Shown here piece after piece: positions 1-64,000 of a DNA stretch of 64,000 nt. Below the pieces are notes generated by a model. It was not told the DNA's origin, made no database searches, and was given only the letters and a program-made list of their open reading frames with translations. A program made the translations under genes and the position numbers. Positions within the stretch are counted from its first letter, which is position 1. Each line of letters opens with the position of its first letter. This stretch comes from Nannocystis bainbridge (GTDB taxonomy: Bacteria; Myxococcota_A; Polyangia; Nannocystales; Nannocystaceae): the NCBI RefSeq assembly GCF_028368995.1, contig NZ_JAQNDL010000001.1, positions 2,464,001-2,528,000 on the forward strand. The letters run 5' to 3'.

Positions 1-952
1 AGCCGAGAAGCCCGCCCTGCCGGCGACGCAGGGCGCTGCCCCGACGATCCCGGTCCCGAGCAACAAGGGCCCCGCGCCGCAGCCGGGCGTCAAGGCCGGC
101 GCGCGCGACCTCTCGATCGAGCGCTACGTCGGCACCGCGCTGCCCAAGCAGGAGGCCGAGCTCGGCCCGCGCATGAGCGGCACGCTCGCCTCGGTCGACG
201 TCGAGGAGGGGCAGCAGGTCAAGAAGGGCCAGGTGCTGTTCCGCCTCGACGCGCGCTCGACCCGGCTCGGCGTCAGCCAGGCCGAGACCGGCCTGCAGGG
301 GGCTCAGATCGCCCGCGACAACGCCAAGCGCGAGCTCGAGCGGCAGCAGCAGCTGGCGGCCAAGGGCACCATCGCCGCGGCTGTGCTCGAGCGGGCCGAG
401 TCGGCCTTCAACAGCGCCGAGAACGGCGTCAGCCAGGCCAGCGTCGCCCTCTCGATGGCCCGCCGCGGCACCGCCGACTCGGCCGTCGTCTCGCCGATTG
501 ACGGCCTCGTCGCCCACAAGTTCAAGGACGTCGGCGAGACGGTGACGATGATGCCGCCGACCATCGTCGTCGTGATCCAGGACCAATCTGTCCTCGAGGT
601 CAGGACACGAATCCCCGAGGCCGCGCTGCGGCTCGTCCACGTCGGCGACCAGGTCACCGCCCACTTCTCCGCGCTCGGCATCTCGCGCGAGGCCAAGGTC
701 GTGCGCGTCCAGCCGACCGTCGACGCCGCCACGCGCACGATCGAGATCGTCACCGACGTCGAGAACAAGGACGGCATCCTGCGCCCCGGCATGTACGTCG
801 AGCTCGAGCTGCGCCCGCCGCTCGCCTCGGTGCTCCCGGGCGCCGAGGGCGACGCGCCCGCGCCCGCGCCCGAGGGCAAGGCCGAGGTGGCCAAGGCGAA
901 ACCGGGCAAGAAGGCCCCGAGCGACCCCCCGCCGGCCGCCGGCACTCACTGA
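1..952 (+). CDS. RND efflux periplasmic adaptor (MFP), 5'-truncated by the window edge
   Basis: Frame open from base 2. Lipoyl-like half motifs (VEEGQQVKKGQVLFRLD; VVSPIDGLV), coiled hairpin and LRPGMYV; directly upstream of the RND gene. Confidence 0.9.
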   Translation, partial: AEKPALPATQGAAPTIPVPSNKGPAPQPGVKAGARDLSIERYVGTALPKQEAELGPRMSGTLASVDVEEGQQVKKGQVLFRLDARSTRLGVSQAETGLQGAQIARDNAKRELERQQQLAAKGTIAAAVLERAESAFNSAENGVSQASVALSMARRGTADSAVVSPIDGLVAHKFKDVGETVTMMPPTIVVVIQDQSVLEVRTRIPEAALRLVHVGDQVTAHFSALGISREAKVVRVQPTVDAATRTIEIVTDVENKDGILRPGMYVELELRPPLASVLPGAEGDAPAPAPEGKAEVAKAKPGKKAPSDPPPAAGTH

Positions 953-963
953 GGTCCCCCGCC

Positions 964-3900
964 ATGCTGCTCGCCGAAGTCTCGATCCGCCGCTCCATCT
1001 TCGCGACGATGCTGATCGCCGCGCTGATGGTGTTCGGCTTCTTCAGCTTGCCGCGCATCGGCGTCGAGCTGTTCCCGAACGTCGAGTTCCCGGTCGTGAC
1101 CGCGACCGTCGTCTACCCGGGCGCCGACCCGGAGACGATGGAGACCAAGGTCGCCGACCCGATCGAGGAGGCGCTGCAGTCGATCAGCGGCGTCAAGCGC
1201 ATGACCTCGCGCAACCTCGAGGCCGTCACCCAGGTGGTGATGGAGTTCGAGCTCGAGGTCGACGGCAACCAGGCGCTGCAGGACGTCCGCGACAAGATCT
1301 CGGCGATCGAGCGCGACCTGCCGCAGGGCATCGACCCGCCGGTGGTGCAGAAGTTCGACGTCGGCGCCGCGCCGATCCTCTCGATCGCGCTGGCCGGCGA
1401 CGTGCCGATGGCCGAGATGACGCGGGTCGCCAAGGACGAGGTCAAGCAGCGCATCCAGCAGATCTCGGGCGTCGGCAACGTCGACCTCATCGGCGGCCGC
1501 GAGCGCGAGATCAAGGTCCTCGTCGATCCCGCGCGCATGACCGGCTTCGGCCTCACCGCCGACGACGTCGCCAACGCCGTACGCGCGCAGAGCCTCGAGC
1601 TGCCGGCCGGCTTCATCAAGACCGGCACCAGCGAGCTGACCCTGAAGACCCGCGGCGAGGTCAAGAGCGCCGCCGAGATCGCCGACATCCTGATCCCCGG
1701 CCCGCCCGGCGCGGTGGTCCGGATCCGCGACGTCGCCGAGGTCCTCGACGACGTCGAGGACGCCCGCTCGGCCTCGTTCCTCAACGGCAACGCCGCGCTG
1801 GCGCTGGTCGTCAAGAAGCAGTCCGGCGCCAACGTCGTGTCGCTCGCCGAGCAGGTCCGCGAGGTGCTCGACGAGATGCGCCCCGACCTCGAGCGGCGGG
1901 GCATCACCGCCGCGATCCCGACCGACAACTCGGTGTTCGTCGAGCACGCCATCGGTGACGTCAAGTTCGACCTCATCCTCGGCGCGATCCTCACCATCGT
2001 CATCATCCTCCTGTTCTTGCACGACATCCGCGCAACCTTCATCGCCGCGCTGGCGATCCCGACCAGCATCGTCGCGACGTTCGCGTTCATGCAGTACATG
2101 GGGTTCTCGTTCAACAACATCTCCATGCTGGCGCTGTCGCTGTCGATCGGCATCCTCGTCGACGACGCGATCGTGGTGATCGAGAACATCTACCGCCACC
2201 TCGAGATGGGCAAGCCGCGCATGCGCGCCGCCCTCGACGCGACCAGTGAGATCGGCCTCGCCGTCATCGCCACCACGCTGTCGATCGTCGCGGTGTTCGT
2301 GCCGGTCGCCTACATGAAGGGCATCATCGGCCGGTTCTTCTTCCAGTTCGGCCTGACCGTCTCGGCGGCGGTGCTGATCTCGATGCTGGTGTCGTTCACG
2401 CTGACGCCGATGCTGTCGTCGCGCCTGATGCGGCAGCAGCACGGCCACGCCCCCGGCCTGTTCGCGCGCCTGTTCAACCGCATGTTCGGCGCCGTCGAGC
2501 GCGGCTACGCCGGCGTGCTCCGCTGGTCGCTGCGCTGGCCGTGGACCACCGTCCTCATCGCCCTGCTGTCGCTGTTCGGCTCGTGCGCGCTGGTCACCCG
2601 CGTGCCCGCCGAGTTCCTCCCGCCCGAGGACCAGTCGCAGTTCGCCGTCAACGTCGAGCTGCCGACCGGCACCGCGCTCGAGGCGACCATCGAGACCTCC
2701 GAGGCCGTGGCCGCCGACCTGCGCGCCAACCTGCCGCAGATCAAGGACACCTTCACCACCATCGGCGGCGGCGCCGTCGGCCAGGTCAACCGCGCCCGCA
2801 TCACCGTCACGCTCGAGCGGCCCAAGCAGCGCGGCTTCTCGCAGCAGGACGCCATGAAGTGGACCCGCGAGCGCCTCGCCGGGGTCGAGGGCGCGATGTT
2901 CACGGTCGACCAGCTCGACCCGTTCGGCAACGACGGCGGCTTCCGCAGCCAGCCGATCCAGTTCTCGATCCGCGGCACCGACCTCGACGAGGTCGTCGCC
3001 GCCGCCGAGGCGCTCAGGGGCCAGCTCGCCGAGACCGGCAAGTTCGTCGACCTCGACACCTCGTACCGCGGCGGCAAGCCCGAGGTCGCGATCGCCGTCG
3101 ACCGCAACAAGGCCGCCGACCTCAGCATCCCGATCGCCTCGATCGCCCGCACCGTGCGCTCGCTGATGGCCGGCGACCCGATCTCCGACCTCAAGGAGGG
3201 CTCGGAGATCTACGACGTCATCCTCTACATGCCCGAGGCGCTGCGCTCGAACTTCGAAGCGCTGAGCAACATCAAGGTCCGCTCGGCCTCGGGTCGCCTG
3301 GTCGACCTGTCGGCGGTGGTCCGCGTCGAGCGCGGCGAGGGCCCCAGCGAGATCGAGCGGCAGAACCGGCTGCGCCAGGTGCTGGTGCTGGCGGCGCTCA
3401 ACGACATCACCCTCGGCGAGGCCCAGGAGGTCGTCAGCGACGCCGCCAAGCGGGTCGTGCCGTCCAAGCTGCAGACCAGCTTCATGGGCGACGCCGAGGT
3501 CATGCAGGAGTCGTTCGAGTCGATGATCTTCGCCCTCCTGCTGGCGATCATCCTCGTCTACATGATCCTCGCGGCCCAGTTCGACAGCCTGATCCAGCCG
3601 ATCACGATCATGGTCTCGCTGCCGCTGTCGGTGGTCGGTGCGTTCGGCGGCATCTACCTCGCCGGGATGTCGCTCAACATCTTCTCGTTCATCGGCCTCA
3701 TCATGCTGATGGGCCTCGTCACCAAGACGGCGATCTTGCTGGTCGACTTCGCCAACAGCGAGCGCGAGAAGGGCGCCGTCCTCACCGAGGCGCTGGTCCA
3801 GGCCGGCACCATCCGCCTGCGCCCGATCGTCATGACCGCGGCGGCCACCATCTTCGGCATGGTCCCCGTCGCCCTGGCCCTCGGCGAGGGCGGTGAGACC

Positions 3901-4245
3901 CGCGCGCCGATGGCCGTCATCGTCATCGGCGGCATGATCACCTCGACCGTCCTCACCCTCGTCGTCGTCCCCGTCGTCTATATGCTGTTCGACCGCATGG
4001 TCACCAGCCGGTCGATGCGCTGGATCAGCTTCAAGTTCTTCGGCGTCGACGCCACCAAGCCGGCCGAGAGCCTCGACGACCCGCTCCCCACGGCGCACGC
4101 TCCGGTTTCGGCTCCGGCTCCGGCCGCGCCGCCCGATCTGGTCATGCCCCCGCTCGTGGCCCCGCCGCCGGCCGCCGACGACTTCGAGATCGAGCGCGAG
4201 GTGGTGTTCCCCCACCTCCGCCGCGTCACCAAGCCGCCGGAGTGA
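964..4245 (+). CDS. RND efflux transporter permease (AcrB/HAE1 family)
   Basis: 1093 aa with [22 protein letters not shown] and a 12-TM pattern; Pro-rich C-terminal tail. Confidence 0.96.
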
Positions 4246-4254
4246 GCGGTCCGG

Positions 4255-4306
4255 TCACCTTCCCTTTCGCACAGGTTCTTTCGTACAGGACTCTTCCGCC
4301 ATGTCG
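4255..4306. repeat. 14-bp-period palindromic decamer array (4 units) overlapping the RBS and start codon of the TolC gene
   Basis: Cores CCTT 4258, CAGG 4272, CAGG 4286, CATG 4300. Confidence 0.6.
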
Positions 4307-5899
4307 CTTGTTTGGTCCGTCGCTCTGACGCTGATGGCCCCGGCCCCGCAGGGCCCCCCGCCGCCGCCCACCCGCCAAGTCCCCGCCGCCGCCGACGCGG
4401 CCGTGTTCGACGCCACCGCCTACCTGCGCGACGGCCCGCTCGCCGACGCGCTCGCGCCGAAGCCCGGCGGCCTCACGGCCGACAAGGTCGCGGTGCAGGC
4501 GATCGCCGAGTCACCGTCGGTCGCCGCCAAGGAGGCCCAGATCCAGGCCGCCGCGGCCAAGCTCGATCAGACGATGATCGCCTTCCTGCCGCAGCTCTCG
4601 GGCAAGGCCGGCTACACCCGCATGTCCAAGGCCGCGATCGCGTTCGGCGGCGGCTACAGCGTCGGCGCCGCCACGGGCCCCGAGGCCGGCGGCGACCCGA
4701 TCCCGATCGGCATCGGCCCGTGCGCCATGGGCTCGCCGCAGATGTGCACGGTCGATCCGAACACCGGCCAGCCGCTCACCCTCGTGGTCGCGCCGCCGTT
4801 CAAGATCCAGATCCCGCTCAACTCCTACTCGCTGCAGGCCCAGCTGGCGGTCCCGATCTCGGACTACATCCTCTCGCTGCTGCCGGCCAAGCGCGGCTCC
4901 GAGACCCGCCGCGACGCCGTCGCCCTCGCCCGCGACGCCGAGCGCGTCAAGGTCGAGACCGACGCCCGCCTCGCCTACTACAACTGGCTGCGCACGATCG
5001 CCTCGGTGGTCGCCGTCGAGGACTCGCTGCGCCGCGTCAAGGCGCGCGCGCTCGACGTCGAGAACCTGTTCCACGCCGGCAGCGCGACCAAGGCCGAGGT
5101 GATGCGCCTGGCCGCCCAGATCGCCCAGATCGAGCAGGCGATCAACGACGCCCAGGTGTTCCGCGCGACCGCGGAGCAGGGCCTGGCGATCATGCTCAAC
5201 GACCAGGGCATCGACTTCGTGCCCGGCGAGGACGTGATCGAGCTGCCGCCCGACATGGCCGACATCGGCAACCTCGAGGGCCTGATCCGCGAGGCGCAGA
5301 GCAAGCGGCTCGAGCTGAAGTCGATGGAGAAGAGCATCGGCGCGGTCGACTACGGCATCAAGGCGACCCGCGCCGGCTACTTCCCGCGCCTCGACGCCTT
5401 CGCCGAGGCGACCTACGCCAACCCGAACCAGCGGTTCTTCCCGCTGGCGCCGGTGTGGCGCGGGTCGTGGTCGGTCGGCGCGCAGCTGACCTACTCGCTC
5501 AACTCGGCCCTGCGCACGCGCGCCGAGATCCGCGAGTACAAGGCCAACAAGCGCGAGCTGATGGCCCAGATCGAGCTCCTGCGCCGCGGGATCGCCATGG
5601 AGGTCACCCAGGCCTTCCTCGCCCGCAACAAGGCCATCGCCGACATCGAGCTCAGCGCCCGCACGCTCGAGTCCGCGGTCGAGGCCTACCGCGTCGCCTC
5701 CGAGCTGTTCGCCGCCGGCTCGGCGACCACCAACGACATCATCGACGCCGAGGCCGACCAGCTGACGGCGATCCTGCGGATCGTCAACTCGCGCATCGAC
5801 CTCCGCACCGCCAACGCGCGCCTGCTCTACGCCACCGGCCGCATCAAGCCCAACACCGTCCAGGTCTACGACACCCGCGACAAGGCGACCCGCGGGTAG
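4301..5899 (+). CDS. TolC-family outer membrane efflux protein
   Basis: Signal peptide, two OEP-like helical repeats (AFLPQLS; AGYFPRLD); third gene of the RND operon. Confidence 0.9.
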   Translation: MSLVWSVALTLMAPAPQGPPPPPTRQVPAAADAAVFDATAYLRDGPLADALAPKPGGLTADKVAVQAIAESPSVAAKEAQIQAAAAKLDQTMIAFLPQLSGKAGYTRMSKAAIAFGGGYSVGAATGPEAGGDPIPIGIGPCAMGSPQMCTVDPNTGQPLTLVVAPPFKIQIPLNSYSLQAQLAVPISDYILSLLPAKRGSETRRDAVALARDAERVKVETDARLAYYNWLRTIASVVAVEDSLRRVKARALDVENLFHAGSATKAEVMRLAAQIAQIEQAINDAQVFRATAEQGLAIMLNDQGIDFVPGEDVIELPPDMADIGNLEGLIREAQSKRLELKSMEKSIGAVDYGIKATRAGYFPRLDAFAEATYANPNQRFFPLAPVWRGSWSVGAQLTYSLNSALRTRAEIREYKANKRELMAQIELLRRGIAMEVTQAFLARNKAIADIELSARTLESAVEAYRVASELFAAGSATTNDIIDAEADQLTAILRIVNSRIDLRTANARLLYATGRIKPNTVQVYDTRDKATRG

Positions 5900-5917
5900 C
5901 GCCCGCGCGAACGACTG

Positions 5918-5986
5918 AAGGGGCATGTCCGTACGGACATGCCCCTTTTGCCATGTCTGAACGGACATGCCCTCGCGGACATGCCC
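5918..5986. repeat. 14-bp-period palindromic decamer array (5 units) between convergent tolC-like gene and obgE
   Basis: CATG at 5924, 5938, 5952, 5966, 5980; 5918-5947 is a perfect 30-nt palindrome. Confidence 0.9.
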
Positions 5987-5995
5987 GCCGGACCG

Positions 5996-7222
5996 CTAGC
6001 CCTCGGTCGGCGCCGGGCCGGTGACGGTGCCGCGGCGGACCATGTCGACGCGGCGCCACAGCGCCTCGAGCAGCTCCGGCACGCCCTCGCCGGTGCGCGC
6101 CGAGATCGGGAACAGCGGGATGCCCTGGGTCCGCAGCAGCTTGCGCAGCGGCCCCACCACCTCCTGACCCTCCGGCGTGTCGATCTTGTTGAGCGCGACC
6201 ACCCGCGGGCGGCCGTCGAACATCGAGCCGTACTGCCCGAGCTCCTTCTCGAGCGCCTTGAGGTCGGCCATCGGGTCGCGGCCAGGCGTCGGGTCGGGCG
6301 AGAGCAGGTGCAGCAGCACGCGCGTGCGCTCGAGGTGGCGCAGGAAGTCGAGGCCGAGGCCGCGTCCCTCGCTGGCGCCGTGGATGAGGCCCGGCACGTC
6401 GGCGACCACGAGCGAGCGCTCGCCGGCCAGCGCGACCACGCCGAGCTGCGGCACCAGGGTGGTGAACGGGTAGTCGGCGACCTTCGGGCGCGCGCGGCTG
6501 ATCGCGCGGATGAAGGTCGACTTGCCGACGTTGGGGAAGCCGACGATGCCGACGTCGGCCAGCAGCTTGAGCTCGAGGCGCAGCCAGTACGCCTCGCCGC
6601 CGACGCCAGGCTCGGCGAAGTCGGGCGCGCGGTTGGTCGAGGTGCGGAAGTGGACGTTGCCGCGGCCGCCGAGGCCGCCGTGGGCCACGATCAGCTCCTG
6701 CCCGTGGAACGTCAGGTCGCCGAGCTGCTCCCCGGCCTCGAGCTCCGTCTCGCGCCGGTCCTTCTCGGCCTGCGCGCGGCGGATCGGCCCCGACTTCTGC
6801 GCCCGCACCGGCTCCGGGATGTCGGTGCCGTCGTCGGTCCAGGCGATCGCGCCGATCTCGTCGAGCTCCTCGCCGACGTCGTCGGCCAGCCACGGCGGCC
6901 GCTCGCCGGGCTCGCCCGCCAGCGCCTCGAAGAACACCGTGGTGCCGACCGGCACGCGGATCCGGAGGTCGTTGCCCGAGCGGCCCGTCATCTTGTTCGG
7001 CCCGCCGGGGCGGCCGATCTCGGCCGCGAAGTGCTGGCGAAATTTGAGGTCCAGCAGCGTCGTCAAATGATCGTCGGCGACAAAGACGACATCGCCGCCC
7101 TTGCCGCCGTCACCGCCCGCGGGACCCCCGTCGGGCACGAACTTCTCACGGCGCCAGCCGACCAGCCCGTCGCCGCCTCGCCCTGCGCGGACGACGATCC
7201 GGACCTGGTCGATGAAGCGCAT
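5996..7222 (-). CDS. obgE: GTPase ObgE/CgtA
   Basis: Gly-rich Obg fold, G1 GFPNVGKS, YPFTTL, DVPG, NKID; adjacent to rpmA and rplU. Confidence 0.97.
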   Translation of the reverse strand: MRFIDQVRIVVRAGRGGDGLVGWRREKFVPDGGPAGGDGGKGGDVVFVADDHLTTLLDLKFRQHFAAEIGRPGGPNKMTGRSGNDLRIRVPVGTTVFFEALAGEPGERPPWLADDVGEELDEIGAIAWTDDGTDIPEPVRAQKSGPIRRAQAEKDRRETELEAGEQLGDLTFHGQELIVAHGGLGGRGNVHFRTSTNRAPDFAEPGVGGEAYWLRLELKLLADVGIVGFPNVGKSTFIRAISRARPKVADYPFTTLVPQLGVVALAGERSLVVADVPGLIHGASEGRGLGLDFLRHLERTRVLLHLLSPDPTPGRDPMADLKALEKELGQYGSMFDGRPRVVALNKIDTPEGQEVVGPLRKLLRTQGIPLFPISARTGEGVPELLEALWRRVDMVRRGTVTGPAPTEG

Positions 7223-7225
7223 CGC

Positions 7226-7516
7226 TCACTCCGCAGCGGCGGCAGCGTCTGCCTGGGCCGCGAGCGGGTCGATGGCGATGAACGCCTTGCGCTCGTGGCC
7301 CCGCTTGTAGAAGCGGACCGTGCCTTCGACCAGCGCGAACAGGGTGTAGTCCTTGCCGGTGCCGACGTTCGGACCAGCGTGGAAGCTGCTGCCGGCCTGA
7401 CGGACCAGGATGTTGCCGGCGCGCACGACTTCGCCGCCGAACCGCTTCACGCCGCGGTTCTGCGAGTTCGAGTCGCGGCCGTTCTTGATCGAACCTTGAC
7501 CTTTTTTATGTGCCAT
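7226..7516 (-). CDS. rpmA: 50S ribosomal protein L27
   Basis: [31 protein letters not shown]. Confidence 0.98.
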
Positions 7517-7538
7517 CGTCGTTCTCCAGCGGCGCTGT

Positions 7539-7859
7539 TCAGCCCGTGATCGCGGTGATCTTAACCTCGGTGTAGGCCTGCCGGTGGCCCTGCTTCTTGC
7601 GGTAGTTGGTGCGCTTGCGGAACTTGTAGACGATGAGCTTGGGCCCGCGCCCGTGGCTCACGACCTTGCCCTCGACCTTGGCGCCGTCGACCAGCGGCTT
7701 GCCGATCTTGACGGTCTCGCCCTGGCCGACGAGCAGCACCTCGAAGTTGATGGTGGCGCCGGCTTCCACCGGGAGCTTCTCGACGCGCAGCACCGAGCCG
7801 GTGTTGACGCGGAACTGCCTCCCGCCGGTACGAATGATGGCTTGCTGGTTCTCGGACAC
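7539..7859 (-). CDS. rplU: 50S ribosomal protein L21
   Basis: [12 protein letters not shown] and [10 protein letters not shown]; GTG start inferred at 7859. Confidence 0.96.
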
Positions 7860-8054
7860 GAAGCGCTCGCACTCTCTGGGGCGATCCGCCCGCCCACGCG
7901 GCAGCCAGATGGTGGCTGCGACCGCCCGGATGCTCTTCGAGACCCTCGCCGGGCGCGAGGGAACAGGCTTATATGCGTGGCCGCAGGGGCCGGTCAAGCC
8001 GCAGAGGCGCGGCGGAGGTCACGCGCACGGCGCGCATGAGCCGCCGCTGCGATC

Positions 8055-9584
8055 CTAGGCCGTGCGCCGGCGGCGGGCCCGATGGCCGAACCACAAGCCG
8101 AGCAGCGGCAGGACGAGCGCGCCGCCCGCCCCCTGGTCCGAGCTGCGGCACTCGCATCCACCCTTGTCGGTGGCGCCGGAGCTGTCGCCGTCGGTGCCCC
8201 CGTCGCTGGCAGATCCCGGGTCCTCGGTGTCGCTGCCGTCGTCGACGCCGGCGGTCTCGTCGCCGGTGTCCGCCTCGCCCTCGCTGCCGCCGTCGGTGGT
8301 GGTCGGCGCCGAGGCGCCGCCGACGACGATCTTCATCTGGTCCTGCACCACGTGCTCGGCGTGGTCCTCGGCCTCGAGTACGACCTCGTAGACGCCGGCC
8401 TGCAGGTTGGTGAAGTACCAGGCGCCGACCTGGTCGTAGTCGACCTCGTCGAGCGCGACCACGCCGTCGCGGCTGACCTTGATGCGCCAGCCGACGCCGC
8501 CGTAGTTGTCGTGGATGTCGGCCTTGATCTCGATGCTCTCGCCGACCTCCAGCTCGAGCAGGTCGCTGTCCGGCAAGAGCTTGACGGTGGGCGGCTCGGT
8601 GTCGGGCTCGGGCGTGCCGAAGATCTTGTTGAGCTCCGCGAGGTCGTTCTGCTGCTCGCTGTCCTCGCCGCAGTAGATCTCGTGGATCAGCCGGCAGCCG
8701 ATGGTGCCGGGCCCCTGGCACTGCTCCTCGCACAGCGCCTGGCAGTTGTCGCCGAAGTGCTTGTTGTTGCCGGCCTGGTAGCTCATGATCCGATCGCCGC
8801 CGAGCGTGTGGTCGAGGCCCCACGCGTGGGCGATCTCCTGGCTGATCGTCGCCGAGCTGCTGTCGAACGCGTAGACCACGTTGCGCTGGTCGCGGTCCTC
8901 GCAGTCGGTCCCGGGGGCGACGCCGCCGGCCGGGTCGCCGATGTTGGTGTCCGTCCACGAGCCGCCGATCATCGCCATCGTGTACGGCACGGTCTTGCTC
9001 GGGCGGTTCAGGTAGAGGACGCGGACCCCGAGCGACTCGAGGTCCTGCTGGACCGCCTGGATCAGGGTCAGCGCGGTCGCCTCGGAGCCGTTGAACACCG
9101 GGTACTTGTGGTTGTGGCGGGCCAGCGTGGACTTGCTCTCGGCCGAGTTGTCGGCGCCCGACTTGAGGATGCCGCCGTTGAAGTTGAGGAACACCGTGCC
9201 CTTGCGCGGGTACTGGTTGCCCTCGATGTCCTCCCAGGCCGGCAGCGGCTTGGGATCGACCTGCTTGAGGCCCTCGGCGATCTCGCGCCGCTGCACGACC
9301 TCGCCGATCTGCACCCACCCCTCGGGCAGCTTGCCGGGCGCCAGCGGCTCCGACGCGCGCGCGCTCAGGGGCGGCGCGTCCAGCTGCGACAGGTCCGGCT
9401 GCTCGACCGGCTCGGCCACGAACTTGCCACCCGCCTGCAACACCTCTCGCATGTCGTAGTGATGCGCGCCGGTGACCATCTTCGCGTACGGGTCGTACCG
9501 CTCGCCGTCGGCGGCCGCGGCGACCGCCGGCAACCCGGCCGTCACGCCGCAGAGGAGGAGAATTGCGTCTGCCTTCAAAGCCAT
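8055..9584 (-). CDS. Secreted metzincin-like protein (QExxH variant) with Ig-like domain and MYXO-CTERM anchor
   Basis: Signal peptide, QEIAHAWGLDH plus Met-turn (IMSY), acidic linker, tail GGCEC...hydrophobic...RARRRR. Confidence 0.75.
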   Translation of the reverse strand: MALKADAILLLCGVTAGLPAVAAAADGERYDPYAKMVTGAHHYDMREVLQAGGKFVAEPVEQPDLSQLDAPPLSARASEPLAPGKLPEGWVQIGEVVQRREIAEGLKQVDPKPLPAWEDIEGNQYPRKGTVFLNFNGGILKSGADNSAESKSTLARHNHKYPVFNGSEATALTLIQAVQQDLESLGVRVLYLNRPSKTVPYTMAMIGGSWTDTNIGDPAGGVAPGTDCEDRDQRNVVYAFDSSSATISQEIAHAWGLDHTLGGDRIMSYQAGNNKHFGDNCQALCEEQCQGPGTIGCRLIHEIYCGEDSEQQNDLAELNKIFGTPEPDTEPPTVKLLPDSDLLELEVGESIEIKADIHDNYGGVGWRIKVSRDGVVALDEVDYDQVGAWYFTNLQAGVYEVVLEAEDHAEHVVQDQMKIVVGGASAPTTTDGGSEGEADTGDETAGVDDGSDTEDPGSASDGGTDGDSSGATDKGGCECRSSDQGAGGALVLPLLGLWFGHRARRRRTA

Positions 9585-9731
9585 GACTCCGCTCCTGCTG
9601 CCCGCCGAGGCGAGCTACGAGAACCCATCATACGAACATTCCCCGCGGGCACGCGTGGCGAGATGCACGCTCTTTCCGATTTTTCGCTAAACTCTGGGTC
9701 CACCCCGGACAATGTAGGATAAATCGTACCC

Positions 9732-10349
9732 ATGACTACCCTACAGCCTTCGACCGCGCCGCGAGCCCTTCGGGGCCTCCGCCATGCGCGCTGGACCGTT
9801 GTTTGGATGTTGCTGGGGACTGCGCTGCACGTCCCTGGCTGTGCCACCTCACGCCTGGAGGCGGCGCGATCTCCCGCCGGGGCGGCCGCGGAGCCAGGCG
9901 GCGGCGAGGCCTGCGAACGCTGGCCTTCGGGGCAGCGCGACCAGATCGCGGCGGTCCAGCCGCACGTGCAGTCGGCCGCGCGCAAGCACAAGCTCGACCC
10001 GCGGCTCATCAACGCGGTGATCTGGGTCGAGAGCAAGTTCAACGCCCGCGCGCGCGGCCCGGGCGGCACGCAGGGGCTCATGCAGCTGATGCCGTCGACC
10101 GCGCGCGAGCTGGCGAGCAGCCTCGGCGAGCGCTCGCGCCCGCTCGACGCCGGCTTCAACGTGCGCGCCGGCAGCCTCTATCTGGCGCGGATGATCCGCA
10201 AGTTCGACGGCAGCACCGAGCTCGGGCTGGCCGCCTACCACGGCGGCCCGGGGCACGTGCTCAAGTGGCGCAAGGCCGGCCGGCGCGGCGTGCCCGAGGG
10301 CAGCAAGAAGTACGTCGAGAAGATCCTCGCGGCCAAGAAGATGTTCTGA
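9732..10349 (+). CDS. Lytic transglycosylase (SLT domain), probable lipoprotein
   Basis: VIWVES (catalytic Glu), GLMQLMP, LAAYHGGPG. Confidence 0.9.
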   Translation: MTTLQPSTAPRALRGLRHARWTVVWMLLGTALHVPGCATSRLEAARSPAGAAAEPGGGEACERWPSGQRDQIAAVQPHVQSAARKHKLDPRLINAVIWVESKFNARARGPGGTQGLMQLMPSTARELASSLGERSRPLDAGFNVRAGSLYLARMIRKFDGSTELGLAAYHGGPGHVLKWRKAGRRGVPEGSKKYVEKILAAKKMF

Positions 10350-10444
10350 GGGCCCTGCCCTCACGGACAGGACCCTCAGGACAGGGCGGTTACGACATAT
10401 CCGCGAGAACATGTCCACAAGGACATGTCGCGGCAGACAGCCGG
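10337..10444. repeat. 14-bp-period palindromic decamer array (8 units) between convergent SLT and ABC-F genes
   Basis: Cores at 10340, 10354, 10368, 10382, 10396, 10410, 10424, 10438 (GATG, CCTG, CAGG, CAGG, CATA, CATG, CATG, CAGC). Confidence 0.85.
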
Positions 10445-10445
10445 C

Positions 10446-12053
<1,608 letters not shown>

Positions 12054-12171
12054 CGCTGGCTTCCTCGCAAATAACCTCGTTCAGGGCCGCGCTCCGATCG
12101 ACGACGATCGCAAAGCGCGAAGGGCCCCGAGGCCGCACGCCGCTTGCCGGGCGCGCCGGTGCGTGGTTAGC

Positions 12172-12837
12172 TTGCGGGACTTGCACCGGCAACGCCCAAT
12201 CCTCCTCGCCGTGAGCCTCGTCGCGGTGGTGGTGTGGGCGGTTCCTCACGAAGTGCAAGCCTGCAGCTGCATGCCGCCGCCCGCGCCCACGGTCGCCCGC
12301 GACCAGGCCGAGGCAGTGTTCGAAGCCCGCGTCGAGGCGGTGCAGACCTCCGACTCGAACGGGATGGTCCGCTACGGGCTGGCGGTCCAGCGGGTGTTCA
12401 AGGGCGACCTGCCCGCGTCGACGACGGTCGTGACCCGCTCCAGCAGCGCCGCCTGCGGCCGCAGCTTCGTGGTCGGCAAGAGCTACCTGCTCTACGCCCA
12501 CCGCACGCCGGAGGGCGATCTCGGCGACACGATGTGCTCGCGCACCCGCCAGATGGGCACGGCGGACGAAGATCTCGCAGCCCTGGGCGCCGGCACCCCG
12601 CCCCCCGCCCCGGCCGCGCCCGAGAGCCAAAGCCGCGAGCCACCACGGATCGAGCCCCCGGCCGCCCCGCCAGCCCTCGGCGCCCCGGCGCCCACCACCC
12701 GGCAAGGCTGCGACCTGGCCGGCAGCGGGCCCGCCGGCCTCGCCAGCCTGGTCCTGCTCGCGCTCCGCCGTCGTCGCCGCGCCGCGACGTGCGTGAGCCC
12801 GCACCCGCAGGGCCCTGTCAGCGAGCCCGGAGCCTGA
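12172..12837 (+). CDS. TIMP/NTR-like domain protein with MYXO-CTERM anchor
   Basis: Signal peptide ending VQA then CSC; VFKG, SSAACG..F..GKSYLLYA, CSRT; tail GCDL...LALRRRRR. Start codon uncertain. Confidence 0.75.
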   Translation: MRDLHRQRPILLAVSLVAVVVWAVPHEVQACSCMPPPAPTVARDQAEAVFEARVEAVQTSDSNGMVRYGLAVQRVFKGDLPASTTVVTRSSSAACGRSFVVGKSYLLYAHRTPEGDLGDTMCSRTRQMGTADEDLAALGAGTPPPAPAAPESQSREPPRIEPPAAPPALGAPAPTTRQGCDLAGSGPAGLASLVLLALRRRRRAATCVSPHPQGPVSEPGA

Positions 12838-12937
12838 TAGCCTCCGCGCCCGTCTGGGCGGCATGCCTGGAGCCACCACGACCGTCGCCGACGGCCGGGA
12901 TTCCGTGCATGCTTGCGCCAGCCTGGAGACCGCCCTG

Positions 12938-14575
12938 ATGTCCTTTGGCCTGTTCCGCGTCCCCGAACCCGTCAACGAACCCGTGCGCTCGTACGCGCCC
13001 GACACGCCGGAACGCGCCTCGCTCAAGGCCACCTACGCCGATCTCGCCGCCAAGAAGTTCGACGTGCCCCTGTGGATCGGCGGCAAGGCGGTCCGCACCG
13101 GCAACATCAGCCCGATCGTCTGCCCGCACCAGCGCAAGGCGGAGCTCGGCGGGTTCCACCAGGCCGGCTCGCGCGAGGTCGGCGACGCCATCGTCGCCGC
13201 GCAGGCCGCCCGCGCCGACTGGGCGGCGATGCCGTGGGACCAGCGGGCCGCGATCTTCCTGCGCGCCGCGGCGCTGCTGCGCGGGCCGTTCCGCGACAAG
13301 CTCAACGCGGCGACGATGCTGAACCAGTCGAAGACGGCGCACCAGGCCGAGATCGACGCGGCCTGCGAGCTCATCGATTTCTTCCACTTCAACGTCCAAT
13401 TCCTGACGCAGCTGTACGGCGAGCAGCCGATCTCGTCGCCAGGCACGTGGAACCGCGTCGAGTACCGCCCGCTCGACGGCTTCGTGTTCGCGGTGACGCC
13501 GTTCAACTTCACGTCGATCGCCGGCAACCTGCCGACGGCGCCGGCGCTGTGCGGCAACACGGTGGTGTGGAAGCCGGCCTCGACGGCGGTGCTGTCGGGC
13601 TCGGTCATCATGGAGCTGCTGCAGGCCGCCGGCCTGCCCCCGGGCGTCATCAACTTCGTGCCCGGCCCGCCCGCCGCCGTCGGCGAGCAGGTGCTGGCCC
13701 ACCGCGACCTGGCCGGCGTCCACTTCACCGGCTCGACCCCGGTGTTCAAGCAGATGTGGCGGTCGATCGGCAACAACATCGACAACTACGTCAGCTATCC
13801 GCGCCTGGTCGGAGAGACAGGTGGCAAGGACTTCGTGTTCGCCCACCCGAGCGCCGACGTGCAGTCGCTGGCGCACAACCTGCTGCGCGGCGCCTTCGAG
13901 TACCAGGGCCAGAAGTGCTCGGCCGCCTCGCGCGCGTACATCCCCGACAACCTGTGGCCGCAGGTGCGGGAGATCCTGGCCGACGGGGTCGCCAGCATCA
14001 AGGTCGGCGACGTCAGCGACTTCACCAACTTCATGGGCGCGGTGATCGACGCCCGCGCCTACGCCAAGCTGCGCGAGGCGATCGAGGAGGCGCGCAGCCG
14101 CCAGGGCGGGCGCGTCGCCGAGGTCATCGGCGGCGAGAGCGACGACAAGCACGGCTTCTTCATCCGCCCGGCGATCATCGCCGGGGTCGAGCCGGAGTAC
14201 CGGACGATGAAGGAGGAGCTGTTCGGGCCGGTGCTCACGGTGCACATCTACCCGCAGGCCCGCTTCGAGGAGACGCTGGGGCTGTGCGAGCGCGGCAGCG
14301 AGTACGCGCTGACCGGCGCCATCTTCGCAGAGAACCGGGGGGCGATCGTCGAGGCGACCGAGACGCTGCGCCACGCGGCCGGCAACTTCTACGTCAACGA
14401 CAAGCCGACCGGCGCGGTGGTCGGCCAGCAGCCGTTCGGCGGCAGTCGGGCCAGCGGCACCAACGACAAGGCGGGCAGCCTGCTGAACCTGATGCGGTGG
14501 ATCTCGCCGCGTACGATCAAGGAGACGTTCACGCCGCTCCGGGACTACCGCTACCCGTTCATGGACGCCGGCTAG
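12938..14575 (+). CDS. pruA: L-glutamate gamma-semialdehyde (P5C) dehydrogenase
   Basis: NEPVRSYAP, PFNFTSIAGNL, GETGGKDF, EYQGQKCSA, QQPFGGSRASGTNDKAGS; GGAG RBS. Confidence 0.95.
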   Translation: MSFGLFRVPEPVNEPVRSYAPDTPERASLKATYADLAAKKFDVPLWIGGKAVRTGNISPIVCPHQRKAELGGFHQAGSREVGDAIVAAQAARADWAAMPWDQRAAIFLRAAALLRGPFRDKLNAATMLNQSKTAHQAEIDAACELIDFFHFNVQFLTQLYGEQPISSPGTWNRVEYRPLDGFVFAVTPFNFTSIAGNLPTAPALCGNTVVWKPASTAVLSGSVIMELLQAAGLPPGVINFVPGPPAAVGEQVLAHRDLAGVHFTGSTPVFKQMWRSIGNNIDNYVSYPRLVGETGGKDFVFAHPSADVQSLAHNLLRGAFEYQGQKCSAASRAYIPDNLWPQVREILADGVASIKVGDVSDFTNFMGAVIDARAYAKLREAIEEARSRQGGRVAEVIGGESDDKHGFFIRPAIIAGVEPEYRTMKEELFGPVLTVHIYPQARFEETLGLCERGSEYALTGAIFAENRGAIVEATETLRHAAGNFYVNDKPTGAVVGQQPFGGSRASGTNDKAGSLLNLMRWISPRTIKETFTPLRDYRYPFMDAG

Positions 14576-14655
14576 CGGCCCGTCCTCGGGGGGGCGCGCA
14601 ACTGCGCCTCGACTTCGACTACCTTCGCCCGTAAGCCAAGTCCCGAGGACCCCCC

Positions 14656-14943
14656 ATGCGACACGTCATCCTCCCCGCCTGCGCGTCCCTCGTCCTGCTC
14701 TTTGGGGCATGTTCCAACGGCAAGGCGACGGAGGCCGAGTGTGCCGAGTTCGCGGCTCACTTCGAGGCGCTGATGGCGGGCGGGCCGACCTCGGTCGAGG
14801 TCGCCAAGACCACGCAGCTGGCCAAGAACATGGCGCAGGAGCTCCACGCCCGGTGCCTGAGCGAGGGCACCGCCGCCGAGGTCCGCTGCGCGCTGGCGGC
14901 CGAGTCGATGGAGGCGCTGCAGCGCTGCGGCGCCCCCACGTGA
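14656..14943 (+). CDS. Small Cys-containing lipoprotein
   Basis: Lipobox FGAC; GAGG RBS upstream. Confidence 0.7.
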   Translation: MRHVILPACASLVLLFGACSNGKATEAECAEFAAHFEALMAGGPTSVEVAKTTQLAKNMAQELHARCLSEGTAAEVRCALAAESMEALQRCGAPT

Positions 14944-14950
14944 GGCGGCG

Positions 14951-15436
14951 ATGAGCGATCGAGACGGGGTCGTCGTCGGCGTCCACGTGAACCCCGCCGG
15001 CGGGGTGCCGAAGTTCGCCGTCGGCCTCGCGCTCGTCACGGTCAGCGGCGTCGCCGGCGATCGCCAGCTCGACCTCAGGTACCACGGCGGCCCCGACCGC
15101 GCGGTCTGCCTGTTCGCGCGCGAGCGCATCGATGCGCTGATCGCCGAGGGCCACCCGATCGCGCCGGGCACCACCGGCGAGAACCTCACGATCGCGGGCA
15201 TCGACTGGGCCCGCCTCGGTGCCGGCGACCGCCTCGTCGTCGGCGACGACGTCCTGCTCGAGATCACCGGCCCCGCCCCGCCCTGCAGCACGATCGCCGG
15301 CTCGTTCACCCGCGGCGAGTTCAAGCGGATCTCCGACAAGCTGCACCCCGGCTGGAGCCGCCTCTACGCCCGCGTGCTGCGCGAGGGCGTGGTCCGCGAG
15401 CGCGCCCCGGTCCGCCTGCTCGGGCAGGCCTCCTAG
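14951..15436 (+). CDS. MOSC domain protein (YiiM-like)
   Basis: GDRQ...HGGPDRAV, GENLT, P..PC, ARVLREG. Confidence 0.9.
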   Translation: MSDRDGVVVGVHVNPAGGVPKFAVGLALVTVSGVAGDRQLDLRYHGGPDRAVCLFARERIDALIAEGHPIAPGTTGENLTIAGIDWARLGAGDRLVVGDDVLLEITGPAPPCSTIAGSFTRGEFKRISDKLHPGWSRLYARVLREGVVRERAPVRLLGQAS

Positions 15437-15480
15437 GCCGCGGCGCCTCGGCTGCGCAGGATCCGGCCGCCCGCCTCTGC

Positions 15481-15574
15481 GCGCCTGTCGAATCGGACAT
15501 GCCCAAAAGAACATGTCGATTCGGACATGCGCGAAGGGGCATGCCCTCGCGGACATGCCCCTGCGGACAGCAGC
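15481..15574. repeat. 14-bp-period palindromic decamer array (7 units) between convergent MOSC gene and dnaJ
   Basis: CCTG 15484; CATG 15498, 15512, 15526, 15540, 15554; CAGC 15568. Confidence 0.9.
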
Positions 15575-15583
15575 GAGCTGGGC

Positions 15584-16702
15584 TCAGCAGCCGCGCTTGC
15601 GCTTGCGCAGGCTGCTGAAAAAGCCCTTCTTCGGCTCGGAGACCGACTCGCCACTGAGCTCGGCGAGCTCGCGCAGGAGGTCCTCCTGGTCGCCCGACAG
15701 CTTGGTGGGGACGGTGACCTCGACGTGGATGTGGTGGTCGCCGAAGCCGCGGCCGCCGATCACCGGAACGCCCTTGCCCTTGCGGCTGATGACGTGGTTC
15801 GGCTGGGTGCCCGCCTCGAGCTCGAGGTCGATGTCGCCGGCGAGGGTCGCGGCCTTGATGGTGCAGCCGAGCGCCGCCTGGACCATCGAGATCGTGACCT
15901 TCGAGTGGACGTCGTACTCGTCGCGCTGGAACCGTTCGTCGGGCTGGACGGCGACCTCGACGTAGAGGTTTCCGGCCGGGCCGCCCTTGGCGCCGGCCAT
16001 GCCGCGCCCGGGGATCCGCAAGGTCTGGCCGTCGTCGACGCCGGCGGGGATGTTGACCTTGAGGGTCGCCTCGCGCTGGACCGCGCCGGTGCCCGAGCAG
16101 GTCTTGCACGGCGACGTGATCATCTGCCCCTGGCCCTGGCAGCGCGGGCAGGTGGTCTGGATGGTGAAGAAGCCCTGGCGGTGGATCACCTGGCCGTGGC
16201 CGTTGCACTGGCTGCACTGCTGCGGCTTGGTGCCGGGCGCCGCGCCGCTGCCATGGCAGTCGTCGCAGGCCTCCCGGCGCTGCACCGTGAGCTCGCGCTC
16301 GACCCCGGCGACGGCCTCGGCGAACGGGATGACCACGCGGGTCTTGAGGTCTCCGCCGCGCTGCGGACCGTCGCGGCGGCCGTTGAACCCGAGGTTGCCG
16401 AACAGGTCGCCGAACAGGTCGCTGAAGCGGCTGAAGATCTCGTCGGTGCCCTGGAAGCCGGAGAAGCCGGCGCGCGACGGGCCCTCGTGTCCGTATTGAT
16501 CGTAGAGCCGACGCTTGTCGTCGTCGCTCAGGACCTCGAACGCCTCGGCCGCCTCCTTGAACTTCTCCTCGGCCTCGGGATTGCCGGGGTTGCGGTCGGG
16601 ATGCCACTGCATCGCCGCCTTGCGATAGGCGCGCTTGATGTCAGGCGCGGGGGCCGTTCGTTCGACCCCGAGAATCTCATAGTAATCGCGTTTTGCGGGC
16701 AC
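15584..16702 (-). CDS. dnaJ: Molecular chaperone DnaJ (class A)
   Basis: [13 protein letters not shown] region, four CxxCxGxG motifs; GTG start inferred. Confidence 0.95.
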
Positions 16703-16851
16703 CGCGCGCGAGAAGCTAAACACCTGCGTCCTCGCTGTCAACGACGGCTCCCCCGAGTCGGCACTGGCCGCCGTGCGGACCGCCACGCGCTCAGCGGAGC
16801 GCGCGCGGCGATGACGCTTGTGGTAGCGTGCGCGCCCGAGGACACTGCCCG

Positions 16852-17481
16852 ATGCACAAGATTGCTCCCATCCGCGCGCTCGTGGCGACCGCCTGCGCAC
16901 TCCCGATCCTCGCTGCCGGGTGCCAGGAAGAGCCGCTCCCGCTGTTCGACGAGCAGGGCACCTGGGTGCTCTCGCTGTTCAGCCTCGAAGACGGCGACCC
17001 CATCAGCGACTTCGGCTCTGGCCTGCGCCAGGAGAAGTACATGATCTTCTACGACAAGGACGCGAAGGTCGTGGCCACGGCGGCGTGCAGCGACTCGATG
17101 GGGGAGCAGGGCGTCAAGGCCAGCCAGTGCGACCTGTCGGGGGAGCAGGGCTACGCCTGTCGCTGCTTCAACTACGAGTTCGACGAGACGCGGATGACCT
17201 GGACCGAGTTCGTGCCCAAGGGCCAGCCGAAGCCGCCGGAGCCGGGCGAGGAGGACATCGCCAACGGCGCGGTGCCGCCGGACCAGGGGGTCCGGATCCA
17301 GCTCGAAGAGTACAGCCCCGACACGTACAACGACACCTGGCGCTACACCCCGCTCCCGTTCGGCGTGTTCGACAGCAACGGCGTGACCTCGCAGTACGTG
17401 TTCCAGGGCCGCAGCGAGGCCTCGTTCGACGGGACCGGCTGCCGGAAGGTGTGCGGCATCGCCGGCGAGCCGGCGATGTGA
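16852..17481 (+). CDS. Hypothetical Cys-containing lipoprotein
   Basis: Lipobox LAAGC; strong GC3 codon bias. Confidence 0.75.
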
Positions 17482-17528
17482 CGCGCACGCCGTTCCCACG
17501 CCGGGGCGCTTCCGCTATCCTCGCCCGC

Positions 17529-17623
17529 GGAGGCGCTCGGCTCGCTGGTGCGGCCCCCGGTCTTCAACACCGGAGTGGGGTGCGAGGAGCGCCCTGGGCA
17601 GGTTCGATTCCTGTGCGCCTCCG
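17529..17623 (+). tRNA. selC: tRNA-Sec (anticodon UCA)
   Basis: 8-bp acceptor stem GGAGGCGC/GCGCCTCC, G discriminator, anticodon arm CCGGT-CTTCAAC-ACCGG, long variable arm, T arm GCAGG-TTCGATT-CCTGT; CCA not encoded. Confidence 0.93.
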
Positions 17624-17642
17624 ATCTCCTCGGCCCTGACGC

Positions 17643-19943
17643 ATGTTCGACCCCACCTCCGGCCTGCTCGCGCTCCTCGTCGCCGTCTTCGCGTCCGCCG
17701 GCCTGCTGGTCGCCGTCTTCGGGCGCGCGCCGCAGCTCCGCGGTCTGGCCCAGGCGCTCCGCCCCAGCCGCGCGCGGCGCCGGTTGTTCGCCGGCGCCGG
17801 CCTCGGCGCCATCGTCGGGGCCGCGTTCGCGCTGGCCGCCGGAGGGCCCGGCGCGATCGCCTGGTGGTGGCTGGCCGGGCTGCTCGGCGGCGGGCTCCAC
17901 TGGGCCGAGGCCCGTCTCGGCGCCGCCGAGCGCGTCGATGACATGTCCCGAGGTTCCGGTCGCTTCGGACATGTCCTGAAGTTCATGTCCGCTTGCGCAG
18001 GACTGGCCGCCGCCCTCGCCGCAGGCGGGCTGTTGCTCGCCCAGCAGGGCGCCGAAGTGCTGCGCGACTCGCTCGGCCTGGCGCCGTGGGCGGCCGGGCC
18101 GGTGCTGGCCGGGCTGCTGCTCGCGTTGGCGCTGCTCGCCCGCCGTCGCCCCGGCGGCGACGACCTCGCCGGCCTCGGCGCCCTCGCCGGCTTCGCCTTG
18201 CTGGCGTGGACCGGGGTGGCGCTGGCCGCCCTGCTCGCCGCCCCGGGCGCGCTCGCGGCTGGTCTTTCGGCCATGGTCGAAGGGGCATGGTCGGGCGAGG
18301 CCGCGCTGGCCGGCGCGCTCGCGGCCGCGGGTCAAGCTGTCCTTTGGAGCAGCTTCGCCGCGGGCATCGGCGGCGCGGCCGACGGCGACCCGTCCGAGCC
18401 GGCCGAGCGGGTGGTCGGCGTCGCGCCGATCACGGCCGCGGTGGCCACCCTCGCCGGTCTGCTGGTGCTCGCGGGCGGCGACCCGCGCGCGCCGATCGTC
18501 GCCGCCGAGGCGAGCGCGCTGCCCGGCGCGCCCGCTGGCACGGTCGCGCTCGAGCGGTACATCGGCGTCGGCCTGCAGCCGAGCGACTACGGCCAGACCG
18601 TCGTGCTCGCCGGCGACCTCGGCCTCACGCCGGGCAAGCGCTACGAGGTCGTGCTGCGCGCCGACCCGCGCGGGCATCGGGCCGGCGAGGTCATCGCCGG
18701 CGACAACCTGGTGGTGGTGCCGACCTACGCCGTCGCGGCCGACGTCGACAGCGTCATCCTGCGCGACAAGGACCCGGCGCGCGCCGGCAACCCCGGCTTC
18801 GACGTCCACATCGCCTGCACCCGCGAGCGCGTGAAGACCCGCGTCGGCGAGTTCTACAAGCTGCGCCCGCGCGACCCCAACATCAACCTTTTCCAGTTGA
18901 TGCGGGCGCGCGACCTCGACGGGCCGTACGTGCGGCTGCGCGACTATCACTTCGTCGCCAGCGTCCGCCCCGCCGTCGCCCTCGGCAGCAACGAGACGCG
19001 TCACCTTCTTTACGAGGAGCCGCGCCCGGACGACGCGCCGGCCGACCCCACGCTGCGCGAGCTGATCACGCTCGGCTTCGCCGGCCCCTACCTCGATCCG
19101 GGCGGCGCGACCGAAGCGCCTCCGTTCGCCCTCGCCGCCGCGCCCGGGGCCGCGCTGACGCTCGATCAGCGCGTGCACCTCCGCCTCGACGCGCCGGTGC
19201 GCGGCCTGGAACTCGGGTTCGTCAATCGCCTCGGCGAGCTCGAGGTGCCGCCGTGGGATCTGCTCGCGGGCGTTACTGACGCCGTGCTGCCCCACCGCGA
19301 CGACCCCGGGCTCGACGTGCACGTGCCGGTCCGCAGCCGCCTCGCGTTCGGCCGCTTGCGCTTCACCAGCGCCGACCCCGCGATCGTGTTCGCCGAGCTC
19401 TCCAAGTCGCATCCCGATCACGGCGCGCCGCGGCTGGTGCCGCCGAGCCATCGCTTCGCCGCCGAGGTGCGCGCGTCGACCCGCGTGCCCGCGCCGCGGC
19501 CCGACGGCCCGGTGTTAATTCCGCTTCACCGCGACCTGCATCCGACCGGCAATCCGGGCTACTCGCTTTACACGCCGCATCCGGCCGAGCTGCTGCTCGC
19601 GGGCATGCAGGCGCCGGTGCGCGACCAGTTCGGCGCCGCGCAGGTGCTGCCCGGGCTGCGCGCGGGACTCGGGCGGGCGGGCGACATCGCCGGCGGCCTG
19701 GTCCTCGGCGTCCTCACCCTCGCGGGCTTGATGTTCTGGCTGCGCCGGGGCCAGCGCTTCGCCGCGGGCTGCTTCGGCGGCGGTGAATTCGGGGTCGCGC
19801 TGGTGTTCCTCGTCTGCGTCTTCGCCGGTCCCGCGTGCGATCCGGCCGCGCTGCTGCGGCTCGCCGTGCCCGCGCTGGCGCTGGCCGCCGTGCTCGGACT
19901 CACCGTGATCCTCACCCGTCTGCAGCGGCTGCGGGGGCCTTGA
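17643..19943 (+). CDS. Degenerate alanine/glycine:cation symporter (AGCS)-like membrane protein with a large extracytoplasmic insertion
   Basis: GLGAIVGAAFALAAGGPGAIAWWWLAGLLG...AEARL resembles the AGCS motif GTGNIAGVA.A...GGPGA.FWMW. Confidence 0.6.
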   Translation: MFDPTSGLLALLVAVFASAGLLVAVFGRAPQLRGLAQALRPSRARRRLFAGAGLGAIVGAAFALAAGGPGAIAWWWLAGLLGGGLHWAEARLGAAERVDDMSRGSGRFGHVLKFMSACAGLAAALAAGGLLLAQQGAEVLRDSLGLAPWAAGPVLAGLLLALALLARRRPGGDDLAGLGALAGFALLAWTGVALAALLAAPGALAAGLSAMVEGAWSGEAALAGALAAAGQAVLWSSFAAGIGGAADGDPSEPAERVVGVAPITAAVATLAGLLVLAGGDPRAPIVAAEASALPGAPAGTVALERYIGVGLQPSDYGQTVVLAGDLGLTPGKRYEVVLRADPRGHRAGEVIAGDNLVVVPTYAVAADVDSVILRDKDPARAGNPGFDVHIACTRERVKTRVGEFYKLRPRDPNINLFQLMRARDLDGPYVRLRDYHFVASVRPAVALGSNETRHLLYEEPRPDDAPADPTLRELITLGFAGPYLDPGGATEAPPFALAAAPGAALTLDQRVHLRLDAPVRGLELGFVNRLGELEVPPWDLLAGVTDAVLPHRDDPGLDVHVPVRSRLAFGRLRFTSADPAIVFAELSKSHPDHGAPRLVPPSHRFAAEVRASTRVPAPRPDGPVLIPLHRDLHPTGNPGYSLYTPHPAELLLAGMQAPVRDQFGAAQVLPGLRAGLGRAGDIAGGLVLGVLTLAGLMFWLRRGQRFAAGCFGGGEFGVALVFLVCVFAGPACDPAALLRLAVPALALAAVLGLTVILTRLQRLRGP
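17939..18004. repeat. 14-bp-period decamer array inside a CDS (5 units)
   Basis: CATG 17942, CCGG 17956, CATG 17970, CATG 17984, CAGG 17998; a further pair at 18272 and 18286. Confidence 0.8.
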
Positions 19944-20045
19944 GCGCCCGCGCGGGGCCGCTTCGCCACGGGGCCTTCATACGCTCTAGCACCGCGACAG
20001 AACGCCGCGCTTGTCGGGCCCGCGCGCGCCGGATAGCGTGTCCAT

Positions 20046-21698
20046 ATGACGCGCCCCCAGCTCTCGATCTCCGCGGCCCTCGCCCTCGCCCTCGCCCCTG
20101 CGTGCGGCGATGACACCGGCGGCGCCGCCACCGGCGACGGCCCGGCCACCAACATCACGGCGACCGACGGTCCCGGGGGGACGAGCGAGGGCGGCAGCGA
20201 GTCGGACGGCGGGGTCACGACCGCGGCGCCGGAGCCGTTCGTGCCGGTGCCGGCGGTCGGCGGCATCGAGCTCGAGTGGGTCGAGGCCAACCAGGGCATC
20301 GGCGTGGCGATCGGCCGCGACGGCGCCGGCGTCGGCGGGTCCGACCGCACCTCGTACCTGCTGCAGAACCGGCTCACGCTGATCCGCGCGTTCTGGCGCA
20401 AGCTGCCCGAGGACTGGGTCCCGCGCGAGATCGAGGCCCGGCTCATCATCAGCGGCTACCCCGAGGGCGACAAGGTGCTGTCGAGCAAGGCGCTGGTCGA
20501 CGGCGCGGCGTTCGTCGGCAACCTCGAGAAGAGCTTCTACTGGGGCCTGATGCCGGCCGAGGTCATCTCGGGGCTCAAGTACCGCATCGAGCTGTGGGAG
20601 ACCGAGAAGGGCTGGGCGCAGATCGATCCGTCCACGCCCGCGGGCTCGACCCCGCCCAATCTGCCGGTGTCCGGCAACGCCTTCATCGGCGTCGAGGACA
20701 GCTACCAGATCATGAAGGTCACCATCGTCCCGTACAACTACAACTTCGGCGGCTGCGTCACGACGCCCGACCTGTCGGAGTCGACGATGAAGAAGTTCGA
20801 GACGTTCATGTTCATGATGAACCCGATCGAGCGGCTCGAGATCACGCTGCACGAGCCGATCGACTGGCAGGGCGAGCTGACGCATTTCGGCCAGCTCAAC
20901 CAGTTCATGGTCGACCTGCGCCAGCAGGACGGCGCGCCGCCCGAGACCTACTACTACGGCTACGTCGACGTGTGCTCGGGCGGCCTCGGCGGCGCCGGCG
21001 GGCAGGCGATCGACATCCCCAGCGGCGCGCTCAAGAACGACGCGTGGAAGCGGACCTCGTCCGGTCTGTCGCTGCCGGGCAACACCGACTACGCGGCCGA
21101 GACCTTCGTCCACGAGGTCGGCCACTCGCAGGGTCGCTACCACATCGCCTGCAGCGGCGAGGCCGGGACCGACAACAGCTATCCGCACCAGGGCGGCGAC
21201 ATCGGCGAGTGGGGCTTCGGCATCAACAACTTCAAGCTCTACCACCCCACCGTGCACAAGGACTACATGACCTACTGCCACCCGGTGTGGGCCTCGACCT
21301 TCGGCTGGAACAAGGTGTTCCCGATCATCCAGCAGCTGAGCTCGTGGGACACGGACGCCCCGCCCGCGCCCGAGCAGGGCGACGTGGTCCTGCTCGGCGT
21401 GATCCAGCCCGACGGCACCGAGTCGTGGATCACCACCCCGGGCGCCGTCGACCCGAACAACCTCAGCGCCGTGCAGCACGTCGAGTTCTTCGCCGGCGGC
21501 GAGTCCGTCGCCGTCCAGGCCGCCGAGGTCCGCCCGCAGCCCGACAGCGACGCCGTCAACATCGTCGTCGCCCTGCCCGAGGGTTTCGATGATGTCACCC
21601 AGATCGCCCGCGTCGACGGCGCTCGCCGCACGATCACCAGGGCCGAGGACATCACGATCAGCCACAAGTACCGCGCGCTGCCGCTGAGCAACAAGTAG
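20046..21698 (+). CDS. Lipoprotein zinc metalloprotease (metzincin, M66-like)
   Basis: Lipobox APAC, Thr/Gly linker, HEVGHSQGRYH, Met-turn DYMTY. Confidence 0.8.
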   Translation: MTRPQLSISAALALALAPACGDDTGGAATGDGPATNITATDGPGGTSEGGSESDGGVTTAAPEPFVPVPAVGGIELEWVEANQGIGVAIGRDGAGVGGSDRTSYLLQNRLTLIRAFWRKLPEDWVPREIEARLIISGYPEGDKVLSSKALVDGAAFVGNLEKSFYWGLMPAEVISGLKYRIELWETEKGWAQIDPSTPAGSTPPNLPVSGNAFIGVEDSYQIMKVTIVPYNYNFGGCVTTPDLSESTMKKFETFMFMMNPIERLEITLHEPIDWQGELTHFGQLNQFMVDLRQQDGAPPETYYYGYVDVCSGGLGGAGGQAIDIPSGALKNDAWKRTSSGLSLPGNTDYAAETFVHEVGHSQGRYHIACSGEAGTDNSYPHQGGDIGEWGFGINNFKLYHPTVHKDYMTYCHPVWASTFGWNKVFPIIQQLSSWDTDAPPAPEQGDVVLLGVIQPDGTESWITTPGAVDPNNLSAVQHVEFFAGGESVAVQAAEVRPQPDSDAVNIVVALPEGFDDVTQIARVDGARRTITRAEDITISHKYRALPLSNK

Positions 21699-21711
21699 GG
21701 GCTGACCTTCC

Positions 21712-21763
21712 GGTCAGGTCTGAAGGGACATGTCGCTCGCGACATGTCCCTTCGCGCATTGTC
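21712..21763. repeat. 14-bp-period decamer array (4 units) between convergent genes
   Basis: CAGG 21715, CATG 21729, CATG 21743, CATT 21757. Confidence 0.8.
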
Positions 21764-21783
21764 GCCAGTCGATTTGAAAGACG

Positions 21784-21816
21784 AAGGGCCCCGGCGCGCC
21801 GCGCCGGAGCCCTTCC
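21784..21816 (-). terminator. Probable intrinsic terminator after the FG-GAP gene
   Basis: GAAGGGC-CCCGGCGC...GCGCCGG-A-GCCCTTC hairpin followed by GTCTTT on the minus strand. Confidence 0.55.
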
Positions 21817-21834
21817 CCTCACCGCTCACCCGTC

Positions 21835-24231
21835 TCAGGCGCGCTTGCGCGAGCGGCGGACGCCGAACACGCCGAGCAGCAGCAGCGAGCCCCACAGGCC
21901 GCGGGTGCCCTGGCTGTCGGCGACGCAGCCGCAGCCGTCGTCGTCGAGCTGGCACTGGCCGTCGGCGCCCGGGGCCGCGCCGTCGGGGCACTGGCCGTCG
22001 GTGTCGGTGGCACTGTCGCCGCAGTCCTCGGGGCAGGTCGACTCCTCGCCCGGGTCGCACACGTCGTCGCCGCACACTCCGCAGTCCTCGGGGCAGGTCT
22101 CACCGCCGGTCGGCTCGCAGATGCCGTCGCACTCGCCGGCCGTCTCGCCGCAGTCCTCCGGGCACACTTCGCCCGCCTCGCAGCTGCCGTCGCCGCACAT
22201 CGGGCCCGTGTCGCTCTCGCTCGTGGGGCAGTCCGCGGGGCAGGTCTCATCGGGCTCGCACACCCCGTTGCACGGGCAGTCCTGCGGGCAGAGCTCGTTG
22301 GTCTCGGCCGGCTCGTCGCACACGCCGTTGCCGCAGGTGTTCTGGCACTCGATGCAGGTGGGCGAGTCCTCGTCGCAGGTCTCCCACTCCTGGACCATCC
22401 CGTCGCCGCAGCTGTTGGGATCGATCTCGAGGGCGACGGTGAACGGGCCGACGCAGACCCGATTCTCGGCAGCATCGATGGCGCAGTACTGCCAGGTCAG
22501 GGTGTCGGTCTTGTTGCCGTTGTACGGCACGGTGAAGTCGACCCGCCACAGCGCCTCGCCGAACCAGATCGAAGGAGCGATGAACTTCTTCGGATCGGTG
22601 TCCAGCATGTTGACCAGCTCGTTCGGGTCGGCGAGGCCGAGCGCGAACTCCATGTACGGCAGGCGCCGGCCGTGGGCCGTCAGCGCCGCCCCCTCGCCGG
22701 TCAGGTTGAGGTCGCCGAGGCCGGCGTCGAACCAGTAGTCGTGCCAGTGGCTCGGCGTCTTGTAGTCGTTGACGCGGGCCTGGAACCCGGTCTCTTGCCC
22801 GAAGTACAGCAGCGTGCCGAGCTTGGCCTCGATGTTGTCGTCGTAGATCCGCGGCGGCGTGATGTCGACCGGCACGCCGTCGGCCGGGTCGTCGCGGCCG
22901 AACAGTACGAAGTTCGGCTGCCCCGCGTCGCGCGAGGCAAGGGCGACGTCGACCCGCTCGTCGTGGTTGAAGTCGGCGAACATCAGGCCGAACGTCGAAG
23001 CCAGGCCGGGCACCACCGGGAACGCCGCGTCCAGCGGTGCCCCCGCCGCGGTGAACTTGCTGCCGTCGTTGAGGAACAGCCGCGAGTTCTTGTCGTTCGG
23101 GCCCAGGCGCAGGCCGGTGGTCACGAAGTCGGGCGTGCCGTTGTTGTCGAAGTCGAGGGTCGCCGCGTCGAAGTCGAGCTTCGGCGGGTTTTGCCCGATG
23201 TCCCAGAAGCCGTTGGGGTTGTCGGCGAAGTCACCGCTGCCGTTGTTGACGATCACCGAATTGCGCTTGGCGCAGTAGTTGGTGCCCATGATGTCGACGC
23301 AGTTGCCCATCTGCCCGACACCGTCCTGCAGCGTCACGACGTCGACGAAGCCGTCGCCGGTGAAGTCCATCGGCGTGAACGCGGCGTTGACCTGCTTGGC
23401 GATGTTGCCCTCGAGCGCGCCGATCGGCAGGTGGGTGAAGTTGCCGTCGCCGTCGTTCTTGAGCACGATCGCCCAGCCGACGCCGCGGGTCGCGACCAGC
23501 ACGTCGAGCGCGTAGTCGTTGTCGATGTCGACCAGCTCCATGTCGAACGACCACACGGCCCAGCTCTCCATGCCCATCGGCAGGTTGGCGGCGCCGTCCT
23601 CGAACGTGCCGTCGCCGTTGCCGAGCCACAGGCGCAGCGAGGCGCCCTGGTCGACCGGGTCGCCGTAGGGCTGGCTCGAGCCCCAGTCGGTGGCGACGAT
23701 GTCGAGGTCGCCGTCGAGGTCGACGTCGCCGAGCTCGAGGTCGCCGATGCTCTTGTTGTTGCCCGGGCCGATGTCCTGGCGGGTGAACGCGCCGCCGCCC
23801 TCGTTGAGCAGGACGTAGCTCTGGCCGGTGAAGTTGACGCCGACCACCAGGTCCGCGTCGCCGTCGCCGTCGATGTCGCCGGCCTTGATCACGTAGGCGT
23901 TGTCGGGGTCGTCGAACACGCCGGCCGCGGCGGTGAAGCCGGTGCCGCCGCCGTTGACGAGCAGCTGGTTCGGCTGGGCGTTCTGGTCGCTGCCGGTGTT
24001 GTCACCCGAGCTGTTGGCGAACACGAGGTCGACGAACCCGTCGTTGTTGATGTCGACCAGCTCGACCTTCTGCGACGTGTACCCGGCGTCCGGCAGCGTG
24101 ATGCCGGCGTCGAGCGCCCACGGGGCCGCGCCGGCCAGCGCCGGCAGCAGCGCCGTCGACACGACCGTGACGGCCTGGAGCACGCGGGCCGGACGAGGAC
24201 AGGAGTTGGACCTAAAGCGAGCGTCGAACAT
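21835..24231 (-). CDS. FG-GAP/VCBS beta-propeller, Cys-rich repeats and MYXO-CTERM surface protein (paralog 1)
   Basis: Repeated DxDxDGxxDL motifs, CGDGxC...CPEDC repeats, tail GCGC...LLLGVFGVRRSRKRA. Confidence 0.88.
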   Translation of the reverse strand: MFDARFRSNSCPRPARVLQAVTVVSTALLPALAGAAPWALDAGITLPDAGYTSQKVELVDINNDGFVDLVFANSSGDNTGSDQNAQPNQLLVNGGGTGFTAAAGVFDDPDNAYVIKAGDIDGDGDADLVVGVNFTGQSYVLLNEGGGAFTRQDIGPGNNKSIGDLELGDVDLDGDLDIVATDWGSSQPYGDPVDQGASLRLWLGNGDGTFEDGAANLPMGMESWAVWSFDMELVDIDNDYALDVLVATRGVGWAIVLKNDGDGNFTHLPIGALEGNIAKQVNAAFTPMDFTGDGFVDVVTLQDGVGQMGNCVDIMGTNYCAKRNSVIVNNGSGDFADNPNGFWDIGQNPPKLDFDAATLDFDNNGTPDFVTTGLRLGPNDKNSRLFLNDGSKFTAAGAPLDAAFPVVPGLASTFGLMFADFNHDERVDVALASRDAGQPNFVLFGRDDPADGVPVDITPPRIYDDNIEAKLGTLLYFGQETGFQARVNDYKTPSHWHDYWFDAGLGDLNLTGEGAALTAHGRRLPYMEFALGLADPNELVNMLDTDPKKFIAPSIWFGEALWRVDFTVPYNGNKTDTLTWQYCAIDAAENRVCVGPFTVALEIDPNSCGDGMVQEWETCDEDSPTCIECQNTCGNGVCDEPAETNELCPQDCPCNGVCEPDETCPADCPTSESDTGPMCGDGSCEAGEVCPEDCGETAGECDGICEPTGGETCPEDCGVCGDDVCDPGEESTCPEDCGDSATDTDGQCPDGAAPGADGQCQLDDDGCGCVADSQGTRGLWGSLLLLGVFGVRRSRKRA

Positions 24232-24282
24232 GGTGTTTCACTTTCAAGCGAGGGGTCAGGTGCAGTGAAGAATTCAGGGCGA

Positions 24283-24340
24283 AAAAATCGAAAGGGGCCG
24301 AAGGTGCGGGCGGACGAGCCGCCGAACCCTCGGCCCCGGT
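24283..24340 (-). terminator. Probable intrinsic terminator between the FG-GAP paralogs
   Basis: GGGGCCGAGG...CCTTCGGCCCC stem followed by TTTCGATTTTTT on the minus strand. Confidence 0.55.
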
Positions 24341-24350
24341 CGCGTCGGCA

Positions 24351-26924
<2,574 letters not shown>

Positions 26925-27250
26925 GATGTTTGAACCTTCAATCGGGGGAAACACGCCGAGGCAGCCCGAGACGGGTCGCCGCGACAGGGCCCTGGAGCGC
27001 CGTAGCCAGCATAAGAAGGGTCTCGCGCCGGCGTCCAGTAAAAGTGAGTCCACGCGCGGTCTCGAGCCTCCGGGTTTACACCCCTGGCCCATGGGAAAAC
27101 CGGACGGCGGGCCCTTCGCGCCGGCGACTTCGATGTGTCACATCGGCGGCGCGCTGCGATCACCTGTCTGCAAGAACAGGTGACTTCAGGCGCGCTGGGC
27201 GCTACGCACCCCCCGGACCTGCACCCGCGGTCCGACGTCGCGGAGGTGTC

Positions 27251-28885
<1,635 letters not shown>

Positions 28886-28888
28886 GAC

Positions 28889-31123
28889 TCACTCCCGGCG
28901 GTTGCCGCCGACCAGTTCCTTCTTCGCGGAGATCCGGACCACGTAGGTCGCGGTGAGCTTCTTCTGCTGACCGGCAGGGACCTGCACGCGCCAGCGGTAG
29001 CCGCCCTTCAGCGCGTAGTCCTCGGGCTCGAACGGCGCCCACGCCGGCTCGACCGCGCCGACCTCGACCTGGATCTCGTCCTCGCGCTCGCGCACGCTCG
29101 GCAGCCGCTCCTGCACCTCGACCTCGACCGGCCGCGGCGAGCGGTTGGCGACCTCGAACTCGAGGTCGTGGCGCAGCGACAGCGAGCCGCCCATCAAGCC
29201 GGCCGCCTCCTCGCGGAAGTGGGTGTTGCGCGAGACCTTGATCGCCTGCTCGACGCCGAGGCCGATCTGCACCTCGCCGCGCGGCGGGGCGACCTTGAGG
29301 TCGGCCGACAGCAAGTAGTCGCCGCCGACGTAGATGTCCGCCGGGCCCGGCAAGAGCGGCGCGTCGAGCGGGTTCTTCAGCTTGACGAAGCGGTACACGT
29401 CGGTGCTCTCGCGCGGCACCACGACGTAGCCGAGCTGGATCGGCGCCGCCTGGGTGAGCAGCGGCACCGAGTGGTAGTCGCCGTCGGACGGGATGTCGAC
29501 CGGCGTCTCGGCGGCGTACACGTAGTCGAAGCCGAACCACGACTCGGCGAACCGGTGGCGCGGCGGCAGCCCGCGACCGCCCGCCTGCTGGGCCCGCGTC
29601 ACCGCGCCGTCGATCAGCGACACCACGTCGAGCTCGCGCGTCACCTCGCGCACCCACAACATCTCGAGGTAGCGCTCGCGCCGGTGCGTCAGCGTCAGCA
29701 CGCCGCGCCGGCCGGCCTCGGGCCCAGGCATGCGCAGGTCGCCATAGGCCAGCTGCTCGGGCGCCGCCTCGTGCTCGGGCTCGGGCCCCGGGCGAGCCAG
29801 CCCGCCCTGCGGCCCGCCGCCCTCGGCCCCGCCGAAGAAGCCGCCGACCGCGTCGGCCAGGGCTCCGCCGAGGCCGCCCTTGCGAGGCAGGGGCGCCGAG
29901 GCCATCACCGGCTGGGGCGATGCGGGCGACGGCGGCGGTGCCCCCGAGCGCATCACCATCGGCGGCGCGCTGACTTTGGGTGACGGTCGCCCAGCCCCGG
30001 GCGCCGGCTGGTTGCGGGCCTGCTCGAGCTGCCTCGAGCGCTGCTGGTACTGCGGGCTGATGCTCCCGTCCTGCGTGTGCTCGCGCGGCATGTCGGCGAG
30101 CACCTCGATCGAGGCCTCCGTCTCGGGGTCGGCCCACGCCTCGCTGGGCACCGGCTCGGGCGTCGGCTTGGACCGCGGCACGGACCCGGCGGCGAGGAAG
30201 CGATCGTAATCGGCGTAGAGCTCACCCGCCCCGGCCGGCGGCGCTCGCCAGCCGCGGCGCTGCGGCGCTGGTTGGCGGCGACCGATCCGCAGCGCCTGCA
30301 TCTCCGGCAGCTCGACCCATCGCTGGGCGTCGGCGGTGGCCAGCGTGAGGCGCACGCCGGCCCAGTCCTCGCCGGTGTCCTGAGCCACCATCGCCCGCAC
30401 CGCCACCGTCGCCCGGGCCATGTCGCGCGTCAGGCTGACCGCGTAGGCCGGGGCCCAGCGGGCGCCGGGCACCATGTACTCGATGATCAGCCGCACCGGC
30501 GCCGGCGGCACGTCGCGCGCGCGCAGGCTGATCAGCGCCGCCTTGCGCAGCTCGTGCGGCTTGGCCTGGCGCGCCTTCGAGGCCGCCTTGCGCCGGGCCT
30601 CGAGGTGCTCGCGGCGCTCCTCGGCCTGGCGCTGCTCCTCGCGCAGCCGCTGCAGCTGCGCGTCGATGGCCGCGATCTGCTGCTGCTGGAACGCCACCAG
30701 AGACAGCCGCGCCGCTGTCGGCGACGGCCGCGGTGGTTGCCCGCGCTTGTTGGCCGGGCGCTCGTACACCTGCAGCCGCTCGATGCGGGCGCGCTGGGCC
30801 TCGAGGTGGGCGCGGCGGTCGGCGAGCGCGCGGACGTCCCGGCGGGCCTGCTTGAGCTCGGCGTCGTCGGGAGGCGGCAGTGATGGATCGGGCACCGCCA
30901 GGTCGAGCGCGACCCGCAGGTCCATCGCCACCGGCAGCTCGCCGCCCTCACCCTCGACGCGCACGCGGACCGAGCCGTCGTCGAGGCTGAGCGGCAACCC
31001 GAGCAGCTTGACCTGCGGCGGCACCGGCTGGGCCGCCAGCAAGATCGCCGAGCGAGTGACGAGCGCGCCCTGGCGATACACCGTGACCGAGTCGATCCGC
31101 GAGGTCAGGACGGGGACGTTCAT
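28889..31123 (-). CDS. DUF4140/DUF4139 protein with Pro-rich insert
   Basis: IDSVTVYRQGALVTR, QDTGEDWAGVRLTLATA, PLLPGPADIY; 3 nt upstream of its paralog. Confidence 0.85.
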   Translation of the reverse strand: MNVPVLTSRIDSVTVYRQGALVTRSAILLAAQPVPPQVKLLGLPLSLDDGSVRVRVEGEGGELPVAMDLRVALDLAVPDPSLPPPDDAELKQARRDVRALADRRAHLEAQRARIERLQVYERPANKRGQPPRPSPTAARLSLVAFQQQQIAAIDAQLQRLREEQRQAEERREHLEARRKAASKARQAKPHELRKAALISLRARDVPPAPVRLIIEYMVPGARWAPAYAVSLTRDMARATVAVRAMVAQDTGEDWAGVRLTLATADAQRWVELPEMQALRIGRRQPAPQRRGWRAPPAGAGELYADYDRFLAAGSVPRSKPTPEPVPSEAWADPETEASIEVLADMPREHTQDGSISPQYQQRSRQLEQARNQPAPGAGRPSPKVSAPPMVMRSGAPPPSPASPQPVMASAPLPRKGGLGGALADAVGGFFGGAEGGGPQGGLARPGPEPEHEAAPEQLAYGDLRMPGPEAGRRGVLTLTHRRERYLEMLWVREVTRELDVVSLIDGAVTRAQQAGGRGLPPRHRFAESWFGFDYVYAAETPVDIPSDGDYHSVPLLTQAAPIQLGYVVVPRESTDVYRFVKLKNPLDAPLLPGPADIYVGGDYLLSADLKVAPPRGEVQIGLGVEQAIKVSRNTHFREEAAGLMGGSLSLRHDLEFEVANRSPRPVEVEVQERLPSVREREDEIQVEVGAVEPAWAPFEPEDYALKGGYRWRVQVPAGQQKKLTATYVVRISAKKELVGGNRRE

Positions 31124-31322
31124 AGGCCGGCGGATTATGCCCGCGTCTCGGCCGGCGATCGCCGGCAAGCCGACGCGCCGGCCTCGAAGCGGCGAAATCG
31201 CCGTTCCACGCGGTTTCACGGGCGCGGCGCCGGCCGCCTGCGCGCCTGCTCGTCACGCGTCCGCGCCCACGCACGCGGGCGAGCGCGAGCCGCAGCGCGG
31301 CCGCGCTCGTCTGCGCCGGCGA

Positions 31323-33476
31323 TCACGCCGGCACGCGTCCGACGTCCTTGCGGTCGAAGAAGCGGTGGTTGGCGATCGCCTTGACGAACTGCTGCGCCAC
31401 CTGCTGCAGGTCGGCCGGCTTGCGGGCCCCGACCACACCTGGCTCTTTGAGCAGGTCGGCCTCCGACCCGCCCGCCGGCAGGATGTTGCTGGCGAGCAGC
31501 AGGTCGAGGCCCTCGCCGGTGGCCGCGAGCGGCTTGTAGTGGGCGAACGCCTCGGCGACGAAGTGGAGCGCCGCGCCCTCCTTCTTCAGCGCCGCCGCGC
31601 TGTCGGCCCCGCCGGGCACGTAGACCGCGTCGTAGAACACCGACGCCGCCGTTCGCAGCGACTTCTGCGGCGCGAGCGGCTTGCCGTCGCTGCGCTTGAC
31701 CGGGGCCATCGAAGGCGCCACCACCTCGACGGTCGCGCCGCCGGCGGTCAGCGCCGCCTTGAGCGCGTCGACCTGGGCGCCGTCGACCCCGTCCGCCACC
31801 AGCACCGCGATCTGCCGGGTCTGGATGGTGTCCTTGACCGTGTGGGCCATGCTGAGCTCGGGCGCCTTGACCTTGGAGTAGTCCTGGCGCAGGCCCGGCG
31901 CCGAGGTCACGCCGAACTTCGACCACTCGGCCTTGAGGCGCTTCATCGCCGAGGCCGGGTCGTCGACGGTGAGCCCGAGGTTCTTGGCCACGCGCTCGGC
32001 CAGCTGGACGTCGACCTGGGTCAGCAGGTCGACCATGCGCTTGCGGACCGGCACCGCGTCGACCTTGCTGAGCTCGAAGCTGAACGCGTCGACGATGTGC
32101 TGCCTCTCGTAGTCGGCCTGGTTGCGCCAGAACAGCTCGGCCTGGCCGAAGTGGTCGCCGAACCGCGGGCTGCGCTCGCGGACCTTCTTGCCCTCCTGCG
32201 GCGCGGGGAAGCTGTTGAACCCTTTGCCGCCGGCCTGGAACGGGCAGCCCTTCGCCAGCGAATTCGGCGAGTAGGCGACCGGCCCCTTGTTGACCATGTG
32301 GCGCATGTGCCCGTCGCGCTGATTGTTGACGATCGCGTTTTCAGGGCGGTTGATCGGCAGCTCGTGGAAGTTCGGGCTGCCGAGGCGGCTCAGCTGCGTG
32401 TCGAGGTACGAGAACAGCCGGCCCTGCAGCAGCGGGTCCTCCGAGAAGTCGATGCCGGGCACCAGGTGCGACGGGCAGAACGCGACCTGCTCGGTCTCGG
32501 CGAAGAAGTTGTCGGGGTTGCGGTCGAGCACCAGGCGGCCGACCTTCTGCAGCGGCGCCAGCTGCTCCGGCCACACCTTGGTCGCGTCGAGCACGTCGAA
32601 CGGGAACTGGCCCTCCTCGCCCTCGGGGATGGTCTGGATCGCAAACTCCCACTCGGGGTACTGACCGCGCTCGATCGCCTGCCACAGGTCGAGGCGGTGG
32701 TAGTCGGAGTTCTTGCCGCTGATCTTCTGCGCCTCGTCCCACACCACCGAGTGGAGGCCGAGCTTCGGCTTCCAGTGGAACTTGACGAAGTGGGCCTTGC
32801 CGTCCTCGTCGAGCAGGCGGAACGTGTTGACGCCGAAGCCCTCGATCATGCGCAGGCTGCGGGGGATGGCCCGGTCCGACATCACCCACATCAGCATGTG
32901 CGTCGACTCGGGCGTCAAGGACGCGAAGTCCCAGAACGTGTCGTGGGCCGAGGCCGCTTGCGGGATCTCGTTGTCCTGCTCCGGCTTCACCGCGTGGATC
33001 ACGTCGGGGAACTTGATCGCGTCCTGGATGAAGAACACCGGGATGTTGTTGCCCACGAGGTCGAAGATGCCGTCCTCGGTGTAGAACTTGACCGCGAAGC
33101 CGCGCACGTCGCGGGCCAGGTCGGTCGAGCCCCGCGAGCCGGCCACCGTCGAGAAGCGGACGAACACCCGCGTCTTCTGCCCGACCTTGCGCAAGAACTT
33201 GGCGGTCGTCAGCTTCTTCAGCGAGTTCGTGACCTCGAAGTAGCCGTGGGCCCCTTCGCCGCGGGCGTGGACCACCCGTTCGGGGATCCGCTCGTGGTCG
33301 AAGTGGGTGATCTTCTCGCGCAGGATGAAGTCTTCGAGCAGCGTCGGGCCGCGCTGTCCGGCCTTGAGCGAGTTGTTGTCGTCGCCGACTGCGACCCCCT
33401 GATTCGTCGTAAGTTCGGGGCAATTACCGGGCCCGCGGGGAGCCTCGTCCTTCTCGTTGCGATCGTCCGTCGACAT
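31323..33476 (-). CDS. katE: Large-subunit catalase HPII with C-terminal DJ-1-like domain
   Basis: FDHERIPERVVHARG, RLFSYLDTQ; AGGAGG RBS. Confidence 0.96.
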   Translation of the reverse strand: MSTDDRNEKDEAPRGPGNCPELTTNQGVAVGDDNNSLKAGQRGPTLLEDFILREKITHFDHERIPERVVHARGEGAHGYFEVTNSLKKLTTAKFLRKVGQKTRVFVRFSTVAGSRGSTDLARDVRGFAVKFYTEDGIFDLVGNNIPVFFIQDAIKFPDVIHAVKPEQDNEIPQAASAHDTFWDFASLTPESTHMLMWVMSDRAIPRSLRMIEGFGVNTFRLLDEDGKAHFVKFHWKPKLGLHSVVWDEAQKISGKNSDYHRLDLWQAIERGQYPEWEFAIQTIPEGEEGQFPFDVLDATKVWPEQLAPLQKVGRLVLDRNPDNFFAETEQVAFCPSHLVPGIDFSEDPLLQGRLFSYLDTQLSRLGSPNFHELPINRPENAIVNNQRDGHMRHMVNKGPVAYSPNSLAKGCPFQAGGKGFNSFPAPQEGKKVRERSPRFGDHFGQAELFWRNQADYERQHIVDAFSFELSKVDAVPVRKRMVDLLTQVDVQLAERVAKNLGLTVDDPASAMKRLKAEWSKFGVTSAPGLRQDYSKVKAPELSMAHTVKDTIQTRQIAVLVADGVDGAQVDALKAALTAGGATVEVVAPSMAPVKRSDGKPLAPQKSLRTAASVFYDAVYVPGGADSAAALKKEGAALHFVAEAFAHYKPLAATGEGLDLLLASNILPAGGSEADLLKEPGVVGARKPADLQQVAQQFVKAIANHRFFDRKDVGRVPA

Positions 33477-33663
33477 CTCGTCCTCCTGATGCGCCGACCA
33501 TCGCGACACGGTGCGGCCGCCCTCCTTAGCACCCTCGACGATCGGTGCAACCGAGCCCGCCGCGAACGACGGCTGACGAGACGTCTGCCGCGCCCCCGCG
33601 GGCTCGCGCGGGCTCGACCCCCCGCCTCGAGCGGCCGGAGGCGATCTGTCCTTCAGGACATCA

Positions 33664-34722
33664 TCAGGCTGCGGTGGACGGTCCCACGCTCAGCGGCCGC
33701 GGCAGTTGCATCGTCAGGCAATGCAGGCTGCCGCCCTGTTCGATGAGCGGCAGGCAATCGACGCCCACCACCTCGCGCCCGGGGAACACCCCGGCCAGCC
33801 GCGACAGCGCCTGCGCGTCGGCCGGGTCGTCATAGGTGGGCACCAGCACCGCGCCGTCGAGGATGAGGAAATTGGCGTAGGTCGCGGGCAAGCGGCGCCC
33901 GTCCTCGCCGAAGCGCGGGCGCGGCCACGGCAGCGGCACCAGCTCGTACGGTTCGCCGGCGGCGGTGCGCAGCCCGGCCAGCTCGTCGGCCATGGCCTGC
34001 AGCTCGTCCCAGTGCGAGTCGTCGGCGTCGGTGCAGCTCTGGTAGGCGATCGTGCGCGCGTCGCAGAGCCTGGCCAGCGTGTCGATGTGCCCGTCGGTGT
34101 CGTCGCCCTCGAGCCAGCCGCGGCGCAGCCACAGCACCCGCGTCGCGCCGAGGTGGCGCTGCAGCGCCGACTCGACCTCTGCGAGCCCGAGGCCGCTCCG
34201 GTGATCGGACAGCAAGCAGCGCTCGGTGGTGAGGATCGTGCCCTCGCCGTCGGACTCGACGCTGCCGCCCTCGAGGATAAGCGGCACGACCTCGAGCGGC
34301 GCCGCGCCGAAGGCCCCGAGCGCGTGCAGGCGCTGCGGGACGACGTCGTCCCGGGAAGCCGCGAACTTGCCGCCCCAGCCGTTGAACTCGAAGTCGAGCA
34401 CCCGCGGCGTCCCCGCGATCGTCACCGTCAGCGGCCCGTGATCGCGGGCCCAGGTGTCGTCGCAGGCGACCGCGTGCAGCCGCGCCCGCGCGTCGTCGAC
34501 CCCGGCCCGGCGCAGCAGCGCCCGCACGTGGCCGGCCAGAGCCGCGTCGTGGCACGCGATCACCACGACCTCGCGCAGCGCGATCTGCCGCGCGATCTCG
34601 ACGAACACCGGCTCGACCCGCGCCAGCATCGGGCCCCAGTCGCTGTCCGCGTGCGGCCACGTCAACATCACCCCGGCCTGCGGCGCCCACTCGGCCGGCA
34701 GTACACGTGTCTCTTCAGCCAT
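33664..34722 (-). CDS. Agmatine deiminase / PPAD family protein
   Basis: PAEW, WARDHGP, LEGGS, DDTDGHIDT, GGSLHCLTMQ. Confidence 0.93.
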   Translation of the reverse strand: MAEETRVLPAEWAPQAGVMLTWPHADSDWGPMLARVEPVFVEIARQIALREVVVIACHDAALAGHVRALLRRAGVDDARARLHAVACDDTWARDHGPLTVTIAGTPRVLDFEFNGWGGKFAASRDDVVPQRLHALGAFGAAPLEVVPLILEGGSVESDGEGTILTTERCLLSDHRSGLGLAEVESALQRHLGATRVLWLRRGWLEGDDTDGHIDTLARLCDARTIAYQSCTDADDSHWDELQAMADELAGLRTAAGEPYELVPLPWPRPRFGEDGRRLPATYANFLILDGAVLVPTYDDPADAQALSRLAGVFPGREVVGVDCLPLIEQGGSLHCLTMQLPRPLSVGPSTAA

Positions 34723-34768
34723 GTCCCTTCGCCCCTGTCCCTTCAAACATGTCTCTTCACTCAGGGCG
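34703..34768. repeat. 14-bp-period decamer array (5 units) spanning an intergenic gap, a stop codon and a start codon
   Basis: CGTG 34706, CATG 34720 (start codon), CCTG 34734, CATG 34748, CAGG 34762. Confidence 0.8.
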
Positions 34769-35174
34769 CCGCCGCCAGCAGCGCCCGCAGCCCGATCAGC
34801 CCGCGGACCGACAGCCCCGGCGACCCCGGGACCCCCAGCCGCAGCGGCCCCTCGGCGTCCGGCAGCCCGAGCGCCACGATCACGTCGTCGCGTTTGACCG
34901 TGGCCGCGTCGATCGTCTTCGGCTCGCCGTCAGCCCCGGTCGCCTCGACGTCGACCCCCGCCGGGACCCCCGCCGCCAGCAGCGCCTCGCGCAGCCGCGG
35001 CCCGACGTGGCGAATGTCCCCGTCCTTCACCTCGACCTGCGGCAGCGCGGTCAGGCGGGCCGCCAGCAGCGACTCCGAGCGCGACGCCGTGTGCACCGCG
35101 AGCGCACCGGCCGGCGCCGCGGAGCAGGCGGACACGGCGAGCGCGACGGCGAACGCGAGCGACGGGCGGAGCAT
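34761..35174 (-). CDS. Hypothetical lipoprotein
   Basis: Lipobox VSAC. Confidence 0.6.
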   Translation of the reverse strand: MLRPSLAFAVALAVSACSAAPAGALAVHTASRSESLLAARLTALPQVEVKDGDIRHVGPRLREALLAAGVPAGVDVEATGADGEPKTIDAATVKRDDVIVALGLPDAEGPLRLGVPGSPGLSVRGLIGLRALLAAAP

Positions 35175-35220
35175 GCGTCGGCGAGCATATCCGCGCCGCC
35201 TGCGGCCGACAAGCCGCGGC

Positions 35221-35553
35221 TCACTCGAGGCGCTCGATCGCCGTGCAGTCGCTCGTCACCTGCGCCTTCTGCTTGCCCTGGATCGGCGCGTACGTGGCCA
35301 GCACCTCGCCGTCCTTGCCGATCAAGAACATCTTCTCGGTCCCGCCGGTGATCGTCTCGCGGGCCTCGTTGAGCAGCAGCACCTTGCGCCCGCTGCCCGC
35401 CGCGGCGCCGACCTCGACCGTGACGTCGGTGGCGCAGGCGTTGAAGATCGAGACGTGGAACTCGGTGACCGCGGTCGTCGGCGGCTCGGTCGTGGGACTG
35501 GGTTTGTCACAACCGACGAAGCACAGGAGCAGGGGGATGATGGCCAGTCGCAT
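35221..35553 (-). CDS. Small lipoprotein
   Basis: Lipobox FVGC; GAGG RBS. Confidence 0.7.
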   Translation of the reverse strand: MRLAIIPLLLCFVGCDKPSPTTEPPTTAVTEFHVSIFNACATDVTVEVGAAAGSGRKVLLLNEARETITGGTEKMFLIGKDGEVLATYAPIQGKQKAQVTSDCTAIERLE

Positions 35554-35639
35554 GGGTGGATCCTCTTGCTGCACACTCTATCAACTCGGGCCGTCGCGCG
35601 CGCCTCGGCCCGCTCCCTCGCCGGTCAGCCGCATGCCCC

Positions 35640-35675
35640 TTGACGGCCGGCGCGCCCGCGCGTCTCTTGGGCCTC
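35640..35675 (+). promoter_or_regulatory. Putative leaderless-type promoter (conserved in the second copy at 38064-38099)
   Basis: TTGACG-N17-TCTCTT-N7-ATG in both duplicates; no SD sequence. Confidence 0.4.
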
Positions 35676-37817
35676 ATGCATTCGTTACGGACCGTCGTAC
35701 CTCGTCTGTCGCTGCTCCTGTGTCTCCCTCTGACCGCCTGCGGCGACTCGAGCGGCAACGTCACCGACTCGGGCCCCGGCACCACCGCCGGCCCGGCCAC
35801 CGCCACCGATCCCACCGCCACCGGACCGACCACCGCGGGCCCGACCACGGACACGCCCACGACCTCGGCCAGCACCCTCGGCACCGACACCGCCTCGGGC
35901 ACCGAGACCTCGCCCGCCACCGACGGCACCGACACGTCCCCGGGCACCGACAGCACCGACGGCACCGTCACCGACACCACCGGCACCTCGCAGACCAACA
36001 CCGGCACCGACACCGGCAACGGCGTCCTCGACATCAACCCCAAGGACGTCACCCTCGAGATCATCGACGGCGTCATCGTCACCCAGGCTTACACCGCCAC
36101 CTACAACGGCGTCGACGTCACCGGCGACGTCGGCTGGTCGTACAACAAGCCCGAGATCGGCGAAATTCAGCTCAACGCCGAGTTCTTGCCCACCGGCAAC
36201 CTCGGCGGCACCGGCACCCTCAAGGCCACCTATCAGGCCGCGCAGGCCGAGACCTCCGTCTCCGTCAAGATCATCAAGAAGCTCGACCCCGGCGGCATCG
36301 AGCCCGGATGGGGCGACCCCGTCGGCCCCGACCCGTCGATGACGATCGTCTACCCGTACAACGAGACGGTCTTCCCGCTCAAGGTCGCCGCGCCCATCGT
36401 CCAGTGGAACAACGTGCAGAACGGCGACCAGTACAAGCTGCACATCAGCGAGCAGTTCTACGACTACACCCTCTACTTCTCGACCAACGTCCCCGCGCGT
36501 CACCTCATCGACGCCGCCGAGTGGATCGCCATCAGCGAGTCCGGCCAGGGCGCCCAGAGCGACCCGATCTCCTTCACGCTCCAGCGCAAGAGCGGCAACA
36601 ACGTCTACGAGTCGGTCAACCAGACCTGGCGCATGGCCCAGGCGCGCCTGCCCGGCCGCGTCTACTACTGGGAGCTGCCCGGCAACTGCGGCGGCGACGC
36701 CAACGGCCGCGTCCTCAGCATCAAGCCGCAGGAGGCCCAGGCCAACGAGTTCTTCCAGCCCGGCTTCTGCTGGGGCTGTCACACCGTCAGCCGCGACGGC
36801 CGCACCGTCGCCGTCGTCGCCGACAACGGCAACATCCCGTTCCCGACCTTCACCATCGACGTGTCGCAGGAGCCCGCCGTCTACGGCAACATCCAGCCCA
36901 ACCCGGGCCTCGGCGGCACCTTCAGCGCCTTCAACCACGACGGCACCAAGCTGCTCCAGTCCAACGACCCGATCAACGCCGTCGCGTCGGTGCTGCGCGT
37001 CATCGACGCCATGAACGGCCAGATCTTGAACCCCAACGTGCTGCAGCCCGGCTGCGGCGAGCCGGCCTGGTCGCCCGACGGCAAGAAGATCGCCGCCACC
37101 TGCGGCTACCCGAACGGCGGCTGGACCTTCGACGCCAACAACGCCGACCTCGTGGTCGCCGACGTCAACCCCGACGGCATCACCGTCAGCAACCAGAAGG
37201 TCATCGTCCCCAAGGGCGCCGACGTCGGCCGCCCCGCCTACCCCAACTTCTCGCCCGGCAACGAGTGGCTCGTGTTCGGCCGCCCGACCCAGGGTTCGCG
37301 CTCGACCGGCAACGGCAAGCTGTTCCTCGTCGGCGTCGAAGGCAACGACCCGGTCATGCTCGAGAAGGCCAGCTCCGACAACAAGAGCTTCAACCCCACC
37401 TTCGCTCCGCTGCGCGCCGGCGGCTACTTCTGGGTCGTCTTCATGTCCCGCCGCGACTACGGCAACACCCTGGTCGGCGCCAACCGCCAGCAGCTGTGGA
37501 TCACCGCCATCAGCGATCCGCCGAACGCCGGCGGCGACCCCTCCAACCCGCCCTTTTACGTCCGCGGCCAGGAGGACTGCGCCCTGTCCGAGAACGCCTA
37601 CTTCGCTCCGGACCCCTGCATCGAGGAGCCCAACAAGCCCTGCGAAGCGGGCATCGACTGCTGCTCCGGCCACTGCATCCAGATGGGCGAGATCAAGGTC
37701 TGCGGCGAGAAGGGCGCCTGCTCCGAGGCCGGCAACGCCTGCGAGTCCGACGCCGACTGCTGCGAGCCCGACAGCCCCTGCGTCGACGGCTACTGCCAGC
37801 AGATCTTCCCCCAGTGA
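35676..37817 (+). CDS. TolB/PD40-like beta-propeller lipoprotein with CxxCH and Cys-rich C-terminus (copy 1)
   Basis: Lipobox LTAC, Thr-rich linker, PAWSPDGKKIA and PNFSPGNEWLVF, CWGCH. Confidence 0.85.
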   Translation: MHSLRTVVPRLSLLLCLPLTACGDSSGNVTDSGPGTTAGPATATDPTATGPTTAGPTTDTPTTSASTLGTDTASGTETSPATDGTDTSPGTDSTDGTVTDTTGTSQTNTGTDTGNGVLDINPKDVTLEIIDGVIVTQAYTATYNGVDVTGDVGWSYNKPEIGEIQLNAEFLPTGNLGGTGTLKATYQAAQAETSVSVKIIKKLDPGGIEPGWGDPVGPDPSMTIVYPYNETVFPLKVAAPIVQWNNVQNGDQYKLHISEQFYDYTLYFSTNVPARHLIDAAEWIAISESGQGAQSDPISFTLQRKSGNNVYESVNQTWRMAQARLPGRVYYWELPGNCGGDANGRVLSIKPQEAQANEFFQPGFCWGCHTVSRDGRTVAVVADNGNIPFPTFTIDVSQEPAVYGNIQPNPGLGGTFSAFNHDGTKLLQSNDPINAVASVLRVIDAMNGQILNPNVLQPGCGEPAWSPDGKKIAATCGYPNGGWTFDANNADLVVADVNPDGITVSNQKVIVPKGADVGRPAYPNFSPGNEWLVFGRPTQGSRSTGNGKLFLVGVEGNDPVMLEKASSDNKSFNPTFAPLRAGGYFWVVFMSRRDYGNTLVGANRQQLWITAISDPPNAGGDPSNPPFYVRGQEDCALSENAYFAPDPCIEEPNKPCEAGIDCCSGHCIQMGEIKVCGEKGACSEAGNACESDADCCEPDSPCVDGYCQQIFPQ

Positions 37818-38099
37818 CATGAGATGTCCTTCGGGACATATCGCATGACCCGCGGCCGCCGGCGCGCCATCGCGCCGGCGGCTCTATTGATACGTATTTT
37901 CAATGCTATGATGATTTCGCGCCGCGGCCCGATCGAGGGTCTGCACCGCCGGCCTCAGGGGGATCCGCCCGTCCGCATCGGCTCCGTCGTGCTGTCTCGC
38001 GCCTGCTCCGGGCGGTTTCAAACCTGGCCTTGACGCCCTGTCCCGACTACCCATCGCTGTCGCTTGACGGCCGGCCGTCCTCCGCGTCTCTTGAGCGAC

Positions 38100-40238
38100 A
38101 TGCATTCGTTACGGACCGTCGTCCCGCACCTGTCGCTTGCCCTGTGTCTGCCTCTGATCGGGTGCGGCGACTCGAGCGGCAACGTCACCGACTCGGGCCC
38201 CGGCACCACCGCCGGCCCAGCCACCGCCACCGATCCCACCGCCACCGGCCCGACCACCGCGGGCCCGACCACGGACACGCCCACGACCTCGGCCAGCACG
38301 CTCGGCACCGACACCGCCTCGGGCACCGAGACTTCGCCCGGCACCGACGGCACCGACACGTCCCCGGGCACCGACAGCACCGACGGCACCGTCACCGACA
38401 CCTCCGGCACCTCGCAGACCAACACCGGCACCGACACCGGCAACGGCGTCCTCGACATCAACCCCAAGGACGTCACCCTCGAGATCATCGACGGCGTCAT
38501 CGTCACCCAGGCTTACACCGCCACCTACAACGGCGTCGACGTCACCGGCGACGTCGGCTGGTCGTACAACAAGCCCGAGATCGGCGAAATTCAGCTCAAC
38601 GCCGAGTTCTTGCCCACCGGCAACCTCGGCGGCACTGGCACCCTCAAGGCCACCTATCAGGCTGCGCAGGCCGAGACCTCCGTCTCCGTCAAGATCATCA
38701 AGAAGCTCGACCCTGGCGGCCTCGAGCCCGGCTGGGGCAACCCCGTCGGCCCCGACCCGTCGATGACGATCGTCTACCCGTACAACGAGACGGTCTTCCC
38801 GCTCAAGGTCGCCGCGCCCATCGTCCAGTGGAACAACGTGCAGAACGGCGACCAGTACAAGCTGCACATCAGCGAGCAGTTCTACGACTACACCCTCTAC
38901 TTCTCCACCAACGTCCCGGCCCGTCACCTCATCGACGCCGCCGAGTGGATCGCCATCAGCGAGTCCGGCCAGGGCGCCCAGAGCGACCCGATCTCCTTCT
39001 CGCTCCAGCGCAAGAGCGGCGGTAACCTCTACGAGTCGGTCAACCAGACCTGGCGCATGGCCCAGGCGCGCCTGCCCGGCCGCGTCTACTACTGGGAGCT
39101 GCCCGGCAACTGCGGCGGCAACGCCAACGGCCGCGTCCTCAGCATCAAGCCCCAGGAGGCCCAGGCCAACGAGTTCTTCCAGCCCGGCGGCTGTTGGGGC
39201 TGTCACACCGTCAGCCGCGACGGTCGCACCGTCGCCGCCGTGCGTGACAACGGCTCGCCGTTCCCGACCTTCACCATCGACGTGTCGCAGGAGCCCGCCG
39301 TCTACGGCAACATCCAGCCCAACCCCGGCCTCGGCGGCACCTTCAGCGCCTTCAACCACGACGGCACCAAGCTGCTCCAGTCCAACGACCCGGCCAACGC
39401 GGTCGCCTCGCTGCTGCGGGTGATCGACACCATGAACGGGGCGATCCTCAACCCCAACGTGCTGCAGACCGGCTGTGGTGAGCCGGCCTGGTCGCCCGAC
39501 GGCAAGAAGATCGCCGCCACCTGCGGCTATCCCCAGGGCGGCTGGACCTTCGACCAGAACAACGCCGACCTCGTGGTCGCCGACGTCAACCCCGACGGCA
39601 TCACCGTCAGCAACCAGAAGATCATCGTCCCCAAGGGCGCCGACGTCGGCCGCCCGGCCTACCCCAACTTCTCCCCCGGCAACGAGTGGCTCGTGTTCGG
39701 TCGCCCGACCCAGGGTTCGCGCTCGACCGGCAACGGCAAGCTGTTCCTGGTCGGCGTCGACGGCAACGACCAGGTCATGCTCGAGAAGGCCAGCTCCGAC
39801 AACAAGAGCTTCAACCCCACCTTCGCTCCGCTGCGCGCCGGCGGCTACTTCTGGGTCGTCTTCATGTCCCGCCGCGACTACGGCAACACCCTCGTCGGCG
39901 CCAACCGCCAGCAGCTGTGGATCACCGCCATCAACGATCCGCCGAACGCCGGCGGCGACCCCTCCAACCCGCCCTTCTACGTCCGCGGCCAGGAGGACTG
40001 CGCCCTGTCCGAGAACGCCTACTTCGCTCCGGACCCCTGCATCGAGGAGCCCAACAAGCCCTGCGAAGCGGGCATCGACTGCTGCTCCGGCCACTGCATC
40101 CAGATGGGCGAGATCAAGGTCTGCGGCGAGAAGGGCGCCTGCTCCGAGGCCGGCAACGCCTGCGAGTCCGACGCCGACTGCTGCGAGCCCGACAGCCCCT
40201 GCGTCGACGGCTACTGCCAGCAGATCTTCCCCCAGTGA
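38100..40238 (+). CDS. TolB/PD40-like beta-propeller lipoprotein (copy 2, about 96% identical)
   Basis: Near-identical tandem duplicate of 35676-37817. Confidence 0.85.
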   Translation: MHSLRTVVPHLSLALCLPLIGCGDSSGNVTDSGPGTTAGPATATDPTATGPTTAGPTTDTPTTSASTLGTDTASGTETSPGTDGTDTSPGTDSTDGTVTDTSGTSQTNTGTDTGNGVLDINPKDVTLEIIDGVIVTQAYTATYNGVDVTGDVGWSYNKPEIGEIQLNAEFLPTGNLGGTGTLKATYQAAQAETSVSVKIIKKLDPGGLEPGWGNPVGPDPSMTIVYPYNETVFPLKVAAPIVQWNNVQNGDQYKLHISEQFYDYTLYFSTNVPARHLIDAAEWIAISESGQGAQSDPISFSLQRKSGGNLYESVNQTWRMAQARLPGRVYYWELPGNCGGNANGRVLSIKPQEAQANEFFQPGGCWGCHTVSRDGRTVAAVRDNGSPFPTFTIDVSQEPAVYGNIQPNPGLGGTFSAFNHDGTKLLQSNDPANAVASLLRVIDTMNGAILNPNVLQTGCGEPAWSPDGKKIAATCGYPQGGWTFDQNNADLVVADVNPDGITVSNQKIIVPKGADVGRPAYPNFSPGNEWLVFGRPTQGSRSTGNGKLFLVGVDGNDQVMLEKASSDNKSFNPTFAPLRAGGYFWVVFMSRRDYGNTLVGANRQQLWITAINDPPNAGGDPSNPPFYVRGQEDCALSENAYFAPDPCIEEPNKPCEAGIDCCSGHCIQMGEIKVCGEKGACSEAGNACESDADCCEPDSPCVDGYCQQIFPQ

Positions 40239-40243
40239 TTTCG

Positions 40244-40267
40244 CTACATGTCCTCCGGGACATGTGC
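40244..40267. repeat. 14-bp-period decamer pair after the stop codon (similar pair at 37820-37843 after copy 1)
   Basis: CATG 40247 and 40261. Confidence 0.65.
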
Positions 40268-40286
40268 CGTGATCGGTGAGACAGCG

Positions 40287-40327
40287 ACGACCCGCCGGCC
40301 CCCCGCCGGCGGGTCGTCGTTTTTTAT
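40287..40327 (+). terminator. Intrinsic terminator
   Basis: CGACGACCCGCCGGC-CCCC-GCCGGCGGGTCGTCG followed by TTTTTT. Confidence 0.85.
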
Positions 40328-40358
40328 GGTCCCGGTCTGCGCCGCTCGGCGAGCGGCG

Positions 40359-40527
40359 CGTCCTTGGCGACGGTGCCCGCGCGTTCGGCACCACCCGGCT
40401 CACCACCCATCACGAGTTCTACAGCGAGATCCTCGCCTATGATGCGTTCGGCGCCGAAGAGTACGCGATCGCCGAGGGCACCCTGTTCGTCCGACCCGGC
40501 CCGCAGAACTGCTTCGGCCCTATTTGA
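40359..40527 (+). pseudogene. Orphan C-terminal remnant of a YCF48/BNR-like lipoprotein paralog
   Basis: VLGDG...HEF...I..Y...EGTLF...C...stop parallels the C-termini of the 40617 and 45722 genes. Confidence 0.45.
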
Positions 40528-40616
40528 GCGCAGGCCGGACCGCAGCGTGAACGACAAGTCGCCTCCTACGAGCGATGGAGCCTGCGCGGCACGCTGGCTC
40601 GAGCCATACTTCGACC

Positions 40617-41600
40617 GTGCAGGTTCGCCGGCTCCTCCCTCTCCTGGCCCTCCACTTGGCCGCTGGTGGCTGCGCCGAGGACTGTCCGCGGTGGGAGCAA
40701 GAGCCGCTCGATCCGCGGATCTCTCGCGTCGAGAGCCGCCTCGGGATCTCCAAGACCGGTGAGATCTTCTACCCCGCCCCGGATGACGGCGAATCGTACT
40801 CGTTTGAGGTCGTCGCCGAGCTGAAGACACCGCTGTACGGCCTCGCGGGCCTTTACGAGGACGGTCTGGTCGTCGGCGCGAAGGGGGCCGTGTTCGTGTC
40901 GCCGTGGCCGAACACCACCTGGGAGCGAGCGACCACGCCGCCTATCGACGAGTCGCTGCTCGCGGTACGCTTCGCATGTCGGCGGACGAACCCGTTCGTA
41001 CAGCCCGAGATCGCGATCGCCGTCGGCGAGCGCGGGCGGATCCTTCGCAGCACCACGACCGGCCGCAGCTGGGAGCTCACGGACTCGACGACCGCCAGGA
41101 CCCTTCGCAGCGTCGAAGCCAGCATCGGCGCGAGCGAGAGGGTCGCCGTCGCCGTCGGCGACGCAGGCGCCATCGTGCGCTCGGAGGACGACGGTGCGAC
41201 CTGGAGCGTCATCGCCTCCGGCACCGACGTCGACCTCGCATGGATCGATTTCGTCAGCGCCTGCGACGCAGAGTCGGTCGACCCCGACGACCCGTGGCCG
41301 GGCTATGCGGTCGGCACCGGCGGCACCGTGTTGAAGTCGCTCGACGAAGGCCTCACATGGCAGCCGATCGACCTCGGGATCCCCGACGACATGCGCCAGA
41401 TCCACGTCCACAGCGACACCCGCATCCTCGGTGACGGCCGACTGTGGGTCCTGGTCGAGGGCAGCGACAGGGCCTCGGTCCTGCACGACTTCGGCCAGAC
41501 GATCGACTGGTACTCCGATCGCACCGCGCCGGAAAAGGCGGGCGGCGAGGGGCGCCTGTTCTGGTACCGGAGCCCCGGCTACTGCTCGGGCCTCAACTGA
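40617..41600 (+). CDS. YCF48/BNR (Asp-box) repeat lipoprotein
   Basis: Lipobox AGGC; repeated AVG..G.I.RS.D.G.TW motifs; start could instead be 40575. Confidence 0.8.
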   Translation: MQVRRLLPLLALHLAAGGCAEDCPRWEQEPLDPRISRVESRLGISKTGEIFYPAPDDGESYSFEVVAELKTPLYGLAGLYEDGLVVGAKGAVFVSPWPNTTWERATTPPIDESLLAVRFACRRTNPFVQPEIAIAVGERGRILRSTTTGRSWELTDSTTARTLRSVEASIGASERVAVAVGDAGAIVRSEDDGATWSVIASGTDVDLAWIDFVSACDAESVDPDDPWPGYAVGTGGTVLKSLDEGLTWQPIDLGIPDDMRQIHVHSDTRILGDGRLWVLVEGSDRASVLHDFGQTIDWYSDRTAPEKAGGEGRLFWYRSPGYCSGLN

Positions 41601-42171
41601 CGGGTCGCCCCGCGATCGGTGCCCGGCGCCTCCTCGCCAGGAGCAGCGAAATTCCCAGCCAGACCAGCCCGCCTGACGGAGCGCCGGTCATGCCGCATGC
41701 GCATCCGTCGTCGTCGCCGGGCGTCCCGCTCGAGCCCGAACCGTCTCCGGTGCCCGAGCTCGTACCGGGGTCCATGCCGTCGCTCGCATCGGTGGGTGCG
41801 GCCTCCTCCACGCTGACCTTGATCGGGTCGGAATACGAGAACACGGTGCCCACCGCGGCGGATGCCTCGAGCGTGTGCTCGCCCGGTCCGAGCATGATGT
41901 CGAACTCGACCCCGCCGGCGGGACAGGACAGGCATTGCTCCACCGTGCTGCTGTCCGCCGAGAGAGCCACCGTCTCGGCGGGGATGTCGAAGCAGCCGTC
42001 GGTGTCGCAGTACTGGATGTCACCATAGGTGACCTTGACCGTGAACTGGGCCGGTACGACAGCGCCGTCCTGCGGCGCGACGATGACGACAGGATCCTCG
42101 GCGCGCGCCTCCTGGCTGACAAACAGGCCGACGAGGCCGAAGAGCAGGGCGGATTTTTGGAGCACGAACAT
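41593..42171 (-). CDS. Ig-like domain MYXO-CTERM protein
   Basis: Signal peptide, VIVAPQDGAVV...GEHTLEASA, tail GCACG...LLLARRRR. Confidence 0.8.
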   Translation of the reverse strand: MFVLQKSALLFGLVGLFVSQEARAEDPVVIVAPQDGAVVPAQFTVKVTYGDIQYCDTDGCFDIPAETVALSADSSTVEQCLSCPAGGVEFDIMLGPGEHTLEASAAVGTVFSYSDPIKVSVEEAAPTDASDGMDPGTSSGTGDGSGSSGTPGDDDGCACGMTGAPSGGLVWLGISLLLARRRRAPIAGRPVS

Positions 42172-42294
42172 CAGATCATCTCTCCTTGGGCGGTGCGGAT
42201 CCCGTCGCCATGGTAGCAGCGCTCGTCATCTCTCGAGGTCTGGACACAGCGGTCTGCATGGCGCTAGGCTGAGCCGTCGTCTCGGAGCGAGCAC

Positions 42295-43539
42295 ATGCAA
42301 ATTCGACGTTCCACCGCATGCATCGTGCTCGTCGCGCCTCTCGTTCTTTCAGGGTGTCAACCGGAGCCAGGCGGCCCCTCGAGCTCAGAAGCCGCGGAGA
42401 CGAGCGATCCATCGGGCACCGCCGCGAGCTCCGGAACGCTGCCCACCGATGCGTCCAGCACGACCGACGGCGGCGGCCCGGCCGCTTGCAACAACGGCGA
42501 GCTCGAGGTCGGCGAGGTGTGTCTGGGCGCCTGGACGCTGCTCGCGCAAGAGGGTACGGCCCCCCTGCGCCTGGCCGATCTGGACAACGACGAACGGACC
42601 GATTTCGTCGCTGGATCCGCTCTGTTTCTCCAGCAACCCGACGGCACCTTCGCCTGGAGAGCGCCGCCGACCTCCGACGCTCCGCTCCAGGTCGGAGAGT
42701 TCGACGACGACGGCAACTCCGACATCTTCACCTACGATTTTTACGCTGGGCAGGTGCATCGCTTCCAGGGCAACGGCGACGCGACCTTCCTCGCCCCGCC
42801 GGTCACTTCGACGATCGGTGAGGTGCTGGGCTTGAGGGCGGTCGACATCGACGCGGACGGGCGTGACGAGCTCGCCGGCCTGGGCGACACGTTCGCGGGC
42901 CCCATCAAGGTCTGGACCGCACGACCCGATGGTGGATTCGACCCGCTCGCTACGTACGCGTTGCCCGGGTTCGACTTCGAGGTCGCGGACTTCGACGCCG
43001 ACGGCCACCCCGACCTGGCCGTCGCGGGCCTCGATCTGTTTCAGATCCGGTGGGGCGCGGCAGACCTCGAGTTCAGCGACGGCTTCGATGTCATGCAGCT
43101 CGGAATGGCAGACATCGCGCTCGCACACGACGTGAGCGGGCCCGCGCTCGCCCTCTACTCGAACTTCATCCAATACCCGGCGCCCCCGCTCAATCGGTTG
43201 GTCCTCGGCTGGCCGGAGCGGGCGGATGTCGATTCCTGGCCGTTCGCGGCCCACGACCTCGGTGAAAACGACACCCTGGTCTCATCCCCCTCGTCCGCCG
43301 ATATGAACGCCGACGGGCTCGTCGATCTGCTCGTTCTGCTGCGCGACAACAAGGGCGGAGCCCGCCGGCTGGAAGTGCTCTGTCAGACGGCCGAGCTCGC
43401 GTTCTCCGTCTGTGCCAGCGCAGCTGTCGAGGTGGAGGCGAAGAGCGTGCATCCGCTGCACGCCAACGCCGACGCTGCGATCGATCTGCTCCTCGCCACC
43501 GAGTACGAAGGGATCTGGCTCGCGCTCGCCCAGCCTTGA
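42295..43539 (+). CDS. FG-GAP/VCBS repeat lipoprotein
   Basis: Lipobox LSGC, CNNGELEVGEVC, multiple DxDxDG..DL motifs. Confidence 0.8.
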   Translation: MQIRRSTACIVLVAPLVLSGCQPEPGGPSSSEAAETSDPSGTAASSGTLPTDASSTTDGGGPAACNNGELEVGEVCLGAWTLLAQEGTAPLRLADLDNDERTDFVAGSALFLQQPDGTFAWRAPPTSDAPLQVGEFDDDGNSDIFTYDFYAGQVHRFQGNGDATFLAPPVTSTIGEVLGLRAVDIDADGRDELAGLGDTFAGPIKVWTARPDGGFDPLATYALPGFDFEVADFDADGHPDLAVAGLDLFQIRWGAADLEFSDGFDVMQLGMADIALAHDVSGPALALYSNFIQYPAPPLNRLVLGWPERADVDSWPFAAHDLGENDTLVSSPSSADMNADGLVDLLVLLRDNKGGARRLEVLCQTAELAFSVCASAAVEVEAKSVHPLHANADAAIDLLLATEYEGIWLALAQP

Positions 43540-43637
43540 TCGCGCCGGTGGGACTCCGGCCGCAATCGGCGAGCTCAGCGCATCATCGCATCCTATAAGG
43601 CGTCGGCGCCGCAGTTTCCCACGAATGCGAGACGATC

Positions 43638-44330
43638 ATGCGATTTGTGCTGTCGCCCATCTCCTTGTCGCTCACCGCGCTGGCGATCATGAGTTGTAGC
43701 GCGGATCCTGGGGACGGGTCAGATACGCAGCCTACCGAAGACGCAGGGACGACGAGCTCGTCGGACACATCACCACCCGTGGGCGACACGACCGAAGCCT
43801 CGACCGGAGCTTCCGACGCGGAGGTCGAACCGAGCGCGTCCTGTCGTTGTGTGCTGCCCGATCATGCCGAGCTCGACTCCTATGATCATCAGGCCTGCGG
43901 CTGGGGGCCTTGTGGGTCGATTGAAGTCGCGTGCCAGGGAGGAAGTGAGCACGCGCCGCACCCGCTGTGTGACGCCGGTTACGGTGAGCTGGTCATGGAC
44001 ATCACAGCGCTCGATTGTGCCCTCGACATGCTCGTTCAAGGGGCGTCGGGCCTCGTACACTTCACGTTCTCCGCGGACCGGGGCGTCTCGCGGTCGGGCG
44101 GGTTCTTGCGGATTGGCGCCGGCCGCCTGGGTCTCTCGCGGACCTGGCAGTCTGCCGATCTGGGAGGCTTCGAATCGGCGCTCGAGCTCATCCCGCTGAA
44201 GAGCGCTGCCTATTTCGAGACGTGCCGAGCGATGCAAGACCCGGCCGAGCGCTACCTGTGCCTCAAGAAATGGTCGGATGGATCGGCGACCGAAGTCTGC
44301 GACGAGTCCATGCAATACTCCGATCTCTGA
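43638..44330 (+). CDS. Hypothetical Cys-rich lipoprotein
   Basis: Lipobox IMSC, Ser/Thr linker; less biased codon usage than flanking genes. Confidence 0.7.
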   Translation: MRFVLSPISLSLTALAIMSCSADPGDGSDTQPTEDAGTTSSSDTSPPVGDTTEASTGASDAEVEPSASCRCVLPDHAELDSYDHQACGWGPCGSIEVACQGGSEHAPHPLCDAGYGELVMDITALDCALDMLVQGASGLVHFTFSADRGVSRSGGFLRIGAGRLGLSRTWQSADLGGFESALELIPLKSAAYFETCRAMQDPAERYLCLKKWSDGSATEVCDESMQYSDL

Positions 44331-44499
44331 CGAGCCACGCTGGCCGCACCTCTTGGCATCGACAGTCGGTTGTACCGCGATGTGGGAATACCCGCTCGGC
44401 TTGATATCGAGCCCTTCGACCATCGCGGGGGGCCCTGGTTTCACATCACCGGCCAGGACAGTGACCCGCGCCGTGTGAACTCCGCTAACCTCGGAGGCC

Positions 44500-45705
44500 A
44501 TGCACGATCCACTCGGTTTGTACGCCCCCGAGAGTCGCGACGACCCCTACCCCGTGCTCGCCCGCCTGCGTCGCGAGGCCCCGCTCTACTTCGCCGGCAA
44601 CGAGGGCGCGGGCTCGTACATCGTCACGCGCTACGCCGACGTCGCCAGCGGCTTCCGCGATCCTCGCCTGTCGGCCAGTCGGGCCGAGGCGATGGCCAAG
44701 CGCTTGCCGCCCGAGGCGCGGCAGTGGGTCGCGCCGGTGATCGACAACCTCGCGCACTGGATCTTGCTGCGCGACCCGCCGGACCACACGCGCCTGCGCG
44801 GCCTGCTCAACCAGGCCTTCACGCCGCGCCTCATTGAAACCTGGCGGCCGCGGATCCAGCAGATCCTCGGCGAGCTGATGGCGGCGATCGAGCCGGGCGA
44901 GGTCGATCTGGTGCACGCGCTGGCGGCCCCGCTGCCGGTGCTGGTGATCGGCGACATGCTCGGCCTGCCGCCCGAGGATCGCCACCGCCTCAAGGCCTGC
45001 TCCGACGCGATCGCCGGCTTCTTCGGCGCCAGCGCCATGAGCCAGCAGCTGCTCGCCGGCGCCCGCGCGGCAATCCTCGAGCTCGAGGACTACTTCCGCA
45101 AGGCGATCGCCGAGCGGCGCGAAGCCCCGCGCCAGGACCTGCTCTCGGCCCTCGTCGTCGCCGAGGAGCAAGGCTCGGTGCTCAGCGAGCAGGAGCTGCT
45201 GTCGACCTGCACTGCGATCCTGTTCGGCGGCCACGAGACCACCACCAACCTGATCGCCAACACCGTCTACAGCCTGCTGCGCTTCCCCGACCAGCTGCAG
45301 CGGCTGCGCGACGAACCTGGCCTTTTGGCCAGCGCGATCGAGGAGGTCCTGCGCTTTGAGTGCCCCGTCTCGCGCATGGGCCGGGTCGCGCGCGTCGAGT
45401 TCGAGTGGCACGGCCAGCAGCTCAATGCCGGCGATCGTCTGTTCCTCTCGTTCGCGGCCGCCAACCGCGACGAGGCCCAGTTCCCCGAGCCCGACCGCTT
45501 CGACATCGCCCGCGCCGACAACCGCCACCTCGGGTTCTCGGTCGGCCCGCACTACTGCATCGGCGCCGCCCTCGGCCGCATGGAAGCCCGCCTCGCGCTC
45601 GAGGCCCTCCTGAAATTCCCGCGCTGGGAGCTGCGCGAGAAGCCGACCTGGCTCGACAACCTCACCGTGCGCGGCCCGAACTTCTTGCGGGTCGCCCTCA
45701 CCTGA
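44500..45705 (+). CDS. Cytochrome P450
   Basis: DPPDHTRLR, GGHETT, EEVLR, FSVGPHYCIG; GGAGG RBS. Confidence 0.96.
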   Translation: MHDPLGLYAPESRDDPYPVLARLRREAPLYFAGNEGAGSYIVTRYADVASGFRDPRLSASRAEAMAKRLPPEARQWVAPVIDNLAHWILLRDPPDHTRLRGLLNQAFTPRLIETWRPRIQQILGELMAAIEPGEVDLVHALAAPLPVLVIGDMLGLPPEDRHRLKACSDAIAGFFGASAMSQQLLAGARAAILELEDYFRKAIAERREAPRQDLLSALVVAEEQGSVLSEQELLSTCTAILFGGHETTTNLIANTVYSLLRFPDQLQRLRDEPGLLASAIEEVLRFECPVSRMGRVARVEFEWHGQQLNAGDRLFLSFAAANRDEAQFPEPDRFDIARADNRHLGFSVGPHYCIGAALGRMEARLALEALLKFPRWELREKPTWLDNLTVRGPNFLRVALT

Positions 45706-45721
45706 TACATGCTCCCGAGCG

Positions 45722-46711
45722 ATGCTGCTTCCACGGTTCCTCCTGACCATCCTGCCGCTCGCTGCGGTCGCGGGCGGCTGTGGCGAGGAATGTCCGCGGT
45801 GGGAGAGCGAGCCGCTCGATCCGCGGATCTCCAGGATCGACGGCAACGTCGGGATCGCCGAATCCGGCGAAGTCTTCTACCCCGCCCCGGACGGCGGCCA
45901 GGTGTTTACCTTCCAGGTCTACACCGAACTCGGGACGCCGCTGTACGGCCTCGCCGGCAATCAACCCACCATGTTGGCCGCGGGTGAGGCCGGGGCGATC
46001 TTCTTCTCGGAGTCGCCGAACACGACCTGGGAACGAGCCATCACGCCGTCGATCGCGGAGGACCTGCTGGCGGTCCGGATCACCTGCCAGATCGCCGAGG
46101 GCACGGCGATCATGTCCGAGGTCGCGGTCGCGGTCGGCGAATCCGGGCGGATCGTTCGCAGCACCTCGAGCGGGATGGCCTGGGAGCTCGTCGAGTCGCC
46201 GACCTCCCGCACGCTCCGCAGCGTCGCCACCGGTATCGGCGAGCAATCCGACATCGTCGTCGCCGTCGGTGACGCCGGCACGATCGTGCGCTCGGCCGAC
46301 CAGGGCGCGACCTGGGAAACAATCACTTCCGGCACCGCGCAGGACCTCGCGTGGGTCGACTTCATCACGCCGTGCCATGTCGAGGCCAGTCACTGGGACC
46401 GGCCGTGGTGGGGGCTCGCCGTCGGTGCTGGAGGCACGGTGTTGCGCTCCATCGATGACGGCCTCTCGTGGCAGGCGCTCGACCTCGGCATCTCCGACGA
46501 CCTCCGGCAAGTGCACGTCCACAGCGACACCCTCTTCCTCGGTGAAGGTCGTCTGTGGCGCTGGGGAGGCAACCTCGATCTCCCCATGGTCTTCCACGAC
46601 TTCGAGCAGGCGATCGACTGGTACGCCGACGATCCGAATCGCCCGAAGACCGGCGGCGAGGGCCAGCTGTTCTGGCTGCGGAAAGGCGGCTACTGCCCGA
46701 ACTCGAACTGA
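45722..46711 (+). CDS. YCF48/BNR repeat lipoprotein (paralog of 40617-41600)
   Basis: Shares CPRWE.EPLDPRISR and FYPAPD.G; Asp-box repeats. Confidence 0.8.
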   Translation: MLLPRFLLTILPLAAVAGGCGEECPRWESEPLDPRISRIDGNVGIAESGEVFYPAPDGGQVFTFQVYTELGTPLYGLAGNQPTMLAAGEAGAIFFSESPNTTWERAITPSIAEDLLAVRITCQIAEGTAIMSEVAVAVGESGRIVRSTSSGMAWELVESPTSRTLRSVATGIGEQSDIVVAVGDAGTIVRSADQGATWETITSGTAQDLAWVDFITPCHVEASHWDRPWWGLAVGAGGTVLRSIDDGLSWQALDLGISDDLRQVHVHSDTLFLGEGRLWRWGGNLDLPMVFHDFEQAIDWYADDPNRPKTGGEGQLFWLRKGGYCPNSN

Positions 46712-46715
46712 CGCG

Positions 46716-47654
46716 TCAGCGCACCCGTCGCCGGCGCCATGCCAGCCCGACGACCACCAGCCCGGACAAGCCCGCTCCATCACCGCCGCCGCGGCAGCCG
46801 CAGCCCTCCTTGCCCGTGTCCGTGGCCCCGTCGCCCGCGCTCGCCCCGTCACTCGTGGTGGTGTCCGGTGCCTCGCTCGGCAAGCTGTCGGCCCCGCTGA
46901 TCTCCGACGTCGACTCGCTGTCACTCGTCGAAGTCGTCGACTCCCCGCTCGTGCCCTCGCCCGTCGTCGTCGGCAGCCCCGTGCTCGTCGCTTCACCCGT
47001 CGTCGCTTCGCCGCCCGTGTCGCTCGTGGTCGTCCCGGGCTCGCCCGTCGTGTCCCCGCTCGTCTCGCCGGTCGTCGACTCCCCGCCGGTCGTCTCCTCG
47101 CCGAGCGGCGCCGGCGGCTCGTACGTGCTGCCCGGCTCGACCAGCGTGATGACCATGCGGACTTCGGTTGGCATGTAAAGCGCCGCCGTCTCGGGCCCGA
47201 CGTTGTCGGCCGACGGCTTGCCGTTCATCGTGTCCTTGAGGATGCACGCGAACTTGTTGACGCCCTGCTTCCAGTCGACGAACTGGTTCGGCGGCGACCA
47301 GAACTGCGCGAACGTCGACTCCCACGCGTAGATCCCGACCTCGGTGTACGTCGGCGACTGCAGCGTGCACGCGTACGTCGGGTTGGCCTCGAAGCACACC
47401 TGGAACTTCGTCTCCTGCGCCGTCGGCTTGCTCAGCACCTCGAGGTGGACCCACACCGAGCCCTTCGTCCAGTCGATCGGGCTCGTCCAGTCCGTCGGCA
47501 CCTCTCCCGTCGGCATCACCCGGTAGTGCGAATCGGCGAGCTCGGGCGCGTGCACCCACGTCTCGTCCATCACCACCAATTGCCCCGCCTGCGCCTCCCA
47601 GCTCGTCGCCGCGACGCCTGCCGCGATTGCGAGCGCCAGTCCCTTCGTGCTCAT
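46716..47654 (-). CDS. MYXO-CTERM surface protein with Ser/Thr linker
   Basis: Signal peptide ending AQA; tail GCGCRG...LAWRRRRVR. Confidence 0.8.
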   Translation of the reverse strand: MSTKGLALAIAAGVAATSWEAQAGQLVVMDETWVHAPELADSHYRVMPTGEVPTDWTSPIDWTKGSVWVHLEVLSKPTAQETKFQVCFEANPTYACTLQSPTYTEVGIYAWESTFAQFWSPPNQFVDWKQGVNKFACILKDTMNGKPSADNVGPETAALYMPTEVRMVITLVEPGSTYEPPAPLGEETTGGESTTGETSGDTTGEPGTTTSDTGGEATTGEATSTGLPTTTGEGTSGESTTSTSDSESTSEISGADSLPSEAPDTTTSDGASAGDGATDTGKEGCGCRGGGDGAGLSGLVVVGLAWRRRRVR

Positions 47655-47778
47655 GCCGGCCAAAGTATCGACCACGGCGGACCCTCGCCACCGCGATCGT
47701 CGTGCGCGCGGACGGGGCCGCGCCCGCGACGCGTGGGGGCCGCGCCCCACTCGGCGATCGCCGGGCCTGCAGACGCGC

Positions 47779-48762
47779 TCACGAGCGCTTGTACGTCAGC
47801 GCGTACTTGAGCGGCTCCGGCAGCCGGCTCGACGTGATCGTCACGCTCATCGTCAGCCTGTCGCCCGTCTCGTCGAGCGTGAACGTGCTGCGGCGCCCGC
47901 CGTCGTCGGCCTTGAAGTCCATCACCAGGCGACCCTTGACGATCGAGAACGCGACCGTCAGCGGCGAGCCGTCGTCGGAGGTCCACGCCACCGCCGAGCC
48001 GCCGATCGTGCCCGTGACCGTGCGCCCCGCGGCGAACGTCGCAGTCACTCTGGTGCCGTCGACCGCGAACGTGATCTGATCGCGGATGGGGTTGGCCGCG
48101 GTGAGCCGCTTGCGGCCGATCCCGCGGATCAGCGCGTTCAGCTGCTGCACCGTCGTCTCGATCGCCTCGGTCAGCTTGGTGCGCTGGGCCTCGCCGCCGG
48201 CGTAGCGGAACGTCCCGGCGAAGCGCGCCTGCTCGGGCTGGGCCGGCGCCGCCGGGGCTGGCGCGGGCGTCGGTGCAGGCGTCGGCGCGGGCGTCGGCGC
48301 GGGCGTCGGTTGCGGGATGTCCTTCGGGACAGGTTCCACCGGCGCGGGCGTCGTCGGTGACTTGTCCTTCGGGACAGGTTGATTCTCGCCCGTCGGCTTG
48401 ACCTTCTTCGCCGGCGCCGCCTTCTCGCCGTCCGGCTTGACCTCGGCGACCGCGCTCGCGGGGGTCGGCTCCGCGGTCGTCGGCCCCGGCTCACCCGCCA
48501 CCGTCGTCGGCGCCGGCTCGCCCGCCACCGCCGTCGTCGGCGCCGGTTCGGCGGCCGCGATCACCGGCACGGTCTTCGCCTCCTCCGCCGCGTCCTCGAC
48601 CTCCGCCTTGGCCCCCTTGGCCTCGTCGGCGAACGGATCGTCGAACTCCTCGGGCGCGGCCGCGGGCGCCGGCGGGGGCGTTGCTTCACCGCATCCGACA
48701 GCGAGGACGGTCGCGCACACGAGGACTCGGCGGAGCGGAACCAGGAGCATCCTCGCCACCAT
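47779..48762 (-). CDS. Pro/Ala-rich lipoprotein
   Basis: Lipobox LAVGC, PTPA repeats, globular C-terminal domain. Confidence 0.75.
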   Translation of the reverse strand: MVARMLLVPLRRVLVCATVLAVGCGEATPPPAPAAAPEEFDDPFADEAKGAKAEVEDAAEEAKTVPVIAAAEPAPTTAVAGEPAPTTVAGEPGPTTAEPTPASAVAEVKPDGEKAAPAKKVKPTGENQPVPKDKSPTTPAPVEPVPKDIPQPTPAPTPAPTPAPTPAPAPAAPAQPEQARFAGTFRYAGGEAQRTKLTEAIETTVQQLNALIRGIGRKRLTAANPIRDQITFAVDGTRVTATFAAGRTVTGTIGGSAVAWTSDDGSPLTVAFSIVKGRLVMDFKADDGGRRSTFTLDETGDRLTMSVTITSSRLPEPLKYALTYKRS

Positions 48763-48885
48763 AGCAGCGAACCCACGCGGTCGCGCGCTCGGGCATCGCC
48801 CGACGAACGCCGCGACCGGGGCCTTTCGGCCAGGTCACGTCGCTCCTCGTGCACGCAGGAGCTCGCGGCGCGCCCTCCTCGCGCC

Positions 48886-49415
48886 TCAACTCGACCCGAC
48901 CGCCGCGACTTCCTTCTTCGCCAGCCACGGGCTCGACTCGGCCGGCGCCAGGCTCTGCAGCGTCTCGTCGATCCCCGCCGAATCGGCGGCGTCCGCCAGC
49001 TCCGGGATGCTCTCGTGGTCCCGCAGCCAGATCCCCTCGCGCACCCCCACCGACGCGTCGAACTCCGGCAGGAACACCGCGATTCGCCCGCTGCGCCCGC
49101 GGATCGGCTGCTTCGGCGCCTGCACGAAGCGCACCGGCCCGCGGATCCGCGAGCGCGTCGACTCCGACACCACGATCGGGCTCGCCAGCTGCTTCGTCAG
49201 CGCCTCGAGCCGCGACGCCACATTGACCACGTCGCCGATCGCCGTGTACTCGCGGCGGCGCGGCGAGCCGATGTCGCCGACGATCACCCGCCCGCTGTGC
49301 AGCGCGACCCCGATCTTCAGCGGCGGCCCCCCGGCGCCCTCGCGGCGGAGGTTGAACCGGCGCAGCGCCTCTTGCATGTGCAGCGCGCACCACATCGCCC
49401 GGTCGGCGTGATGCC
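48886..49415 (-). pseudogene. Truncated class III adenylate/guanylate cyclase (C-terminal half)
   Basis: KIGVALHSG...GDIGS...EYTAIGDVVNVASRLE present; N-terminal FxDIxGFT and KFIGD motifs absent. Confidence 0.7.
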
Positions 49416-49576
49416 GAGCCGGGACCAGTTCATCGCAGTCGCCGTGGATCATACGCCCTCGATCCATCGACCGATCGTGCGAGGCGCTCGCGCGTGCGCG
49501 CGGCATCCGGTCAAGGTTGTGTAAAAGCCCACGCGGCCCTGCAGCGGCCTCGTCGTGTCACGCGTACGGTGCGGAC

Positions 49577-50761
49577 ATGCGTCACCGCCCCATGGAAGTC
49601 CTCGCCGCCAGCGCCATCGCCGTCTGCTGCCTCGCCCTGGCGCTTCATCCCACGCTGCGCAGCCCTGTCGAGCCCGCCGCGGCGCCGACCTTCGAGACGG
49701 TCCCGACGGTCGTCCAGACACCGACGCAACCGTCCGCGGCCGCGCGCCCCCGCATCGACGTCGTGTTCGTCCTCGACACCACGGGAAGCATGTCGGGGCT
49801 CATCGAGGGCGCGAAGCAGAAGATTTGGGCGATCGCCAACCGCCTCGCATCGGGCGAGCCACGACCCGAGCTGCGCATCGGCCTCGTCGCCTACCGCGAT
49901 CTCGGTGACGAATACGTCACGAAGCGGTTCGACTTCTCGAGCGACATGGACGCCGTCTACGCCGAGCTGCTCGGCTACGAGGTCGGTGGCGGCGGCGATC
50001 ATCCCGAGCACGTCGGCCGCGGCCTCGAGGACGCCATCGACCGCATGCAGTGGAGCGACGGCGACAAGGCCCTGCGCCTCGTCTTCCTCGTCGGCGACGC
50101 CCCGCCGCACGACGATTATGGCGACGACCCGACCACCGCCGAGCTGGCCAAACGCGCCGCCGGGCGCGGCATCGTCATCAACACCGTGCAGTGCGGCCTG
50201 TCGCCCGAGGCCGAGACCGCGTGGCGAGCGATCGCCGCCGCCACCAACGGCGAGTACAGCCAGATCGCCCAGAACGGCGGCGTCGTCGCCGTCGCCACGC
50301 CCTTCGACGGGCGCCTGCAGCAGCTCAACAACCAGCTCTCCGCCACCGTGCTCACCTGGGGCAGCCACGGCGACAAGCTGAACGCGCAGGTCAAGCTCGG
50401 CAACCGCATGGCGATGTCGGCCAGCGCCGCCGCCGAGGCTGCCAGCTACAGCGCCAAGATCGATCGCATGAACAACGAGGACCTGCTCGGCGCGCTCGAC
50501 GGCGGCCAGGCCCTCGTCGACATCCCGACCGACCAGCTGCCCGACGTCATGAAGACGATGACGCAGCAGCAGCAGGTCACCCACGTGGCCGACATCCGCC
50601 GCCAGCGGACCGCCGTGAACGAGGAGATCCGCGCCCTCTCGGTCCAGCGCGACGCCTTCCTGCGCGACGCCGAGAAGGCCGCCGGCGTCGGCGGCGGCTT
50701 CGACGGGAACGTCACCGAGACCCTGCGCCGCCAGGCCGCCTCGATCGGCGTCTCGTACTGA
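49577..50761 (+). CDS. vWA domain protein (secreted or membrane-anchored)
   Basis: DVVFVLDTTGSM, GLVAYRD, GGGDHPE, LVGDAPPH. Confidence 0.88.
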   Translation: MRHRPMEVLAASAIAVCCLALALHPTLRSPVEPAAAPTFETVPTVVQTPTQPSAAARPRIDVVFVLDTTGSMSGLIEGAKQKIWAIANRLASGEPRPELRIGLVAYRDLGDEYVTKRFDFSSDMDAVYAELLGYEVGGGGDHPEHVGRGLEDAIDRMQWSDGDKALRLVFLVGDAPPHDDYGDDPTTAELAKRAAGRGIVINTVQCGLSPEAETAWRAIAAATNGEYSQIAQNGGVVAVATPFDGRLQQLNNQLSATVLTWGSHGDKLNAQVKLGNRMAMSASAAAEAASYSAKIDRMNNEDLLGALDGGQALVDIPTDQLPDVMKTMTQQQQVTHVADIRRQRTAVNEEIRALSVQRDAFLRDAEKAAGVGGGFDGNVTETLRRQAASIGVSY

Positions 50762-50766
50762 ACCTT

Positions 50767-50885
50767 TTACATGTCACATTGGACATGTCCTATATGCCAT
50801 GTCCAATGCGACATGTCATCGCTCGCAGCGAGCGGACGGCCGTGACGCCACCCGACCTTCGGGACATGTCCCCGAAAACATCCGC
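50767..50885. repeat. 14-bp-period decamer arrays (5 units plus 2 units)
   Basis: CATG 50770, 50784, 50798, 50812; CAGC 50826; then CATG 50865 and CATC 50879. Confidence 0.85.
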
Positions 50886-51010
50886 GGGCGACCGCGTCAT
50901 GCGCCGCCGTGGCGGGCGGACGGGCGCTCGTCGGGGCGGGCGCGGCCTGGTGGCGCGGTCCAGCACGCCCGCGCTTGACGGCCGTGCGCGCTCGTCAATC
51001 TTGCCGGGCC

Positions 51011-51601
51011 ATGAGAGCCGTCCACCTGTCCCTCTGGGTGTTGCTTGCGACTGGCGCGGGCTGCCACAAGACCTCGGCCGACCGACCGGTCGAGCACCCG
51101 GAGGATGTCGCCGAGCGCGTCGACGACGCCCTCGTCGCCGAGGCCGAGGAGCGCAGGTCGTTGCCGCCTGCCACCGCCATCCCGGGCGAGCCCGCGGGCG
51201 AGCGGCCGCTCGAGATCACCGGCGTCTTCATCGACGTCCCGCTCGCCACGGCTTGTGGCATCCCCCTCGCGCCCGAGGCCTACTTCGAGTTCGACGTCGC
51301 CGCGCGAGCCCCGGAGAACAACATCCTTCTGCGGCGCGTCGCCGAGTGCCTGACCACCGGCCCGCTGAACGACCGCAGGATCGAGCTGCGGGGTTACAGC
51401 GACCCGCGCGGTGGCGACGGCTACGGCGACCGGCTCGGCATGTCGCGCGCTCAGTCTGTCAGCGAGTTCCTCGCCATGCAGGGCGTCGACCCCGAGAGCA
51501 TCGTCGTGCGCGCCGCCGGAGAGGCCGGCGCTGCGCCCGAGGCTCCTAGTGATTGGCCCTACGAGCGGCGCGTCGACGTCGTCCTGCTCCCGACCGAGTG
51601 A
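51011..51601 (+). CDS. OmpA-family peptidoglycan-binding lipoprotein
   Basis: Lipobox GAGC; IELRGYSDPRG...LGMSRAQSV...RRVDV. Confidence 0.85.
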   Translation: MRAVHLSLWVLLATGAGCHKTSADRPVEHPEDVAERVDDALVAEAEERRSLPPATAIPGEPAGERPLEITGVFIDVPLATACGIPLAPEAYFEFDVAARAPENNILLRRVAECLTTGPLNDRRIELRGYSDPRGGDGYGDRLGMSRAQSVSEFLAMQGVDPESIVVRAAGEAGAAPEAPSDWPYERRVDVVLLPTE

Positions 51602-51671
51602 CATCGCTGCAGACGCCGCCGCTTGCCCGCGCCCCAACTTGGACAAGACTTGGAGTGCGGAGGAGATTCCG

Positions 51672-52514
51672 ATGACCCGGCGCAGACCACCCACCGACGA
51701 AGGATTCAGACACCCCGGCGATTTCGGACAGGGGCCGCGATTCCCCGGCGGATTCGCGGAATCACGTGCTCCTCTCGCCGATGCCTCGTACCAGGGCTAC
51801 GGCGCGTACGCGACGCTCGACGGCACTCGTGTCGACGAGTCCGAATACGCCGAGCTCGACTATACAGGCTTGGAGCTCGAGGCAGACCTCTCCCCTGACC
51901 ATACCGGCCGCGGCCCGCGCGGCTACCGTCGCAGCGACGAATCGATCCGCGACGACCTCCACGTCATCCTCACGGCGCACGACGAGATCGACGCCAGCGA
52001 CGTCGAGGTCCTCGTCGAGCGCGGCGAGGTGCTGCTGCGCGGCAACGTCCGCCGCCGCGCCACCAAGCGGCTGGTCGAGGACATCGCCTACCAGATCGGG
52101 GGGGTCCGCGACGTCACCAACCTGCTGCGGATCGGCCCGCCTGCGGCCCCACGACCGCAGCCCGAGCAGTTCGCCGACGACGACGTCGAGAGCAAGCTGC
52201 GCAGCACGACCAAGGACGATCACCCGTCGCGCCGCGACGCGTGGATCAGCGAGCACCTGCGCGACCGCGGCACCCTCGAGGAGGAGCTGCAGCGCACCCT
52301 CGACCGTCGTGATTTGCGCAGCCACGCGTACACCGGCCCGCGCGACACCTCGGCCGGCGAGCGCATCACCGCCCCCGAGCGGCCCCTCATCGTCCCCGAG
52401 CCGCGCTGGCCCGCGCCCACGGCCGTCGACGAGGAGGTCGAGCTCGAGAACAAGGACCTCGACGCCGAGGAGCTCAAGCTCGAGGACGTCGACGAGGACG
52501 CCACCGGATCATGA
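51672..52514 (+). CDS. BON domain protein
   Basis: GRGPRGYRRSDESIRDDL...GEVLLRGNV...GVRDVTNLL; GGAGGAG RBS. Confidence 0.85.
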   Translation: MTRRRPPTDEGFRHPGDFGQGPRFPGGFAESRAPLADASYQGYGAYATLDGTRVDESEYAELDYTGLELEADLSPDHTGRGPRGYRRSDESIRDDLHVILTAHDEIDASDVEVLVERGEVLLRGNVRRRATKRLVEDIAYQIGGVRDVTNLLRIGPPAAPRPQPEQFADDDVESKLRSTTKDDHPSRRDAWISEHLRDRGTLEEELQRTLDRRDLRSHAYTGPRDTSAGERITAPERPLIVPEPRWPAPTAVDEEVELENKDLDAEELKLEDVDEDATGS

Positions 52515-52563
52515 CCTGTCCGAAGGAGCATGCCCGACCGGGCATGTCCCTTCGCACATGTCC
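52512..52563. repeat. 14-bp-period decamer array (4 units) between convergent genes
   Basis: CCTG 52515; CATG 52529, 52543, 52557. Confidence 0.85.
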
Positions 52564-52571
52564 CGAGCGCC

Positions 52572-53987
52572 TCACGGTCCGTACTTGCGGACCCATACGT
52601 CGCTGTTGAGGCTCGGCGCCACCGTCACGGTGCCCGTCACCACCACCCCACCGTCGGGCGTCGCCGCCACGTCGGTGGCGCTGTCGTTCCCGCCGTTCAT
52701 GCCGGCGACGACGTCGGTCCAGATCACCGCGCCGTCGCCGTCGTAGCGGCGGATCCACAGGTCGACATCGTCCTCACCGACCGCGGTGCCGCCGGCCGCC
52801 ACGAAGCCGCCGCCCTCGACCGCCGCGATCGCCCTGGCGTCGTCGCTGCCCCCGAACTCGCCGGCGTAGGTGTCCGTCCACAGCACCTGGCCGGTGGCCT
52901 CGTACTTGCGCAGCCAGGCGTCCCCGTAGCCGCCGCCGGTGCCGGCGCGGCCCGCCACGTACACCACGCCGTCGAGGTCGACCGCGACGTCGAGCGCCCA
53001 ATCGTCGCCGCCCGTGCCGCCATCGACAGAGTCGCTCCACCCCGGCGCGCCGTCGGGCCCGAACTGCAGCACGAGGATGTCGAACCCCTGCGTCGCCGTC
53101 GCCTCACGCCCGACCGCGAACACGTTGCCCGCGCCGTCGACCGCCACGCCGCTCAGGAGATCGAGCCCGCCGCCCTCGCCGACGTGGGAATGCGACCACA
53201 GCTCGGCCCCGTCGGCGTCGTACTTGCGCAGCAGCCCGTCGGTGTCCTGACCCTGCTTGATGTTGCCGGCCACCACGAAGTCGCTGCCAGCCATCGCGAT
53301 CGACGCGCCGGCGACCGGCCCCGCGTCGGTGAACTGCCACACGAGCTGCCCGGTCGGCGTGCATTTGCTGAGCCAGAACAGGCCCGGCTGCCCCTGAGCG
53401 ATCGTCTGCCGACCGACCGCGACCATGAAACCGCTGGGCTCGGCCGCCAGCCGGATCGCCGAATCGGCGGCGTTGACTCCGCCGTCGTACTGCTGCGTCC
53501 ACTGGCTGACCCCGCCTGGGTCGAATTTTTGGATGCGCGCGTCGGGCCCGGCGATCATGTCGACCACGCTGGCGGCGATGTAGATCTCGCCGGCCGCGTC
53601 CACCGCGATCCCGCCCGCGAGGTCCTCGCCGTTCTTGGTGCCCTCGATGATCGCGGTCCAGCACACCTGCCCCGGCGCCACCTGTCCCTTGGTACAGGTA
53701 TTCGTGCAGCAGTCGTCGTCGATCTGGTTGCCGTCGTCGCACGCCTCGTCGGAGGTCACGATCCCGTCGCCGCACACCGGCACCGCGGGCTCGGTCGTCC
53801 CGGTGGTGCTGGCGGTCGGATCGACGGTCGGATCGGCGGTGACGGTGACCGGCTCGGCGGTGGTCGGCCCGGCGACGGTGCTCACGGTCGTCGTGTCCGT
53901 GGTCGTGCTCTCGCTGTCGCCCGCGAGCGGTGACGACTGACAGGCCAGCAGCGAGCACGCAGCGATGACGCGAGCTGGAATCGTCAT
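52572..53987 (-). CDS. Lipoprotein with myxococcal Cys-rich repeat (DUF4215-like) and beta-propeller repeats
   Basis: Lipobox LLAC, CGDGIVTSDEACDDGN...C, repeated VAVD..G.VYVAG...WLRKY. Confidence 0.85.
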   Translation of the reverse strand: MTIPARVIAACSLLACQSSPLAGDSESTTTDTTTVSTVAGPTTAEPVTVTADPTVDPTASTTGTTEPAVPVCGDGIVTSDEACDDGNQIDDDCCTNTCTKGQVAPGQVCWTAIIEGTKNGEDLAGGIAVDAAGEIYIAASVVDMIAGPDARIQKFDPGGVSQWTQQYDGGVNAADSAIRLAAEPSGFMVAVGRQTIAQGQPGLFWLSKCTPTGQLVWQFTDAGPVAGASIAMAGSDFVVAGNIKQGQDTDGLLRKYDADGAELWSHSHVGEGGGLDLLSGVAVDGAGNVFAVGREATATQGFDILVLQFGPDGAPGWSDSVDGGTGGDDWALDVAVDLDGVVYVAGRAGTGGGYGDAWLRKYEATGQVLWTDTYAGEFGGSDDARAIAAVEGGGFVAAGGTAVGEDDVDLWIRRYDGDGAVIWTDVVAGMNGGNDSATDVAATPDGGVVVTGTVTVAPSLNSDVWVRKYGP

Positions 53988-54275
53988 GATCGCCGAATCT
54001 AGACCATGGCCCTCGCCGGCGAAAGTCCGCGAGCTCGCGCGCGAGCGCCCGTGGGCCCCCAGACCCCCCGGCGAGCCGATCGCGGCGGCCTCAGCCGCCC
54101 CGCTGCCGCCTGCGCGCCGCGAGCTGGCGGCCCCTCGTTTGGCTTCGCTGCGAGTCCGCCCCCTGCGCGCCCGTTCGGCCGCCTCGTCGCATGGGCCGAT
54201 GCATCGGCAGCAGCGAGCGCTCCGCTCCGGGCGGCGCGCTCGCCGGGCCTGCAGCGCTATACCTCGCCACCTTTC

Positions 54276-56336
54276 ATGGCCGGCGACGTCGTCCACTACA
54301 TTCAGGACCTGAGCGTCATCCTGGCGACGGCGACCGTCACCAGCATGATCTCGCAGCGGCTCAAGCAGCCGCCGGTCCTCGGCTATGTGCTCGCCGGGGT
54401 GCTGATCGGGCCGTACGTGCCGGGCATCGAGGTCGCCCGCGACAGCGGCATGCTGACCCACGATCTTTCCGAGTTCGGGATCATCATGCTGATGTTCAGC
54501 ATCGGCCTCGAGTTCAACCTGCGGAAGATCGCCAGGATCGGCCCCGCCGCCGGGCTCACCGCGCTGTTCGAGGTCGCGCTGATGATGACGCTCGGCTTCG
54601 GCTGCGCGCGCCTGTTCGGCTGGGACCGCTTCCAGGCGCTGTTCGTCGCCGCCTGCATCTCGAGCTCGTCGACCATGATCGCCGCCAAGGCGTTCGAGGA
54701 GCACCACCAGCGCGCCGGCTTCGTCGACCTCGCGTTCGCCATCCTCGTGTTCGACGACATGTTCACGATCCTCGTGTTCGCCCTGCTGACCGCGGTCGCC
54801 GGCGGCAGCGGGGTGTCGGCCGGCGATTTCGCCTGGTCGGTGGGCCAGCTGATCGCCTTCCTCCTGGCCCTGCTGGCGCTCGGCCTGCTCGTGATCCCCC
54901 GCTTCATCCGCCGCGCCGCCGCCCACGAGCGGCCCGAGACGCTGCTGATCGCCAGCGTCGCGGTCTGCTTCATCATGACCTCGCTGGCCGCCGCCGCCGG
55001 CTACTCGGTGGCCCTCGGCGCCTTCATGGCCGGCATGCTGGTGTCGGAGTCGGGTGAGGGGCAGCGGCTCGAGCCGCACGTGCAGCCGCTGCGCAACATC
55101 TTCGGCGCGGTGTTCTTCGTGTCGGTCGGCATGCACTCCGACCCGCTCGAGATCTTCGCCCAGTGGCCGCTGGTGCTGGCGCTGACGGCCGTGGTCATCG
55201 TCGGCAAGGTCGTCGGCGTGTCGACCGGCGCCTTCCTCACCGGCAACGGCCTCTCCAACGCCGTGCGCGCCGGCCTCGGCTGCGCCCAGAACGGCGAGTT
55301 CTCCTTCATCATCGCCGCCTTCGCCATCGCCGCCGGGATCCTCGACGAGAGCATGTTCCCGGTGGTGGTCGGCGTGTCGCTGCTGACGCAGATCACCACG
55401 CCGCTGCTGGTGCGCCGCTCGGAGCGGCTGGCCCACGCGCTCGAGCGGCGGCTGCCGGGGCGGCTGCAGACGTTCGTCGAGTTCTACGAGTCGTGGATCG
55501 AGCAGCTCCGCACGGCGCCGCGCACGGTGACGGTGTGGAGCCGGGTGCGCCGACCGGTGATCCTGCTGGTGGTCGACGCGGCGCTGCTGATGGCCAGCGC
55601 GGCCGGCTCGCACCTGATCCACTGGGACGTGGTGAAGTTCTTCGCCGACCGCTTCCACCTGCCGCCGTCACTGGTCGACGTGGTGTGGCTGACGCTGACG
55701 CTGGTGGTCGGCGGCCTGTTCTTCCTCGGCGTGCTGCGCCACCTGCGGGCCGTCGCGCGCACGCTGGCGCGCATCGTCGTGCCGGCGCACGTCGACGACG
55801 GCCCCGACCTCGGCGCCGCCCCGCGTCGGGCCCTCACCGTCGCCCTCGAGGTCGCGCTCTGCCTGGCGGTCAGCGGCCCGCTGGTGGCCATCGCCCAGCC
55901 GTTCGTGCCGCTCAGCACGATCCTGTTCGTGCTCGGCCTCATCGCCGTGGTGCTGCTCTACGACGGCTGGCGCAGCCTCGCCAACCTGCAAGGCCACGTG
56001 CGCGCCGGCACCGAGCTGATCGTCGCCATGCTGGCCAAGCAGAGCTACGAGGGCAGCAGCGCCGAGCGACCGCTGCCGGGCGTGCGCGACCTCCTGCCCG
56101 GCTTCCCCGACCTCTCGCCGCTGCGCCTCGACCCCGGCGATTTCGCCATCGGTCACACGCTCGCCGAGCTGCAGCTGCGCCAGCGCTCGGGCGCGACGGT
56201 GATGGCGGTCCGCCGCCCGTCGACGCCCGACACCTCACCCGCGCCGTACGCCCCGCTCGCGCTGGGCGACGTGCTCGCGCTCGCCGGCACCCCCGAGGCG
56301 ATCACCCGCGCCCGCCAGATCCTCGAGCACGGGTGA
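54276..56336 (+). CDS. Cation:proton antiporter (CPA2) with C-terminal TrkA-C domain
   Basis: GIIMLMFSIGLEF, ISSST, ALGAFMAG, QNGEFSFII, GHTLAELQLR..SGATVMAVRR. Confidence 0.92.
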   Translation: MAGDVVHYIQDLSVILATATVTSMISQRLKQPPVLGYVLAGVLIGPYVPGIEVARDSGMLTHDLSEFGIIMLMFSIGLEFNLRKIARIGPAAGLTALFEVALMMTLGFGCARLFGWDRFQALFVAACISSSSTMIAAKAFEEHHQRAGFVDLAFAILVFDDMFTILVFALLTAVAGGSGVSAGDFAWSVGQLIAFLLALLALGLLVIPRFIRRAAAHERPETLLIASVAVCFIMTSLAAAAGYSVALGAFMAGMLVSESGEGQRLEPHVQPLRNIFGAVFFVSVGMHSDPLEIFAQWPLVLALTAVVIVGKVVGVSTGAFLTGNGLSNAVRAGLGCAQNGEFSFIIAAFAIAAGILDESMFPVVVGVSLLTQITTPLLVRRSERLAHALERRLPGRLQTFVEFYESWIEQLRTAPRTVTVWSRVRRPVILLVVDAALLMASAAGSHLIHWDVVKFFADRFHLPPSLVDVVWLTLTLVVGGLFFLGVLRHLRAVARTLARIVVPAHVDDGPDLGAAPRRALTVALEVALCLAVSGPLVAIAQPFVPLSTILFVLGLIAVVLLYDGWRSLANLQGHVRAGTELIVAMLAKQSYEGSSAERPLPGVRDLLPGFPDLSPLRLDPGDFAIGHTLAELQLRQRSGATVMAVRRPSTPDTSPAPYAPLALGDVLALAGTPEAITRARQILEHG

Positions 56337-56509
56337 CGCCGAGCCGAAATCACTGCGGCAAGATCTCGACGTCGTTGATCGCCTTGATCGCCGCGCCGGC
56401 CGGGTACGCGTACGACACGTACGTGGTGACGAAGTTGACGGTCGCCGGCGAGCTGGTACGGCTCGGTGAGCCCGGGTGCACGCGAGCGGCGGACTCGTTA
56501 CTCTCCGCC

Positions 56510-57649
56510 GTGGTGCCCGCGCCTGCCTCCACCCTCGCCCTCGTGCTCGCGCTCGCGCCCGCGGGCTTCGACCTCGAGTGGCTGGCCCCGGAAGGTTGCC
56601 CGGGAGCCGACGCGGTCGTCACGGCCACCGCCCGGCTGCTCGGCCGGCCCGCCGAGGTCGACCCCTCGCGGCGCGTCCGCGCCCGCGCCGTGGTCGTCCG
56701 CGAGCCCCGCGGCTTCCGCCTCGATCTCGAGCTGCAGAGCGGCGCCGGCCTCGATCGCCGCAGCCTCCGCGATCGCCGATGCCAGGTGCTGGCTGACGCG
56801 GCCGCCAAGATCGTCGCCACCGCCGTCGACCCCAGCCTCGCCGCCGGGGTCCCGCCGGTGCTGCCGCCGGAGTCCGATGAGACATGGCGTGAAGGACATG
56901 CCCCATCGAACATGTCCCCGAGTCTCGCCCCTCCGAATCCCCTGTCCGATGGGACATGGCGTGAAGCACCTGCCCCATCGACCATGTCCCCGGGGTCAGC
57001 CCCAGCGCTCGTCGAGGGCCCGCCCACGGCCCCCGTCTCGCCGCTCGCGCCCGCGGGAGACGACCCACTCGCTACGCCGCCCGCGGGCGACGATCCGCTC
57101 GCTACGCCCGCCCCGACGTCGCCCCCGCCCGACCCGCTGCGCGCCTCGCTGCGCCTCGCCGGCGTGTTCGACCAGGGCAGCCTGTCTGGCCCGACCGGCG
57201 GCCTCGCGCTCGCGCTCGGCGTCATGCGCCGGCGCTTCCGCGTCGAGCTCGGGTTCGCCGGCCTGGCCCCGCGCGAGGCCCGACCGGACCCGGCCGAGCC
57301 TGCCGGTGCACGCCTGTCCTTGTGGACAGCCACGCTCCGCGCCTGCGGCGTCGCCGGGCTGCGGCCGCGGCTCGAGCTCGGCGGCTGCGGCGGCCTCGAG
57401 GCCGGGGCCTTGCTCGGCGCCGGCTTCGGGGTCGAGGCCGCGCGTACGCGCGCGCAGCCGTGGCTCGCGGTGGTCGTCGGGCCCGAGCTCGCGGTCCCCG
57501 TCGCGCCGCGACTCGCGGTCACCCTCGGGGTCGACGCGGTGGTCCCGCTGGTGCGCCCGCAGTTCGTCCTGGACGGCGTCGGATCGGCGTTTCGCGCCAA
57601 CCCTGCGGCCTTCCGCGCCGTCCTCGGCCTGCAGCTTAGAATCCCGTGA
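56510..57649 (+). CDS. Hypothetical exported protein with probable C-terminal beta-barrel; first gene of the ECF cassette
   Basis: Signal-like N-terminus, LEWLAPEGCP, Pro linker, amphipathic beta-strands; stop overlaps the sigma start (GTGA). Confidence 0.7.
   Translation: MVPAPASTLALVLALAPAGFDLEWLAPEGCPGADAVVTATARLLGRPAEVDPSRRVRARAVVVREPRGFRLDLELQSGAGLDRRSLRDRRCQVLADAAAKIVATAVDPSLAAGVPPVLPPESDETWREGHAPSNMSPSLAPPNPLSDGTWREAPAPSTMSPGSAPALVEGPPTAPVSPLAPAGDDPLATPPAGDDPLATPAPTSPPPDPLRASLRLAGVFDQGSLSGPTGGLALALGVMRRRFRVELGFAGLAPREARPDPAEPAGARLSLWTATLRACGVAGLRPRLELGGCGGLEAGALLGAGFGVEAARTRAQPWLAVVVGPELAVPVAPRLAVTLGVDAVVPLVRPQFVLDGVGSAFRANPAAFRAVLGLQLRIP
56880..57003. repeat. Two 14-bp-period decamer blocks (72-bp duplication) in frame within a CDS
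   Basis: CATG 56883, 56897, 56911; then CCTG 56941, CATG 56955, CCTG 56969, CATG 56983, CAGC 56997. Confidence 0.8.
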
Positions 57650-58245
57650 CGGACCGCGAGCCCGGCGGCCAATGCCCGCCCGACATGCCTCCGCTCGCCG
57701 CGCGGTCCGGTCCTTCGGGGGTCGGCCCCGAGTTCGCCGTCGTCTTCCGCGAACACCACGACTTCGTGTGGCGGATCCTCCGCTACTTCGGCGTCCCGCC
57801 TGCGACCGTCGACGACAAGGTCCAGGACGTCTTCCTCGTCGTCTACCGCCGCTGGGACGACTTCGACCGCAGCAGCTCCATGCGCAGTTGGCTGTACGGC
57901 ATCGCCCGCCGGGTCGCCGCCGACCTGCGCCGCGGCACCGCGCGGGCCGAACGCAGGCTACGCGCCGTGCCCGAACCCACGCCCGCCGTCACGCCCGACC
58001 AGGCGCTCGCGCAGGCCGAGGCCGCCGCGTTCGTCGAGCGCTTCCTCGCCACCCTCGACGACGACAAGCGCGAGGTCTTCGTCCTCGCCGAGCTCGAGTT
58101 CCTCACCGCGCCCGAGATCGCCGCCGCCACCGACGCCAACCTCAACACCGTCTACTCGCGACTTCGTGCCGCGCGCGCCCTGTTCGATCGCGCCGTGCGA
58201 CGCTTCGCCCCCGAACTGCGGAGGACCCATGGCCAGCCACGATGA
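57646..58245 (+). CDS. ECF RNA polymerase sigma factor
   Basis: DDKVQDVFL, RSWLYGIARR, REVFVLAELE, NTVYSRLRAAR. Confidence 0.92.
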   Translation: MTDREPGGQCPPDMPPLAARSGPSGVGPEFAVVFREHHDFVWRILRYFGVPPATVDDKVQDVFLVVYRRWDDFDRSSSMRSWLYGIARRVAADLRRGTARAERRLRAVPEPTPAVTPDQALAQAEAAAFVERFLATLDDDKREVFVLAELEFLTAPEIAAATDANLNTVYSRLRAARALFDRAVRRFAPELRRTHGQPR

Positions 58246-58999
58246 CGACTCGCGCGACCTCCTGCTCGGCTATCGCGAGCGGCACGCCCCGTCGCCGCAG
58301 GCCGCCGCCGACAACTGGCAGCAGCTCCTGCGGCGCATCGACGCCGGCGAGCCCGCGCCCGTCCTCGGCGCTGGCGAGGCACCGATGCCCGCCCCTGCCT
58401 CCGCCGCGCGCACCTGGGCCTTCGGCTTGCTCGCCGCGGCCGCCGCCGCGCTGCTCGTGGCTCGCTTCGTCTGGCCCGAGCGCTTCTCGGCCCGCGGTCG
58501 CGACCTCGGCGCCGCCGCGCCCTACCAGCACGAGCCCGACGCGCGCCCGCAGAGCCTCGCCGTCCCCGCGCCCGCGCCGACCGCCTCCACGCCGCGAGCT
58601 GTCCCCGAAGACAGCCCTTCGCTCGCGCCGCCCACGGCCGCGAGCGTCCAGCGACCTGTCCCTTCCACCATGCCCGAAAAGCCAGCCGCCGAGATCGACC
58701 TCGCGCGCGAGCTCGCCGCCGTCCGCGCCGCCGCCCAGGCCGTGCGCGACGGCGACGGCGCGGCCGCTCTCGGTCACGCCGACGCTTACCTCGCGGCCCA
58801 CCCGCGCGGCTCGCTGGTCCCCGAGGCCCGCCTGCGCCGACTCGAAGCGCTGTGCCTGCTCGGGCGCGAAGACGAGGCCCGCCGCGAAGTCGACGCCTTC
58901 CTCGCCGACTACCCACAATCACCGTTGCGCGAGCGCGCGACCGCGGCCTGCAAATCGTCTCACGGGTCCGACGACCGGCGGCCATCGCCCGGTCAATGA
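58229..58999 (+). CDS. Putative anti-sigma factor (single TM, C-terminal TPR-like helices)
   Basis: Overlaps the sigma gene; TM segment; YLAAHPRGSL.PEA...FLADYPQSPL. Confidence 0.75.
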   Translation: MASHDDDSRDLLLGYRERHAPSPQAAADNWQQLLRRIDAGEPAPVLGAGEAPMPAPASAARTWAFGLLAAAAAALLVARFVWPERFSARGRDLGAAAPYQHEPDARPQSLAVPAPAPTASTPRAVPEDSPSLAPPTAASVQRPVPSTMPEKPAAEIDLARELAAVRAAAQAVRDGDGAAALGHADAYLAAHPRGSLVPEARLRRLEALCLLGREDEARREVDAFLADYPQSPLRERATAACKSSHGSDDRRPSPGQ

Positions 59000-60342
59000 C
59001 ACGCCTACCTCTCAGCCTCTCCTTGCTCCTCCCCCTCGTCGGCGCCTGTGAGCTCAACGGCGTCACGCTCACCGGCGCCGACACCGACGGGGGCACCGTG
59101 TCCACCACGGGCGACGGACCCGGCAACTCGAGCGCGACGACCACCACCGCCCCGACGTCGACCACCGATCCCTCCGCCGGCTCTGACAGCGAGCCCACCA
59201 CCGAGGCCTCGACCGGCGAGGTGCCCTCGGTCAGCGCCGTCGATATCCTGTTCGTCATCGACAACTCCGGGAACATGGCCCGTCACCAGGAGCGCCTGGT
59301 CGAGAGCATCCCCGCCCTGCTGGCCGGGCTCGACGGCCAGGATCTGCGGATCGCCGTCACCACCACCGACACCGGCAACCCGCGCTGCCCCGCCGCGCAG
59401 ACCACCCCCGAGGGCGGCAAGTTCGTCATGCGCAGATGCGTCGACGCGATCGACCAGGGTGACTTCATCTTCGACGAAGAGGACTTCTCGAGCGCGTGCA
59501 CCGATCATTGCACGCTCTCCGCCATCGACTTCACCGTCGCTCCGACGTCCACGGCACTCGACCCCGCTCCGAAGCCGCGTAATTGGATCGAGCGCACCGG
59601 GGGCGACCTCAACGTCGGCACCAGCCTGGCCGACGCGCTCGCCTGCGCGCTGCCGCAGGGCGTGTCCGGCTGCGGCTTCGAGTCGCCGCTGCAAGCGATG
59701 TCGTTCGCACTGACCCTGGCACTCACCAGCGACAGCCAGACCAACTACGGTTTCCTCCGCCCCGAGGCCGACCTGCGCATCATCATCGTCACCGACGAGG
59801 CCGACTGCAGCTATCGGCACGAGTTCAAGGACATCTTCACCACCAACAAGACCTTTTGGGAGAATCCCGATCGCCCCGACGCCACCAGCGCCGTCTGCTT
59901 CAACGCCGGCGTGAAGTGCGACGGTCCCGGACCGACCTACGCGAGCTGCGAGGCGGTCGACTTCGCCGCTGACGGGACGGTGGCCGCCGATCCCGCGCAG
60001 GCCGTGCTGCGCCCGATCTCGGAGTACGTCGAGCTCTTGCAGGACATCCAGGCCACCAAGACCGGCGGCGCGAGCGTGGGGCTGTTCGCCCTCGCCGGTG
60101 TCCCGCATGGCTTCGAGACCGGGACCGTCCCGCTGGTCTACGCCGACGACCCCGACCCCGACCAGCAGGAGCTGTTCGGGATCGCCGCCGGCTGCGTCGC
60201 CGCCGACGACGCGAACATCACCGCCATCCCGCCGACCCGCCTGATCGGCCTCGCCACCTCGATGCTCGGCGCCCCGCAGATCTTCTCGATCTGCGACGAA
60301 GACTTCGACGCCGCCATGACTGCCGCCGGCTCCACGCCTTGA
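58996..60342 (+). CDS. vWA-domain Cys-rich lipoprotein (CglB-like)
   Basis: Lipobox VGAC, VDILFVIDNSGNM, GCGFESPL, FLRPEA.L.II.VTDE.DCS. Confidence 0.8.
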   Translation: MTRLPLSLSLLLPLVGACELNGVTLTGADTDGGTVSTTGDGPGNSSATTTTAPTSTTDPSAGSDSEPTTEASTGEVPSVSAVDILFVIDNSGNMARHQERLVESIPALLAGLDGQDLRIAVTTTDTGNPRCPAAQTTPEGGKFVMRRCVDAIDQGDFIFDEEDFSSACTDHCTLSAIDFTVAPTSTALDPAPKPRNWIERTGGDLNVGTSLADALACALPQGVSGCGFESPLQAMSFALTLALTSDSQTNYGFLRPEADLRIIIVTDEADCSYRHEFKDIFTTNKTFWENPDRPDATSAVCFNAGVKCDGPGPTYASCEAVDFAADGTVAADPAQAVLRPISEYVELLQDIQATKTGGASVGLFALAGVPHGFETGTVPLVYADDPDPDQQELFGIAAGCVAADDANITAIPPTRLIGLATSMLGAPQIFSICDEDFDAAMTAAGSTP

Positions 60343-60391
60343 GCTCGTCGCGACGCGGAGACGGACGCGAGCGTCGCTCGCGTCCATGACC

Positions 60392-61243
60392 TCAGCGCGG
60401 AGTCTTCAGCTCGAGGCCCGGGTGCCAGATCGGCCGCGTACCGCGGGCCTGCTCCATCGCGTCGAGCAGGTGCAGCGCGCCCAGGCCGGTCGCTACGCAT
60501 GCCTTTTCGGCCATGTCCTTTTGGCCAGCCGAGATGAACACGTCGTCGGCGCGGGTCGCATAGACCGCGCACACCGCCCCGGCCACGAACCCGCGCAGCG
60601 TCGCCAGCGTCAGCAGGCACGCCGTCTCCATCTCGAGGTTCTTGACGCCCTGGCGGGCCAGGCGATCGACGATGTCGGGCTCGCGCGGCGCGAAGCCCTG
60701 GACCGCCCGGCCCTGGCCGGCGTAGAAGCTCGGCGACGTCGCCGTCACGCCGACGTGGTAGCGGTGCCCGATCGCGTCGGCGGCGGCCGCCAGGGCCATC
60801 ACCGCCTGCGGATCTGCGACGGCCGGGTACGAGTCCTCGACGTAGAACCGCGTCGTGTTCTCGAGCCGCAGCGCCGCCTGCGAGATCACCAGATCGCCGA
60901 GCGACATCCCCGGCTGCAGCGCGCCCGTGCTGCCGCAGCGGATCATCACCGGGCGCTCGACGCACTGGCACAGCTCGACGATCGCGATCTCGGTGCTGGC
61001 CGCGCCCATGCCGGTGCCCATCACGCTGACGCGCAGGCCCTGATGCACACCCGTGATCGTCACGAACTCGCGGTTCGAGCGCTCGAGCTCGACCTTCTCG
61101 AAGTTGCCGGCGACCCGGCGCGCGCGCTCGGGGTCGCCGACCAAAATCATGTGGCGGGCCACCTCGCCAGGCGCGAGAGCGATGTGATACTGCCGGCCCT
61201 CGGCGTCGCGGACGTTGGTGGCGGACTCGTAGCCTTGCGTCAT
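60392..61243 (-). CDS. udp: Nucleoside (uridine) phosphorylase
   Basis: QYHI, GDPERA, NREF, GTGMG, RCGSTG, FYAGQGR, NLEMET. Confidence 0.88.
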   Translation of the reverse strand: MTQGYESATNVRDAEGRQYHIALAPGEVARHMILVGDPERARRVAGNFEKVELERSNREFVTITGVHQGLRVSVMGTGMGAASTEIAIVELCQCVERPVMIRCGSTGALQPGMSLGDLVISQAALRLENTTRFYVEDSYPAVADPQAVMALAAAADAIGHRYHVGVTATSPSFYAGQGRAVQGFAPREPDIVDRLARQGVKNLEMETACLLTLATLRGFVAGAVCAVYATRADDVFISAGQKDMAEKACVATGLGALHLLDAMEQARGTRPIWHPGLELKTPR

Positions 61244-61953
61244 CTCTGCTCCTGACCTGCCCCGACGACCCTGTCGAAGGGGACATCTTCGTCCCAGCCG
61301 GCGACGATCGCCACCGACGCGCTGGCGCCGAGGCGCGACGCCCCGGCGGCCAGCATGGCCCTCGCGGTCGCGGCGTCGGCGATCCCGCCGCTGGCCTTGA
61401 CCCCCACGTCCGGGCCGACGGCCGCGCGCATGCGCTGGACCGCCGCGACCGTCGCTCCGCCCGGGCCGAAGCCGGTCGAGGTCTTCACGAACCGCGCCCC
61501 CGCGGCCACGCTGAGGCGGCACGCGACGTCGATCTCGTGCGGCTCCAGCAGCGCCGTCTCGAGGATCACCTTCGTCAGGTGGGCCCCGTCGCCCGCGCGC
61601 ACCACTCCCTGGATGTCCGAAAGGACAGCCGCTTCATCGCCGTCGCGCAGGGCTCCGAGCGCGATCACCATGTCGAGCTCCTCGGCCCCGTCGGCCAGCG
61701 CCTGCGCCGCCTCGGCCGCCTTGATCGCCGGCGAGTTGGCGCCGAGCGGGAAGCCGATCACCGTGCACACCTTCGCGCCCGCGCCCAGCGACGCCAGCGT
61801 GCGGCGGGCCAGCGCGACCCGGCTCGGCTGCACGCATACGCTGAAGAACCCGCCCTCGGCGGCCTCGCGGCACAGCTGCTCGACCTGCGCCGCGGTCGCG
61901 GTCGCGCGCAGCAGCGTGTGGTCGATGTGCGCGGCCAGCTCGGCGCGGCGCAT
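61240..61953 (-). CDS. deoC: Deoxyribose-phosphate aldolase
   Basis: IDHTLL, VIGFPLGA, KVILET, FVKTSTGF, VKASGGI, RLGAS. Confidence 0.96.
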   Translation of the reverse strand: MRRAELAAHIDHTLLRATATAAQVEQLCREAAEGGFFSVCVQPSRVALARRTLASLGAGAKVCTVIGFPLGANSPAIKAAEAAQALADGAEELDMVIALGALRDGDEAAVLSDIQGVVRAGDGAHLTKVILETALLEPHEIDVACRLSVAAGARFVKTSTGFGPGGATVAAVQRMRAAVGPDVGVKASGGIADAATARAMLAAGASRLGASASVAIVAGWDEDVPFDRVVGAGQEQR

Positions 61954-61958
61954 GGGCC

Positions 61959-62357
61959 TCAATCCAGGCACTGACGCAGCTCGTTGGCGATGTCGTTCGG
62001 CAGGTCGGGGCAGTCCTCGATGTCGTCGAGGGCATCGACGCCGCAGCCGAGGCGCGCGAGGTCGGTGCAGGTCTTGCCGTTGAGGCAGCCCGCGAGGCGG
62101 TTGTTGGCCGCGGTGAGGCAGTCGAGCTGGGCCTCGTAGTTGCCCTCGGCGTTCTTGAACAGCGCCTCGACGCACGCCTGCTCGCCCGCGGTGGGGGGCG
62201 CGTCCTCGCGGCACTCCTCTTCGTTGGGGGTGCAGCCGCACTCGGCCAGCTCCTTGGCGACCAGGGACTCGTTGAAGTCGTCGACGTGCGGACCGACCCC
62301 GCAACCCGCGGCGAAAGCGACCAACAAGGACACGATGGGCATCGAGAGGCGCTTCAT
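61959..62357 (-). CDS. Cys-rich helical lipoprotein
   Basis: Lipobox AAGC; multiple Cys. Confidence 0.75.
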   Translation of the reverse strand: MKRLSMPIVSLLVAFAAGCGVGPHVDDFNESLVAKELAECGCTPNEEECREDAPPTAGEQACVEALFKNAEGNYEAQLDCLTAANNRLAGCLNGKTCTDLARLGCGVDALDDIEDCPDLPNDIANELRQCLD

Positions 62358-62477
62358 GGGCAATTCGCTCCTGCGGCCGAGGCGGCCGGCGGGGCGGACC
62401 ATAACAGCCGGGACCGCGCGCCACAACCGCGTTATCTCCCCGAGGAGCGGCGCGGACTGGTACATTGCGCGCACGTG

Positions 62478-62882
62478 ATGGTCGCGCGCTGGTTCTGGTC
62501 CTTCGCCTTCACCCAGCTGGTGGAAGTGCCGATCTACCTGCGAGCGCTGGGCGGACCCGACCAGGCGCCGAGGCTCTCGCGGCCGCAGCGGTTGGGGCTC
62601 GGATTCCTCGCCTCGGCGCTGACGCACCCCTACGTGTGGTTCGTGTTCTTCGGGGTGTTCTACTCGCGCGCCTACGAAGATCTCGGCTACCACTGGCCGT
62701 TCGTCACCGCCCACCGCTACACCATCTACTTCATCGTCGCCGAGACCTTCGCCGTGGTCGTCGAGGCCCTGCTGCTGCGCGGCTGCGGCCTCCGCCGCGC
62801 CTTCTTGTGGGCCCTGCTCGCCAACGCCACCAGCGCCGGCCTCGGCTTCTTCAGCCGCCACTTCCTCGGCTGGCCCGGATGA
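62478..62882 (+). CDS. Small multi-TM membrane protein
   Basis: TQLVEVP...ASALTHP...AETFAVVVEA...LANATS. Confidence 0.75.
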   Translation: MVARWFWSFAFTQLVEVPIYLRALGGPDQAPRLSRPQRLGLGFLASALTHPYVWFVFFGVFYSRAYEDLGYHWPFVTAHRYTIYFIVAETFAVVVEALLLRGCGLRRAFLWALLANATSAGLGFFSRHFLGWPG

Positions 62883-62959
62883 CATGCGCAAAAGGACAGG
62901 TCCACAAGGACCTGTCCTTCACGGCATGCCCTTCGGGTCATGCCCGAAGGGTCATCAAT
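62880..62959. repeat. 14-bp-period decamer array (6 units) between convergent genes
   Basis: CATG 62883, CAGG 62897, CCTG 62911, CATG 62925, CATG 62939, CATC 62953. Confidence 0.9.
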
Positions 62960-63932
62960 AACGGCGGGCCGGCGGCGGCGGGGCGTACTGGTTGTGGCGC
63001 TCGCTGCTGGCCGGGAACGGCCGCGGGTCGTGCGGCGGCGGCGGCGAGACGTAGGGATCGACGATGACGCCGCGGGCGCGCAGGTTCTCGGCGCTGTCGT
63101 AGTAGACCGTCATCATCACGTCGGGCCGGCGCTTGGCGCGGCGCTCGAACGTCACCTCGCGCACCGAGCTGTGGGTCGTCTCGCCGTACTGCGTGCCGAG
63201 CCGCGCGCTACGGCCGTCGTCGAGCGCCTGCTCCTGGGCGTAGCCGCCGCTCGGGGGCGCCGACGCGGCCCGCTTGGCCGCCGGCGCGTCGGCCGGCGCC
63301 GGCGCCGGTCGGACCTCGGCCGCGCCCGCGCGGCTGCTGGTGTCGTAGTCGCCGTAGAACGGCTCGTAGTAGGGCCGCGTGGCGATCGGCGCCGGCGGGG
63401 TCCGCGGCCGGCGCGGCTGGTGCTCCTTGAACACCGCCACCCCGATCACGCCGACGTGCTGCGGCGTGCCCCAGCGCCCCGAATAGCTGTTGCCGACGTC
63501 GGTGAAGCGGAACGCCGCCACGTGGTCCAGCGACTGACGGAAGCCCTCGATCAGCACCGAGCCGTAGGGCTCGAGCACGTAGCCGCGCTGGGTCTTGTAG
63601 TTGCCGAGCTGGCCGCTCACCACGTCGCGCCCGTCGACCGTCACCACCGCCTCGACGCGCTCGCCCGAGTTGTTGCGGACGCGGATGTTGTAGCGCTCGC
63701 CCATCTGCCCGGCGACGAACATCGAGCCGCGGTGCTGATAGGTCGGCAGCGTCCCGCCGTACCCGCTCTCGATCGAGAGCGACACCTCCTGGCCCCACGG
63801 CGGCGCCACCATCTGCCCCGAATCGCCCCACGGCCGGTGGGCCTCGGCGACGCCTGGTCCGCAGGCGAACACCGCCGTGCCGAGGAGAAGGGTCGCGATC
63901 AGGCCGAAGGACTTGATAGTGGGTCGTCGCAT
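62955..63932 (-). CDS. Hypothetical secreted protein
   Basis: Signal peptide; GERYNIRVRN...VTVDGRDV...GVIGVAVF; GGAG RBS. Confidence 0.75.
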   Translation of the reverse strand: MRRPTIKSFGLIATLLLGTAVFACGPGVAEAHRPWGDSGQMVAPPWGQEVSLSIESGYGGTLPTYQHRGSMFVAGQMGERYNIRVRNNSGERVEAVVTVDGRDVVSGQLGNYKTQRGYVLEPYGSVLIEGFRQSLDHVAAFRFTDVGNSYSGRWGTPQHVGVIGVAVFKEHQPRRPRTPPAPIATRPYYEPFYGDYDTSSRAGAAEVRPAPAPADAPAAKRAASAPPSGGYAQEQALDDGRSARLGTQYGETTHSSVREVTFERRAKRRPDVMMTVYYDSAENLRARGVIVDPYVSPPPPHDPRPFPASSERHNQYAPPPPARRY

Positions 63933-64000
63933 GTCGTCTGTCTCCGCAGGCCCCGAACGCCGCCGGGGCCCGAACGGGCCGTTCTCCGGCCCTCGCGCCC

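Follow-up and report, generated by a model that had tools for sequence, protein, structure and literature searches.

A lineage-restricted family of 14-bp-phased palindromic repeats in Nannocystis, possibly transcript-end hairpins

Introduction

Why should copies of one short palindrome, usually centred on CATG, recur at intervals of exactly 14 bp at many separate places in a 64,000-nucleotide stretch of the Nannocystis bainbridge genome (hereafter the window)? A sequence-only reading of this stretch had proposed a dispersed repeat family. The family proves to be real, dispersed and lineage-restricted: phased pairs occur above chance and, among 61 loci compared, only in Nannocystis. What was missed is the simplest reading, in which inverted-repeat partners would form REP/BIME-like hairpins after stop codons. 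The claim that the system is unrecognised also agrees with our searches: the window units match no Rfam family and no description of a phased palindrome family was found in the literature, so the repeats are apparently undescribed.

Phased arrays in the window

Autocorrelation of the 229 CATG sites in the window gave 22, 13 and 7 pairs at 14, 28 and 42 bp, the distances at which peaks had been expected, and three at 56 bp, with none at 13 bp and one at 15 bp. A 14-mer unit matrix (xxGGACATGYCCxx, threshold 7 bits) produced 170 matches above threshold, compared with a mean of 70 and a maximum of 89 in 50 second-order Markov simulations. Its matches are paired 37, 22 and 12 times at 14, 28 and 42 bp (0.06, 0.10 and 0.10 in the simulations, with a maximum of 1), but not at all at 13 bp and only twice at 15 bp. 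The match count is partly circular because the matrix was trained on the same window, a problem from which the CATG autocorrelation is free. These counts confirm that the 14-bp-phased palindrome family is real.

Chaining of the matrix matches yields 19 arrays of 2–7 units each (principal features in Table 1), the number of loci estimated earlier, and the CATG positions then listed (5924/5938/5952/5966/5980, 15498–15554, 50770–50812 and 52529–52557) are all exact. Two of the earlier unit counts include a degenerate unit: of the eight units placed at 10340–10438 and the six at 62883–62953, seven and five score, the last being degenerate in each case. The two-unit arrays at 18267, 58650 and 61265 are weak. 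Those at 37818 and 40242 may not be independent because they follow tandem PD40-like paralogues that are 95% identical. Convincing loci with one common core number about 16 in 64 kb. The window holds 11 copies of the hairpin TGTCC-N4-GGACA, and none in which the half-sites have any other spacing from 0 to 8.

Table 1. Repeat features in the window, with z scores from RNA folding of the two strands
Positions	Strand	Feature	Context	z
4267..4308		3-unit direct-type array (GCACAGGTTC-like units)	Between AcrB stop (4245) and OEP start (4301)	0.27, -0.02 (no hairpin signal)
5919..5988		5-unit array; first hairpin flanks GAAGG...CCTTTT	Fills OEP(+)/Obg(-) convergent junction	-5.7 (+), -7.5 (-)
10335..10432		7-unit array plus degenerate eighth	Fills SLT(+)/ABC-F(-) convergent junction; first unit overlaps SLT stop codon	-5.8, -7.0
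15493..15562		5-unit array	MOSC(+)/DnaJ(-) convergent junction	-5.1, -6.5
17937..17992		3 scoring units within 4-unit span	5' edge of next + ORF; ~315 nt downstream of tRNA-Sec	-1.4, -1.3 (weak)
18267..18294		Weak 2-unit match, low scores, probably chance; 58650-58677 and 61265-61292 similar	Within ORF
21696..21751		4-unit array	Begins on stop codon of M66-like gene (+), convergent with FG-GAP gene (-)	-5.0, -6.1
33647..33660		Single hairpin, TGTCC-N4-GGACA	Shortly past stop codon of PAD (-), agmatine deiminase-like
34715..34756		3-unit direct-type array (TGTCCCTTC half-units)	Between 165-aa ORF (-) stop and PAD start	0.03, -0.01 (no hairpin signal)
37818..37845		2-unit hairpin, TTCG loop	Directly after stop codon of first PD40-like paralogue
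40242..40269		2-unit hairpin, TCCG loop	4 nt past stop codon of second PD40-like paralogue	-3.8, -3.2
48311..48383	-	Two hairpin copies in 45-bp tandem repeat	Within Pro/Ala/Thr-rich linker of 327-aa protein
50765..50820		4-unit array	4 nt past VWA gene stop, upstream of co-directional OmpA-like gene	-5.7, -6.5
52510..52565		4-unit array	Overlaps BON gene stop; fills convergent junction with DUF4215 gene (-)	-4.7, -3.5
56878..56991	+	Two arrays, 3 + 4 units	In disordered linker of 378-aa protein (56513-57649)
62878..62947		5-unit array plus degenerate sixth; holds perfect GGACAGGTCC/GGACCTGTCC pair	Overlaps stop codon; fills convergent junction	-7.3, -6.5

Counted against a gene list curated by hand from GC3 and Pfam, phased arrays occupy six of the nine convergent, none of the eight divergent and five of the 29 co-directional junctions in the window. 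The earlier statement that the longest arrays fill convergent gaps holds for those six; the three convergent junctions without an array have gaps of -8, 4 and 49 nt. Matrix matches reach ~10.5 per kb in non-coding and 1.9 per kb in coding DNA, and hairpins are placed immediately 3' of stop codons, in what would be transcribed space.

The copies in the two coding linkers are read in unusual codons. Those at 48311..48383 encode PVPKD motifs, with A/T-ending codons in 7 of 25 cases compared with 17 of 302 in the rest of the gene (p = 3e-4), and the motif is present in all seven homologues aligned (of 49 found). In the 378-aa protein, where the two arrays show a 72-bp block duplication, the corresponding fractions are 17/39 and 29/339 (p = 6e-9). 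Seven of nine homologues aligned (20 found) have the first peptide copy, either intact or slightly altered; the second, among these, is found in the window only. Most of the aligned Nannocystis homologues thus have the peptide motifs, and the intragenic copies are evidently old.

Unit anatomy and hairpin potential

The module consists of a self-complementary decamer, GGRCATGYCC (variants GGACAGGTCC and GAACAGGTTC), and an AT-rich 4-nt spacer, which together give the 14-bp period; GGACA half-sites repeat every 7 bp in alternating orientation. Units with CAGG, CCTG, GATG or CATA centres also occur in phase. Because the core is its own reverse complement, any two neighbours can pair, leaving 4 nt as the loop of a stem of 10–17 bp. 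In its canonical form the element is ~32 bp long (GAAGG-core-N4-core-CCTTC). On RNA folding, neighbouring units form tetraloop hairpins, with z of about -5 to -7.5 for the long arrays and z <= -3 on at least one strand in 10 of the 14 array regions folded; arrays 4267 and 34715 (about 0) and 17937 (about -1.4) fold poorly. Complementarity between adjacent units barely exceeds that of units paired at random (6.78/10 versus 6.49/10, p = 0.022), and in co-directional contexts the transcribed strand has no consistent folding advantage. A consensus scan of positions 4000–22000 found a U-tract at one array hairpin, that of 15493..15562, and terminator-like sites were not enriched there (three found, 5.5 expected).

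Comparison with other Nannocystis

The window Obg is 93–94% identical to those of four named Nannocystis species (L001–L004). Among the 61 loci, phased arrays are found only in these four and in one Nannocystis MAG (L012), and TGTCC-N4-GGACA is restricted to the same lineage. Each of the four arrays that allowed comparison has an orthologue in all four species (~92% nucleotide identity), so that no filled/empty polymorphism was found in this set. The persistent arrays include 15493..15562 and 4267..4308, the latter with an indel of exactly 14 bp. Species differ in unit number by steps of 14 bp, with differences at 10335..10432 as well, where L001 carries ~112 bp extra bearing additional units. 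Cores are 80% identical (88–96% for the central CATG) versus 56% for spacers; the spacers, and the arrays overall, evolve faster than third codon positions.

Across the window and the four species, hairpins are 91–93% paired. Compensatory changes affect 7 of 43 and 4 of 30 pairs, stem extensions formed by 'spacer' bases included, and the observed covariation scores were reached by just 0–3 of 500 shuffles. The seven belong to array 5919..5988 (93% of cells paired); in 10335..10432 the covariation is located in the outer stem. Template switching at quasi-palindromes can, however, yield compensatory changes without selection.

In L012 ten pairs keep the phase, but CATG never recurs at a distance of 14 bp. 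Its arrays are direct repeats that keep the period and GGAC..GTC half-sites, and they fold on the G-rich strand only, although one follows a - strand gene, where the RNA would be the C-rich strand. A single CCTGTCC-GATC-GGACAGG hairpin follows its obg. Two relatives that lack phased arrays (L025 and L005) have hairpin-plus-T-run terminators, as judged by eye, at the syntenic SLT/ABC-F junction.

Proposed role and alternatives

Folding, covariation and position support a reading, to which we give about even credence, of the repeats as a REP/BIME-like family of the Nannocystis lineage acting as transcript-end hairpins, with arrays grown by slippage. The arrays would serve both converging transcripts, in termination or as a barrier to 3'-exonucleases, and might stand in for the U-tract terminators of the two relatives that lack them. 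Since the two hairpin arms repeat each other in direct orientation as well, slipped-strand mispairing would add or remove whole 14-bp units and so keep the phase. A trans-acting factor may hold one core sequence at all sites: hairpins alone require neither a shared sequence nor a fixed 4-nt linker, and the strict phase, the hairpin-poor arrays and the linker copies kept against codon bias, which termination does not explain, speak for a sequence-specific factor, for which the CATG-less arrays also leave room. The poor folders, the strand-limited folding in L012, the scarcity of U-tracts, the lack of a consistent transcribed-strand advantage and the marginal adjacent-unit complementarity count against the hairpin reading.

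The repeats might instead be REPIN-like non-autonomous mobile DNA, their hairpins being single-stranded substrates that an enzyme of RAYT/HUH or other type, with its gene elsewhere in the genome, disperses or homogenizes, with any 3'-end role secondary. One core common to so many loci, its restriction to a genus-level lineage, the atypical codons of the linker copies, the block duplications and the extra units in L001 would all fit, as would an extragenic, promoter-avoiding placement like that of REPs. We nevertheless consider this unlikely: the comparable arrays show no filled/empty polymorphism, loci have only the 10-bp core in common while loops and linkers differ, and the intragenic copies are old. 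As noted earlier, a GTAG foot is lacking (GTAG/CTAC adjoins just two of the 19 arrays, in one case as a stop codon), as is a CGTC tag, and the absence of a transposase was borne out by a scan of 47 window ORFs, none of which belongs to a transposase family.

It is likewise doubtful that the arrays are phased double-stranded sites coated by a lineage-specific dimeric or polymerizing protein, which might separate convergent genes by acting, for instance, as a roadblock or a topological barrier. Such a protein would account for a 14-bp phase that loops and linkers share, for the persistence of motif and phase in arrays 4267 and 34715 despite little hairpin potential, for the CATG-less direct repeats of L012, for the motif kept against codon bias and for conserved cores amid drifting spacers. 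A core-reading protein does not, however, need covariation in stem extensions beyond the core, and slippage by itself can preserve phase; moreover, 14 bp would set successive sites ~120 degrees apart on the helix rather than on one face, and no candidate protein was found.

A neutral origin, in which ordinary terminator hairpins with self-similar arms grow by slippage wherever the DNA is least constrained and give functionless arrays, is improbable. Rapid evolution of spacers and whole arrays, differing unit numbers and the setting in convergent gaps and disordered linkers, where constraint is low, are compatible with it, but the same core at unrelated loci and in the divergent MAG, its conservation relative to the spacers, the compensatory changes and the retention of the motif against strong codon bias speak against it. 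Least credible is the earlier suggestion of clustered methyltransferase targets sensed by a reader protein: no part of the unit is better conserved than CATG, but L012 is phased without CATG pairs and window units with other centres (CAGG, CCTG, GATG or CATA) keep the phase.

Relation to known systems

Several known systems share features with the transcript-end hairpins proposed here. Ribbon-helix-helix proteins such as omega of pSM19035 polymerize as dimers on half-sites at a 7-bp step, direct or inverted, and the Nannocystis half-sites have the same fixed step; to our knowledge, omega-type heptad or iteron arrays occupy few promoters or centromeres rather than dozens of gene 3' ends and show no hairpin covariation. 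The DNA uptake sequences of Neisseria (DUS) and Pasteurellaceae (USS) and the TRIT terminator motif of Mycobacterium are specific short sequences, over-represented across the genome, that often form inverted pairs, and thereby terminator-like hairpins, after genes, as the short Nannocystis core does; we know of no 14-bp phased arrays among them. Intrinsic (Rho-independent) terminators, which are often bidirectional, likewise place a GC-rich stem-loop after the stop codon and between convergent genes, and some Nannocystis hairpins are flanked by A-rich sequence on the 5' side and T-rich sequence on the 3' side (GAAGG...CCTTTT at 5919). In contrast to such terminators, the Nannocystis stem sequence is common to many loci, the hairpins are tandem and U-tracts are mostly absent (one array match in 18 kb).

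Rickettsia palindromic elements and intragenic REPs are palindromic repeats that lie in frame within protein-coding genes. The two Nannocystis linker copies are also in frame, but are 28–42 bp long, lie in disordered linkers and encode peptides present in most aligned homologues. An analysis of intragenic REPs is named in the author contributions of one REP study (PMC3733652).

The nearest parallels are the REP, BIME and REPIN elements of Enterobacteria, Pseudomonas and Stenotrophomonas, described as short GC-rich imperfect palindromes of high copy number, extragenic yet transcribed, at gene 3' ends and within operons, in regularly spaced clusters and lineage-specific; termination, mRNA stability and protein binding have been put forward as their roles (PMC2817692, PMC3733652). 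The Nannocystis arrays are also short, extragenic, lineage-specific palindromes arrayed at gene 3' ends, but they carry no GTAG or CGTC tag and share only a core between loci, not a whole 20–40 bp element. Because their unit is a 10-bp self-complementary core with a strict 14-bp period, orientation is undefined and, unlike in REPs, every neighbouring pair is hairpin-capable. By this comparison, the Nannocystis repeats appear to resemble REP elements from other bacteria closely, though their construction differs.

The repeat family and its period

The window has a G+C content of 70.6% and contains 229 CATG sites, the autocorrelation of which gives 22 pairs at 14 bp, 13 at 28 bp, seven at 42 bp and three at 56 bp; at the neighbouring distances of 13 and 15 bp there are no pairs and one pair, respectively. 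With a 14-mer matrix derived from the phased units (xxGGACATGYCCxx), 170 hits exceed 7 bits, compared with an average of 70 and at most 89 in 50 second-order Markov simulations; the total of 170 is partly circular because the matrix was trained on the window itself. This circularity does not touch the phase result or the raw CATG autocorrelation: matrix-hit pairs at 14, 28 and 42 bp number 37, 22 and 12, against 0.06, 0.10 and 0.10 in the simulations (maximum 1). Chaining of in-phase hits yielded 19 arrays of 2-7 units each in the 64 kb, including three weak two-unit arrays in coding-like sequence (18267, 58650 and 61265); two others, lying after tandem paralogues that are 95% identical, may share one origin. 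TRF matches within the window arrays are only 63-92%, and TRF alone misses part of the family because the spacers vary. On the basis of the 64 kb window and the 61 loci compared with it, the repeat family is real and statistically robust, and it is apparently undescribed.

These results agree with the sequence-only reading in several respects. All of the phased CATG cores that it had named are present in the window, its expected peaks at 14, 28 and 42 bp appear there both in the CATG autocorrelation and in the matrix comparison with Markov simulations, its estimate of about 19 loci equals the number of chained arrays, and its view that these are not a homogeneous minisatellite is borne out by the varied spacers and the TRF matches.

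Coordinates of arrays and other features (window positions unless a relative's locus is named)
Feature	Position	Strand	Remarks
Array, AcrB/OEP	4267-4308		direct type
Array, OEP(+)/Obg(-) (Obg-side array)	5919-5988		
Obg-L21 interval	7223-7541		96% conserved across five species; probably the site of the L27 gene, which is too short for the 100-aa ORF cut-off used
Array, SLT(+)/ABC-F(-)	10335-10432		
tRNA-Sec gene	17529-17623	+	Rfam 70.8 bits; ARAGORN anticodon TCA
Array downstream of tRNA-Sec	17937-17992		
Repeats in FG-GAP repeat protein gene	24684-24966	-	141- and 75-bp tandem repeats; TRF score 444, 91% matches
Array upstream of PAD	34715-34756		direct type
Tandem paralogues	35556-37817, 38064-40238	+	95% identical over 725 aa; Thr/Gly/Asp-rich repeat regions
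327-aa protein	47782-48762	-	two hairpins encode PVPKD motifs
378-aa protein	56513-57649	+	no Pfam family; 20 other proteins as homologues
Units in 378-aa gene	56878-56919, 56936-56991		encode DETWREGHAPSNMSP and a similar second copy
30-bp tandem repeat in 378-aa protein linker	57048-57113		encodes duplicated AGDDPLAT motif
ECF sigma gene start	57646		overlaps end of 378-aa gene (ATGA)
Enlarged SLT/ABC-F junction, N. exedens	L001 6672-6879		about 112 bp extra relative to the window and L002-L004
36-bp super-repeat, Nannocystis MAG	L012 16355-16454		three copies, each of two 14-bp GGGACAGGTCG units and 8 further bp (GTGTCCGG); generates TGTCC-GGAG-GGACA hairpins
Array, Nannocystis MAG	L012 18098-18223		nearer to the homogeneous minisatellite type than the window arrays
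Two CATGTC-type units downstream of obg	L013 ~11538-11565		more distant Nannocystaceae/Polyangia MAG
Isolated GAAGTGTCC-TCTA-GGACAGATTTT	L009 ~18834		more distant Nannocystaceae/Polyangia MAG

Anatomy and folding

Because the core equals its own reverse complement, adjacent units are direct and inverted repeats at once and no orientation can be assigned to a unit; the GGACATGCCC and GGGCATGTCC forms occur both alternating and in series, with the spacing regular at 14 bp. The strongest hairpin signal is ...CATGTCC-N4-GGACATG..., extended in several copies to GAAGG-core-N4-core-CCTTC (~32 bp), and two units with their loop form hairpins of 24-34 bp. A loosened hairpin pattern was dropped as a detector of the family, as it caught unrelated GC-rich palindromes.

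When 14 array regions were folded as RNA, ten gave a folding-energy score relative to shuffles (z) of -3 or lower on one or both strands. For the long arrays at convergent junctions z is about -5 to -7.5 whichever strand is folded, and none of 200 shuffles folded as well. Hairpin-poor arrays comprise the two of direct type (z near 0) and that downstream of tRNA-Sec (z near -1.4). The - strand folds better in seven regions and the + strand clearly better in two, the difference in the remaining five being ~3 kcal/mol or less, and in co-directional arrays the transcribed strand has no consistent advantage. Complementarity between adjacent units is 6.78 of 10 positions versus 6.49 for random unit pairs, a marginal difference (p=0.022); unit-unit pairing is mostly due to the palindromic consensus and not to local compensation.

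Placement at gene ends

On a manually curated gene list that draws on codon-position G+C and Pfam families, phased arrays occupy six of nine convergent junctions, where the longest arrays had been placed from the sequence alone, five of 29 co-directional junctions and none of the eight divergent ones. The three array-free convergent junctions have gaps of -8, 4 and 49 nt. The start of an array usually coincides with a stop codon or lies no more than ~20 nt away, and the density of matrix hits is ~10.5 per kb in non-coding versus 1.9 per kb in coding sequence. A consensus terminator scan of 4000-22000 returned three sites versus 5.5 expected, and hence no enrichment; one of the three lies on an array. 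The scan leaves the arrays as the only hairpins at those junctions, mostly without U-tracts. In two relatives that lack phased arrays, L025 and L005, the syntenic SLT/ABC-F junction contains an extra gene and, judged by eye, a classical hairpin and T-run terminator in each, while L012 carries a single CCTGTCC-GATC-GGACAGG hairpin after obg.

Several other features of the neighbourhood deserve mention (see table). The tandem paralogues are each followed by their own family hairpin, and divergence between the two hairpins is far greater than between the coding sequences. Given the tRNA-Sec gene, the organism probably makes selenoproteins.

Conservation and distribution among relatives

A search of a species-representative genome collection with the window Obg protein gave the 61 loci. 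Those of the cultured Nannocystis species N. exedens, N. pusilla, N. punicea and strain RBIL2 (L001-L004; Obg identity 93-94%) are collinear with window positions 1-17,260 at ~92% nucleotide identity and contain 8-11 in-phase 14-bp matrix pairs each; L012, a Nannocystis MAG with 75% Obg identity, contains ten. The remaining 56 loci, which include more Nannocystaceae/Polyangia MAGs, Plesiocystis and 45 non-myxobacterial loci, have 0-2 each. Exact TGTCC-N4-GGACA occurs 11 times in the 64 kb window, ten times in the 85 kb of L001-L004, five times in the 21 kb of L012, once in the 18 kb of L025, not at all in the 19 kb of L005 and L014, once in 111 kb of other Nannocystaceae/Polyangia loci and not at all in 702 kb of non-myxobacterial loci; spacings of 0-3 or 5-8 between TGTCC and GGACA account for one case across all of these sets. 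The two distributions therefore indicate a family specific to a Nannocystis lineage, and, for the check on phylogenetic spread proposed in the sequence-only reading, phased arrays are confined to L001-L004 and L012 among the 61 loci.

L012 has direct repeats resembling GGGACAGGTCG as its units, and among its CATG sites no pair lies 14 bp apart. As the phase is kept in L012 without such pairs, CATG is not the defining feature; on the sequences compared, the defining features are the GGAC..GTC half-sites and the 14-bp period. The direct arrays of L012 fold on the G-rich strand only, via G-U pairs (z of -6.0 and -4.2 versus -0.4 and -1.4 on the C-rich strand), independently of the orientation of the neighbouring gene. 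One and the same DNA strand is the G-rich one in all three of its arrays, irrespective of how the neighbouring genes are oriented. The isolated units in L013 and L009 hint that single hairpins may be older than arrays.

Orthology was compared over one 17-kb neighbourhood in the window and L001-L004. Each of the four arrays in the shared region has an orthologue at the corresponding position in every one of the four species. Identity to the window is 80% at core positions, 88-96% at the central CATG and 56% in spacers, compared with 89-94% at third codon positions of the flanking genes, which indicates fast turnover of the arrays as wholes and retention of the core centre. The number of units shifts in 14-bp steps: array 4267 shows one exact 14-bp indel, the window has one extra unit at 10419 relative to its relatives, and the additional sequence in N. 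exedens carries further in-phase CCTGTCC units.

Consensus folding of the five-species alignments retained the hairpins, with 91-93% of cells pairing. In the Obg-side alignment (93%) two-sided changes affect seven of 43 pairs, the observed values were reached by 0-3 of 500 shuffles and slid controls paired at 28-49%. In the SLT/ABC-F alignment compensatory changes affect four of 30 pairs, every one of them located where 'spacer' bases extend the stem. Coming from five related sequences, these covariation figures are suggestive rather than conclusive, and template switching at quasi-palindromes could imitate selection for compensatory changes.

BLAST of array 5905-6000 against plasmid and phage collections gave no match, and Rfam at gathering thresholds reported nothing on the arrays, tRNA-Sec being its sole hit. 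In a literature consisting mostly of abstracts, no description was found among work on repeats, palindromes, REP or RAYT in Nannocystis and myxobacteria; the full-text sources available connected the decamer with p53 papers only, and in the accessible portion of PMC3733652 Sorangium, Haliangium, Anaeromyxobacter, Stigmatella and deltaproteobacteria are all absent. To the extent of these sources, neither Rfam nor the literature contains a described REP, BIME or MITE family that matches, in keeping with the initial view of an unrecognized system.

Copies inside genes

Two sets of in-frame units lie inside disordered Pro/Ala-rich linkers. In the 378-aa protein, the homologues of which are mostly from Nannocystis-named or unnamed sources, the first unit-encoded peptide or a close variant is present in seven of nine homologues aligned (of 20), and the second is a 72-bp duplication seen in the window only among those aligned. 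The opposing ORF 56350-57759 (-) was rejected as a gene since its translation is junk-like, whereas the + frame protein has homologues. From the overlap of the two genes, the 378-aa gene is apparently translationally coupled to the downstream ECF sigma factor. In the 327-aa protein the PVPKD motifs occur in all seven homologues aligned (of 49 found).

Codons ending in A/T make up 17 of 39 unit-bearing codons versus 29 of 339 elsewhere in the 378-aa gene (p=6e-9), and seven of 25 versus 17 of 302 in the 327-aa gene (p=3e-4), an excess which indicates that the nucleotide motif persists despite the strong codon bias of the genome. These intragenic copies are hard to explain by a terminator role. 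The persistence of the motif in coding linkers argues that something recognizes or regenerates the core sequence itself.

Possible functions

We propose, with middling confidence, that the arrays combine transcript-end hairpins for both converging transcripts with slippage by whole 14-bp units. The arrays would provide both transcripts with end hairpins, for termination or 3' protection, and the hairpin arms, doubling as direct repeats, would slip by whole units, thereby giving rise to arrays and keeping their phase. Hairpins alone explain neither the one core that the loci share nor the constant 4-nt linker, nor do they explain why some arrays are hairpin-poor and why copies lie inside genes; these four points keep two rivals alive.

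The first, a phased DNA-binding protein on the arrays, is possible though not probable. Framed more specifically, and again on the unlikely side, the cores may be sites for a Nannocystis-specific trans factor, with the arrays marking convergent junctions as transcription roadblocks or topological barriers. A dimeric or polymerizing protein would coat the GGACA half-sites, which recur at 7-bp intervals and alternate in orientation; alternatively, the cores would be kept by a non-RAYT propagation or conversion machinery. A trans factor would explain why loops as well as linkers keep the strict 14-bp phase, why some arrays have almost no hairpin potential, why the divergent Nannocystis MAG has direct-repeat arrays lacking CATG and why the motif is kept in coding linkers despite the strong codon bias. 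The second rival, RAYT-like mobilization or homogenization of the units, is similarly doubtful; as the sequence-only reading had noted for transposases, no such family is present among the 47 window ORFs. That the arrays are a neutral by-product without a function of their own is very unlikely. A CATG-methylation-read element, an option of the sequence-only reading, is scarcely credible because phased arrays exist without CATG, as in L012.

What is new here is apparently an undescribed family of self-complementary decamers on a strict 14-bp period, similar to REPs and BIMEs. The Nannocystis contigs recovered via Obg are up to 11-13 Mb in length; if the window density of 19 arrays per 64 kb is extrapolated genome-wide, the arrays would number in the thousands and constitute a major unannotated feature of transcription-unit ending and insulation in Nannocystis genomes. 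The decamer arrays offer a simple test bed for the growth of hairpin repeats by slippage and for maintenance by a sequence-specific factor, and what maintains the decamer core and phase is a testable question. Annotation of terminators and operons in Nannocystis could benefit from the motif, and the arrays could provide compact terminator parts for engineering its natural-product producers.

Comparison with known systems

Several known systems differ in their anatomy. CRISPR arrays have 24-48 bp repeats with spacers of similar length; the units here are 10 bp with 4-nt spacers, as the sequence-only reading had recognized in finding no CRISPR-length spacers, and no Cas families occur among the 47 window ORFs. 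A homogeneous minisatellite arising by pure slippage is ruled out by spacers that vary within the window arrays, a plasmid iteron or centromere array by dispersal at the 3' ends of unrelated housekeeping genes, and a MITE on anatomy. Looser analogies are found in Neisseria DUS pairs, the Mycobacterium TRIT motif, Rickettsia RPEs and omega-protein heptads. The arrays share the hairpin of intrinsic terminators but generally lack the U-tract (at least five T in eight), which a single array hairpin in 4000-22000 possesses (15530-15511, - strand).

The resemblance to REPs and BIMEs is closer: short imperfect palindromes capable of forming stem-loops, many copies (19 arrays in 64 kb), and an extragenic but transcribed location away from promoters (0/8 divergent junctions). 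The GTAG/CGTC end tag of REPs is missing: GTAG/CTAC lies within 12 nt of two of the 19 arrays, one instance being a TAG stop codon, in line with the earlier remark that the classical GTAG foot is lacking, and CGTC/GACG is found only beside weak or intragenic arrays. REPs go together with a RAYT (Y1 transposase) gene in the same genome, usually flanked by REPs; the 47 ORFs of the window include no transposase family. Classical REPs also differ in that the array decamer, on its fixed 14-bp period, is a direct and an inverted repeat at once. With the tag missing, the family is not classed as a member of the tagged REP superfamilies but is regarded as similar to REPs in its way of working, and the best-supported classification is a lineage-specific REP/BIME-like family of numerous short palindromic hairpins that are extragenic but transcribed, missing from promoter regions and regularly clustered.
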